DNA of 64,000 nt from Nannocystis bainbridge (GCF_028368995.1 NZ_JAQNDL010000003.1:1984001-2048000); one strand, 5' to 3'; numbered from the stretch's first letter, positions 1-64,000 are shown. Made by a program: numbers and translations. Notes: generated by a model from the sequence alone, not told the origin.

Positions 1-1124
1 CCGGCGACGTCGCGCAGCGGCAGCTGGCGCAGGCTGCGTTCGGCCAGCGGGCGGGTCGGCTCGCCCTCGAAATCGAGGATCGACCACGCCCCGGACTCCG
101 GATCGTAGAGCGTCTGGCCCAGGTGGTAATCGCCGTGGATCCGGATCTGCACCCCGGCCGCCGTGCGCAGGCGCTCCTCCGCGTCGGCCAGCAGCGCCTC
201 GCTGCGGGTCGCCACCACCTCCGCCAGCGCGCGCAGCTCCGGCTGCAGCCCGCGGTAGCGCTGGCCCAGGCGTCCGAGCGCCGCCGCGGCGGTCTGGCGC
301 AGGCCCACCACCCAGCGGGCCCGGTCGGCCTGCACGATCGCCCGCGTCGCCATCCCGCTCGCCTCGTCGTCGGTCGTCAGCGCCTCGTGCATCGCCCGCG
401 TCGCCGCCCCGAGCGCTCGCGCCGGGCCGGTCATGTCGGCGCAGGCGAGCGCGTGGGCCCAGCCGTCGACGCGCCCGGGCAAAAACCCGTGCAGCACCCC
501 GGCTGCGGCTGCGCCCTCGCCTGTGTCGACCGTCAGCTCGGCCAGCAGCGGCGGCGCGTGCGGGAAGCCGCGCGCGGTGAGGAAGCGGCCGAGCTCGAGC
601 TCCGGGTGGCGGCCGACCTCGATGCGGCGGAACAGCTTGAACACCCCGGCTTCGCCGAGCACCGCCGCGGTGTTGCTCTGCTCGCCGCCGATCAGCCGCA
701 CGCTCGTCGGCGCCGCCGCGTCCTTCAGGCCCGCCGACGCGCGCGCGGTCCAGCGCGCACTCTGACCTGCGAAGCTCGCGCCGTCGCGCAGGCCGGCCGC
801 GAGGGCCAGCAGCGCCTCGGGCGCGTCGCTGGCCTCCACCAATTCGACCCCGCCGCCGAGCTCGATGCTGCGCTTCGGGACATGTCCTTCAGGACCTGTC
901 CCTTCCGACATCTGCGCGCGCAGCAGCACCTGCGTGGTCCACGGCCGCTCGGCCTCGGCGGCCAGCAGGCACAGCGCCGCGTCTTCGCCGAGCTTGGCTG
1001 CGCCGACCAGCTTGACCGCGCGGGCGCCGGCGGGGAACCACCGGCGGCCGGCGAGGAAGCCCAGCCATGTCTCGGAGGACAGCCCGGCCAGGGCCGCCAG
1101 GTCGAGCGCCGGGCTGGCCGTCAC
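1..1124 (-). CDS. mak: Maltokinase (Mak/Pep2 family), 3' end runs off the window
   Basis: Not in the ORF track; translated by hand. GTG at 1124 overlaps the treS stop (GTGA). N-terminus has '[11 protein letters not shown]'; C-terminal part has the '[10 protein letters not shown]...ILDFEGEP...PLRDVA' kinase-like motifs of maltokinases. Lies directly downstream of treS. Confidence 0.85.
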
Positions 1125-2788
1125 GGGCCCTCCGGGGCCCGCTCGGGCGCTTGCAGCGAGAACCAGAAGAACGCGTGCGGCGACATCGTCAGCAGGTACG
1201 GCAGCTGGCCGATGCGGGGGAACGGCCGGTCGCTCCACAGCTCGACCGGGGTCCAGCCGTCGAGCGCCTGCAGGTCGAGCTCGGCGAACTGGGCGAAGCG
1301 CGACAGGTTGTGCACGCACAGCAGCAGCTCGTCGCCCATGCGGCGGAAGAACGCCAGGACCGCGCGGTTCTCCGGGTAGAGCGCCTCGAAGCTGCCGCCG
1401 CCGAACGCCTGGAAGCGCCGGCGCACGCGGACCAGCCGGCGCATCCAGCGGAGCAGCGACGTCCCGGTCCGCTCCTGCGCGTCGACGTTGATGTCCGAGA
1501 AGCTGTACGGCGGGTCGACCAACACCGGCGCGAACAGGGCCGCGCTGTCGGCCCGCGAGAACCCGGCGTTGCGGTCGGCGCTCCACTGCATCGGCGTGCG
1601 CACCCCGTTGCGGTCGCCGAGGAAGATGTTGTCGCCCATCCCGAGCTCGTCGCCGTAGTAGATGATCGGCGTGCCCGGCATCGCCATCAGCAGCGCGCTC
1701 ATCAGCTCGATCTGCCGCCGGCCGTTGTCCATCAGCGGCGCCAGCCGGCGGCGGATGCCGATGTTGATGCGCATCCGCGGGTCGCGGGCGTACTCGCGGT
1801 ACATGTAGTCGCGCTCCTCGTCGGTCACCATCTCGAGCGTCAGCTCGTCGTGGTTGCGGAGGAACATCGCCCACTGCGAGTTCTCGGGGATCGGGGGCGT
1901 GCGCGCCAGGATCTCGACGATCGGCGTGCGGTCCTCGCGGCGCAGCGCCATGTACATGCGCGGCATCAGCGGGAAGTGGAACGCCATGTGGCACTCCGGC
2001 TCGACGTCGGTGCCGAAGTACGGCAGCACGTCCTCGGGCCATTGATTGGCCTCGGCGAGGAACACCCGCCCGGGGAACTCGGCGTCGAGCGCGGCCCGCA
2101 TCTCTCGCAGCACCGCGTGGGTCTCCGGCAGGTTCTCGCAGCTGGTGCCCTCGCGCTCGCACAGGTACGGCACCGCGTCGAGGCGCAGGCCGTCGACCCC
2201 GAGCGCGAGCCAGAAGCGCATGACGTCGGTCAGCAGCTTGCGCACCGTCGGGTTGTCGAAGTTGAGGTCGGGCTGGTGGCTGAAGAAGCGGTGCCAGTAG
2301 AACTGGCCGGCCAGCGGGTCCCAGGCCCAGTTCGAGTTCTCGGTGTCGGTGAAGATGATGCGCGCCCCGGCGTAGCGGGTCGGGTCGTCGCTCCACACAT
2401 AGAGGTCGCGCTCGGGCGAGTCCTTGGGCGCCCGCCGAGCCCGCTGGAACCACGGGTGCTGGTCGGACGTGTGGTTGATGACGAGCTCGGTGATGACCTT
2501 GAGCCCGCGCAGGTGCGCCTCGGCGAGGAAGCGCTTGAAGTCCTCCATCGTCCCGTAGCGCGGGTTGATCGACTCGTAGTCGGCGATGTCGTAGCCGTCG
2601 TCCTTGAGCGGCGACGGGTAGAACGGCAGCAGCCACAGGCACGTCACCCCGAGCTCGGCCAAATAGTCGAGCTTGGCGGTCAGCCCCGGGAAGTCACCGT
2701 ATCCGTCGCCGTCGCTGTCGTGGAACGACTTGACGTGGAGCTGGTAGATGATCGCGTGCTTATACCAGAGCGGTTCGTTTTCGCTCAT
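1121..2788 (-). CDS. treS: Trehalose synthase / maltose alpha-D-glucosyltransferase (GH13)
   Basis: '[27 protein letters not shown]', '[11 protein letters not shown]', '[10 protein letters not shown]', '[18 protein letters not shown]', 'RTPMQWS'. The ATG at 2788 overlaps the glgE stop (ATGA). Confidence 0.96.
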
Positions 2789-4779
2789 GTGACCTCCACG
2801 TCGATGTAATTGCGCACCAGTCGGAACAGGTGCCCGGGTTGTGTCACGGGATCGAGGCGAACGTAGTTCCGGCTGCCTCTCCACTCGTAGCGCGCGCCGC
2901 TGACCAGGTCCTCGACGAGGTAGGGCTCGTCGGCGGCGATCCCGAGGGCCTCGAGGGGCACCTCGACCCACCCGTCCTGCTCCTGCGACCAGTCACAGTT
3001 GATCGTGACCAGCACGTCGCCGACTGGCCCCGGCGCGCGCTTGAGGTAGAAGAGGATGTTGGGGTTGTCGCAGGGGTAGAAGGTCAGGTTGTCGTAGCGC
3101 TGCAGCGCCGGGTGCTCGCGCCGCACACGGTTGAGCTGGGTGATCTCGGCGGCCAGGCTGCCGGCGACCGTGTAGTCGCGGTGGCGCAGCTCGTACTTCT
3201 CCGAGTCGAGGTACTCCTCCGAGCCGGCGCGCAGCGGCGTGTTCTCGCCGAGCTCGTAGCCGCTGTAGATGCCGTAGGTCGGCGCCAGCGTGGTCGCCAG
3301 CAGCAGGCGGATCCGGAACGCCGGCAGCCCGCCCCTCTGCAGGTGCTCGGGCAGGATGTCCGGCGTGTTGATGAAGAAGTTGCCGCGGTAGTACTCCTTC
3401 ATCGGCCCCTGCGTCAGCTCGGTGAAGTACTCCTTGAGCTCCTCGGCCGTCGTGCGCCACGTGAAGTACGTGTACGACTGCGTGAACCCGGCCTTGGCCA
3501 GCCAGCGCATGCGCTTGGGCCGGGTGAACGCCTCGGCCAGGAACAGCACGTCGGGGTGCTGCTGCTGGACCTCGGCGATCAGCCACTCCCAGAACGCCAG
3601 CGCCTTGGTGTGCGGGTTGTCGACGCGGAAGATCGTCACCCCGTGCGCGACCCAGAACAGGACGATGTCCTTGCACGCCTGCCACAGCGCCTCGCGGTCC
3701 TCGCACCAGAAATCCAGCGGGTAGATGTCCTGGTACTTCTTCGGCGGGTTCTCGGCGTACTTGATGGTGCCGTCGGGGCGGACGAAGAACCACTCGGGGT
3801 GCTCCTTCAGCCACGGGTGGTCGGGCGAGCACTGCAGCGCGTAGTCGAGGGCGATCTCGAGGCCGAGGCTCTTCGCCGTGCGGGCGAAGCGGTCCCACTC
3901 GGCCAGCGTGCCGAGCTCCGGCGCGACCGCGGTGTGACCCCCGGCCTCGCCGCCGATCGCCCACGGGCTGCCGACGTCGCCGGCCTCCGCGGTGAGGCTG
4001 TTGTTCTTGCCCTTGCGCGAGGCCAGGCCGATCGGGTGGATCGGCGGCAGGTAGACCACGTCGAAGCCCATCGCGGCGACGCGGTAGAGCGCCCGCTCGG
4101 CGTCGGCGAAGCGGCCGTGCACGCCCGGCTCGCCGCACGAGCGCGGGAAGAACTCGTACCAGCCGCCGAAGCGGGCCCGCGCGCGGTCGACCCGGACCGG
4201 GAACACCCGCGGGAACTCGGTGCGGTCGTCGGGTGCGAGGTGCAGCGCCATCAGCGCGCGCAGCTCCGCGTTCTGCGCCGTGACCGCTCGCTCGGCTGGC
4301 CCGCGCTCGGGGTCGCGTAATTCGTCGGCGAGCCGCATGAGCAAGCTCCGGTCGGCCTGGCCCGCGGCGCGCGCGGCGGCGTCCACCATCACCGCACCCT
4401 CGAGCAGCTCGGAGTGGATCGCCTGCCCGGCGGCGAACTTCTTCTCGAGCTCGACGCGCCAGGTCGTGAAGCGATCGGTCCACGCCTCGACGGCGAACGC
4501 CCACGCGCCGGTGCGGTCGAGCGCGATGCGAGCGAACCACCGGTCGCTGTCGTAATCGTAACGGAGCGGCGTGTGGTGCCACGCGCCATCAGGGCCGCAC
4601 CAGCGCACCTGCGCGGCCAGACGGTCGTGGCCGTCCTTGAAGATGTCGGCCTCGACCACCAGCGTGTCGCCGACGACGCGCTTGATCGCGTGACGACCGT
4701 CGTCGAGCGCCGGCGACACGGCCTCGATGATGATCCGTTCAGGGGTTCGGGATGGGGAGCGGACGGCGTTCGATGGCAC
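2785..4779 (-). CDS. glgE: Alpha-1,4-glucan:maltose-1-phosphate maltosyltransferase
   Basis: 'WYEFFPRS', 'YLPPIHPIG', 'GSPWAIG', 'QCSPDHPW', '[14 protein letters not shown]', 'FRVDNPHTK', 'FLAEAFT', 'NTPDILP'. Start uncertain; GTG at 4779 chosen because the ATG at 4836 overlaps the divergent gene's start. Confidence 0.95.
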
Positions 4780-4834
4780 GGCGGAGGTCGGGAGGCGAGT
4801 TGCCCGCGGGGGATGTAAGCGCAAACTCGGGACC

Positions 4835-6994
<2,160 letters not shown>

Positions 6995-7239
6995 GCCGCG
7001 CCGCGGCTGTCCGAAAGGACAGATTTTTCGCCGCCGAGGCATGAGATGGCCCCCGCGACATGTCTCCGGGGACATGTCCTCCCGCGCCGGCCCGCCGCTC
7101 CCGCCGCCCACCTCGGGGGCGCCGCGGGGGCCGACCCGCGGCCGGGAGGGCCGACGAGGCGCGAGGAGATCGCCCGCGACCCGACGTGCGCTGGATCGCC
7201 AGCCCGCCGCCGCTTCTTCTTAATGGAGAAAGACGGACA

Positions 7240-7750
7240 GGAGAAATGCCCGCCGGGCAGGCGACGATTCGCCGGTCGACGCCCAACCCTCCGCGGGTCA
7301 TCCGAAGGTTCGACAATCGCCGCCCGGCGACGATTCCCCCGCCCGGCCCGCCCGGGCGCGTGCGGACCGTCCCCGCGGCCCGACGCGCCGGCTGGCCACG
7401 ATTCGCGGTCACCCCGTCCGAACCCGCCGGCGACCCTCGCCGCCCCGGCGGGCGAAGATTCGCCGTACGCCGCCCCGTACGGCCCGCCCGAGCGCGCCCG
7501 AGCCTCGGCGAAGATCACCCGCCCGGGCCGGCGACGGCTCGCTGCGCACGCCACCCGTCCGCGCCGCTCCGGCGCCGGCCCTCCCGAGAATCACCGCCGC
7601 GCACGCCGCCCGCTCCGAACATCGAACCTGCCCGGAATCACCGCCCCGGGCCGGCGACGATTGGCCACCACGCCGCCCCCTTCCGCCCGCCCGACGCATC
7701 CCGGGCCGCCCCGAAAATCACCCACCGACGCCTGCCACGAATCGCCGTCC
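7240..7750. repeat. Degenerate intergenic repeat cluster (AATCRCC...GGCGACGATT imperfect inverted-repeat units)
   Basis: CGATTC/AGATTC with GATTC at 7266, 7332, 7400, 7457; RATCRCC at about 7512, 7588, 7635, 7715, 7739; 'CCCGGGCCGGCGACG' at about 7522 and 7645. No credible ORF in this 1.1 kb gap. Confidence 0.55.
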
Positions 7751-8101
7751 GAACCACGTGACGACCGGCCGGCCAGCGCTCGCGCGGGCGTCACCCCTCT
7801 CTTGCGGCCGGAATGCGAATTTGCCGGCGACCCGGCCTCCTGCGAGCAATTGCCAGCGAGACGCTGTGCGCAGTCGACCCCGTTCGCGGACCCGGCGCCG
7901 GCCGGGCGAGCCTCGACTTCGACAAACCGCGGCGCGCCCTCGCTGATTTCCTGACGGACGTGCAATCGATAGAGCGGGCTCGGCCGACCTGCCGCGCTCG
8001 TCGCTGCGCGCCGACCTTGATGCAATGCAATGCGAGCGCAAGCCGCTCCGCGTCGGCGACGCTCGCGCTCGCTGGGCGGTTGCGCTAAAACCCGCTCGCT
8101 C

Positions 8102-10546
8102 GTGAACTCGCGCGACCTCCCCGCGCCTGCGCGCCCGCGGCTGTTGCAGCCGCCGCCTCCGCCGCCGCGGATCCCCTGGCTATGGGTGATCGTGTTTGCG
8201 ATCGGCCTCGGCGTCGGCGCGCGCTGGTACGTCGACCGCGGCCAGGCTGCCAGCCTCGACGCCGCCCAGGTCCTCATCGCCCGCGGCGGCCTCACCGACT
8301 TGCACGCCGCCGTCGACAACTTTTTGAACATGTCCTCTCGGACACCTTGCATCCGCACCGCCGAGGCGCTGGTGCGGGCCCAGGCCGCCGCCGAGTACGA
8401 CGACGACCGCGAGGGCGCGCGCGCGGCGATCGGCCGCGCCGAGCCCGAGCGGGCCCTGTGCAGCGACCTCGCCATCGCCGACGGTTTGCTCGCCCTCGCC
8501 GACGGCGACCTCGACGCCGCCGGGGCCGCCGTCACTGCCCCGACCACCTCGCTGTCGCGCCCCGGGCGGGCCTGGCTGCAGGGCACCCTCGCGCTCGCCG
8601 GTCGCGGCGAGCAGGCCGCCGCCATCGCCGAGATCGAGGCCACGATCGCCGCCCAGCCGGCCGCGATCGCCCCGCGGCGGGCCCTCGTGTGGCTGTACTT
8701 CGAGGCAGGTGAATTCGGCGGCGCGCTGCAGACCCTGGCCCGCGCGCGCACGGCCGGCCTCGCCCACCTCGGCCTCGCCGCCGACGAGGCGCTGCTGCAC
8801 GCGCTGCTCCGGCGCGAGCTCAGCGGCGTCGCCGACCTCGCCGATCAGCTGCTCGCGCTCGATCCCGCCGCGCTCGGCCCCCGCGACCTCGCCCACGCCG
8901 CGCTCGCGCGGGCGCTCGTCCACGTGCACGGCGGCGAGCCTGCGGCCGGCCTCGGGCGCGCCGCCGCGGCCTGGCCCTCGCTGGCCCCGTGGGACGCCCA
9001 CGCCCGCCGGCTCGCGCTCGAGCTGTCCCTCGAGGCAGGTGATGCCGAGCGCGCGCGCGAGCTGCTGGCCCAGCTCGGCGTGCCCGAGCCCGAGGCCTCG
9101 ATCGTGCGCGCCTGGTCGCTGCTGGCCGAGGGCGACGTCATGGCCAGCCTCGTCGCCCTGTCGGCCTGCCCGCAGGACCACCCGCGCGTCGCCTACCTGC
9201 AGGGCCTCGCGCTCGTCGAGCAGCGCCGGTTCCCCGAGGCCGAGCCCTGGCTCGAGCGGGCCGATCGCATGCTGCCGGGCCGCGTCGAGGTCGAGGTCGC
9301 GCGCGCCCGCGTCACCGTGCACACCGGCGACGTCGCCACCGCCCAGCGCAAGCTCGAGGGCATCGCCGCCGCCGAGCACTACGCCCCGCGCGCCTACACC
9401 GGCCTCGGCGAGGCCTATCTGTCTCTCGGGGCAGATTCGAAGGACCTGCGCGCCGCCCAGCGGGCCCTCACCCGCGCCGTCGAGAAGGAGCCGCGCCCTG
9501 CCGAGGCCATGCTGCTGCTCGGCGAGGTGTGGCAGCGGCGCCGGCTCAAGGTCCCCGAGGCCGAGCGCAACGCCCTCGCCTGGTACGAGCAGGCCGCCGC
9601 CGCCGGCCTCCGCCTGCCGCGCTACCGCGAGGCCCTGGCCCGCTACCTCGGCGACCTCGGCGAGGGCGCGCGCGCCGAGGCGATGCTGCGCGAGCTGTCC
9701 CAAGAGCCAGGCATCGATCCGACCACCCCGCTCGACCTGCTCGCCCTCGCCCTCGCCCGCGCCGACGCCCAGGGCGCCGCCGTCCCCGCCGAGGCCGACG
9801 AATGGCTGGCCGCCGCCGTCAAGCTCGGGGCCGACGCCGACGCCCTGACCCGCGCTCGCGCCCGCCTCAACCTGGCCCGAGGGACAGGTCTCGCCCGGTC
9901 TGCCAGCGACCTCGAGAAGCTGCTGCGCCGCAAGCCTTACGACATCGACGCGCGGATCCTCGCCGCTCGCGTCCTCGTCGCCCAGCGCGACCTCGAGGCC
10001 GCCGAGACCCTCGTCCGCCAGGGCTTCTACGCCGCCGAGCCCGGGCGCGACGAGGTCGCCACCGGCCGCCTCTTCATCGCCTGGGGCGAGATCGCCATCA
10101 AGCAGCGCAAGCGCAAGCAGGCCGCCCTGCACGCCCGCGCCGGCTTCCACCGCATGCTCGGCGAACAGCGGCCCACCATCGAATTGCTGGCCGCCGTCGA
10201 GTTCGCCACCGACATCTTCCTCCGCACCGAGCAGCACAAGATCGCCCTCGGTATGACCCGCCAGCTCACCGAGGCCCTCCCGTTCCACGGCGACGCCTGG
10301 CGCCTGCACGCCCGCGCGCTGTACGACGAGGGCGAGAACCCCAAGTCGGCCACCCGCGCCGTCCTCAAGGCCCTCGAGCTCGACCCCGACAACGTCCGCG
10401 CCCTCGAGCTCCGCGCCCACGTCGCCGCCCGCGCGGGCGACCGCACCACCGCCCGCGAAGCCCTGGCCCGCGCGCTCGAGCTCGAGACCCGCGAGCCCGA
10501 CCGCCAGCGCATGCGCGAGTTCCACCGCCGCCACCTCGGCGAGTGA
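8102..10546 (+). CDS. Membrane-anchored tetratricopeptide-repeat protein
   Basis: N-terminal TM helix 'WLWVIVFAIGLGVGA' followed by Ala/Leu-rich TPR-like repeats ('ALELDPDNVRAL', 'AYTGLGEAYL'). High GC3. Start (GTG 8102) uncertain. Confidence 0.75.
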   Translation: MNSRDLPAPARPRLLQPPPPPPRIPWLWVIVFAIGLGVGARWYVDRGQAASLDAAQVLIARGGLTDLHAAVDNFLNMSSRTPCIRTAEALVRAQAAAEYDDDREGARAAIGRAEPERALCSDLAIADGLLALADGDLDAAGAAVTAPTTSLSRPGRAWLQGTLALAGRGEQAAAIAEIEATIAAQPAAIAPRRALVWLYFEAGEFGGALQTLARARTAGLAHLGLAADEALLHALLRRELSGVADLADQLLALDPAALGPRDLAHAALARALVHVHGGEPAAGLGRAAAAWPSLAPWDAHARRLALELSLEAGDAERARELLAQLGVPEPEASIVRAWSLLAEGDVMASLVALSACPQDHPRVAYLQGLALVEQRRFPEAEPWLERADRMLPGRVEVEVARARVTVHTGDVATAQRKLEGIAAAEHYAPRAYTGLGEAYLSLGADSKDLRAAQRALTRAVEKEPRPAEAMLLLGEVWQRRRLKVPEAERNALAWYEQAAAAGLRLPRYREALARYLGDLGEGARAEAMLRELSQEPGIDPTTPLDLLALALARADAQGAAVPAEADEWLAAAVKLGADADALTRARARLNLARGTGLARSASDLEKLLRRKPYDIDARILAARVLVAQRDLEAAETLVRQGFYAAEPGRDEVATGRLFIAWGEIAIKQRKRKQAALHARAGFHRMLGEQRPTIELLAAVEFATDIFLRTEQHKIALGMTRQLTEALPFHGDAWRLHARALYDEGENPKSATRAVLKALELDPDNVRALELRAHVAARAGDRTTAREALARALELETREPDRQRMREFHRRHLGE

Positions 10547-10637
10547 CGGCAACGAGCCACCCTGGACCGAGGGCAAGATCGACAATGTCTCGCGCGGTGA
10601 GAGCCTTCGGGGTCCACTTGCGAATCGAGTGGTCCCG

Positions 10638-11048
10638 TCACTTACCCAGGCAGGAAGCGTCGAGCCGACGGTTGAAGTTCTGCTCACACCAGAACTCAGC
10701 GTCACGCTCGCAGTCACTCTCGGCGGAATTGTCACCGAATTCATAATGGTCCTGGGAGACGTAGTAGTAGTCGTCCATGCCCCTGCACATGGCGAGGCAG
10801 TACCCATACGCATGGATGTCGGGACGCCGCCCACGACGCCCACCTCCGTCGAAGAGGCAGCTCCCCTCCTGCAACTCGTCCAGGTTTGGACGGACCTCGC
10901 CAACGAGCGTGCTCGGACCAAGCTCCGGGATCGAGCGTTCGTCTGCGGCCGCTTGGCCGCGCATGAACAGCACCCCACCAGCGATGATGGCGAAGGCGCC
11001 GATGATTGCGCCGTGGGACAGTCGAATGCGCCTCTTCAAGCTCTGCAT
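10638..11048 (-). CDS. Small secreted or membrane-anchored Cys-rich hypothetical protein
   Basis: GAGGTG RBS before ATG 11048; basic N-terminus plus hydrophobic stretch ending '...AAA-DE'; six Cys in the mature part; lower GC than flanks. Confidence 0.6.
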   Translation of the reverse strand: MQSLKRRIRLSHGAIIGAFAIIAGGVLFMRGQAAADERSIPELGPSTLVGEVRPNLDELQEGSCLFDGGGRRGRRPDIHAYGYCLAMCRGMDDYYYVSQDHYEFGDNSAESDCERDAEFWCEQNFNRRLDASCLGK

Positions 11049-11881
11049 TTTCCGTTCACCTCTCGCCGAAGGGTTGGTCTTCGGTCGACGGTCCACAGCA
11101 TGGCGCGGGACCTTCGGGCGTCAACCGAACGACCGCAAACCTGGCGACGGGAATCCTACTCTGATTTGGGTAACGCCGCCTGCGTGGCCGTTGCGTCGGC
11201 TTCGCCTCACGCGATGAGACCGCCGAGCTCGGGCGGCGGCACCCAGCCGTATGTCGGCGACGGCCCCCGCCCGGTTGCGGTGGCAGGTCGTTTGTGATGC
11301 ACATCGTGCGGAGATTACACCCTTGCCGTTACTTCGAGTTCAACCGCTCGAACCTCGATTCACCGACGCCGCAATGGCCCGGGCGACCCACCTCGGTTTA
11401 CCGCTGGAGGCACCGGTGGCCGAGTTCGCCCTGCAGGTGGGCCCGCAGGGCCGCAGTCGCAGGGGCTCGGCGCGCAGGCGCCCGGAGCATTGCGGGTCGA
11501 CTTCGTCGGGGGGCCGGGGCCATCGTCGCGGCGATCGTCCGCGTGGAGGTCGAGCAGGCGCAAACGCTATTGCTCGAGCTCACGCTCGCCTCGCGCAACC
11601 TGCGAACCCGGGCCCTCGGCACCGAGCTGTTGTCCGACGCCACCGTCTATTTGCTGGCGACCATGACCGGCGCCGCGGCGCTCGACGCTGTGCTGCGCCC
11701 CCGCCGCATCATTCGCCCGAGGCCCTGATCACGTCGCTGGCCGACATCGTCCACAGGGTACACCGCGGACAAGTATGAATCCTTCATGCCGAGCATGATC
11801 AATCGCTGACCTGCGAAGGTCCAGGTAAGAGATCCGCCACAATACAGGGCGTCGCACAGCCCGGAACATTTGGAGGAGACC

Positions 11882-12173
11882 ATGGAGCGATGCCCTCGGA
11901 CGGCTTCAAGCTTGGCACGGCTCCAACTGCAATGGCTCCTGGGAGCATGCCCATGGGGTTCGTATCGACACCATCGACAATCCGGGATGGAGCGTCAAAA
12001 TCGACCTTCAGGGCACCCCTCTGCTCGCAAGAGACCTTCGCCCCGTGGTCATCGATCGCAGCGACGGCGACTGGGTTCGTTGCGATGTCGCCAATGGAAT
12101 TTTCCAGGGATGGGGAGGCACCACGAACTTGACGGAGATCCTGGATATTTTCTTGCGATGGGCGGACGCCTGA
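11882..12173 (+). pseudogene. Immunity protein 53 (Imm53)-like gene, frameshifted right after its start codon
   Basis: Hand translation from 11886: 'SDALGRLQAWHGSNCNGSWEHAHGVRIDTIDNPGWSVKIDLQGT...GDWVRCDVANGIFQGWGGTTNLTEILDIFLRWADA*', matching the Imm53 pattern WEH..G..I.T.DNPGW. The GGAGGAG RBS + ATG at 11882 is one base out of frame (ATGgAGC). Confidence 0.8.
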
Positions 12174-12300
12174 TATCATCCGCGTCGATCGTCCGCAGAG
12201 CAGCGACGCCATCGCCAAGTAGATCACAAACTCAGGCTCGAGAAGCTCGATACGCGCCGACCTGGGATGACCACGGAAGCCACCACAAGGAAGAAGTAAC

Positions 12301-12777
12301 ATGGACGCCATTTGCAGCCTGTTTCTCTCGCCCTTCACGCCCGCACCTGGCCTGTCCGTGGTCACGACACGGGACTGGGGAGGTACGGAGGTGCTGATCG
12401 AGCCTCCCGAGTACATATGGGGCGGATTCAAGATGTATCCCGATGTGCTCCCCCAGCACTTACTTCGGAAGTTGCCCTGGATCTCGCAAACCCCTGGCGT
12501 GTGCCTCTCGATCCCACACGAATGGCTGCGCCAATTTCAATCGAGTCTGATCAACCCTGAAGCCACCTACGAACACGACCTCGCGGCGTTCCTCCGTCTG
12601 CAATGCAACTCGGAGAGTGCATGGGCCATCGTGTTCCTCGCCCATGCCGAGGATTACGACGGGATTTTTGAAGAAACCATCGATAGCGCCATCGAGCGAC
12701 TGACGCAGAGCGTTTCTTTGGACGGCGGCCTGATCGGCTTCGTGAGCCACCATCGAAACTCGACCCAAGGACGCTGA
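12301..12777 (+). CDS. Hypothetical protein, possible orphan immunity protein
   Basis: 158-aa ORF with low GC3, purine-rich RBS (AAGGAAG), co-oriented after the Imm53-like gene. No family recognised. Confidence 0.55.
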   Translation: MDAICSLFLSPFTPAPGLSVVTTRDWGGTEVLIEPPEYIWGGFKMYPDVLPQHLLRKLPWISQTPGVCLSIPHEWLRQFQSSLINPEATYEHDLAAFLRLQCNSESAWAIVFLAHAEDYDGIFEETIDSAIERLTQSVSLDGGLIGFVSHHRNSTQGR

Positions 12778-12858
12778 CCGAAGCCCCCGCAAACCCTGAA
12801 CGAGCAGGGCAAGGCGAGCCCGCGCAGGCCCAAGCCTGCGCAGGCTCCGAGCGCACCC

Positions 12859-21465: not shown

Positions 21466-23955
21466 ATGGCGACACGGCGACGGACACTGGTGGGGATGTG
21501 GAGCATCGTGGCGGCGACGGCCGCCGGCTGCAGCGACGACGGCACGGCCTCGACGGCCGACACGACCGGAGGGGTCCTGCCGACCGCCTCGTCGACCGAC
21601 GGCGCGACCGACGGCACCGCCGGGACCACGGCCACGCCGCCGACCGGCACCACCGAGAACGGCAGCGACAGCGAGAACGCGACCGAGTCGACCGTCACGC
21701 CGACCAGCACGACCGACGGCACCACCGAGCCGGTCGTCACCAGCACCACCGTCGACACCGAGACCACCGACGGCTGTGACTGTCCGGCCAACTTCAAGTG
21801 CAAGTACGACACCTGCATCCCCGACCTCGGCACCTGCACCACCCACGACGACTGCCCGGGTGACTCCTACTGCGACCCCGACGGCGAGTGCATCCCGTAC
21901 GGCGTCCCCGAGGGCACGATCAACGACCCCGAGTGTCAGAAGGACGACATCCCCGAGGGCATCACCCCGGTGGTGCAGTGCGAGTGGAGCGCGGTCAAGG
22001 ATCCGGCCAACGACCCGACCAAGAACTCGACGTACATCTACACCACGCCGATGGTCGCCGACCTCAACCTCGACAACGACCCCGGCAAGCTGCAGCCCTC
22101 GATCATCGTCAACACCTTCGCCAGCATCGGCAACATGGGCCGGATCGGCACCCTGCGGATCTTCGACGGCCGCACCTGCGAGCTGCAGCTGCAGGCCGGC
22201 GGCGCCGACGAGCCCGACGACTCCAACCGCCCCGGTTATTCGGCGCACTGGGCCATCGGCGACCTCGACGGCGACGTCCCGCAGGGCGGCCGGCCCGAGC
22301 TGGTCGGCTACCACCGCGTCACCAGCAACAACGACAACGGCCCGCTCAACCTCTACGCCTTCCGCATCGTCGACGACGGCGACACGCCCAAGCTCGAGCG
22401 CATGTGGTACGGCCGCAATTGCGAGACCGACACCCTGCTCACCTTCTCGAGCGCCGGCGCCACCAACGGCCCGAGCCTCCACGACCTCGACGGCGACGAG
22501 TTCCCCGAGATCGTCGTCGGCGACCAGGTGTTCGACCGCGACGGCTGCCTGCTCACCACCTGGACCGCCAGCGGCGCCAACCACATGCCGGTGATCGCCG
22601 ACGTCGACCTCGACGGCCAGATGGACTTCGTCAACCACCGCCGCGTCGCCGGCTGGGACCCGGGCACCGGCGAGTGGGTCGACAAGCCGTGGTTCATGCC
22701 GGCCAACCAGCCGGGCGGCTACATCGCCGTCGCCAACGCCGGCCTCTACTCGGTCGTCGACGGCGTCGACTTCGAGCTGGCCCCCGAGGTCGTCGTGCTC
22801 AGCGTCAGCAACAGCATCGGCCGCCTGCGGATCCAGAGCCTCACCGGCGAGACCAAATGGGGCCCGATCCAGCTGTACGCCAAGCCCAACGAGACCATCG
22901 GCCAGGGCGGCCCGGTCACCGTCAGCGACTTCGACGGCGACGGCCAGGTCGAGTTCGCCACCGCCGCGGCCACCTACTACGCCGTCTACGACCCCGACTG
23001 CGTCGCCGCGCTGAACGGCGGCAGCCCGACCGAGCGCCCCGGCGGCAAGTGCGAGCGCTCGCCCGCGCAGCAGGCCAAGAACCTGCCTGACGGCGTGCTG
23101 TGGGTCCAGCCCTCGCAGGACCTGTCGTCGAACATCACCGGCTCCTCGATCTTCGACTTCAACGGCGACGGCGCGGCCGAGGCCGTCTACCGCGACGAGT
23201 GCTACCTGCGCGTCTACGACGGCAAGAGCGGCGAGGTCCTGTTCAGCGCCCCCGCCTCCTCCGGCACCGGCAACGAGTACCCCGTGATCGCCGACGTCGA
23301 CGGCGACTTCGCCACCGAGATCGTCGTCCCGCGCACCAGCTTCAACAGCTGCCCGGCGATGGACCCGCTCTACCCGATGGCCCCCAAGTTCGTGTCGCGC
23401 CCCGGCTTCGTCGTCTACCGCGACCCGCTCGACCGCTGGGCCAACTCGCGGCCGATCTGGAATCAGTACCAGTACTCGATCACCCATATCACCGACGACG
23501 CCCGCGTCCCGTCGGCCGACACGTTCGTCAACAACTGGGAGACCCCCGGTCTCAACAACTTCCGCCAGAACGACCAGGGCTCGACCGGCAAGCTCAACAT
23601 CGCCGACCTCACCGTCGAGCTGACCGACCTCGGCACCCTGTGCCAGAACCAGGGCGGTACCATCGACCTCCAGGCCGAGGTGTGCAACCGCGGCACCAAC
23701 CCGGTCCAGGACGGCGTGGTCGTCCAGTTCCTCGAGACCACCGACCCCGCCCAGCCGGTCGACCAGGCCGCCGTCGTCTGCGAGGCCGTCACCACCAAGC
23801 TGCTCGCCCCCGGCGAGTGCGAGACCGTCACCTGCACCGCCGACCTCCAGGGCGGCGGCACCGTCTACGTCGACGTCGACCCCGAGGACAAGATCGCCGA
23901 CTGCCACCCCGGCAACAACCTCGGCGCCGACGCCCTCGACATCTGCCCGGGCTGA
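21466..23955 (+). CDS. FG-GAP/VCBS-repeat lipoprotein with Thr-rich linker and C-terminal CARDB-like Ig domain
   Basis: Lipobox 'AAGC', S/T-rich linker, repeated 'DLDGD/DFDGDG..E' Ca-binding loops, 'EYPVIADVDGD', 'WNQYQYSIT', and C-terminal 'ADLTV...VCNRGT...CHPGNN'. Confidence 0.85.
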   Translation: MATRRRTLVGMWSIVAATAAGCSDDGTASTADTTGGVLPTASSTDGATDGTAGTTATPPTGTTENGSDSENATESTVTPTSTTDGTTEPVVTSTTVDTETTDGCDCPANFKCKYDTCIPDLGTCTTHDDCPGDSYCDPDGECIPYGVPEGTINDPECQKDDIPEGITPVVQCEWSAVKDPANDPTKNSTYIYTTPMVADLNLDNDPGKLQPSIIVNTFASIGNMGRIGTLRIFDGRTCELQLQAGGADEPDDSNRPGYSAHWAIGDLDGDVPQGGRPELVGYHRVTSNNDNGPLNLYAFRIVDDGDTPKLERMWYGRNCETDTLLTFSSAGATNGPSLHDLDGDEFPEIVVGDQVFDRDGCLLTTWTASGANHMPVIADVDLDGQMDFVNHRRVAGWDPGTGEWVDKPWFMPANQPGGYIAVANAGLYSVVDGVDFELAPEVVVLSVSNSIGRLRIQSLTGETKWGPIQLYAKPNETIGQGGPVTVSDFDGDGQVEFATAAATYYAVYDPDCVAALNGGSPTERPGGKCERSPAQQAKNLPDGVLWVQPSQDLSSNITGSSIFDFNGDGAAEAVYRDECYLRVYDGKSGEVLFSAPASSGTGNEYPVIADVDGDFATEIVVPRTSFNSCPAMDPLYPMAPKFVSRPGFVVYRDPLDRWANSRPIWNQYQYSITHITDDARVPSADTFVNNWETPGLNNFRQNDQGSTGKLNIADLTVELTDLGTLCQNQGGTIDLQAEVCNRGTNPVQDGVVVQFLETTDPAQPVDQAAVVCEAVTTKLLAPGECETVTCTADLQGGGTVYVDVDPEDKIADCHPGNNLGADALDICPG

Positions 23956-24163
23956 TCGCCCCCGCGCCGCCTCACCTGTCCTCGAGGCCATGTCGCTGCC
24001 GCGCAGCGCCATGGCCCCGGGGACATGTCCATTCGGACATCCTCGACATCTGCCCTGACAGCCCCTCCGGCGGTCCACCAGGTCCGCGCCAGGTCATGGA
24101 CCTGTCCCGAGGGACATCCCTGCCCCTGGCGCCCGCGCCGTCGACCGGCTTAAAATTATCGAC

Positions 24164-25099
24164 ATGCAGGGCAAGCCGATCGCCGTCGAGGGCATCCGCT
24201 CGGTCCGCGCCGCCCGCGGGACCTGGAGCGGCGTCGAGGCCGCCTCACTGCATTGGTACTCCTACGGCGGCCGGCGGTCGACCATCGACCTCTCCGGCCC
24301 GCGCCACCGCCTCGCCATCCTCCTGCAGCAGGTCGGGGGCTTCTGCGAGGCGCGCAGCAGCCCTGGCAAGCCCGGCCTCACCCGCAACCCGGGCGCGCGC
24401 TTCGCCTCGTCCCACCCCGGCGGCGCGCCGCTGTGGGGCTATAGCGAAAGCATCGAATACACCCACGAGCTGGCGCTGACGTTCGACCCGCGCGAGCTGT
24501 CGACCCGCCTCGGCGAGCCGCTGCGCGACGACGACCTGGCGCCGCGACCATGGCTGACCAACCCGCGGATCTTCACGCTCGCGGAGCTGCTCGCGACCGA
24601 GGTCGGCGGCGACGGCGAGCTCGGCCAGCTCTACGGCGAGAGCCTCGTGCTCGCGCTCGTCGTCGAGTACCTGCGGACCGTGCGCGCGCACGGCCCCGCC
24701 GCGCGCAAGGGCGGCCTCACGCCGAGGCAGCTGCGCGACGTGTGCGCGTACATGCACGAGCACCTGTCGGCCCCGGTCGGCCTGCGCGAGCTGGCCGACC
24801 TCAGCGGCATGTCGCAGGCCCATTTCAGCCGCGCCTTCAAGGCCTCCACCGGCGTCCCACCCTACCGCTGGCAGCTGGCCGCGCGGGTCGAGAAGGCCCA
24901 GCAGCTGCTGCTCCGGCCGGGCAGCTCGCTCGCCGACATCGCCTTGCAGCTCGGCTTCGGCGACCAGTCGCACCTCACCCGCGTATTCCGCCGCGTCGTC
25001 GGCACCACTCCGAGCGCGTGGCGCCACACCCACGGCCGTCCCGAACGCCAGGCGACCACCGCCGAAGAAGTGGCCGCGACCCGACGACGCGAACCCTGA
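24164..25099 (+). CDS. AraC-family transcriptional regulator
   Basis: 'GGLTPRQLRDV...ELADLSGMSQAHFSRAFKASTGVPPY...LADIALQLGFGDQSHLTRVFRRVVGTTPSAWR'. Confidence 0.93.
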   Translation: MQGKPIAVEGIRSVRAARGTWSGVEAASLHWYSYGGRRSTIDLSGPRHRLAILLQQVGGFCEARSSPGKPGLTRNPGARFASSHPGGAPLWGYSESIEYTHELALTFDPRELSTRLGEPLRDDDLAPRPWLTNPRIFTLAELLATEVGGDGELGQLYGESLVLALVVEYLRTVRAHGPAARKGGLTPRQLRDVCAYMHEHLSAPVGLRELADLSGMSQAHFSRAFKASTGVPPYRWQLAARVEKAQQLLLRPGSSLADIALQLGFGDQSHLTRVFRRVVGTTPSAWRHTHGRPERQATTAEEVAATRRREP

Positions 25100-25175
25100 A
25101 TGCATGCAGGCTCGCGTCGCCGCACGTCGACGCTGCGAGGCGCTCTCGCCACGCGATGCCGCCGCGAGGCGACGC

Positions 25176-25823
25176 TCAGCTACCGCGACCGGCGCGCAGC
25201 AGCTGCATCTCCCACGCGAACGCCACCCCGGTCCCGCCCGCGTGCGCCATCATCGCCTCGCTCATGTCCGCCACCGTCGCCTCGCGGGCCCAGTCGCGCT
25301 GCAGCTCCGAGCCGAACACCATCCAGGTGATCGGAACAGCCCCGGCCTGGACCATCCGCCGCACCGCCATGTCGTGCGCCTCCGCCGACACCCCGCCGGA
25401 CGCGTCCGTCACGATATAGACCTCGAAGCCCTCGCCGAGCGCCTGGATCGTCGGCATAGCCAGGCAGATCTCGGTCCACAGCGCCGCCAGCACCAGCTTC
25501 TTGCGGCCCGTCGCCTTCACCGCGTCCACCACCTTCTTGTCCTCCCACGTGTTGATGAGCGTGCGGTCGATCGGCTTCTGCTCCGGGAACACGTCTTGCA
25601 GCCCCTTGATCAGGTAGCCGCCGCGCTCTTCCAGCACCGTCGTCAGGATCGTCGGCACCTTGAACGCTTTGGCCGTCTTCGCCAGGCCGATCACGTTGTT
25701 GACGATCATCGTCGGATCATGGCTGTGAAGATTGGCGAACTGGAACGGCTGATGATCGATCAGCACCAGCACGCAATTGTCGGGGGTGAGCAGCGCGTCG
25801 AGACCGGTCTTGTTGTTGGACAT
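25176..25823 (-). CDS. ycaC: YcaC-like isochorismatase-family hydrolase
   Basis: 'LTPDNCVLVLIDHQP', 'IDRTLINTWED', 'ALWTEICL', 'VTDASGG', 'ELQRDWAR'; AGGAGA RBS before ATG 25823. Confidence 0.9.
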   Translation of the reverse strand: MSNNKTGLDALLTPDNCVLVLIDHQPFQFANLHSHDPTMIVNNVIGLAKTAKAFKVPTILTTVLEERGGYLIKGLQDVFPEQKPIDRTLINTWEDKKVVDAVKATGRKKLVLAALWTEICLAMPTIQALGEGFEVYIVTDASGGVSAEAHDMAVRRMVQAGAVPITWMVFGSELQRDWAREATVADMSEAMMAHAGGTGVAFAWEMQLLRAGRGS

Positions 25824-26162
25824 GGGAAATCTCCTGCGAGCCCGCGCGGGCGCCGGCTCGTTCGCCGCGGAACCTAGCGGGGCCCGGGGCCGCAGCGCTT
25901 GGACGATCGTGCCGGCTTGGAAGATCCCTGCCGTCGATATGCCTGCCCCCCCGCCGCGGGCCCGCGCCGAGGCACCGCGCGCCCGCGACACAACTATCAA
26001 TACATGTCCTTTTGGCCATATGATGAATAGCTCCGAGCCTGTCCCGAGAACATCTGCGCCAAGCCCGAAGCCTCTGTCCCGAAATTCACCCGCACCCGCG
26101 CGAAAACGAGCGCACAGCCCCACGTGGCTCCGGCGTGACCGCTGAAGTATCCTCGAGCGCGC

Positions 26163-27194
26163 ATGCGGCTCCTCGGCGCCTCGGTGGTCCTTTTCACCGC
26201 CTGCTTGCCGGTCGAGCCCGGGTACCTGATCACTGCCCCCAGCTTCCGCGGCGTCCGCCTCGAGGTCGTCGAGCCGGGCGGCTACGCCTCGCTGCTGAAC
26301 GCCCCGCCCGGTCGCCCGCGGGCCACCTTTTTGCCGCTCGACACCATCGAGCTCACCGCGCATTTCGCCGCTCCGTCCGGCGTAGCGATCCAGCCGCCGA
26401 TCTGGCTGTACTGCGGCGTCGAGTGCTCCGTCGCGGGCCCGCTGGTCGAGCTCGTCGGCGACGTGGCCGCCTGTCCCACGCCCCTGCCGCTCAACCTGAT
26501 CGACCCGTGTCGCCTCGACGAGGCGATGCAGATCCGCGTCAGCATCGCCGGCGCCTTCACCTTCGCCCGCGCCGAGCTCCGGCTCCTGCTCGTCGCCAGC
26601 CGCGACCCCGACCTCACCCCCGCCACGTGCCTCGAACGCCTGACGCGACGGCCGCACACCGACCTCGAACCGTGCATTGTCGCCCATTGGGGGCTCAGGC
26701 CCGGCCCGCGGTGGGCCTTGCTCCCGTTCGCCCCGGACACCGCCGCCATCCCCCGCGAGATCCTCGAGCAGGAGGTCGACACCAACCCCGACATCGTCGG
26801 CTTCCGGGTCACGCGCCAGCGCGGCGCCGATCGCCGTGAGCAGCTCGTCGATCCGGGTGCGCGGATCGGGGTGCGTCGCGGCGAGCGCATCACCGTCGAG
26901 CCTCTCTTTACCGCGGAGTCCGCCCAGCAGTACTGGCTCACGTACAATGACGAGGAGGGCAAGCCCTACTCGGGCGAGCTCCGCGACTATCAAGAGGAGC
27001 TGACGATCCGCCCCTGGTTCGACGCCCCCGTCCTCGGCCTCGACTGGGAGACCTACGACGATTGGCGCGAACCTCCCCTCACCTGGATCGTCCCCGACAA
27101 CGTCGAGCCCACCCGCCTCTTCCTCGACGTGATGGACGATCGCGCCGGCCGGGCCTCTGCCGAGCTCCTGTTCGTCGCCGACGACGCCCCATGA
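26163..27194 (+). CDS. Cys-containing lipoprotein, partner of TonB-dependent receptor (copy 1)
   Basis: Lipobox 'LFTAC'; stop overlaps the TBDR start (ATGA); paralog of 29721-30755. Confidence 0.75.
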   Translation: MRLLGASVVLFTACLPVEPGYLITAPSFRGVRLEVVEPGGYASLLNAPPGRPRATFLPLDTIELTAHFAAPSGVAIQPPIWLYCGVECSVAGPLVELVGDVAACPTPLPLNLIDPCRLDEAMQIRVSIAGAFTFARAELRLLLVASRDPDLTPATCLERLTRRPHTDLEPCIVAHWGLRPGPRWALLPFAPDTAAIPREILEQEVDTNPDIVGFRVTRQRGADRREQLVDPGARIGVRRGERITVEPLFTAESAQQYWLTYNDEEGKPYSGELRDYQEELTIRPWFDAPVLGLDWETYDDWREPPLTWIVPDNVEPTRLFLDVMDDRAGRASAELLFVADDAP

Positions 27195-29473
27195 TTGCCC
27201 TCGGCCTTTACGCCGTGCTCGCGGCCGCCGACCCGGCCCCCGTCGAACGCCCCGCGCGCGACCGCGTCCAGGGCCTGCTGCGCAGCGCCGGCGAGCGCCA
27301 GCCCGTCGCTGGCGCCCGGGTCTTCGCCACCGCCCGGCGCGGCCCCGCGTGGAAGCGCGAGGCCGTGTCCGACCGCGACGGCGTGTTCGTGCTCGCCGAT
27401 CTGCCCAGCCGCGATTTTGTCCTCACCGTCGTCGCCGCCGGCCACCAGCGATTCGAGCAACCGACCACCGCCCCTTATTGGTCGCGCCGCAAGCCGCCGA
27501 CGATCTACCTCCAACCCCAGGGCGCCGGCGGCTATCGCACGATCGTCGAACAGCAGCGCACCACCCGGCCGAGCACTGTCAGCACCAGGCTGCAACCCGA
27601 GGAGATCGCCAACCTCCCCGGCAGCCAGGGCGACCCGCTGCGCGCCTTGCAAAACCTGCCCGGCGTCGCGCGGATCCCCGGCGGCCTCGGCCTCATCGTC
27701 CTGCGCGGCGCGGCCCCCAATCAATCGCAGGTGTTCTTCGGCGAGCACCCGCTGCCGCGCGCCTTCCACGTGCCCGGCCTCGCCAGCGTCGTCCAGACCG
27801 GCGTCCTGCAGGGCCTCGAATACGTGCCCGGCAACTTCTCCGCCCATTACGGCAACGCCGTCGGCGGCGTCGTCCACCTCACCCCGCGGGTCGGCCGGCG
27901 CGACGGCCTGCACGGCCACGCCAAGCTCGACATCACCTCGGTCGGCGCCCTGCTCGAGGGCCCGTTCGGCAAGGGCGGCTCGTTCCTCCTCGCGGCCCAG
28001 CGCGGCTACCTCGACCTCGCCCTCAAGGCCCTGCCTGACGACGTGCTCAATGGTGACGCCCTGCAGCCGCGCTACCACGATTATCAATTCATCTTCGACC
28101 ACCCCGTCGGCCGCGGCGGCACCCTCACCGTGCGCCTGATCGGCGCCTCCGACGACCTGCGGATCGTCTCCGGCGGCCTCCCCAACTTCCGCCTGCGCAC
28201 CGCCTTCGACCGCGTCGACCTCGCCTACCGCAAGCGTCACGGCCGCTGGGACTTCCTGCTCGCCCCCGCGGTCCGCTTCGACCGCTCGGATTTCTCGGCC
28301 CGCGTCTTCACGCGTCGCAACAACGTCGTCGGCCTCCTGCGCGCCGAGGCCAGCGTGCGCCCGCTGCGGCCGCTGCAGCTCACTCTCGGCTTCGACACCC
28401 AGCTCGACCGCTACAAGACCCGTCAGGTCACGGCTCCCCCTCAGCTCCCCGAGGAGGACGTGACCGCCCGCGGCCTGCTCACCACCTCGGGCCTCTACCT
28501 CTCCTCGCAGCTCGACCTCGGCCGCTACGCCGTCGTCGCCGGCGTCCGCGTCAACGCCTTCACCGCCGCCGAAAACGCCCTGTTCACCGCCGACCCACGC
28601 CTCCTGCTGCGCTACAGCCCGCACGAGCGGGTCCGCTTCCAGCTCGGCGCCGGCATGTACTCGCAGCCGAGCCTGCGCAGATCCCTGCGAACGGCCGGCT
28701 TCACCTACGAGACCATGGAGGGCGGCCCGGCGCACACCTTCGGCAACGTCATCCTCCCCGGCGCCGCCCGCTTCCTCGACCCCCAGCTCGAGTTTCAGCC
28801 CGGCCGCCGCGTCGGCGCCAGCCAGGCCACGCAGTACAGCGCCAACCTCCACGTCGACCTCACCGCCGCGCTCGACCTCGACGCCACGATCTTCTACCGC
28901 CGCGTCCGCGACCACCTCCCGCCCGACCCCGACGACCCGGAGCTGCCCGACACCGCCTCGTCGACCCACGGCGTCGAGCTCATGCTGCGCCACGACCTCA
29001 CCGCGCGCCTGTTCGGGTGGATCGCCTACACCTGGATGCGCTCCGACGCCCACCGCCTGTTCCCCGACGGCACCATCGCCCGCGCCCCCGCCGACTTCGA
29101 CCAGCGCCACAACCTCGTCATGCTGGTCGGCTACAAGCTCCCGCGCCGCTGGTCGATCGCCGCCCGCTTCCGCCTCGTCACCGGCCTGCCCTTCACGCCC
29201 TACGTCGGCGGCCTCAACCACCAGGGCGAGGACACCTACCCGATCGCCGGCCCGCCCAACAGCGGCCGCATGCCGGTGTTCCACCAGCTCGACCTCCGCC
29301 TCGACCGCACCTGGATCTTGCACCGCTGCATCGTCGGCGCCTACCTCGACGTGCAGAACGTATACAACCGCCCGAACGCCGAGGGCCTCATGTATTCGCA
29401 CGACTACGCCAGCACCCGCGCCGTCGTCGGCGTCCCGATCTTGCCGGTGCTCGGCGTGAAGGTCAGCTACTGA
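27191..29473 (+). CDS. TonB-dependent receptor (copy 1)
   Basis: Signal peptide, carboxypeptidase-regulatory-like N-domain, plug 'LPGSQGDPLRALQNLPGV...PGNFSAHYGNAVGG', barrel end 'DFDQRHNL...FHQLDLRLD...YLDVQNVYN...GVKVSY'. Confidence 0.9.
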   Translation: MIALGLYAVLAAADPAPVERPARDRVQGLLRSAGERQPVAGARVFATARRGPAWKREAVSDRDGVFVLADLPSRDFVLTVVAAGHQRFEQPTTAPYWSRRKPPTIYLQPQGAGGYRTIVEQQRTTRPSTVSTRLQPEEIANLPGSQGDPLRALQNLPGVARIPGGLGLIVLRGAAPNQSQVFFGEHPLPRAFHVPGLASVVQTGVLQGLEYVPGNFSAHYGNAVGGVVHLTPRVGRRDGLHGHAKLDITSVGALLEGPFGKGGSFLLAAQRGYLDLALKALPDDVLNGDALQPRYHDYQFIFDHPVGRGGTLTVRLIGASDDLRIVSGGLPNFRLRTAFDRVDLAYRKRHGRWDFLLAPAVRFDRSDFSARVFTRRNNVVGLLRAEASVRPLRPLQLTLGFDTQLDRYKTRQVTAPPQLPEEDVTARGLLTTSGLYLSSQLDLGRYAVVAGVRVNAFTAAENALFTADPRLLLRYSPHERVRFQLGAGMYSQPSLRRSLRTAGFTYETMEGGPAHTFGNVILPGAARFLDPQLEFQPGRRVGASQATQYSANLHVDLTAALDLDATIFYRRVRDHLPPDPDDPELPDTASSTHGVELMLRHDLTARLFGWIAYTWMRSDAHRLFPDGTIARAPADFDQRHNLVMLVGYKLPRRWSIAARFRLVTGLPFTPYVGGLNHQGEDTYPIAGPPNSGRMPVFHQLDLRLDRTWILHRCIVGAYLDVQNVYNRPNAEGLMYSHDYASTRAVVGVPILPVLGVKVSY

Positions 29474-29720
29474 TCTTCATTGCCATCCCTCTACGATTCG
29501 CAGGACTGCTCGAGCGCAAGCACGGCCGTCGGCCTGCCGGCCTTGCCCGTCCTCGCATCGAGATCTATTCGAGACATGTCTCGAAAGACATGTCATGCTC
29601 CTCGCCTTGCGCGGTCCCCCGCGCGACGACACGACCTCGGAGCCATCCTTCGCATTCCGCCCCGCGAGAAAAACCGCACGACGGCAAGGTTGTCGACCCG
29701 GGTCCGGCGCGCTAGCGTGC

Positions 29721-30755
29721 ATGGAGATGACGCGGTGGCTGCTCCCGCTCGGCATCCTCGTCGTGCCCGCCTGTGTCCCGGCCGAGTACGACTGGGTCGT
29801 CGTCGACGCGCGCTTCCGCGGGCTGCTCGTCGAGGTCGTCGAGCCGGGCGGTTACAGCTCCCTCTTGAACGTGCCTCCGGACCGCCGGCGGGCCTTCATC
29901 CTCCCGCTCGACACCGTCGAGCTCGAGTGGAAGGTCGCCGTCTCGCCGGGCATGGAGCTGCCCCCCCCGATCTGGATCGCCTGCTCCTCGCAATGCTCGT
30001 CCTCGTTGTGGAGCGGGGTCGATCTCTCCGACCTGCAGGACTGCCCCGATCCGATGCCCATCGGCATCGCGGACTCGTGCCGGCTCGGTGACGACCCCCG
30101 GATCCGCGTCCGCCTGGGCGGCGCCTATGCCCCCGATCCCGGCTTCACCCTCCTGCTCATCGGCAGCCGCCGCCCCGACCTCACCTCGGAGACCTGCCTC
30201 GAGCGCGTGAGCGCCTCCCCGCGCGGCGAGGTCGCGCCGTGCTTCATCATCACGCGCACGCCTCCGTTCAGCGACACGCCGCTCGGCCTGCCGTTCTTGC
30301 CCGGATCGGTCGAGGCTCCGCCCGAGGTCCTCGCCCAGGAGGCCGACACTCACCCCACCGTGCTCGGATTCACCGTCACGCGCGAGCGCGGCGACGTCCG
30401 TCAGGACCTCGTCATCGACCTCGGCGACGCCGTCCCGGTCCGCCGCGGCGATCGCATCACCGTCGCGCCGCGCTTCGCCGCCGACGCGGCGCAGGAGTAC
30501 TGGAAGGTGTCTTCCGGCGATTGGTCGGGCTGGCTCGATCAACGCATTGAGATGTTCGGCTACGAGCCGTCGTTCAGCGAGCCCGTCCTGTTCGAAGGAC
30601 CCGTCTCCGTCTCCGCCTCCCTCGACAAGCTGCCGCCTCTCACCTTCGTCGTCCCGCACGACGTCGTGCCCACCACCCTCTGGCTCGACATCTTCGACGA
30701 CCGCCAGGGCAGGGCCTTCGTCGAGCTGCAGTTCGTCCCCGAAGACGAAGCATGA
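29721..30755 (+). CDS. Cys-containing lipoprotein, partner of TonB-dependent receptor (copy 2)
   Basis: Lipobox 'VVPAC'; shares 'FRG...EVVEPGGY.SLLN.PP', 'LPLDT', 'PPIW', 'PDLT..TCLER', 'VRRG.RITV.P.F', 'DDR.GRA..EL.FV' with copy 1. Start 29721 or 29727. Confidence 0.75.
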   Translation: MEMTRWLLPLGILVVPACVPAEYDWVVVDARFRGLLVEVVEPGGYSSLLNVPPDRRRAFILPLDTVELEWKVAVSPGMELPPPIWIACSSQCSSSLWSGVDLSDLQDCPDPMPIGIADSCRLGDDPRIRVRLGGAYAPDPGFTLLLIGSRRPDLTSETCLERVSASPRGEVAPCFIITRTPPFSDTPLGLPFLPGSVEAPPEVLAQEADTHPTVLGFTVTRERGDVRQDLVIDLGDAVPVRRGDRITVAPRFAADAAQEYWKVSSGDWSGWLDQRIEMFGYEPSFSEPVLFEGPVSVSASLDKLPPLTFVVPHDVVPTTLWLDIFDDRQGRAFVELQFVPEDEA

Positions 30756-33085
30756 TCGCCCTCGCCCTCGCCGCCAGCCTCCTCGCCGCCGCCCCGGCCT
30801 CCGATCAGGCCGCGGTCCGGACCAGCGTGCAGGGCACGCTGCGCAGCGCCGGCGAGCGCCTCCCCGTCGCCGGCGCGCGGGTCTTCGCCAGCGCGCGTCG
30901 CGGCCGCGCCTGGGTCCGCGAGGCCGTGTCTGACGGCGAAGGCCGCTTCCTCCTCCACGACCTGCCGAGCCGCGACTTCGTGCTCGTCATCGTCGCCGCT
31001 GGCCATCAGCGCTTCGAGCAGCCGACCCCTGCCGCCTACTGGTCGCGCCGCAAGCCGCCGACCATCTTCCTCCAGCCGCAGGGCGCCGGCGGCTATCGCA
31101 CGATCGTCGAGCAGGAGCGGATCACCCGTCCCAGCCCCGTCAGCACCAAGCTCTCGCCCGAGGAGATCGCCAACCTCCCCGGCAGCCAGGGCGACCCACT
31201 GCGCGCCTTGCAAAACCTCCCCGGCGTCGCCCGCGTCCCTGGCGGCCTCGGCCTCCTCATCCTCCGCGGCGCCGCCCCCAATCAATCCCAGGTGTTCTTC
31301 GGCGAGCACCCCCTGCCCCGCGCCTTCCATATCCCCGGCCTCGCCAGCATCGTCCCCGCCGGCGTCCTCGGCGGCATCGAATACGTGCCCGGCAACTTCT
31401 CCGCCCATTACGGCAACGCCACCGGCGGCATCATTCACATGACCCCGCGCGTCGGCCGGCGCGACGGCATCCACGGTCAGGCCAAGCTCGACTTCATCTC
31501 CGCCGGCGCCCGCCTCGAGGGCCCGTTCGGCAGGGGCGGCTCGTTCATCCTCGCGGCCCAGCGCGGCTACCTCGACCTCGCCCTCAAGGCCCTGCCCGAC
31601 GACGCCACCAACGGCCTGCCTGCCATCAATCCGCGCTACCACGATTATCAATTCATCCTCGACCACCCCGCCGGCCGCGGCGGCACCGTGACCATGCGAT
31701 TCCTCGGCGCCGCCGACAACTTCAAGTTCCGCGCGGCCTACAGCGACGGCGAAGGCATCTCAATGCAGAGCGGCTTCCACCGGGTCGACCTCGCCTACCG
31801 CAAGCGCCACGGCCGCTGGGACTTCCTGCTGGCCCCCGCGCTGCGATTCGACCGCACCGAGCTCGACGCCGGCTGGGAGTTCAACCGGCGCCGCAACGAC
31901 ATCGTCGGTCTCCTGCGCGCCGAGGCCAGCGTCCGGCCGTGGCGCCCGCTCCTGCTCACCCTCGGCCTCGACACCCAGCTCGACCGCTACCGCTCGTTTC
32001 GCCGCGCCCGCGGCGGCGAGGACAACCTCCTCGTCGACGACCGCACGCGCGGCTTCCTCACCGGCACCGGCGTCTACCTGCACTCGCAGCTCGAGCTCGG
32101 GCGCTACGCCCTCGTCGCCGGCGCCCGCTTCAACGTGTTCACCGGCGAGAGCAACGCCGCGCACGCCGTCGATCCGCGGCTCCTGCTGCGCTACGACCCG
32201 CACGAGCGGGTCCGCATCCAGCTCGCCGCCGGCATGTATTCGCAGGCCAGCTATCGCCGCGACAACGCCAGCGCGGGCCTCTTCAGCCAGTGGGGCGCCC
32301 CCGACATGCCGCTCGGCGGGCCCACCGTCTACTCCGGCGATATCATGGCAGTGTTCCCGGCCGCCATTCGCTCCCTCGATCCCCAGCTCGAGTTCGATCC
32401 GCAGGGGCGGATCGCCGCCAGTCGAGCCGTCCAGTACAGCGCCAGCCTCCACGTCGATCTCACCGAGAGCATCAAGCTCGACACCACGGTGTTCCATCGC
32501 AATTTCCGCGCCAACACCCCCGCGGAGCCCGACATCCCGGAGTTTCCCGACACCCGCACCACCACCACCGGCGTCGAGGTCATGCTGCGCCACGACCTCA
32601 CCGCCCGGCTGTTCGGGTGGATCGCGTACACGTGGATGCACGCGACGACCACGGTCTCGTTCCCCGAGACGTACGCCTCGCTGAAGTTCCCCAGCGACTT
32701 CGACCAACGCCACAACCTCGTCATGCTGGTCGGCTACAAGCTGCCGCGCCGCTGGTCGATCGCCGGCCGGTTCCGCCTCGTCTCCGGCCTGCCCTACACC
32801 CCGTTCATCGGCGCGATCGAGGGCGACGGCACCCACGCCCTCGAGTACGCGCCGCTGTTCGGCACCACCAACGGCGCCCGCATGCCGGTGTTCCACCAGC
32901 TCGACCTCCGCATCGATCGCACGTGGATCTTGCAACGCTGCGTGGTCGGGGCCTACCTCGACGTGATGAACGTGTACAACCACCAGAACGCCGAGGGCAT
33001 CATCTATTCGCCAGACTTCTCGCGCACCAAGACGGCCGTCGGCCTGCCGATCCTGCCGGTCCTCGGCGTGCAGGTCAGCTACTGA
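30752..33085 (+). CDS. TonB-dependent receptor (copy 2)
   Basis: Same architecture and long identical blocks with 27191-29473; ends 'LPILPVLGVQVSY'. Confidence 0.9.
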   Translation: MIALALAASLLAAAPASDQAAVRTSVQGTLRSAGERLPVAGARVFASARRGRAWVREAVSDGEGRFLLHDLPSRDFVLVIVAAGHQRFEQPTPAAYWSRRKPPTIFLQPQGAGGYRTIVEQERITRPSPVSTKLSPEEIANLPGSQGDPLRALQNLPGVARVPGGLGLLILRGAAPNQSQVFFGEHPLPRAFHIPGLASIVPAGVLGGIEYVPGNFSAHYGNATGGIIHMTPRVGRRDGIHGQAKLDFISAGARLEGPFGRGGSFILAAQRGYLDLALKALPDDATNGLPAINPRYHDYQFILDHPAGRGGTVTMRFLGAADNFKFRAAYSDGEGISMQSGFHRVDLAYRKRHGRWDFLLAPALRFDRTELDAGWEFNRRRNDIVGLLRAEASVRPWRPLLLTLGLDTQLDRYRSFRRARGGEDNLLVDDRTRGFLTGTGVYLHSQLELGRYALVAGARFNVFTGESNAAHAVDPRLLLRYDPHERVRIQLAAGMYSQASYRRDNASAGLFSQWGAPDMPLGGPTVYSGDIMAVFPAAIRSLDPQLEFDPQGRIAASRAVQYSASLHVDLTESIKLDTTVFHRNFRANTPAEPDIPEFPDTRTTTTGVEVMLRHDLTARLFGWIAYTWMHATTTVSFPETYASLKFPSDFDQRHNLVMLVGYKLPRRWSIAGRFRLVSGLPYTPFIGAIEGDGTHALEYAPLFGTTNGARMPVFHQLDLRIDRTWILQRCVVGAYLDVMNVYNHQNAEGIIYSPDFSRTKTAVGLPILPVLGVQVSY

Positions 33086-33443
33086 GCCCTCAGGCCCGGC
33101 GACATCGCCACGTAGACCAGGCCCACGACCGAGCTCGCAATACGAGCGATGTCCGGGTCCGTCGACAACATGTCCTTTCGACCAGATCGCATCGGCCCCC
33201 GGTCGAGCGATCGACCTGTCCCAAAGTACATCCCCCGGCGGCGCCCTCGACCCGGGTAAGGAGCAGCACGAGACCCCGCCACTCGCACCTTCGCCGACCC
33301 CGACGTCGAACCCGGCCCGTTCGCCGCGGCAGGCGGCGGCGCGCGGCCTCGCGCCGGCGAATCCTCTCGCGGGACCGCGTCAGGCGCCGGGGGCTCGCCG
33401 CGTATACTCGGCCCGACCTGTCCCCGCAGACAGGAGGAGCCTC

Positions 33444-34676
<1,233 letters not shown>

Positions 34677-34881
34677 GCCCGCGCTGCCGACATTCCCCGA
34701 GGGACATGCTCCATCGAGCATGTCCCTTCGATCATGTCCTGAATCCTGGGTCTCCGGCCCAGGAGGCGGTCGGACGACGCCGGCCCGCCGCAACGGCCGC
34801 GCTCGATGGTTCGCGGCCGCCTCGCCGTGAGCGACCGCCGCGCCGTTGCTCCGCCGCGCGGCCCGGCCCAGAGATCCGCGC

Positions 34882-36075
34882 ATGATGGGCGGTCTGAATC
34901 TCGGAAATATCAAGGGTGTGCGGATCTCCGCCGATTGGAGCCTGTTCGTCGCCCTGTGGCTGGTCGCGGTCAGCCTCGCGCTCGGCTCGTTCCCCACCTG
35001 GCACCCCGAGTGGGGCGGCGGCCTGCGCTGGGGCGTCGCCTGCCTCGCCGCCGTGCTGCTGTTCGCCTCGGTGCTGGTCCACGAGCTGTCGCACGCCCTC
35101 GTCGCGCGCAGCTACGGCCTCGAGGTGCGCAGCATCAACCTGTTCGTGTTCGGCGGCGTCGCCAACATCGAGCGCGAGCCGGAGACCCCGCGCGCCGAGC
35201 TGATGATCGCGATCGTCGGCCCGCTCACCAGCATCGGCCTCGGCCTGCTGTTCATGCTGCTCGGCGGCTGGCTCGCCCGCCTCGGCGGCGACCCCGAGCG
35301 ACTGCTGCGCGACCTCGGTCCGGGCGCGACGCTGCTGTTCTGGCTCGGGCCGCTCAACCTGTTCCTCGGCCTCTTCAACCTGCTGCCGGGCTTCCCGCTC
35401 GACGGCGGGCGGATCTTGCGGGCCCTGCTGTGGCGCGCGACGGGCGACCTGCAAGCGGCCACGCGCTGGGCCTCGCTGGCGGGCCAGACGATCGGCTTCG
35501 CGCTGGTGTTCGCCGGGCTGGCGATGATCTTCGGCGCCCGCCTGCCATGGCTCGGCACCGGCGTGGTCTCCGGCCTGTGGATCAGCGTGATCGGGTGGTT
35601 CCTCGCCAGCGCGGCGGCGATGAGCTACCGCCAGCTGGTGATCCTCCACCTCGTCGAGGGCGTGCCGGTGCGACGATTGATGCGCCGCGAGGTCGCCGCC
35701 GTGCCGCCGAACCTGCCGGTCGCCCGCCTGGTCGACGATTACCTGATGCGCAGCGATCAACGGGCCTTCCCGGTGCTCGCCGGCGAGCGGCTGGCCGGCA
35801 TCGTCTGCCTCGACGACGTGCGCGTGGTCGACCGCGACGTGTGGAGCGACGTCGACGTCGGCACCATCATGACCCCGGCCGCCGCGCTCGAGACCGTGCG
35901 CTCGGGTGACGAGCTGACCGTGGCCATGCGGGCCTTCAGCCGCAAGGACGTCGAGCAATTGCCGGTCGTCGACGACGAGCGGCTGGTCGGCGTGCTGCGC
36001 CGGCGCGACATCCTCAAGTGGCTCGAGCTGCAGGCCCCCCGCAGCGAGCGGCCGGTCCACCCGCGACCGGCCTGA
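34882..36075 (+). CDS. Site-2 protease (M50) with CBS domain pair
   Basis: 'VHELSH' zinc motif, 'FNLLPGFPLDGGRIL', C-terminal CBS repeats. Confidence 0.93.
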   Translation: MMGGLNLGNIKGVRISADWSLFVALWLVAVSLALGSFPTWHPEWGGGLRWGVACLAAVLLFASVLVHELSHALVARSYGLEVRSINLFVFGGVANIEREPETPRAELMIAIVGPLTSIGLGLLFMLLGGWLARLGGDPERLLRDLGPGATLLFWLGPLNLFLGLFNLLPGFPLDGGRILRALLWRATGDLQAATRWASLAGQTIGFALVFAGLAMIFGARLPWLGTGVVSGLWISVIGWFLASAAAMSYRQLVILHLVEGVPVRRLMRREVAAVPPNLPVARLVDDYLMRSDQRAFPVLAGERLAGIVCLDDVRVVDRDVWSDVDVGTIMTPAAALETVRSGDELTVAMRAFSRKDVEQLPVVDDERLVGVLRRRDILKWLELQAPRSERPVHPRPA

Positions 36076-36221
36076 TCGGCCCGCGGGCGCGCGAGCCGGC
36101 GACAGGTGGCCGGCGCGCACTCGCCACGGCGCCGCTCGCTACATTCATGATTGCCCCGCACGCTGGCCCGCCGCGGCGCGTCGGCGGTGGCACGAATCGC
36201 AAATCGTCCAACGCTGCGGCC

Positions 36222-36878
36222 ATGTCATTCACCAAGATCTCTCTCCCGCTGACCGTCGCGCTCGCCCTGGCGCTCCCGGGCGTCGCCGCCGCCGAAACCT
36301 CGCCCACCCCGCCGCCGCCGGGCACGGTCCCCGGCGCTCCCACCAATCCGAACCCGACGACGCCGCCGACCCACAACACCGAGGCCAACCCCACCAATGT
36401 GAACACCGACGATCTCTCCGACGCGGAGATCCTCATGGTGATCGAGACGATCAGCGACCGCACCGCCGAGCACAATCGCCGGGCCCAGAAGTCGGTCAAG
36501 CACAAGCGCGCCAAGAAATACGCCGACAACCGGGTCAAGCACGCCAAGGCGGCCAAGAAGCGGCAGACCGCCATGCGCAACCGCCACAAGCTCAAGCCGC
36601 AGCCCAGCGAGTTCGTCACCGCCTACGGGATCGCCATCGACGGGTCCTACAAGGACCTCGACACCGCCGCGAAGGGCCCCGAGTTCGACACCACCTACAT
36701 CGACGACGAGATCCAGGTGCTCACCGACGTGCTCGACGCGGTCGACCGCAAGTTCATGCCCAGCGTCGACCTGCCCGAGCTGCGCGACGAGCTCAACACG
36801 GTCCGCGCCCAGGTCGCCGCCGACCTCGTGGAGGCCGAGGCGATCCGCGGCGCCCTGCGCGCCCAGCCGGCCGCCTGA
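36222..36878 (+). CDS. Secreted DUF4142-like (ferritin-fold) protein
   Basis: Signal peptide, Pro/Thr linker, 'LSDAEIL', 'KGPEFDTTYIDDEI'. Confidence 0.7.
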   Translation: MSFTKISLPLTVALALALPGVAAAETSPTPPPPGTVPGAPTNPNPTTPPTHNTEANPTNVNTDDLSDAEILMVIETISDRTAEHNRRAQKSVKHKRAKKYADNRVKHAKAAKKRQTAMRNRHKLKPQPSEFVTAYGIAIDGSYKDLDTAAKGPEFDTTYIDDEIQVLTDVLDAVDRKFMPSVDLPELRDELNTVRAQVAADLVEAEAIRGALRAQPAA

Positions 36879-36899
36879 CGCTCGCCGCGCACGCCAGCG

Positions 36900-37427
36900 T
36901 CACCCGGGCACGCGGACCACGACGGCCTCGCTCGCTGCGGCGCAATACGGGCCGCACTCGGTGCCGTTGGGCCAATTGCCGACGTACGTGGGTCGATGGG
37001 TCCCCTGCGCCTGCACCGTGCCGTCGCGGGTCACGGTGATCGTGAGCTCGTCGGGGCCGGTGACGGCTCCTCCGTCCTCGCGGATTTCGGTGAGCGCGAG
37101 GGCGAGGCCGTCGCCTTCATGGGTGGCGTCGACGTCCCAGCGCACCGGCTCCCCCTCGAGCTCGCCCATCGCCGTGAGCGAATCGCGGTCACAGGCAGCG
37201 TCGGGCGGCTCGGCGGTCGCCAGCGTGCACTCCCACTCGAGGACCACGGCCGCCGATTGCAGGCGGAAGTGATAATCGCCGGGCCGAAGCGAGCCCCCCG
37301 CCGTCCCCTCGTCGACGACGCGGATCCACGGCTCCACGGCGCAGCCCGACTGCGTGCACACCTCCGGCTCGCTGCAGGCCGCCACGACCAGGACAGCCAG
37401 CGCCCGGTACCTCCAGGACGGTCCCAT
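36900..37427 (-). CDS. Hypothetical lipoprotein
   Basis: Lipobox 'VVAAC', 'CTQSGC' and C-terminal 'PNGTECGPYC'. Start overlaps the upstream stop (TGATG). Confidence 0.7.
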   Translation of the reverse strand: MGPSWRYRALAVLVVAACSEPEVCTQSGCAVEPWIRVVDEGTAGGSLRPGDYHFRLQSAAVVLEWECTLATAEPPDAACDRDSLTAMGELEGEPVRWDVDATHEGDGLALALTEIREDGGAVTGPDELTITVTRDGTVQAQGTHRPTYVGNWPNGTECGPYCAAASEAVVVRVPG

Positions 37428-37918
37428 CAATCGTCCCATACGACCAGGACCTTGCGCTGCTGCCACCATTGCTCGAGCGTGCGCCCCGGGTCGGCGACGC
37501 AGGCGATCGTGAGCGGGCTGAGTCGCACGCTGATCGGGTGCGACGCCTTGCCGTCATACGTGCCGATGTCGACCACCGCGGCGCCGGCCAGCTGCAGCTC
37601 GTGGCGCCGCAGATACTCGCGGATCGCCGGCACCTGCAGGTCGACGCCCGTGGTCGCCTCCGCGTGCGGGTTGCGCAGGGTCTTGGCCAGCGCGATCAGC
37701 TCCGAGAGATCGGCCGGATGGGCGGCGAAGTTCGCCGCGTAACTTTGATAATAGACCGACTCCAGCGCGTCCTCCTGGCGCACGAATTCGCCGTCGACCT
37801 CGTAGCCGATCGCCCACCGGTCCTCGCCGTATTTGCGGTCCCACTCGCGCTGCCGCGCCGTGCGCTGCTTTTCGCCGCCCGCCTTGCCGAGCCGGCGCTC
37901 GGCCACTCGCCAGCCCAT
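37427..37918 (-). CDS. Hypothetical soluble protein
   Basis: 163 aa with normal globular composition, tightly packed between neighbours (1-nt gap, TGATG overlap). Confidence 0.7.
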   Translation of the reverse strand: MGWRVAERRLGKAGGEKQRTARQREWDRKYGEDRWAIGYEVDGEFVRQEDALESVYYQSYAANFAAHPADLSELIALAKTLRNPHAEATTGVDLQVPAIREYLRRHELQLAGAAVVDIGTYDGKASHPISVRLSPLTIACVADPGRTLEQWWQQRKVLVVWDD

Positions 37919-37919
37919 C

Positions 37920-40277
37920 TCAGCCGTCCTTCGTCCCGCCCTCGCCCTTGTCGTCGAGGAGGTGCGTCAGGGCGTGTCCGGAGGGCAAGATCGCCTCGCT
38001 CACCAGATCCAGCAGCGGCGGATCGTCGCTCGGCCTGGGCGCCGGGACCTCGGGCTTCACGACCTCGGGCGCGTCGGGCACGAACGTCACCGCGACCTCG
38101 AGCCCCGGCGACGCCTGTGGCTCCTCGAGCCGCGAAGGCTCCGTCGGCGTCGATTCAGTCACCTGAATCACCGGCGCCTCATCGCTCGCTCGCGAAGCCT
38201 CCGCCGCCCGCACGCCGGGCGACGATTCGCCCATCCGCGTCGGCAGCACCCCGGGCGCCTCCACCTTCGGTTCGAACGCCCGCGTCGGCAGCTCGCCCGG
38301 CGCCTCGACCTTCGGCGTCACCAGCGGCGCCACGTTCGACTCGTGCGTCACCGTCGTCCCGGCCGGCGCGCTGATGAACACGTGCCGCACCAGCTCCGGC
38401 GCCCCTGGCCCCGACCCGCGCAGCACCGTCCGCTCCGCGCTGCGCGGCGCTCCCGGCGGCGCGAACCTCGGCACCTCCGCCACCCGCCCCGAGCCCGACT
38501 CGCCCGGCAGCAGCGTGCGCGGGGCCAACAGCAGGTCTCCCGGCGTCCGCCCGCCCGACGGCATGTCGACCGCGAACAGCCCACGACGCCCGCTGCCCGA
38601 CTCGCCCGGCAGCAGCGTCGTCCCGCCTAGCACCGGCCCGTCCGGCACCACCGTCATGCCGGTCACCACCGGCCCCTCGGGCACCACCGTCATGCCGGTC
38701 ACCACCGGCCCCTCCGGCACCACCGGCTCCTCCGGCGGCAGCGTCTTGCCGTCCGGCCCCGTCCATGCATCGACCCGCTCGCCCGGCGACGACGGCGGCA
38801 CTGCCACCATTCGCTCGCCTTCGCCCGCCGGCAACCTCGTGACCTCCACCGGCGCCTCACTCGCTACGTCCGCCGCGCCGAGCACGGCGCCCGCGAGCAC
38901 GACCCCGCTCCCCGGCTTCACGCCGAGCACCTCGTCGACCGTCGGCGCCCGCGCCACCATCCGAGCCGGCCCCGCAGACATGTCCTTGCCGCCATGTCCC
39001 GAAGCACCGGTCCCGACGGACATGTCCTTCTCACCATGCCCCGAAGCACCCTTCCCTTCGGACATGTCCTCCGAGACATGCGCGTGCCCCAGCGGCGACA
39101 CCGCCACCCCGAACGCCACGCAGGTCGTCGCCACCGCCGCGAACACCAGCGTCACCAGCGACTCCGTGCCCGGCACCGCCGCCGCGTGGGGCAGCGCCGC
39201 CAGCCCGGCGACCAGCATCCCGCGCGGCCAGCCCAGCGCCAGGGCCGAGAACGTGCGCTCGTCGACCCCGCGCAGCACCAGCCGCGCCGCCAGCAGGCGC
39301 AGCACCACCAGCAGCAGCCCGAGCACGATCCCCATCGCCAGCAGCCCCCACGGCGGCCCCAGGTTCATGCCGAGGTACGTAAACAGCAGCACCCGCGTGA
39401 TCTCGACCGTGCGCGCGTGGTCGTCGAGCGCCGAGCGGAAATCTTCGTCGGCCGCCTCGACGATCGTTCCGCGCGGCCGGAACAGCGCCCCCACCAGCGG
39501 CCCCGCGTTGCTGACGACCGCGCCGAACACCAGCACCGCCAGCGCCCCGATCCCGCCGAGCGTGTCGGTCACCACGTACAGCGCCAGGATCGCCGCCAGC
39601 GTGTACGGATAGACCCCGCGGCCCGGGCCGACGCGGCGGATCGCCGTGATCCACAGCAGCCCGGCGAACGCCCCGAACGCCAGGCCCAGGCCGAAGCCGG
39701 CGGCGATCGCCGCGTACGCCTTGCCCACCGGCACGCGCAGGCTCAGCAGGTCGATGCAGAACGCCGTCGCCGCGATCGCCAGCGCCCCGGTCAGCGCCGC
39801 CTCGCGCTCGAGCGCCGCCACCAGGCCCGGGTGCGCCCGCCGGTACAGCGTCGGCGCGAACACCTCGGGCGCGGTGCACAGCATCAGCGCCCCGAGCATG
39901 AACGCGTGCGTCCAGCTCCACACCGGCAGCAGGTGCAGCCCCGACAGCGCCTGGCTGAACAGCGCCACCAGCGGCACCACCAGCGCCGCCCCGGCCAGCG
40001 CCAGCTTGCGCGCGCGCACGACCTGCTCGCTGGCTGCCCCGAAGACCATGTCGCGGCCGGCCTCGAACAGCACGATGATCACCGCGATCGCGGCGAAGAA
40101 CGGCGCCAGCGCGGCGATCGTCGCCGGCGGCACCAGCCCCGTGGCGCGCAGCACCACCCCGAGCACGATCAGCCACGCCGCCTCGGGCACGTTGGTGCGC
40201 AGCGCCAGCGGGCGCACCGCCGCCGCGGCGGCCAACAGACAGGCGATGGCGACGAGAAAGACGGTGACGGGCGCCAT
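37920..40277 (-). CDS. Cation:proton antiporter (NhaP/CPA1-like) with long low-complexity C-terminal tail
   Basis: About 12 hydrophobic segments, 'VPEAAWLIVLG', 'IIVLFEAG', 'PRGMLVAGLA'; then roughly 380 aa Pro/Gly/Glu-rich tail with internal repeats. Confidence 0.75.
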   Translation of the reverse strand: MAPVTVFLVAIACLLAAAAAVRPLALRTNVPEAAWLIVLGVVLRATGLVPPATIAALAPFFAAIAVIIVLFEAGRDMVFGAASEQVVRARKLALAGAALVVPLVALFSQALSGLHLLPVWSWTHAFMLGALMLCTAPEVFAPTLYRRAHPGLVAALEREAALTGALAIAATAFCIDLLSLRVPVGKAYAAIAAGFGLGLAFGAFAGLLWITAIRRVGPGRGVYPYTLAAILALYVVTDTLGGIGALAVLVFGAVVSNAGPLVGALFRPRGTIVEAADEDFRSALDDHARTVEITRVLLFTYLGMNLGPPWGLLAMGIVLGLLLVVLRLLAARLVLRGVDERTFSALALGWPRGMLVAGLAALPHAAAVPGTESLVTLVFAAVATTCVAFGVAVSPLGHAHVSEDMSEGKGASGHGEKDMSVGTGASGHGGKDMSAGPARMVARAPTVDEVLGVKPGSGVVLAGAVLGAADVASEAPVEVTRLPAGEGERMVAVPPSSPGERVDAWTGPDGKTLPPEEPVVPEGPVVTGMTVVPEGPVVTGMTVVPDGPVLGGTTLLPGESGSGRRGLFAVDMPSGGRTPGDLLLAPRTLLPGESGSGRVAEVPRFAPPGAPRSAERTVLRGSGPGAPELVRHVFISAPAGTTVTHESNVAPLVTPKVEAPGELPTRAFEPKVEAPGVLPTRMGESSPGVRAAEASRASDEAPVIQVTESTPTEPSRLEEPQASPGLEVAVTFVPDAPEVVKPEVPAPRPSDDPPLLDLVSEAILPSGHALTHLLDDKGEGGTKDG

Positions 40278-40400
40278 GGGGGACCGTCAGTGTGCCACAG
40301 CGCCCGCGCCTCGCGGCCGGCAGTCACCGCCGCCCACCGGGCCCGAGCGAGCGCCTGGCCGCCGCTCGCGCCACGAGCGAGCCGCGACGCCCCGCGCTGG

Positions 40401-40958
40401 TTATCGACGCGCGGCCAGCCGGCGCGCGAAGTAGAGCCCCGCGTAGACCTTGAGGTCGATGTGGTGGCCCTGGGCGACGCGGTCGTCGAGCCAGGCCTCG
40501 ACCTCGGCGAGCGGCACCTCGAACACGGTGATCTGCTCGTTGCCGTCGCCGCCCCCGGGGCCGACCTTGCGCAGGCCGGAGGCGAGGAAGATGGTGATGC
40601 ACTCGCTCGTCAGCCCGGGCGAGCTCGGGCCGTGGGCGACTTGCTCGATCTGGCTCGCCTCGTAACCTGTCTCTTCGACCAGCTCACGATTCGCCGCCGT
40701 CGCGGTCTCCTCCGCCTCGTCGCCGGGCGTATCGCCGACCAGCCCGGCCGGCAGCTCGACCGCGATCCCGCCGAGCGCCGGCCGCGGCTGCTCGATGAGC
40801 ACCAGCCGCCCGTCGTCGGTCACCGCCACGATCGCCGCGGCCCCGCGGGCCCCGCGGCGCTCCACGTACTCCCACTTGCCGCGGCGCACCAGGCGCAAGA
40901 AGCGCCCGTCGCCAATCGTCTCGGTCGCCGGATGGGTCGCTTCCTGCAGGCTCGACAT
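40401..40958 (-). CDS. NUDIX hydrolase (ADP-ribose pyrophosphatase-like)
   Basis: Nudix box 'ELPAGLVGD...AANRELVEETGY' and 'SPG' motif. Confidence 0.9.
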   Translation of the reverse strand: MSSLQEATHPATETIGDGRFLRLVRRGKWEYVERRGARGAAAIVAVTDDGRLVLIEQPRPALGGIAVELPAGLVGDTPGDEAEETATAANRELVEETGYEASQIEQVAHGPSSPGLTSECITIFLASGLRKVGPGGGDGNEQITVFEVPLAEVEAWLDDRVAQGHHIDLKVYAGLYFARRLAARR

Positions 40959-41052
40959 CCCCCCGACTATCGCAGCCGCGCCGCCCTTTGGCCAGGGCTG
41001 CCGGTCACGCCCGACCCCGACCTTCACCCGGTGCGCGGGTCCGGGTAGCCTC

Positions 41053-42126
41053 ATGCGAGTGACGGCCGCCCGCCTGCTCAGCCTCGACGCCCTGCGCGGC
41101 CTCGCCGTCGTGTTGATGATGGAGCAGCACATGGCCGTGTGGCTGTGGCGCTCCGACCCTGGCCTCTCGCCGATCGCGCAGGCGCCGGTGCTGATGGCCT
41201 TGAACGGCCTCGGGGGCCTCGCCGCGCCGACCTTCATCACCCTCGCCGGCGCCGGCACCAGCTTCCTCGCGCGCAGCCGCACCACCGGCCTCGACGCGAT
41301 CCTGGTCCGCCGCGGCCTCATCGTCATGGCCTTCGGCTGGCTGCTCAACCTGCTCACCCCGAGCTGGTTCTCCGCCGGCTCGTGGTTCGTCCTCCACCTC
41401 ATGGGCGTGGGCATGGTCACCGCCCCGCTGTGGCGGCGCCTGTCCGATCGGGCATTGCTCTTCGGACAGGCGATGTTCCTGCTCGCCGCGCCGTTCGTGC
41501 AGCACTGGCTCGTCACGCCCGAGCTGCTCGTCAACGATCGCATGCGCCGCCTCGACCTCGCCGGCGGCCCGCTGCGCCTCGCCCTCGCCGAGGGCCAGTT
41601 CCCGATCGTCCCGTGGCTCGGCCTGTTCCTCGGCGGCATCGTCGTCGGTCGCTGGCTGCAGCAGCGCCGCACCGCGCCGATCCTGCGCATGGCGAGCGTG
41701 CTGCTCGTCACCGGTGTCGCCCTCGCCGCCGTCGGCCTGCGGCTCGGACCCCACGAGGGCGTGTGGCACCGCCTGTTCCAGATCCGCCTGAGCTTCTACC
41801 CGGCCACGCCAGCGATCGTCATGTTGCTCCAGTCGGGCACGCTGCTCCTCTTGCTCGCCGCCCTCGCGCTCGAGCGACGCGGCAAACTCGACGAGCGCGG
41901 CTGGCTCGTCCCGCTCGGCCGCGCCTCGCTCACGCTGCTGCTGGTCCACGTCGTCGTCTTTCGCGAGCTGACACGACCGCTCGGCGCGTGGCAGGCCTTC
42001 AGCTCAGAGGTCGCGCTCACCATCGTCGCGATCTGGGTGATCTTGTGCGCGCTCGCTGCGCGCCTGTGGCAGCGCGTTGGCTATCGCTACGGCGCCGAGT
42101 GGCTGCTCCGGATCTTCGGCGGTTAA
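41053..42126 (+). CDS. DUF1624/HGSNAT-like membrane acyltransferase-family protein
   Basis: 'RLLSLDALRGLAVVLMMEQH', 'AAPTFITLAG', 'FPIVPWLG', 'LGRASLTLLLVH'; multi-TM. Confidence 0.8.
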   Translation: MRVTAARLLSLDALRGLAVVLMMEQHMAVWLWRSDPGLSPIAQAPVLMALNGLGGLAAPTFITLAGAGTSFLARSRTTGLDAILVRRGLIVMAFGWLLNLLTPSWFSAGSWFVLHLMGVGMVTAPLWRRLSDRALLFGQAMFLLAAPFVQHWLVTPELLVNDRMRRLDLAGGPLRLALAEGQFPIVPWLGLFLGGIVVGRWLQQRRTAPILRMASVLLVTGVALAAVGLRLGPHEGVWHRLFQIRLSFYPATPAIVMLLQSGTLLLLLAALALERRGKLDERGWLVPLGRASLTLLLVHVVVFRELTRPLGAWQAFSSEVALTIVAIWVILCALAARLWQRVGYRYGAEWLLRIFGG

Positions 42127-42166
42127 AACGCTGACGACGTTGCCGGCGCATGCTCTGGTCGCGCCT

Positions 42167-43675
42167 ATGCAACCGGCTCAAGTGCTCGCCGTCGCCGCGA
42201 CCGCCGGGGAATCCTCGGTGCGACGCAAGTCGCGGTTCACCACCCTGCCTCCTCAAGTCCTGGACTTCGCGCTGTCGCTGGCGACTCAGGGCCGCGCCAT
42301 CGTGCTCGTCAGCGTCGTGATGGCCGCCGTCGTGGTCGTCGCCGCCGACCCCGGCCCGGCCGCGATCGTCGGCTGCAGCGCGTTCGTGTTGGTGCAGGCG
42401 GTCTCTTTCTTCAACCCTGTCTCGTTCGACCGCGCCCGCACCCGCACGCGCGACCTCGTCCGCTACGCCGCGCTCGCCGTGCTGCTCGTCGCATTGCCGG
42501 GCCAGCTCGCCGCCGACGCGCCGGTGATGCTGCTCGGCCTCGCCGCCGCCTGCGCCGCCCCGCTGTCGTTCGCCCCCAAGCTCGCGGGCATCTGCATCGC
42601 GGGCCTCAGCCTCGCCTGCGCGCTCGGGGTCGTGGTCGCCGGCGGCCCGGCCGGGGCGGCGCTGATCGCCGCGCTGACGGTGGCCGCCGCCGGCGTGCCG
42701 CTCAACCTCGTGCTGGCGCACCACGGCCGCAGCGGCGAGATCTTGCGCTCGGCGCTCGGCCGCCTCGAGCGCGAGATGGAGAACCGGCAGCAGATCGAGG
42801 ATCAACTGCGCCGCACCCACGACGAGCTCGAGCGCCGCGTCGAGGAGCGGACGATCGCGCTGACCCGCGCCAACCGCAAGATGGAGTCGGAGATCCGCGT
42901 GCGCCGCCAGGCCGAGGAGCAGGCGCTCGAGGCCAATCGCATCAAGAGCTCGTTCCTCGCCAACATGAGCCACGAGCTGCGGACCCCGCTCAACGCGATC
43001 ATCGGCTACAGCGAGATCTTGCTCGAGGACACGGCCCGCCCGGCCCTCCGCGAGCTGCACGACGACCTCGGCAAGATCCACGGCTCGGCCGAGCACCTGC
43101 TCGCGCTCATCAGCGACATCCTCGACCTCTCGAAGATCGAGTCCGGCAAGATGGACATCAACCTCGAGGCGTTCCGGCTCGATGACGTGCTCGCCAGCGT
43201 GATGTCGCACCTCGCCCCGCTGGCCGAGCGCAACGGCGACACGCTCAAGCTCCGCTGCGCCCGCGATCTCGGCGAGCTCAAGACCGACCGCACCAAGCTG
43301 CACCAGATCCTGAGCAACCTGCTCAGCAACGCCTGCAAGTTCACCCACAACGGCCGCATCGAGCTGTCGATCAAGGCCCAGGGCGAGGGCGGCCGCGCGT
43401 GGTACCGCTTCGAGGTCAGCGACACCGGCATCGGCATCGCCCCCGACGTGCTCGAGCGCCTGTTCGCCCCGTTCGTCCAGGCCGACTCCTCGACCACCCG
43501 CAAGTTCGGCGGCACCGGCCTCGGCCTCGCCATCAGCCGCCACTACGCCCGCATGCTCGGCGGCGACATCACAGTGCGCAGCCAGCCCGGCGTCGGCTCG
43601 ACCTTCACCCTCCGCCTGCCGCAGGAGTCCATCGACCCGCGCAAGGCCGGGGTAATCCTCGTCTCGCATTTTTAA
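42167..43675 (+). CDS. Membrane-bound sensor histidine kinase (no adjacent response regulator)
   Basis: H-box 'FLANMSHELRTPLNAI', N-box 'NLLSNACKFT', 'DTGIGI', 'GGTGLGL'; N-terminal TM helices. Start uncertain. Confidence 0.93.
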   Translation: MQPAQVLAVAATAGESSVRRKSRFTTLPPQVLDFALSLATQGRAIVLVSVVMAAVVVVAADPGPAAIVGCSAFVLVQAVSFFNPVSFDRARTRTRDLVRYAALAVLLVALPGQLAADAPVMLLGLAAACAAPLSFAPKLAGICIAGLSLACALGVVVAGGPAGAALIAALTVAAAGVPLNLVLAHHGRSGEILRSALGRLEREMENRQQIEDQLRRTHDELERRVEERTIALTRANRKMESEIRVRRQAEEQALEANRIKSSFLANMSHELRTPLNAIIGYSEILLEDTARPALRELHDDLGKIHGSAEHLLALISDILDLSKIESGKMDINLEAFRLDDVLASVMSHLAPLAERNGDTLKLRCARDLGELKTDRTKLHQILSNLLSNACKFTHNGRIELSIKAQGEGGRAWYRFEVSDTGIGIAPDVLERLFAPFVQADSSTTRKFGGTGLGLAISRHYARMLGGDITVRSQPGVGSTFTLRLPQESIDPRKAGVILVSHF

Positions 43676-43676
43676 A

Positions 43677-43829
43677 GTGCATGTCCCTCGGGACATGTCT
43701 CGAAGTTCGCCGACCCCGTACATGACCTTCGGGACATGTCTCGCCGAAGCAGTCGGCTCGTGCATGACCTTCGGGACATGTCTCGCCGACCCGCGGCTTG
43801 TGCATGACCTTCGGGACGTGCCACGCCGA
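43677..43829. repeat. Tandem array of 4 units (about 30-nt core, period 40-42 nt) built on the GACATGTC element
   Basis: GT(G/A)CATGACCTTCGGGACATGTCTCGCCGA at 43718 and 43760, with variants at 43677 and 43800; linkers differ in sequence. Confidence 0.9.
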
Positions 43830-44059
43830 CGCCGAGCGCCGCCAGCGGGGGCCGGCCCGGCCCGGCGACGCACCTGAGCGACGGCCCGCCCGGGCTCGTC
43901 CTCCCGCGCGTGCGCCTCGGGATCGGCCCGGACAAGGGCCTCCCGCGCGGCGCGCGATCGCGCCGGGCCTGGACGCTCGCGGGACCCGTCGTCGCGCCCC
44001 GCCGCGAGCCCGCGCCGATGCGCGGAGGTCCGCCGCGGCCTCCGTGCGGATCCACGCCG

Positions 44060-44091
44060 GGTCGAAGTGGACACGACTGTCCGTTTCGACC
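44060..44091. promoter_or_regulatory. 32-bp near-perfect palindrome upstream of the Coq4-like gene (operator-like)
   Basis: GGTCGAA-GT-GGACA-CGAC-TGTCC-GT-TTCGACC, ending 28 nt before the ATG. Confidence 0.55.
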
Positions 44092-44119
44092 ACACTCCTC
44101 CGGCCGAAGGAGTGCCCCC

Positions 44120-44797
44120 ATGAACCAGCCAGCGTTCCCGACCCTGCCCCCGAACGCGTCGTTCGTCACCCGCGTCCGCCTCAGCCTGCACGCGCTCAAG
44201 GTCCTGACGGACGACCCCGGCAACACCTACTACGGCCCGCTGGTCAACGCCTGCCTCGACGGCGACACCTACGCCAAGCTGGCCCGGACCTGGCGCGCCA
44301 GCGACGACGGCCGGCAGATGCTCGACGAGCGCCCGACCCTGCAGGGCCGCGAGCTCGACCTCGACGCCCTGGAGCAGCTGCCCGCCGGCACTCTCGGCCA
44401 CGAGTTCGTCCGCTACTTCCGCGACAACGGCATCCAGCCGTTCGAGACCACCTTCCCGGTCGAGAACGACGTCGACTACCTGAGCAAGCGTTACCGCGAG
44501 ACCCACGACCTGTTCCACGTCCTCACCGGCTACGGCACCGACGAGCACGGCGAGATGCTGCTGCAGGCGTTCGTACTCGGCAACCTCGGCGTGCGCCAGG
44601 CGGTGCTGATCCTCGCCTACTCGGTCCCGCGGCGGGTCAAGGTCGCCGGCTGGAAGGACCTCGTGCCCTACCTCGGCCGCCTGCGCGCCGCCTACCGCCG
44701 CGGCCGCCGCTCGCGCGAGCTCCTCAGCGTCAACTACGAGAAGCTGTGGTCCACCCCGGTGGCCTCGCTGTCCCGCCTGCTGTGCGCGCCGGCATGA
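44120..44797 (+). CDS. Coq4-family protein
   Basis: 'LPAGTLGHEF', 'RYRETHDLFHVLTGYGTDEHGE' (HDxxH...E motif); GAAGGAG RBS. Confidence 0.85.
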   Translation: MNQPAFPTLPPNASFVTRVRLSLHALKVLTDDPGNTYYGPLVNACLDGDTYAKLARTWRASDDGRQMLDERPTLQGRELDLDALEQLPAGTLGHEFVRYFRDNGIQPFETTFPVENDVDYLSKRYRETHDLFHVLTGYGTDEHGEMLLQAFVLGNLGVRQAVLILAYSVPRRVKVAGWKDLVPYLGRLRAAYRRGRRSRELLSVNYEKLWSTPVASLSRLLCAPA

Positions 44798-44875
44798 TTC
44801 GCCTTCGCCGACGAGATGTCCGAGAGAACATGCCCATGCGGACATGTTCTTTCGGCCACACCACCGCGGCGCGCC

Positions 44876-45430
44876 TCACTCGGCGAGGGTGAGGACCCGG
44901 GTGTAGACGGCGTCGGCGACCGAGAAGTACGGCGCCAAGAACGGCACGGCCGGCAGCCCGGGCCAGGGCGCGAGGGACGGGTTCGGCAGCAGCAGCAGCG
45001 CGCCGCCGCGGTGCTCGAGGCGCGCCCCGGCGACCATCTTCTGGCCGAACCACACGTTGCAGCGGACCACCCGCAGGCTCCCGTTCGCGGTCTCACCGAG
45101 GATCGCCCCGTGCCCGTCGCGCAGCTCGACGCCGTGCTCGAACAGCTCGAAGCGGTACAGCGTGCGCCTGAACGAGGCCATCTCGGGGCGCCCGAGGATC
45201 GCAAAGAGCACGATCAGCGCGGCGAAGGCGAAGACCACGGCCGGCGCCGCGAAGCAGGCCACGAGCGGCAGCGAGGGGTCTTGCCAGCGCACCAGCGGCG
45301 CGAACGCGGCCGCCGGAACCAGCGAGCACACCGCGACCGCGAGGACGAAGCGCACCGCGTTCGTCTCCCACACGGTCTCACGCGCGAGGGCAGGTCTCGC
45401 GGCGCCAGGAGAGGCTGCGTTCGTCGTCAC
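44876..45430 (-). CDS. Hypothetical membrane protein
   Basis: Two TM segments followed by a small soluble domain; high GC3 on the minus strand. Confidence 0.6.
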   Translation of the reverse strand: MTTNAASPGAARPALARETVWETNAVRFVLAVAVCSLVPAAAFAPLVRWQDPSLPLVACFAAPAVVFAFAALIVLFAILGRPEMASFRRTLYRFELFEHGVELRDGHGAILGETANGSLRVVRCNVWFGQKMVAGARLEHRGGALLLLPNPSLAPWPGLPAVPFLAPYFSVADAVYTRVLTLAE

Positions 45431-45757
45431 CGGGATCGAGTAGCACGGCCCGTCGCGCCCGGTCGACGGAATCCGCCCGAAGACGCCGCGCGATCGCTCG
45501 CCCAGCGCGCTCGCTGCAGCGCTTCGCTCGCGCTGCGCGGCATCGCCAGGCCCTCGTCGCGCGGCCGCGCCGATTGACGCCGGTCGCAGGGTCGCCTCCC
45601 GCCGCGATGGAGGCTCAGTCCGGGCTTCCTTCTCGACTACGATAAGTCCCAGCCCGGACGCTCACCTCCGCTCATTTTCTGCGCGAATGAACCTTCGGAC
45701 ATGCCCTTCAAGGCATGTCCGAAGATTCATATCCATCTGTTCTTTCGGACACCCGCC

Positions 45758-48700
45758 TCACGGCGGAGGCGTGTCGTCGTCCTGGTCGCTCGTGATCGGC
45801 GGCAGCGGGCGCTTGCCGGGCGGCGGCGGTGGTGGAGCCGGGCGCGGGCGACCGGGCGTCGGCGGCGTGATCGCCTCTGCCACCGGGCGCACCGGCTGCG
45901 GACCACTCGCGTTGGTGCGCGCCACCGTCGGGCTGCGCGGCGCGTCGAGCTCCGCCTCCAGCGGGGGCGGCGGCGCCTCCATCGTATCCGTCATGCGGAA
46001 CCGCGACGCGCGCGGGCGCGGCGTCGTGTCTTCGTGGACCAGCCCGCCGCTGTCGGTCGACTGGCTCATGAAGATCGCCTCCGACACCCCTGACTGGGCC
46101 GCGCGCGGCACCACCATCGTCTGGTGGATCGCCGCCTGCGCCGGCACCGGCCCTGAATTGCGGCTCGCTGGCGGCGGCGGCACCGGCCGCGGCGGCGTCG
46201 GCCGCCACAGCGGCCGCCACAATCCGCCCTGCGCCGCGCTCTGCCAGCCCCACGGCAGCCAGCGGATCAGCGACCACGCCAGCCACAGCGCCCACGCCAG
46301 CATCAGCCCGCGGTACCACCACAGCGACACCGAAAGCACCCACGGGCGCGGCATCAGCCCGCCGACCCCTTCGACGTACTCCACCCGGTCCTGGTACCAG
46401 CGCAGCGAGCTCGCGTACGACCCGTTGCCTTCGATCTGCATGTCGGGCTGACCGAGCAGCCCGGCGTGCACCGCCGCGATCAGGGCCGAGCCCGCCAGCA
46501 GCGTCCAGCCCGCGATCGTCAGCTGGCGCAGCGCGAACCATCCTGGCGTCAGGTCGACCCGGCGGCGGCGCCAGCCGAGCAGCAGGAACCACCCGATCAC
46601 CAGCATCGCCTCCGGCACCGACACCGTCGACAGCCCGAGCCCGAGCAGGAACCACTGATGGCCGCGCAGCGGCGACACTGACAGGCGGGCCAGCACCGCC
46701 GACCCGATCAGCAGCACCACGATGTAGCTCCAGAACAGCACCGCCGGCCCGAGCCGCGGCCCGCCCAGCAGCAAGATCCACCGGCTCGGCGGGAACTCGA
46801 CGTGGACCTCGGCGTTGACCGCCGCCGCCCCGAGGTCGACCACCGGCGCCGTGTAGCGCTGGCCCAGCGTCGCCGCCTCGCGCCACTCGAGCTGGACCCG
46901 CTGCACCCCGGGCGCCACCGGTACGCGGACCTGCTGGCCCTCCTGGCCGATCGGCTGCTGCGCCCCGTTGATCAGCACCTTCTGCAGCTGCGCGTCGGCC
47001 GGCAGCGCCAGCGTGTGATGGCCGCCGCGAGACGAGCGCAGCTCGAGCTGCAGCTCCGCGTCGACCGCCCGCATACCTGGCCGAAGGGTCAGGCGCGCGA
47101 AGTCGAGGGTCAGCGTCTCGCCGGGCACCCCGGCCGGGCGCGAGATGTCCAGCACCACCTGTTCCCCGGGCCAGGGCGTCCAGACCTGCAGCCCCTCGGC
47201 GCCGCGGCGGGTCGGCGGGATCCCCCCGGCCTCCACGTGCCACACCGGCCCCACCATCACCTCCCACACCTCGCTCCACGGCGCCCCCGTGGCCGCCGCC
47301 AGCACGATCTGCGGCGAGATCGGCAGCACGCTCGTCCACTCGACCACGTCCTCGTCGGGGCGGATGTTGACCAGCACCGCCCCGGCCTCGACCCGCTGCT
47401 CCGCCGTCGTCACCGACTCGCCCGGCAGCAGCGGCACCTTCAGCACCACCGCCGATCCGCGCGGCGTGGCGCGGACCACCCGCGTCGTCACCTCCCACGA
47501 CAGCCCCAGCGTCAGCGCCCGCTCGACGCGCACGAACGGCGGCAGCGTCCCGACCTCGAGCGTCTCCGCCTGCGCCGCGTCCTGCTTGCTGGTCCGCGTC
47601 AGCTGCAGCACCTCGTCGGCCAGCCCGTCCTCGTGCAGCCCGGCGACCGACCAGCCCTCGGCCCTGGCCGTCACGCGGTGCGGCCCGAGCGGCAGGCGCA
47701 GCTGGATCGTCTCGCGGTTCGGCAGCGGCCCCTCGAGCACCACCTCATGTCGGCCCGGCTCGAGCGCCAGTCGCAGCCCGCCGTCGCTCGTGCGCATCAG
47801 CCCGCCTGTCGCCGGCGAGCCGTCGACGCTCACCTGCGACGGCAGCCAGTGCTCCGCCGAACCGGGCAGCGGCGCCTCGACCTGGGCCGCCGCGTGCAGC
47901 TCGACCACCAGCCGCAGCGCCGACCCGCTCGCCTCCAGGCGCATGCGCGGGCTCGTCACGCAGTCGGGCAGGCAGCTCGGCGGCTCGGTCAGGCGCGCGC
48001 GCAGTTGCTCGAGCGTCGCCGCGTCCGGCACCTCCGCCGCCGTCGCCGTCGTCGGCAGCAGCAGCGCCGCCAGCGTCATCATCACCGTCGAGCCGATGGC
48101 CGAGTTCGGCCGCTGCGGCGGCGCCTGCCGCCGCTTGCGGAACACCCCGAACACCGCCAGCACCAGCGCCACCAGGAACAGCACCCGCACCCCTGCGAGC
48201 GCCAGGTTCACGTGCGGCGGCACCAGCACGAAGCTGACCTGCTGCGCCCGTTCGACCGGTCCGCTCCAGCGCAGCGGCACCGAGTGCCATGACCACCGCG
48301 GCACGCCCGGACCGGTCTGCACCACCGTGCTCGCGTCGTACTCGCGCAGCTTCTTCTGCTGGCGCCGGCGATAATCGCCGCTCAGGCTGGCCCCGCTCGC
48401 CCCCCACGACGACGACACCGACTGCTCCTCGTCCTCGTCGAGTTTTTCGGCCAGCTTCGCCCGGCCCATGCGGCCCTCCTCGCCCCCGTACGCCTTCCCG
48501 CCCTCGGTCTCGAGGTCGTTGGCCTTCTGGTCGAGAGAGCCCGGGGCGAACGTCGCGGGCGGCATCTCCTCGGCCATCACTGCCGGCCCCAGCTGACCTG
48601 TCGCAAGGGCCAGATCGAAATTGTCGCGCCCGCGCTGCTCGAGCGCCGGGTACAGCCCCTGGCGCAGCTGCTGGATCGCAAACACCGAGCAGATCCCCGC

Positions 48701-50398
48701 CAGCATCACCAGCGCCGCCAGGCGATAGCCGCGGACCAGCGAGCGCAGCCAGCTCTCGGGCAGCGCCCGGTGCAGCGCCTCGCCCACCAGCACGAAGATC
48801 CACACCGACCGCGGCGCCATCCACTCGGGGAAGATCAGCGCCAGCGTCACCACCGCCAGCACCCCCCAGGCCCAGCCGTACAGCCTTGCGATCGCGATCG
48901 CGATCACCAGCACCATGAACAGATCCAGCAGCGTCCAGCGGCCGAGCCACGTGTCGTCCACCTGATCGACCCCGGTCGCGTGCAAGATCCGCCAACCTGG
49001 CGGCAGGTGCAGCGTCCCCGTCACCGACGCGAAATCGTGGTCCCAGTCGACCGCCGACACCGACGGGCGCAGCCCCCCCGCGGGCACGCGCAGGTCCGCC
49101 GCCAGCGACACGTTCGGGCTGCGCAGCTCGATCCCTGCCTTGTTCGGGTCTTCGCGCGCAGTGATGAATTGCGGCTGCCCGCCGACCGCCACCGCCCCGA
49201 GGCGGGCCGAGCCCTGCATCTCGAGCCGGCGTGTGCCCTGCACCTGGCCCTCGATGCGGTCCTTGACCGTGAACCCGCCGCCGTCGAAATCGAGCCACCA
49301 GTCGCGGGCCAGCGCCAGCTGATCGGGCCCGCGGTCGGCCTCGCCGCGCTGCGTCACCGTCAGCTGCAGCGCCTGCCCGGGGCGGGCGCGGAACGCCGGG
49401 AACGAGCGCCACGCGTCGGGCAGCTGCGTCTGTTGTGGGTCGACCGCGTCGAGCCCGGCGAACTCGACCCGCCGCAGCTCCGGCGTCGGCGCGAACACCC
49501 ACACCTCTTCGCTGGCCCACGGCCCCTCGTTGCTGGCGAGGGCGATGCTCTGCAGGTCACCCGGGTGGCGCGCCTCGATCCGGATCGTCCACGAGCCCGG
49601 GCGCACCTGCACGCGCACGCGGCCGTCGGGCTCGAGCCGGGCCGGCAGCTCGCTCGCCACCTCCATCGCCACGAAGTCCGGCGGCAGCGCCTTGCCCAGC
49701 AGCTCCTCGCGGCTCTTGCCCGCCACCTGCAGCGAGATCTCCGTCGTCAGCCGCAGCGGGATCGCGTCCGTCACCTTGCGGTGCACCACCACGTCGAGCA
49801 GGTTCTGCTCGCTCGCCGCCTCCACCTTCTTCTGCAGCCACAGCGTCCCGTCGTTGTCCCGGCGCGGGAGCGCCTCCGGCTTGCCGCGCAGCTTCAGCGC
49901 CAGCAGCCCCGTCTCGGCCGGCACGCTGAGCTTCTCCGGCATGCTGTCCCACAGGAACGCCCCGGTGATCCGGTGCGCGCCGGGGCCGAGCTCGACCACC
50001 GGCAGGCCGCCGCGGCTCATCACCACCGCCGCCTGCCCGTCGACCTCGACCTCTTGCGGCCAGCGGCGCGCGTCGCCGGGCAGCGGCACCATCCCCTTCG
50101 CGTAGAGCTGCCAGCGCTGGGTGAACGACCCGCGCTCGTCGGCCAGCTCGAGCTCGAGCTGCGACGGCCAGGCGCAGCGACGCTCGCTGGTGCTGGCATG
50201 TACGTACGGACATGACCGATCGGACAGGGGCTGCAGCACCCACGGGATCCACTCGCGCAGCGCCTCGGGGATGTCCGCCGGCGCCTGCGCGACCGGTTCG
50301 ACCGGGGCTCGTGGGGGCGCCGCCGCGGCCTCCGCCGCGAACAGCAGCATCATCAGCGCGAGGACCCAGTGCAGCTGCCGAGGCGTGGAGCGAGTCAT
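45758..50398 (-). CDS. Very large (about 1546 aa) uncharacterised multi-pass membrane protein
   Basis: Signal peptide at 'MTRSTPRQLHWVLALMMLLFAAEAAA'; two long extracytoplasmic beta-rich regions, each followed by TM bundles; Pro-rich tail. Confidence 0.8.
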   Translation of the reverse strand: MTRSTPRQLHWVLALMMLLFAAEAAAAPPRAPVEPVAQAPADIPEALREWIPWVLQPLSDRSCPYVHASTSERRCAWPSQLELELADERGSFTQRWQLYAKGMVPLPGDARRWPQEVEVDGQAAVVMSRGGLPVVELGPGAHRITGAFLWDSMPEKLSVPAETGLLALKLRGKPEALPRRDNDGTLWLQKKVEAASEQNLLDVVVHRKVTDAIPLRLTTEISLQVAGKSREELLGKALPPDFVAMEVASELPARLEPDGRVRVQVRPGSWTIRIEARHPGDLQSIALASNEGPWASEEVWVFAPTPELRRVEFAGLDAVDPQQTQLPDAWRSFPAFRARPGQALQLTVTQRGEADRGPDQLALARDWWLDFDGGGFTVKDRIEGQVQGTRRLEMQGSARLGAVAVGGQPQFITAREDPNKAGIELRSPNVSLAADLRVPAGGLRPSVSAVDWDHDFASVTGTLHLPPGWRILHATGVDQVDDTWLGRWTLLDLFMVLVIAIAIARLYGWAWGVLAVVTLALIFPEWMAPRSVWIFVLVGEALHRALPESWLRSLVRGYRLAALVMLAGICSVFAIQQLRQGLYPALEQRGRDNFDLALATGQLGPAVMAEEMPPATFAPGSLDQKANDLETEGGKAYGGEEGRMGRAKLAEKLDEDEEQSVSSSWGASGASLSGDYRRRQQKKLREYDASTVVQTGPGVPRWSWHSVPLRWSGPVERAQQVSFVLVPPHVNLALAGVRVLFLVALVLAVFGVFRKRRQAPPQRPNSAIGSTVMMTLAALLLPTTATAAEVPDAATLEQLRARLTEPPSCLPDCVTSPRMRLEASGSALRLVVELHAAAQVEAPLPGSAEHWLPSQVSVDGSPATGGLMRTSDGGLRLALEPGRHEVVLEGPLPNRETIQLRLPLGPHRVTARAEGWSVAGLHEDGLADEVLQLTRTSKQDAAQAETLEVGTLPPFVRVERALTLGLSWEVTTRVVRATPRGSAVVLKVPLLPGESVTTAEQRVEAGAVLVNIRPDEDVVEWTSVLPISPQIVLAAATGAPWSEVWEVMVGPVWHVEAGGIPPTRRGAEGLQVWTPWPGEQVVLDISRPAGVPGETLTLDFARLTLRPGMRAVDAELQLELRSSRGGHHTLALPADAQLQKVLINGAQQPIGQEGQQVRVPVAPGVQRVQLEWREAATLGQRYTAPVVDLGAAAVNAEVHVEFPPSRWILLLGGPRLGPAVLFWSYIVVLLIGSAVLARLSVSPLRGHQWFLLGLGLSTVSVPEAMLVIGWFLLLGWRRRRVDLTPGWFALRQLTIAGWTLLAGSALIAAVHAGLLGQPDMQIEGNGSYASSLRWYQDRVEYVEGVGGLMPRPWVLSVSLWWYRGLMLAWALWLAWSLIRWLPWGWQSAAQGGLWRPLWRPTPPRPVPPPPASRNSGPVPAQAAIHQTMVVPRAAQSGVSEAIFMSQSTDSGGLVHEDTTPRPRASRFRMTDTMEAPPPPLEAELDAPRSPTVARTNASGPQPVRPVAEAITPPTPGRPRPAPPPPPPGKRPLPPITSDQDDDTPPP

Positions 50399-50503
50399 GG
50401 GGGACCCAAGGGTACAGCGAGCCCAGGTGCCCGGGACAGGGCGGGACCCCTGGTCGGCCGCGGGCCCTCGCCCACCCGGCCCGCCCGTGGCACCCTGACC
50501 TGC

Positions 50504-50944
50504 GTGTCTTCGCCCACCGACTCCGAGCTGGCCGAGATCCTCGCGCGTGCGCGCACCATCGCCGTGCTCGGCGCGCACACCGACCCCAACAAGCCCGCGT
50601 GCTACGTCCCGGACTACCTGCACGCCGCCGGGTACACCGTCTTGCCGGTCAACCCCGTGTTCGCCGGCCGGCGCATGTGGGGCTCGACCTTCGTCGCCGC
50701 CCTGACCGACCTCTCGCTCGCGCCCGGCCAGCTCGACATGGTCGACGTGTTCCGCCGGCCCGAGTACCTCCAGGGCCACCTCCCGGAGATCTTGGCCGTG
50801 AAGCCCCGCGTCGTCTGGCTGCAGCTCGGCATCCGCCACGCCGAATTCGCGCGCACCCTCCGCGAGGCCGACATCGAAGTCGTCGAAGATCGCTGCGCCC
50901 TCGCCGAGCACCGCCGCCTCGGCCTCCCGAACCTCGGCGACTGA
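50504..50944 (+). CDS. CoA-binding protein (YccU family)
   Basis: 'ARTIAVLGA', 'YL..GYTVLPVNP', 'DMVDVFRRP', 'VVWLQLGI', 'VEDRC'. Confidence 0.9.
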   Translation: MSSPTDSELAEILARARTIAVLGAHTDPNKPACYVPDYLHAAGYTVLPVNPVFAGRRMWGSTFVAALTDLSLAPGQLDMVDVFRRPEYLQGHLPEILAVKPRVVWLQLGIRHAEFARTLREADIEVVEDRCALAEHRRLGLPNLGD

Positions 50945-51001
50945 CCGCGAAGTCCGCGCAGCGGCCCGGCCCGCGCGGTGCCCCGCCGCCAGTGCGTGGG
51001 G

Positions 51002-51057
51002 GACATGCCCTTTACGACATGCCCTTTACGACATGCCCTCGACGACATGTCCCTTCG
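51002..51057. repeat. Direct tandem of four 14-bp units GACATG(C/T)CC-N5
   Basis: GACATG at 51002, 51016, 51030, 51044, between two convergent genes. Confidence 0.9.
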
Positions 51058-51152
51058 ACCCGGCGCCCCAAACGAAGACACGCCGGCGAGCTCCCTCGCC
51101 GGCGTGTCGCCGTACAGTCGGCTCGCGGCGTGCTGCCGCGAGCCGCGTTCGT

Positions 51153-52541
51153 TCACGCGATCATCGCGTCGATGACGCCCGGCTCGAGCTCCGGGTCGCC
51201 GAAGTCTTCGACCAGCTCGCCGGTGACGGCGCTGAGGATCGTGTTGTGGAACTGGTTGTGCGTCACCCCGCCGGCGTCGATGTACTGGCCGGTCTTGAGG
51301 TAGCCGCCGCAGCTGCCGGCGCACACCCACGGGATGTTGTTGTACGTGTGGCTGACGCCGGCGCCGAGGTCGTTACACCAGATCGCCACCGTATCGTCGA
51401 GCAGCGTGCCGACGTCGGTCTGCAGCGCCGACAGGCGGTCGAGCAGGTGCTTGAACAGCTTGCCGTGCTCGCGGTCGATCACGTGGTGCTTCGACTGCGC
51501 GTCGGGGATCGGGTCGCCCTCCGAGCCGTCGGCGTAGATGCGGTGCGAGATCTGGTGGAACCGCGGCAGCTGGACCCCGTCGATCCAGTACTGCGTGCCG
51601 TCGTTGCCGTCGCCGATCTGCAGCGTCGCCGCGCGCGTGTAGTCGCACGAGAACGCGAACGCGATCAGGTTCATCTGCAGGCGCGTCACCGTCTGGATCA
51701 GCTCGTCGGCGCCGTTGTAGTCCTGCTGCGCCTCCATCTCCATGATCTCGGCGTCGCTGGGCAGCTCGCACAGCAGCTCGACCTCGAGGTCGCGGATCGC
51801 GTCGAAGTGGATCTGCAGGCGGTCGTGGTCGGCCTTGCTCATGTCTTGCTTGCTCATGAGCGCCTGCATCTGCTCGCGGACCAGGTCGTTGACGCTGGTG
51901 CGGCGGGCCTTGATCTTCATCGCCACTTCTTGCGGCAGCGCCGTGATGCCGACGATCTTGGTGTACACGCTCCACGGGTTGCGGTCGGCCGCGCGCAGGT
52001 CCTTGGCCCCGCGGTAGCTGAGCACCTCGTTGATGTAGCCGGCCATGCGGCCCGCGTAGAGCGTCAGCGGGTCGGGGTTCGAGGCCGGGTTGAGCTCGCG
52101 GGCGATGCGGTTGTCGACCGACTCGCCCATCGACAGCGACAGGTTGCCCTTCGGGTCGTCGGACACGCGGGCCGCCGTGAGGCACTGGTTGCCGCCGCCG
52201 GAGTGGCCGCAGCCGTTGCCCGGGAAGCCGAAGCGGGTGCCGCGGACCAGCAGCAGCTTGTCGGCGTAGTCGGCGAGCTCGTTGACGGCCCGCTCGGCGT
52301 CGATCGTCGACAGGCTCTCGGTCGTGACCGGGCCGAGCGCCGACGGCCAGAAGCGTTCGGGCTCGTCGCCGTCCTTCTGGGCGCAGCCGTTGGCCTGGCG
52401 GACGTACACGCAGTAGCGCGGGCGCTCGGTGGCCGCCTTGGCGTTGCGGGGCAGCAGGCTCGGGAGGAACGGCAACGCGACGGTGGCGCCGCCGATGCCG
52501 GTGATGAAGGCGCGTCGGGACAGGTTGCTGGGAAGTCGCAT
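51153..52541 (-). CDS. DUF1552 domain protein (Tat-exported)
   Basis: Tat motif 'SRRAFI...VALPFLPSL', 'SVDNRIA', 'HFDAIRDLE', 'AFSCDYTRAAT', 'TLLDDT', 'H...NIPW'. Confidence 0.88.
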   Translation of the reverse strand: MRLPSNLSRRAFITGIGGATVALPFLPSLLPRNAKAATERPRYCVYVRQANGCAQKDGDEPERFWPSALGPVTTESLSTIDAERAVNELADYADKLLLVRGTRFGFPGNGCGHSGGGNQCLTAARVSDDPKGNLSLSMGESVDNRIARELNPASNPDPLTLYAGRMAGYINEVLSYRGAKDLRAADRNPWSVYTKIVGITALPQEVAMKIKARRTSVNDLVREQMQALMSKQDMSKADHDRLQIHFDAIRDLEVELLCELPSDAEIMEMEAQQDYNGADELIQTVTRLQMNLIAFAFSCDYTRAATLQIGDGNDGTQYWIDGVQLPRFHQISHRIYADGSEGDPIPDAQSKHHVIDREHGKLFKHLLDRLSALQTDVGTLLDDTVAIWCNDLGAGVSHTYNNIPWVCAGSCGGYLKTGQYIDAGGVTHNQFHNTILSAVTGELVEDFGDPELEPGVIDAMIA

Positions 52542-52544
52542 GGC

Positions 52545-54329
52545 TTACTCCTCCACCGGGGCGCGGAAGCGGAACGCGTCGCTCGTCGTCAGCTCGACGA
52601 TGAGCTCCTTGATCGAGTACATGCCGTCGCGCGAGCCTTCGGCCAGGCGCTTGATCTCGGCGTTGTCCTGCAGCCGCGGCACCCGACCGTAGCCGTACTC
52701 GAGCAGGTGCGACACGTAGCAGCGGTGGGCCTCGTCGCTGCCGGAGATCAGCTTGGCCAGCTGCACCCCGCCGTCGAAGCTCTGCTTGCCCTGCACGAAG
52801 TTGAACGAGCCCGACGCGTCGACCGGCTTGCCGGCGTCCATCGTCTGCCAGCGGCCGAGCGGGTCGTACTGCTCCATCGCGAACCCGAGCGGGTTGATGA
52901 GGTAGCCGTGGCACGCCTCGCCGCAGGTGCCGACGCCGGTGTGGCGATCGATCAGCTCGCGCAGCGACTCGCCCTCCATCGGCGGCGGCGGCGGCGGCAC
53001 GTTGTTGGGCGGCGGCGGCAGCCCGGTGCACAGGATCTGCAGGTTGAGGAACACGCCGCGGTGGATCGGGTCGTTCTGGGTCGAGCTCGCGTTGGCCGCC
53101 AGGAACCCGAGCTGCGTCAGCACGCCGGCGCGCTGGCTCGGGTCGAGGTCGGTCTTGACGTGCTGGTCGCTGAACTCGCCCTGCGCCCCGTACAGCGGCG
53201 CCAGCGTCGAGTTGACGAAGCTGTACGGCGCCGCCAGCAGCGTCGCCACGTCGCCGAGCTCGTGCTCGAACACCACGTCGTCGACGAACATCATGGTCTC
53301 GCGGACCATCATGTCGCGCATCGGCTCGGCGAACTCGGGGAACTTGTCGGCGTTCTTGTTGATCTTGCTGTAGCTGTCGACCTTGAGCGTCTGGAAGTGG
53401 AACGACGCCACCATGTCGTGCGCGCGCTGGTCGTCGAGCATGCGCGCGGCCTGGGCCTCGATGCCGGCGACCGACTCGAGCGCGCCGCCCTTGGCGGCCT
53501 CGAACAGCTCCTCGTCGGGCATCGTGTCCCACAGCATGTACGACAGCTTGGTCGCGACCTCGTAGCCGTCGAGCGGCACGTTGCCGTCCTCGTCGGGCGC
53601 GTCGCTCAGCTCGACGCGGTACAGGAAGTACGGCGACTGCAGGAACGTCTGCAGCACCACGCGCACGCCCTCGAGCACCGGGTCGCCGCCGCCGAGCGCC
53701 GCGCCCTCGTGGAACACCTGCATGTGGCGCTCGATCTCCTCCGGCGTCAGCGGGCGGCGATACGCCCGCGGCCCGAACGACTCGATGAACCCGCGCCCGC
53801 GCGCGTCGCTGTCGCCCTCGCTCGGCACCAGCAGCGCGACCAGCTCCGCGTCGGCGATCACCTGCTCCGCGATCTCTTCGGCCGCGCGCTGGTAGTCGGT
53901 CCACAGCGTCGCCGACACCACCAGCTTCTCGCTGTTGTTGTCGTAGCCGCCGCTGATTGGGTCGCCGATGAACAGCGACGACTTGCCGATGGTTTGATCG
54001 AGCAGCAGCAGGTCGCGGATCGAGTTCTCCCACTGGCGATGCGACAGCCGCGGCACCCGCGACGACTCGGGCAGCTCGGGCAGCTCGGTGCCGCCGGTGT
54101 CCGTGTCGCTGGAGGGACCGCCGTCGGTCGGTTGGCCGTTGGTCGTCGCGTCGGTGTCGCCGTCGGTCGCGCCGCCGGGACCGCCGCCGGGACCACCGCC
54201 GGGCCCACCCGAGGGATCACCATCGGTCTGCTGCCCCGACATCCCCGAGTAACACCCGGTCGACAGGCAGAGCCCCAAGGGCCACGCCCCCAGAGTTCGC
54301 CACCAATGCGCTCGTCGTCGCTGAGCCAT
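52545..54329 (-). CDS. DUF1592-family lipoprotein (DUF1587/1595/1592/1588/1585 architecture)
   Basis: 'PRLSHRQWENSIRDLL', 'RAYRRPL', 'LQSPYFLYRVE', 'YEVATKLSYMLWDTMPD', 'RAGVLTQ', 'PIHRG', 'CHGYLINPLGFAMEQYD'. Confidence 0.9.
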   Translation of the reverse strand: MAQRRRAHWWRTLGAWPLGLCLSTGCYSGMSGQQTDGDPSGGPGGGPGGGPGGATDGDTDATTNGQPTDGGPSSDTDTGGTELPELPESSRVPRLSHRQWENSIRDLLLLDQTIGKSSLFIGDPISGGYDNNSEKLVVSATLWTDYQRAAEEIAEQVIADAELVALLVPSEGDSDARGRGFIESFGPRAYRRPLTPEEIERHMQVFHEGAALGGGDPVLEGVRVVLQTFLQSPYFLYRVELSDAPDEDGNVPLDGYEVATKLSYMLWDTMPDEELFEAAKGGALESVAGIEAQAARMLDDQRAHDMVASFHFQTLKVDSYSKINKNADKFPEFAEPMRDMMVRETMMFVDDVVFEHELGDVATLLAAPYSFVNSTLAPLYGAQGEFSDQHVKTDLDPSQRAGVLTQLGFLAANASSTQNDPIHRGVFLNLQILCTGLPPPPNNVPPPPPPMEGESLRELIDRHTGVGTCGEACHGYLINPLGFAMEQYDPLGRWQTMDAGKPVDASGSFNFVQGKQSFDGGVQLAKLISGSDEAHRCYVSHLLEYGYGRVPRLQDNAEIKRLAEGSRDGMYSIKELIVELTTSDAFRFRAPVEE

Positions 54330-54482
54330 AGGGAGGCAATGTCCCGGTAGCAGCCTGCGCTGTCAACCGTGGGCGATCCCCGATGGACTGCCAGCGACGC
54401 CGAGGGGGCCCAGGGCCCCGTGCCTTCTGCGTGTGTGGCCGCTGCCGACGAGCGCGGATACGACCGACGACACGCGTATCCG

Positions 54483-54854
54483 TCAGTGCGTGTCTCGCAT
54501 CTTCTGCAGGCTGCCGTCGGCGAGCATGCGCTCGACGTCCGTGAAGCCGCCGATCAGCGTGCCGCGCACGAACACCTGCGGGAAGGTGGGAAAGCCCGAC
54601 CACAGCTTGATCGCGAGCCGCTCCTTCCACTGGCTCACATACGAGCCGTACTCGAGGTACGTGAACGGCACGCCTGCGGCTTCGAGCGCCCGGCGGGCCT
54701 TCTTCACGAACGGGTTCTGCGCCATGCCGACGACGACCACCGGGTCGCGGGCGATCGCCGCAGTGATCGCGTCGACGATGTTGCGGTGGAAGCTCTGGAT
54801 CTTGTCGCCGACGTGCGGCGCGAGCGAGGACTCGGGGAGGAGGGGGCGAGACAT
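54483..54854 (-). CDS. Glutaredoxin-like protein lacking cysteine
   Basis: 'VVVVGMAQNPFVKKAR', 'WSGFPTFPQVFVRGTLIGGF'. Confidence 0.85.
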   Translation of the reverse strand: MSRPLLPESSLAPHVGDKIQSFHRNIVDAITAAIARDPVVVVGMAQNPFVKKARRALEAAGVPFTYLEYGSYVSQWKERLAIKLWSGFPTFPQVFVRGTLIGGFTDVERMLADGSLQKMRDTH

Positions 54855-55112
54855 GGGCGCGGAGCGTGGTGCCGGATCCGCCCGTGGCAAGGCTTCGCGC
54901 GCGTGCGCCCGCTCGCGGGCTCGCGTGAGCGATCTGCCCGAAAGGCCCTGTAAGCGGCGCGCGTCGTCCGGCGCGAGCGGGCGACGCGGCACGAGAACGG
55001 CATTCATCGCGGTCGCGTGCGGCGTTTCAAAGCGTATGCGCGGGAAGACCCGCGGCCCCGACGATCGCGTTGCAGGCCGGCGAACGATACCCTCGCCAAC
55101 CTGGAGAGATCC

Positions 55113-58100
55113 ATGCGCCGCCACATCCCGCTCGTCGTCTGCCTCGGCCTCGCTGGCCTCGTCGCCTGCACCGGTCGCCCGGGCCCTTCGGACTCCCAAC
55201 AACAGTCGCAGCCGCGCGCGACCGACGAATGCAAGCTCGAGTGGCGCGCCCCCGATCCGCAGCCGACCGCCGGCGTCGCGCCCTTCTCGCTCACCAGCCA
55301 GGACGGCACCGGCCTCAAGCTCCTCAGCGTCAAGAGCCGCGCCGTCGTCGAGGACCCGCTCGCCTTCACCGAGCTCCACCTCGCGTTCCAGAACCCCAAC
55401 GATCGCGTGATCGAGGGCCGCTTCGAGATCAACCTCCCGCCGAACTCGGCGATCTCGCGGTTCGCGATGCTGATCGACGGGCGCTGGCAGGAGGCCGAGG
55501 TCGTCGAGCTGCAGGCCGCGCGTCAGGCCTACGAAGACTTCCTCCACCGCCGCCAAGATCCGGCCCTGCTCGAGAAGAGCGCCGGCAACCGCTTCAGCGC
55601 GCGCGTGTTCCCGATCCCCGCCCGCGGCGTCAAGGAGATCATCGTCTCCTACTCCGAGGAGCTGAGCTCGAGCAGCGAGCCGTACCGCGTCTACCTGCGC
55701 GGCCTGCCGCAGCTGCAGGACCTCGACGTCGAGGTCGTCGTGCCCAAGGGCGGCGGCGTCAGCGAGAAGACCCGCATCCACGAGACCAACTTCATGCCGC
55801 AGCAGGACCTCGAGCTCGCCACCAGCCGGCGCGCGCCCGAGGTCGGCCTCCGCTACGACCGCCTCGCCGTCGCCCGCATCACCCCCGACGTCAAGCTGCC
55901 GGAGGTCCCCGTCACCGGCGTCACCGTGTTGTTCGACACCAGCGCCTCGCGGGCGCTCGACTTCAAGGGTCAGGTCGCGCGCCTCGGCCAGCTCGTCGCC
56001 GAGCTGCGTGGCGCCGCCGGCGTCGATTTCCCGCTCACCGTCGCCTGCTTCGACCAGGGCGTCGAGCAGGTGTTCGCCGGCCCCGCGAGCAGCTTCGGCG
56101 CCGCCGCCCAGGACGCGATCTTGAAGCGCGGGGCGCTCGGCGCCTCCGACCTCGCCGGCGCGCTGCGCTGGACCGGCACCCAGGCGAAGGTCCACGACCG
56201 CGTCATCCTCGTCGGCGACGGCGTCGCCACGGCCGGCGGCATCGAGCGCGACGTCCTGCGCACCGCCGTGCAGGAGCTCGGCCGCGCCGGCGTGCGTCGC
56301 CTCGACGCGGTCGTCGACGGCGGCCTGCGCGACGAGGCCGCGCTGCGCCAGCTGACCACCGCCGGCCTGCAGGACGCCGGCATCCTCGTCGACGCTCGCC
56401 TGCCCGCGCCGCTGGTCGCCTCGCGGCTGGTGCGAGCCACCAAGGCCAACGTCAAGGTGCATGTCCCCGGGGCCAGCTGGGTGTGGCCGCAGACGCTCGG
56501 CGCCGTGCAGCCCGGCGATCAGTTCCTCGTGTTCGCCGACCTCCCCGTCGACAAGCCGATGCGCGTCGAGCTCGGCGAGCGCGGCGAGGATGTCCGCGAC
56601 ATCAAGCTCGGCGACGCCGAGCGGCCGCTGCTCGAGCGGGCATGGATCCGCGCCAGCATCGATCGCCTGAGCGGCATGATGGGTCACGAGGCCGCCGGCG
56701 ACGCCAAGGCCAAGGCCGACCTCAAGCAGCAGATCATCGGCCTCTCGACGCGCTACCGCGTGCTGTCCGACTACACCGCGCTGCTCGTGCTCGAGACCGA
56801 CTGGGACTACCAGCGCTTCGGCATCGATCGCACCGCGCTGGCCGAGATCCTCACCGTCGGCCCCCAGGGCGTCGCGGTGGTCGACCGCACGCGCCTGCCC
56901 GACAAGCCGATCGTCGTCCAGCCGATCGTCCCCGAGCAGCCCATCGCGCAGGCCGACGACGGCGACGACGACGGCCCGCTCGGGTGGTTCTTCGGCGCCG
57001 AGAAGCGCAAGAGCGAGAGCCGGAACAAGAAGGATGCCTCCGCGGTCGCGGCCAACTTCGAGCCGCAGGCCGAGGCCAAGAGCGAGGCGCGGCCGCTGCC
57101 CAAGCCGGCCGGCGCGCAGGACAAGGGCGGTCGTGGCGGCGACGGTGAAGCGGCCGAAGAGGCGCGGGCGATCGGCGGCGCTCCGGGCGCAGCCGAGGCC
57201 GCGGTCGACGGCATGGCCGACCCGGCGATGAGGGCGCGTGATGAAGCGCCGGCTGACGCTCCCGCACACGCGGCACCGCCGCCTCCGCCCCCGTCCGAGC
57301 CTTCGCCCGAGCCGGCCGGGCCCGCGCCCGTCACCGCCGGAGGCTCGCCGCATGCGGACATGCGCGAGGTCGAGGATGCCGTCACCACGGACACCCGCCG
57401 ACCCACGCGCGTCGCCGCCTCGCGTCGCGCCCCGCCGCACGGCCACGAGGCTCCCCCGTGGGATCCGCAGCCGCGGCCCACCTTCGAACAGCCCAAGCCC
57501 GCCGACGCCTGGGAGGGACGTTTCGCCGATGTCATGTTCGAGGTTCGCGCCGGCCGCGCCGCTCAGGCGCTCACCAAGGCGTGGGAGTGGCGCGACAGCA
57601 ACCCTGGTGACGAGGTCGCGCTGGTCAGCCTCGGTGAGGCGGCCGAGGCCAGCGGCGACCGCGTTTTGGCCGCGCGGGCCTACGGCTCGCTCATCGACCT
57701 GTTCCCTGGCCGCGCGGACATCCGTCGCATGGCTGGCGAACGGCTCGAGGCGCTCGGCGACGTCGGTCTGCAACTTGCGATCGACACCTACGCGCAGGCC
57801 GTGGCCCAGCGGCCCGACCATCCTGCCAGTCACCGGCTCTACGCCTTTGCGCTGGTCAAGGCCGGCCGGTACGCCGAGGCCTTCGCGGCCGCGCTCGCCG
57901 GCGCCCGCCGCAGCTATCCGAGCGGTCGCTTCGCTGGCGTGCAGCAGATCCTCGGCGAGGACCTCGCCCTGATCGCGGCCGCCTGGCTCGGGGCTCAGCC
58001 CGGTGACGCCGCCGCGCAGTCGGCGATCGCCGCTGCCGGAGTCACCCCCGCTCGCAGCCCCTCGCTGCGCTTCGTCCTCAACTGGGAGACCGACGCCAAC

Positions 58101-58532
58101 GACGTCGACTTCCACATTTACGACGGCAAGGGCGGGCACGCCTACTTCAGCCAGCGGCAGCTGCCCTCGGGTGGCCGTCTGTACGCCGACGTGACCACGG
58201 GTTACGGCCCCGAATGCTTCACCATCCCGGGCGACGCCGCGGCGTTCCCGTACGTGCTCCAGGCGCATTATTACAGCCGCGGGCCGATGGGTTACGGCAT
58301 GGGCAAGCTGCAGGCCGTGCAGCACGACGGCAAGGGCGGACTCGCGTTCATGGAGCACCCGTTCGTCATCATGAAGGACCGCGCGTACGTCGACCTGGGC
58401 CGCGTCGACCAGCCGCTGTCGGACCTGAAAGTCGTCGTTCCGCGCCTGCCGTCCGGCCCTGGGGCCCAGGGTCAGCCTTACGCACCGTACACGCCGCCGC
58501 CGCCGGTTCCGCCGCCGCCTTCGCGCTATTAA
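55113..58532 (+). CDS. VIT-domain / vWA-like / TPR / YfaP(DUF2135)-like lipoprotein
   Basis: Lipobox 'LVAC'; VIT 'LAFTELHLAFQNP...EGRFEINLP...DPALLE'; 'LFDTSAS'; C-terminal 'LRFVLNWETDANDVDFHI...DVTTGYGPECF'. Confidence 0.85.
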   Translation: MRRHIPLVVCLGLAGLVACTGRPGPSDSQQQSQPRATDECKLEWRAPDPQPTAGVAPFSLTSQDGTGLKLLSVKSRAVVEDPLAFTELHLAFQNPNDRVIEGRFEINLPPNSAISRFAMLIDGRWQEAEVVELQAARQAYEDFLHRRQDPALLEKSAGNRFSARVFPIPARGVKEIIVSYSEELSSSSEPYRVYLRGLPQLQDLDVEVVVPKGGGVSEKTRIHETNFMPQQDLELATSRRAPEVGLRYDRLAVARITPDVKLPEVPVTGVTVLFDTSASRALDFKGQVARLGQLVAELRGAAGVDFPLTVACFDQGVEQVFAGPASSFGAAAQDAILKRGALGASDLAGALRWTGTQAKVHDRVILVGDGVATAGGIERDVLRTAVQELGRAGVRRLDAVVDGGLRDEAALRQLTTAGLQDAGILVDARLPAPLVASRLVRATKANVKVHVPGASWVWPQTLGAVQPGDQFLVFADLPVDKPMRVELGERGEDVRDIKLGDAERPLLERAWIRASIDRLSGMMGHEAAGDAKAKADLKQQIIGLSTRYRVLSDYTALLVLETDWDYQRFGIDRTALAEILTVGPQGVAVVDRTRLPDKPIVVQPIVPEQPIAQADDGDDDGPLGWFFGAEKRKSESRNKKDASAVAANFEPQAEAKSEARPLPKPAGAQDKGGRGGDGEAAEEARAIGGAPGAAEAAVDGMADPAMRARDEAPADAPAHAAPPPPPPSEPSPEPAGPAPVTAGGSPHADMREVEDAVTTDTRRPTRVAASRRAPPHGHEAPPWDPQPRPTFEQPKPADAWEGRFADVMFEVRAGRAAQALTKAWEWRDSNPGDEVALVSLGEAAEASGDRVLAARAYGSLIDLFPGRADIRRMAGERLEALGDVGLQLAIDTYAQAVAQRPDHPASHRLYAFALVKAGRYAEAFAAALAGARRSYPSGRFAGVQQILGEDLALIAAAWLGAQPGDAAAQSAIAAAGVTPARSPSLRFVLNWETDANDVDFHIYDGKGGHAYFSQRQLPSGGRLYADVTTGYGPECFTIPGDAAAFPYVLQAHYYSRGPMGYGMGKLQAVQHDGKGGLAFMEHPFVIMKDRAYVDLGRVDQPLSDLKVVVPRLPSGPGAQGQPYAPYTPPPPVPPPPSRY

Positions 58533-58732
58533 AAACCTCGCGTGCGTGTCGGTCGCGCGACCGGACGTGCGCGTGCGATTTTGCTCCGTGACGACGCCGT
58601 GCCCGTTCTCGGGTACGGTTGCGTAATTCCGACGATCCGGACGGATCCACCGCGTCGCAACCACTGCTGCCCGTGGGTTCTTCATCCCGGGTCGCTACGA
58701 ACCACCTGGTTTCTTTTCCAATCGAGGCTCGC

Positions 58733-61075
58733 ATGTCCCGCTCTCGTGCTTTCTTGTTGAAGCTCGTCGCTCCCCTCTGTCTGTCCGCCGTCGGCCTCTT
58801 GGCCTGCGGCGACAGCAGCAGCAGCTCCAATTCCAACAGCGCCTCGAACTCCGGCACAGGCACCGACGTGACCTCCGGAGGCATGACCGAGCCGACGGCG
58901 GGCAGCGTGAGCATGTCGGCCAGCGAGGCCACCGACGGCACCGCGGGCATCTCGGACTCGAACTCGGGCGTGCCGACGACCAGCGGCATGGGCATCTCGG
59001 ACTCGAACTCGAGCGACACGATGACCGAGGACACGACCACCGGCATCGGCGGCGGCGGCTGCGGCGACAACGTGCTCGACCCGGGCGAGGAATGTGACAG
59101 CGGCGCGAACAACGGCGGCGGCAACGAGTGCAAGCTCGGCTGCATGCTCAACTTCTGCGGCGACACGTATATCGGCCCGGGAGAAGAGTGTGACAACGGG
59201 GCCGAAAACGGCGACATGAACTCGTGCAAGCCCGACTGCAAGAAGGCCTTCTGCGGCGACGGCAAGGTCGGCCCCGGCGAGGGCTGCGACGACGGCAACC
59301 AGAACAACGCCGACACCTGCACCAACACCTGCGCGCTGGCCTCGTGCGGCGACGGCATCATCTCCGCCCAGGAGCAGTGCGACGACGGCAACCAGAGCAA
59401 CGAAGACGAGTGCACCAACAACTGCACCGCCGCCAAGTGCGGCGACAACTTCGTCCAGAACCCCGAGCAGTGCGACGAGGGCCCCGACAACGCCAACACA
59501 GGCGACTGCACGCTCATGTGCAAGCTGGCGGTGTGCGGCGACGGTGAGCTCCACAACACCGGCAGCGGCAACGAGGAGTGCGACCTCGGGGCGGGCAACG
59601 GCCCGGGCCAGCAGTGCAACGCCCAGTGCAAGACCAACACCTGCGGCGACGGCGACAAGAGCCCGACCGAGCAGTGTGACGACGGCAACAACCAGGGCGG
59701 CGACGGCTGCACCTCGCTGTGCAAGCTCGAGGAGTGCGGCAACAACGTCATCGACCCGGGCGAGCAGTGCGACGACGGCAAGAACGGCAACCAGGACGAC
59801 GGCTGCACCGACGCCTGCGCCCTGCCGAAGTGCGGCGACGCGCTCGTCCAGCCGAGCCTCGACGAGCAGTGCGACCTCGGCCCCGGCAACAACAACTCCG
59901 GCGCCTGCACCCTGGTGTGCACCGCGGCCAAGTGCGGCGACGGCCTCATCTGGCAGAACCACGAGGAGTGCGACGACGGCGTCAACAACTCCAACACCGG
60001 CACCTGCAAGGCCAACTGCACCAAACAGTTCTGCGGCGACGGCTTCGTCGGCCCCGGCGAGGCCTGCGACGACGGCAACCAGAACAACAATGACGGCTGC
60101 ACCAACGTGTGCAAGATGGCCAAGTGCGGCGACGGCTTCATCCAGCCGGGCGAGCAGTGCGACAACGGCGGCCTCAACAGCAACAACGGCACCTGCACCA
60201 CCGCCTGCCTGACCCCCAAGTGCGGCGACGGCTACATCCAGGCCAGCAACAACGAGACCTGCGACGACGGCGTCAACAACGGCGACAGCAAGGCGTGCCT
60301 CTCGACCTGCGTCCCGGCCAAGTGCGGCGACGGCAAGACCCAGGTCGGCGTGGAGGAGTGCGACGACGGCAACAACGTCAACACCGACCTCTGCACCAAC
60401 ACGTGCAAGGCCGCCAAGTGCGGCGACGGCATCACCCAGCCGAACGCCGGCGAGACCTGCGACGACGGCAACAACGACAACACCGACCTCTGCACCAACT
60501 TCTGCGTGCCCGCCAAGTGCGGCGACGGCTACAAGCAGCCGCAGAACCAGGAGCAGTGCGACGACGGCAACAACGACAACACCGACGCCTGCAGCAACGC
60601 CTGCAAGACCCCCACCTGCGGCGACAGCATCGTCCAGCCGGGCGCGCCGTTCAACGAGCAGTGCGACAACGGGGCCAACAACGCCAACGACAAGGCGTGC
60701 AACGCCACCTGCAAGAAGACCACCTGCGGCGACGGCACCAAGCAGACCCCCAACGGCAACGGCCAGAACGAGATCTGCGACGACGGCAACCAGTCGAACG
60801 CCGACGCCTGCACCAACACCTGCGCCAAGACGGTCTGCGGCGACGGCATCACCCAGAACCCCAACGGCAACGGCCAGGCCGAGACGTGCGACGACGCCGA
60901 CCAGTCGAACGCCGACGAGTGCAACACGTCGTGCAAGAAGACCACCTGCGGCGACGGCATCATTCAGAACGACCCCAAGAACGGCGACGGCGTGACCGAG
61001 ATGTGCGACCAGGGCGCGCAGAACGGCACCCAGGGCTCGTTCTGCTCCGCCACCTGCCAGATCAAGCCGGCCTGA
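58733..61075 (+). CDS. Myxobacterial cysteine-rich repeat (DUF4215) lipoprotein
   Basis: Lipobox 'LLACG', S/T linker, then 20 counted repeats of CG(D/N)...E.CD(D)GN...C...C. Confidence 0.92.
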   Translation: MSRSRAFLLKLVAPLCLSAVGLLACGDSSSSSNSNSASNSGTGTDVTSGGMTEPTAGSVSMSASEATDGTAGISDSNSGVPTTSGMGISDSNSSDTMTEDTTTGIGGGGCGDNVLDPGEECDSGANNGGGNECKLGCMLNFCGDTYIGPGEECDNGAENGDMNSCKPDCKKAFCGDGKVGPGEGCDDGNQNNADTCTNTCALASCGDGIISAQEQCDDGNQSNEDECTNNCTAAKCGDNFVQNPEQCDEGPDNANTGDCTLMCKLAVCGDGELHNTGSGNEECDLGAGNGPGQQCNAQCKTNTCGDGDKSPTEQCDDGNNQGGDGCTSLCKLEECGNNVIDPGEQCDDGKNGNQDDGCTDACALPKCGDALVQPSLDEQCDLGPGNNNSGACTLVCTAAKCGDGLIWQNHEECDDGVNNSNTGTCKANCTKQFCGDGFVGPGEACDDGNQNNNDGCTNVCKMAKCGDGFIQPGEQCDNGGLNSNNGTCTTACLTPKCGDGYIQASNNETCDDGVNNGDSKACLSTCVPAKCGDGKTQVGVEECDDGNNVNTDLCTNTCKAAKCGDGITQPNAGETCDDGNNDNTDLCTNFCVPAKCGDGYKQPQNQEQCDDGNNDNTDACSNACKTPTCGDSIVQPGAPFNEQCDNGANNANDKACNATCKKTTCGDGTKQTPNGNGQNEICDDGNQSNADACTNTCAKTVCGDGITQNPNGNGQAETCDDADQSNADECNTSCKKTTCGDGIIQNDPKNGDGVTEMCDQGAQNGTQGSFCSATCQIKPA

Positions 61076-61124
61076 CCCGGACCTGAGCCCGGCCCCCGCG
61101 CCGGACCCCACGCGCGCCGCGAGC

Positions 61125-61281
61125 GACATGTCCCCAAGGACATCCGCTCGCGGCGCGCCGCGTTGTCGACATGTCCCGAAGGTCAGCCGCTCGCGGCGCG
61201 CCACGTCTCCATGGACATGTCCCGAAGGTCAGCCTATCGCGACGCGCAACGACTCCATGGACATGTCCCGGAGGCCATGTC
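61125..61281. repeat. Tandem array of 4 units (period 43-46 nt) built on the GACATGTC element
   Basis: GACATGTC at 61125, 61168, 61214, 61260; core GACATGTCCCGAAGGTCAGCC in units 2 and 3. Confidence 0.9.

Positions 61282-64000: not shown

What the first reader, a model, noticed from the sequence alone, without database searches (positions are those of the whole stretch)
879..61281. Window-wide palindrome GACATGTC phased at exactly 14 bp: candidate undescribed chromosome-wide protein-binding or REP-like system
Seen: at least 20 exact GACATGTC copies in 64 kb, against about 0.4 expected from base composition if GC is about 72% (my rough estimate). Almost every copy has one to three degenerate partners exactly 14 bp away (8-mer + 6 nt). 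Examples: gacatgtc-tccggg-gacatgtc (7057), gacatgtc-tcgaaa-gacatgtc (29573), gagatgtc-cgagag-aacatgcc-catgcg-gacatgtt (44813), gacatgct-ccatcg-agcatgtc-ccttcg-atcatgtc (34703), gacatgtc-cttcag-gacctgtc-ccttcc-gacatctg (879). About 35 loci were found, with a strong bias to the first 100 nt after stop codons (6994, 19569, 21140, 23955, 29473, 33085, 34676, 43675, 44797, 45758, 50944, 61075). None was seen in the lower-GC islet at 10.6-12.8 kb. Spacers are often CTTCGG, CCGAAG or CGAAAG, which would give UUCG/GNRA-type tetraloops. Inference: either (a) sites for a cooperative dimeric DNA-binding protein such as a nucleoid or chromosome-organising factor, favoured by phasing that persists where base-pairing is broken, or (b) a REP/HIP-like hairpin family acting on mRNA 3' ends. 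I recognise no named element with this structure and see no RAYT transposase or obvious cognate protein in the window.
Basis: partly seen in the sequence, partly recalled or inferred. Interest (0 to 1): 0.85.

Follow-up and report, generated by a model that had tools for sequence, protein, structure and literature searches.

The report
Genus-wide 14-bp phased palindrome arrays
This myxobacterial genome carries thousands of short inverted repeats chained at an exact 14-base step just after genes; the family appears undescribed, resembles REP elements, and its recognising factor is unknown.

Summary
GACATGTC occurs 20 times in the window against 0.82 expected and 2237 times in the 11.05 Mb genome. 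Motif positions autocorrelate sharply at 14, 28, 42, 56 and 70 bp, and hardly at all at 13 or 15.

The basic element is the dyad TGTCC-N4-GGACA: 1987 exact copies, against 2-16 at other spacings. Chained head to tail, it gives GGACATGTCC junctions. I count 2825 arrays, 0.93% of the genome.

Arrays concentrate at gene 3' ends. Density per Mb is 2297 in convergent, 860 in tandem, 374 in divergent and 85 in coding DNA.

The family is found in all sampled Nannocystis genomes and is nearly absent elsewhere in the family and phylum.

There is no RAYT, no PadR, no Rfam match and no master copy.

- Best reading, 0.45: a REP-like stem-loop family acting in 3' UTRs. It is supported by a context-specific excess of G:U-type variants.
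- Strong rival, 0.33: arrays of operator-like sites for an unidentified dimeric DNA-binding protein.

The mechanism is unresolved. Verdict: new variant of a known kind.

The parts
879..914 (.). array of 3 units. My crude gene call places it in coding DNA, but a 1-nt indel against the sister species suggests it is intergenic
6406..6427 (.). 2-unit array inside the trehalose-synthase-like gene, conserved in sister genome G007
7006..7028 (+). CTGTCC-GAAA-GGACAG box followed by a T run, 12 nt after the stop at 6994: a box in a canonical terminator-like setting
   Evidence: sequence read directly
7043..7078 (.). array of 3 units, two of them exact, 49 nt after the stop at 6994. Absent from the orthologous G007 spacer
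16472..16493 (.). 2-unit array at the junction of two overlapping + strand genes
19593..19614 (.). 2-unit array 24 nt after the stop at 19569
19676..19697 (.). 2-unit array; RNA fold -9.4 kcal/mol, z -2.8
21302..21323 (.). 2-unit array after the stop at 21140. A single exact unit lies at 21199
23973..24029 (.). two 2-unit arrays (23973-23994 and 24008-24029) starting 18 nt after the stop at 23955
24099..24120 (.). 2-unit array upstream of the AraC-type gene
29573..29594 (.). 2 exact units, 100 nt after the stop at 29473; RNA fold -12.7 kcal/mol, z -3.6
34688..34740 (.). 4 degenerate units that my array rule misses. The two middle units carry doubly compensated changes and fold into a 14-bp stem (-28.5 kcal/mol, z -4.3)
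38966..39082 (.). units in a 42-bp (14-codon) tandem repeat inside a 785-aa ORF with no Pfam match
43677..43830 (.). about 3.8 tandem copies of a 40-42-bp block, each holding one box, starting 3 nt after the stop at 43675. Absent from the G007 ortholog
44813..44848 (.). 3-unit array 16 nt after the stop at 44797; compensated 13-bp stem, -22.1 kcal/mol, z -4.8
45698..45719 (.). 2-unit array 39 nt after the stop of the - strand gene (45758); perfect 13-bp stem, -24.8 kcal/mol, z -8.9. The spacer is fully different in G007
50195..50216 (.). 2-unit array near the called 5' end of the 1546-aa gene
51002..51051 (.). 4-unit array in a convergent spacer, upstream of a separate GC-rich hairpin. Four sister genomes keep 1.5-2 units at the same place with different spacers
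61112..61281 (.). 43-46-bp tandem blocks, each with one unit or box, plus 2-unit arrays at 61200 and 61260, starting 50 nt after the stop at 61075

Best explanation
This is a genus-specific, REP-like family of very small inverted repeats in Nannocystis (Myxococcota).

The unit is the 14-nt dyad TGTCC-N4-GGACA. Units are chained head to tail with no gap. That chaining produces both the GGACATGTCC junction palindrome and the exact 14-bp phase.

Shown: arrays sit just downstream of stop codons. Inferred: they are transcribed as part of 3' UTRs and fold there into stem-loops of 5 to more than 13 bp. Also inferred: these stem-loops act like REP elements, as barriers to 3' exonucleases and/or attenuators of read-through between neighbouring and convergent genes.

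Arrays grow, shrink and are replaced in whole 14-bp units, which keeps the phase.

The arm sequence is uniform, the spacing is strict and the spacers are free. Together these imply a sequence-specific factor that recognises the dyad. That factor is not identified and is the weakest link in this reading.
For: - Scale and geometry. There are 1987 exact TGTCC-N4-GGACA, against 2-16 at N2, N3 and N5-N8. I count 2825 arrays and 7332 units, 0.93% of the genome.
- Location, by my GC3-based gene calls. Arrays per Mb: convergent 2297, tandem 860, divergent 374, coding 85. In tandem spacers the median distance is 70 nt from the upstream stop and 210 nt from the next start.
- Few competing hairpins. 470 of 555 array-bearing tandem spacers have no other perfect GC-rich hairpin of 8 bp or more.
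- RNA-level signal. Variants that keep G:U pairing in the sense strand exceed their mirror variants only near 3' ends. The share is 0.559 (95% 0.534-0.585) in 723 arrays nearer the upstream stop, and 0.540 (0.518-0.563) in 595 convergent arrays. It is 0.498 nearer the downstream start, 0.499 in divergent spacers and 0.502 in coding DNA. Flanking 3' DNA shows no such skew: G/C 0.95, T/A 1.08.
- Folding. Six of eight window loci fold significantly better than shuffles, and some have doubly compensated stems that run past the units. Complementarity beyond the units is weakly but significantly above shuffles.
- Evolution. Of 12 orthologous spacers with units in this genome, 10 also have units in sister genome G007; of 16 without units, 2 do. 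In 14 aligned arrays, core positions 4-7 changed at 0.06-0.12 per site and spacer positions at 0.26-0.47, against 0.157 in neighbouring intergenic DNA.
- Restriction to the genus, as is typical of REP families.
Against: - No RAYT/Y1 transposase: PF01797, 0 hits.
- No master copy. 4370 distinct 24-mers occur among 4507 adjacent unit pairs, and the commonest occurs 5 times. This is unlike REPIN populations.
- Conserved arms with free, strand-symmetric 4-nt spacers are the usual signature of a dimeric protein site on duplex DNA rather than of an RNA hairpin.
- No sense-strand preference for stable tetraloops: TTCG 30 against CGAA 29.
- No U tract after arrays: 35 of 658 against 27 in the mirror image.
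- The outer halves of a box do not co-occur (odds ratio 1.00; 1.14 in isolated boxes). Each tracks the neighbouring box instead (odds ratios 2.3 and 2.5).
- The pair next to the exact box is often unpairable: C/T 371 and A/G 319 of 1987.
- Array sizes fall smoothly with no even/odd effect.
- Two of eight window arrays fold no better than shuffles.
- The G:U excess is modest, about 55:45.
- Gene calls are crude (7636 genes, about 80% coding), and the orthology sample is small.
Confidence: 0.45

Rival explanations
1. Operator-like arrays on duplex DNA. An abundant, unidentified dimeric DNA-binding protein reads the half-sites TGTCC and GGACA across a 4-bp spacer. Dimers pack side by side every 14 bp (3 dimers per 42 bp, about 4 helical turns) and coat gene ends. 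There they could act as roadblock terminators, insulators or nucleoid organisers. Arrays persist only where a bound filament does not block promoters or coding regions.
For: - The arms are conserved, the spacing is strictly N4 (1987 against at most 16) and the spacers are free.
- Spacers are about 50% A+T in a 71.5% G+C genome and strand-symmetric, Y at the first position and R at the last.
- Each outer half-unit tracks the next box, not its would-be stem partner.
- Array sizes show no even/odd preference.
- There is an excess at lag 42 (605 against 736 at lag 28), mostly intergenic.
- The dyad equals the canonical PadR motif ATGT-N8-ACAT (passages of PMC10295242, PMC3506622 and PMC5050560).
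- Three units in the same 14-bp register sit next to PadR-like reading frames in 5 Actinomycetota loci. Two of the five were tested by Pfam and are PadR: E 1.9e-14 and 4.5e-12.
- Rhodobacteraceae genomes hold 25-39 such pairs with A+T-rich spacers.
- The same arm sequence recurring in three phyla is hard to explain by RNA folding.
Against: - No cognate protein was found. PF03551 (PadR) gives 0 hits in this genome and in G001, although both are array-rich. PadR is patchy in the genus, in 4 of 10 other genomes.
- There is no homologue of the actinobacterial or the sister-species PadR: best E 1.63 and 0.12.
- PF13601 gives 0 hits.
- PadR genes of sister genomes are preceded by GATATATC-type repeats, not by this motif.
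- A 3'-end bias is unusual for transcription-factor sites.
- The excess of sense-strand G:U-type variants near stops and the compensated long stems are not expected for duplex recognition.
Confidence: 0.33
2. By-product of mutation. A self-complementary 14-bp minisatellite arises by slippage and template switching at palindromes. It is merely tolerated in 3' spacers and has no trans-acting factor or function.
For: - Tandem duplications are visible at several scales (14, 40-46 and about 60 bp) around the units.
- Units are gained and lost between sister species.
- The distribution matches the places where insertions are least harmful.
Against: - Adjacent spacers are identical in only 69 of 1682 cases, so most units are not recent copies of their neighbours.
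- Cores change more slowly than the surrounding intergenic DNA while spacers change faster.
- Arrays persist at orthologous sites in 10 of 12 spacers.
- The same arms are kept across all Nannocystis genomes sampled.
- Near-absence at N3 and N5 spacings needs more than drift.
Confidence: 0.1
3. Uptake-signal-like sequence. The motif is kept abundant by biased DNA uptake and recombination, as with neisserial DUS, which often sit as inverted pairs in terminators.
For: - A motif of about 10 nt makes up about 1% of the genome. It is genus-specific, evenly spread along the contigs, has no master copy and no transposase.
- No array lies in the lower-GC stretch of the window.
Against: - The unit is a dyad with strictly N4 spacing, not an oriented single motif.
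- 3922 of 7160 CATGTCC arms have a partner after N4 (chance 1.4%). Most of the remainder can be accounted for by array ends plus the composition background of about 1044.
- Exact 14-bp chaining has no precedent in DUS or USS that I know of (recalled).
- Competence and uptake bias in Nannocystis were not examined.
Confidence: 0.07

Closest known systems
REP / BIME / REPIN elements with RAYT transposases (Enterobacteria, Pseudomonas, Stenotrophomonas)
   Same: Short extragenic palindromes in hundreds to thousands of copies. They are lineage-specific, clustered at fixed spacing, concentrated at gene 3' ends and between convergent genes, able to fold, and they turn over between relatives. The REPIN and RAYT definitions come from the abstracts listed.
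   Different: - The unit is only 14 nt, with 10 specified bases.
- Units abut with no gap in an exact 14-bp register.
- No RAYT is present.
- There is no master sequence: 4370 distinct 24-mers among 4507 pairs.
- Spacers are essentially random.
PadR-family operators (ATGT-N8-ACAT)
   Same: The box ATGTCC-N4-GGACAT is an instance of the published PadR dyad. Chains of three units with the same 14-bp step lie next to PadR genes in Actinomycetota.
   Different: - This genome has thousands of sites at 3' ends rather than a few in promoters.
- This genome and G001 have no PadR gene.
- PadR genes in the genus carry a different upstream repeat.
Neisserial DNA uptake sequences paired in terminators
   Same: A short genus-specific word at about 1% of the genome, mostly intergenic, often just after stop codons as inverted pairs, and with no transposase (for DUS; here).
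   Different: DUS act as single oriented 10-12-mers with variable pair spacing. Here the dyad with exact N4 spacing is the unit, and unpaired arms show little excess once array ends are allowed for. Uptake was not tested.
Intrinsic (Rho-independent) terminators
   Same: Stem-loops right after stop codons. One box in the window (7006-7028) is followed by a T run.
   Different: Genome-wide there is no U tract after arrays (35 of 658 against 27 mirrored). The stem sequence is shared genome-wide, and the arrays are strand-symmetric.
Iteron or heptad arrays bound by small centromere-binding proteins, such as the pMF1 ParB iterons with motif AGATGTCT
   Same: Short imperfect palindromic units chained in exact register and bound by a small protein in a myxobacterial plasmid (passages of PMC3235114). 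The ATGTC core is similar.
   Different: The period is 8 bp, not 14. The iterons are confined to a plasmid, not chromosome-wide.

Membership tests
REP/REPIN-RAYT system | High-copy extragenic palindromic repeats biased to gene 3' ends and convergent spacers | tested here: met
   2825 arrays. Density per Mb: convergent 2297, tandem 860, divergent 374, coding 85.
REP/REPIN-RAYT system | A RAYT (Y1/HUH transposase, PF01797) encoded in the genome | tested here: not met
   0 hits at E<=0.01; 3 candidates were scored. The control search rings in 6 of 14 reference genomes. The 20 genes most strongly flanked by arrays are ordinary housekeeping genes.
REP/REPIN-RAYT system | A population of near-identical copies around a master sequence | tested here: not met
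   4370 distinct 24-mers among 4507 adjacent unit pairs. The commonest occurs 5 times, and the commonest 14-nt box 54 times.
PadR operator | Dyad ATGT-N8-ACAT | tested here: met
   3100 boxes match ATGTCC-N4-GGACAT with at most 1 mismatch, against 9-26 at other spacings. The motif is taken from passages of PMC10295242 and PMC3506622.
PadR operator | A cognate PadR-family protein present wherever the sites are | tested here: not met
   PF03551 gives 0 hits in G000 and in G001. Best E against two PadR queries is 1.63 and 0.12.
PadR operator | Sites located in promoter or divergent regions of regulated genes | tested here: not met
   Divergent spacers have 6-fold lower density than convergent ones. 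Arrays lie nearer to the upstream stop.
DNA uptake sequences (DUS/USS) | A single oriented motif that is abundant on its own | tested here: not met
   55% of 7160 CATGTCC arms have the N4 partner (chance 1.4%). The remainder is roughly what array ends plus the composition background would give.
DNA uptake sequences (DUS/USS) | Sequence-biased DNA uptake | not testable with these tools
   Needs a transformation or uptake assay.
Intrinsic terminator | GC-rich hairpin followed by a U tract on the sense strand | tested here: not met
   35 of 658 oriented arrays have at least 4 T in the 8 nt downstream, against 27 in the mirror image.
Any Rfam RNA family | Match to a curated covariance model | tested here: not met
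   0 matches at gathering score over the whole window. 0 matches at E<=1 over 43600-51200.

The most novel reading that the evidence does not exclude
The arrays are the landing platform of an unknown, abundant, sequence-specific dimeric DNA-binding protein. It polymerises in a 14-bp register and marks most gene ends: a chromosome-wide 'gene-end coat' that insulates or terminates transcription. It uses the dyad geometry known from PadR operators without a PadR protein. Parallel smaller expansions occur in Rhodobacteraceae.
Probability: 0.3. Interest if true: 0.85.

Novelty: new variant of a known kind. Interest (0 to 1): 0.66.

Why it matters
About 1% of an 11 Mb genome is given over to one 14-nt dyad placed after thousands of genes, conserved in position across species and restricted to one genus.

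If the stem-loop reading is right, Nannocystis has a REP-like system with no RAYT and no master copy. That raises the question of how such a family is generated and kept uniform.

If the protein reading is right, it would be a previously unknown way of marking gene ends.

Either way the arrays are practical markers of transcription-unit ends, and sources of instability, in a genus mined for natural products. The same chained dyad in Rhodobacteraceae and at PadR promoters gives comparative handles for finding the recognising factor.

Tried and rejected
- RNA evidence: no RNA holder was listed for window 42000-51999. I did not use read laying, because contigs cannot show 3' ends.
- Earlier notes of this scan: four look-ups gave nothing.
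- RAYT, PadR and HTH_34: no hits in this genome.
- Looking for a gene bracketed by arrays, as RAYTs are bracketed by REPs: 281 of 7636 genes are flanked on both sides. I scanned the 20 most strongly flanked against Pfam. They are ordinary: xanthine-dehydrogenase-like, UvrA-like, Pol III subunit, ABC transporter, kinases. Three have no family.
- Rfam: nothing.
- Tetraloop selection: rejected.
- A control (complementarity of outer halves after excluding cases where both match the consensus) was biased. One search replaces it.
- The odds ratio of 3.5 for compensatory G3/C8' in high-quality unit pairs may be confounded by array membership. In isolated boxes that pair shows no excess (z -1.0). I therefore give it little weight.
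- A whole-genome k-mer census for master words timed out. A count over arrays only replaces it.
- Orthology. Flank-anchored placement placed only 9 of 94 arrays. BLAST alignment covered 14 of 94. Gene-end anchors gave 28 spacer pairs out of 263. The 400 kb fetched from G007 is only partly syntenic.
- Literature. Searches for Sorangium or Nannocystis with repeat, palindrome or intergenic terms, and for the arm words with myxobacteria, gave no description of this family. I saw the search listings only, apart from PMC3235114, which I read in passages.

Full report
OBSERVATION

GACATGTC occurs 20 times in the window. The mean of 100 dinucleotide-preserving shuffles is 0.82 and the largest is 4. 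The window is G000:C2:1984001-2048000. The assembly has 11,048,555 bases in 5 contigs, with 71.2-72.0% G+C per contig.

Genome-wide the 8-mer occurs 2237 times. The true core is longer. GGACATGT is 10.5-fold over an order-3 Markov expectation: 3947 against 378, both strands. The order-6 expectation already absorbs the excess (4474 against 4414), because all sub-words are enriched.

Distances between exact copies peak at 14 (223), 28 (75), 42 (69) and 56 (38). No other distance up to 200 exceeds 12. With at most 1 mismatch the counts at lags 14, 28, 42, 56, 70 and 84 are 1759, 736, 605, 286, 109 and 57. Lags 13 and 15 give 8 and 13.

ANATOMY

I chained sites with at most 2 mismatches in exact 14-bp phase, requiring at least one site with at most 1 mismatch. 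This gives 2825 arrays. Their sizes are 2 units (1900), 3 (493), 4 (219), 5 (127), 6 (65), 7 (17), 8 (3) and 9 (1). 1535 of the 2237 exact copies lie in arrays. The arrays hold 7332 units, 102,648 bases, 0.93% of the genome.

The basic element is not the palindrome but the dyad across the spacer. TGTCC-N4-GGACA occurs 1987 times, against 8, 16, 5, 3, 2 and 2 times at N2, N3, N5, N6, N7 and N8. The reverse arrangement GGACA-Nx-TGTCC occurs 10-19 times at N2-N8 and 956 times at N0, which is the junction GGACATGTCC. The box ATGTCC-N4-GGACAT with at most 1 mismatch occurs 3100 times, against 9-26 at other spacings. The array is thus a gapless head-to-tail chain of a 14-nt inverted repeat, and that explains the exact phase.

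Spacers are diverse. The commonest tetramers, CGAA (85) and TTCG (70), are each about 3% of 2445. Spacers are about 50% A+T and strand-symmetric, with Y first and R last. Adjacent internal spacers are identical in only 69 of 1682 cases.

There is no master copy. 4370 distinct 24-mers occur among 4507 adjacent unit pairs, and the commonest occurs 5 times.

WHERE THE ARRAYS LIE

I used my own crude GC3-based gene calls: 7636 genes, about 80% coding. This is a caveat for everything that follows.

- Arrays per Mb are 2297 in convergent, 860 in tandem, 374 in divergent and 85 in coding DNA.
- Strong arrays occur in 28.2% of 1377 convergent, 11.7% of 4031 tandem and 7.7% of 1389 divergent spacers.
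- In tandem spacers the median distance is 70 nt from the upstream stop and 210 nt from the next start.
- 571 arrays lie deep inside called genes.
- Arrays are spread along all contigs. They are sparser in the second half of C5.
- In the window, 15 of 21 arrays are intergenic by these calls, and the neighbouring genes are ordinary chromosomal genes.

TAXONOMIC SPREAD

Record titles from a scan of one genome per species place the family in Nannocystis. The pattern was three exact units in phase, and the scan returned 40 loci:
- 12 in Nannocystis species;
- 10 in one Nannocystaceae MAG;
- 9 in Rhodobacteraceae;
- 6 in Actinomycetota;
- 3 elsewhere.

Four CATG in phase occur 869 times in this genome. 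They occur 409-527 times in the five other large genomes of the genus and 1-13 times in its five smaller, fragmented genomes. In the other 62 genomes of the family, four have 22, 10, 2 and 1 matches and 58 have none. The reversed control pattern gave 0 everywhere. A double box was found in 0 of 400 other genomes sampled from the phylum, against 16 in this genome.

EVOLUTION

The convergent spacer at 50944-51152 keeps 1.5-2 units at the same place, next to a separate GC-rich hairpin, in four sister genomes. The spacers and unit numbers differ between them.

I compared 28 orthologous spacers with the closest sister genome, G007. 12 have units in this genome, and 10 of those 12 also have units in G007. 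Of the 16 without units, 2 have units in G007.

In the 14 arrays that could be aligned:
- core positions 4-7 differ at 0.06-0.12 per site;
- positions 3 and 8 differ at 0.18;
- spacer positions differ at 0.26-0.47;
- neighbouring intergenic DNA differs at 0.157.

I read this as purifying pressure on the arms, together with turnover of whole units. The sample is small, and register shifts in the alignments could inflate the spacer rate. Local tandem duplications of 14, 40-46 and about 60 bp surround the units.

RNA OR SINGLE-STRAND HAIRPIN VERSUS DUPLEX PROTEIN SITE

For pairing:

1. Variants that keep a G:U pair in the sense strand (A3>G, C9>T, C10>T and so on) outnumber their mirror variants only where a 3' UTR is expected. 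The share is 0.559 (0.534-0.585) for 723 arrays nearer the upstream stop and 0.540 (0.518-0.563) for 595 convergent arrays. It is 0.498, 0.499 and 0.502 for arrays nearer a downstream start, in divergent spacers and in coding DNA (first seen as 827 G:T against 530 A:C). Flanking 3' DNA has G/C 0.95 and T/A 1.08, so a general mutational skew does not explain the excess.
2. Six of eight window loci fold better than shuffles (z -2.8 to -8.9). Some have doubly compensated stems that extend past the units. Two do not fold better (z -1.85 and -0.36).
3. Complementarity beyond the units is slightly above shuffles (z 2-7).

Against pairing and for a duplex site:

- The outer halves of a box do not co-occur (odds ratio 1.00; 1.14 in 1244 isolated boxes). 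Each tracks the adjacent box instead (2.26 and 2.52).
- The pair flanking the exact box is A/T 652, C/G 413, C/T 371 and A/G 319.
- Array sizes show no even/odd effect.
- There is no sense preference among tetraloops.
- There is no U tract and the flanks are mirror-symmetric.
- The pattern of conserved arms, fixed spacing and free spacer is the classic footprint of a dimer on duplex DNA. This last point is an inference from general knowledge.

The compensatory odds ratios (3.5 outer, 1.5 inner, 0.33 within a unit) may be confounded by array membership. In isolated boxes the same outer pair shows no excess.

THE PADR LEAD

GACATGTC-N6-GACATGTC contains ATGT-N8-ACAT. Papers I read in passages call this the canonical PadR dyad (PMC10295242, PMC3506622, PMC5050560).

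In five Actinomycetota loci, three units in the same register lie between a PadR-like reading frame and a second ORF. I scanned two of the five PadR-like frames against Pfam. Both are PF03551, with E 1.9e-14 and 4.5e-12. I recognised the second ORF from memory as carotenoid-oxygenase-like and did not test it.

This genome has no PF03551 hit. It has no homologue of that PadR (E 1.63) or of the sister-species PadR (E 0.12), and no PF13601 hit. In the genus, PadR is found in 4 of 10 other genomes and is also missing from array-rich G001. Where PadR is present, its upstream region carries GATATATC-type repeats instead of this motif.

The arrays therefore share the geometry of a PadR operator but are not a PadR regulon.

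OTHER FAMILIES CONSIDERED

- REP/REPIN-RAYT. The location, copy number and lineage restriction fit. The RAYT is absent and there is no master sequence. The definitions come from the abstracts listed.
- Uptake sequences. DUS often form inverted pairs in terminators and are mostly intergenic (PMC2397512 passages). Here the dyad, not a single oriented word, is the unit.
- Rfam: no match.
- pMF1 iterons. Chains of AGATGTCT are bound by a small ParB in a Myxococcus plasmid (PMC3235114 passages). This is an analogy only.

VERDICT

The finding is a real, very strong, genus-wide feature that I could not find described. I commit to a REP-like family of 3'-end stem-loops chained in a 14-nt register, recognised or generated by an unidentified factor (0.45). 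A duplex-DNA protein array is a close rival (0.33). A functionless minisatellite (0.10) and an uptake-signal-like word (0.07) are minor rivals.

Shown: the motif, the geometry, the scale, the location, the taxonomic range, the turnover, and the absence of RAYT, PadR and a master copy.

Inferred: transcription of the arrays, folding in vivo, any effect on mRNA, and the existence of a factor.

I saw no supplementary files.

Noticed in passing
L006, L008, L024, L028, L030, L032, L035, L036, L039 (Rhodobacteraceae loci); genomes G089, G090, G092: Sulfitobacter and Roseovarius genomes carry 25-39 pairs of TGACATGTCA units in the same 14-bp register. Their spacers are conserved and A+T-rich (AAATAT/AAATTT), and the flanks are not conserved: a smaller, independent expansion of the same dyad in another phylum.
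   Followed up: partly
L009, L013, L014, L020, L041 (Actinomycetota loci), positions about 301-336: Three TGACATGTCA units at 14-bp spacing lie between a PadR-like frame and a divergent ORF. Two of the five PadR-like frames were confirmed by Pfam. I read the divergent ORF from memory as carotenoid-oxygenase-like. This looks like a classical two-dimer operator.
   Followed up: partly
window 7006-7028 and 21141-21160: A related hairpin type, CTGTCC-N4-GGACAG, sits directly after stop codons. It has the same 5-bp arms but a different outer pair. The one at 7006-7028 is followed by a T run, like a canonical terminator.
   Followed up: partly
window 38631-39082 (- strand ORF 37920-40277): A 785-aa ORF with no Pfam match holds 36-bp and 42-bp tandem repeats. 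The 42-bp repeat carries the motif units in frame, 14 codons per three units.
   Followed up: no
window 58754-61075: A 773-aa protein made of about 93-111-bp tandem Cys-rich repeats (Pfam DUF4215, E 6e-65).
   Followed up: no
window 10547-12858: A stretch of lower G+C (about 67%) in which my calls find only one 61-codon ORF and no arrays. It may be foreign or non-coding DNA.
   Followed up: no
G000 contig C5, second half (about 360-720 kb): Array density drops to 0-8 per 36 kb, against 11-22 in the first part of the contig. This may be an acquired or plasmid-like region.
   Followed up: no
L080 (G007), L081 (G005), L083 (G061), just upstream of the PadR ORFs: PadR genes of sister genomes are preceded by GATATATC-type direct or inverted repeats, probably their own operators. 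These differ from the genome-wide motif.
   Followed up: partly
G000:C2, about 50.9-49.5 kb upstream of the window start: This genome has an insertion of about 190 nt, absent in G007, made of about 60-nt tandem blocks that each contain a motif unit. It shows recent local expansion.
   Followed up: no
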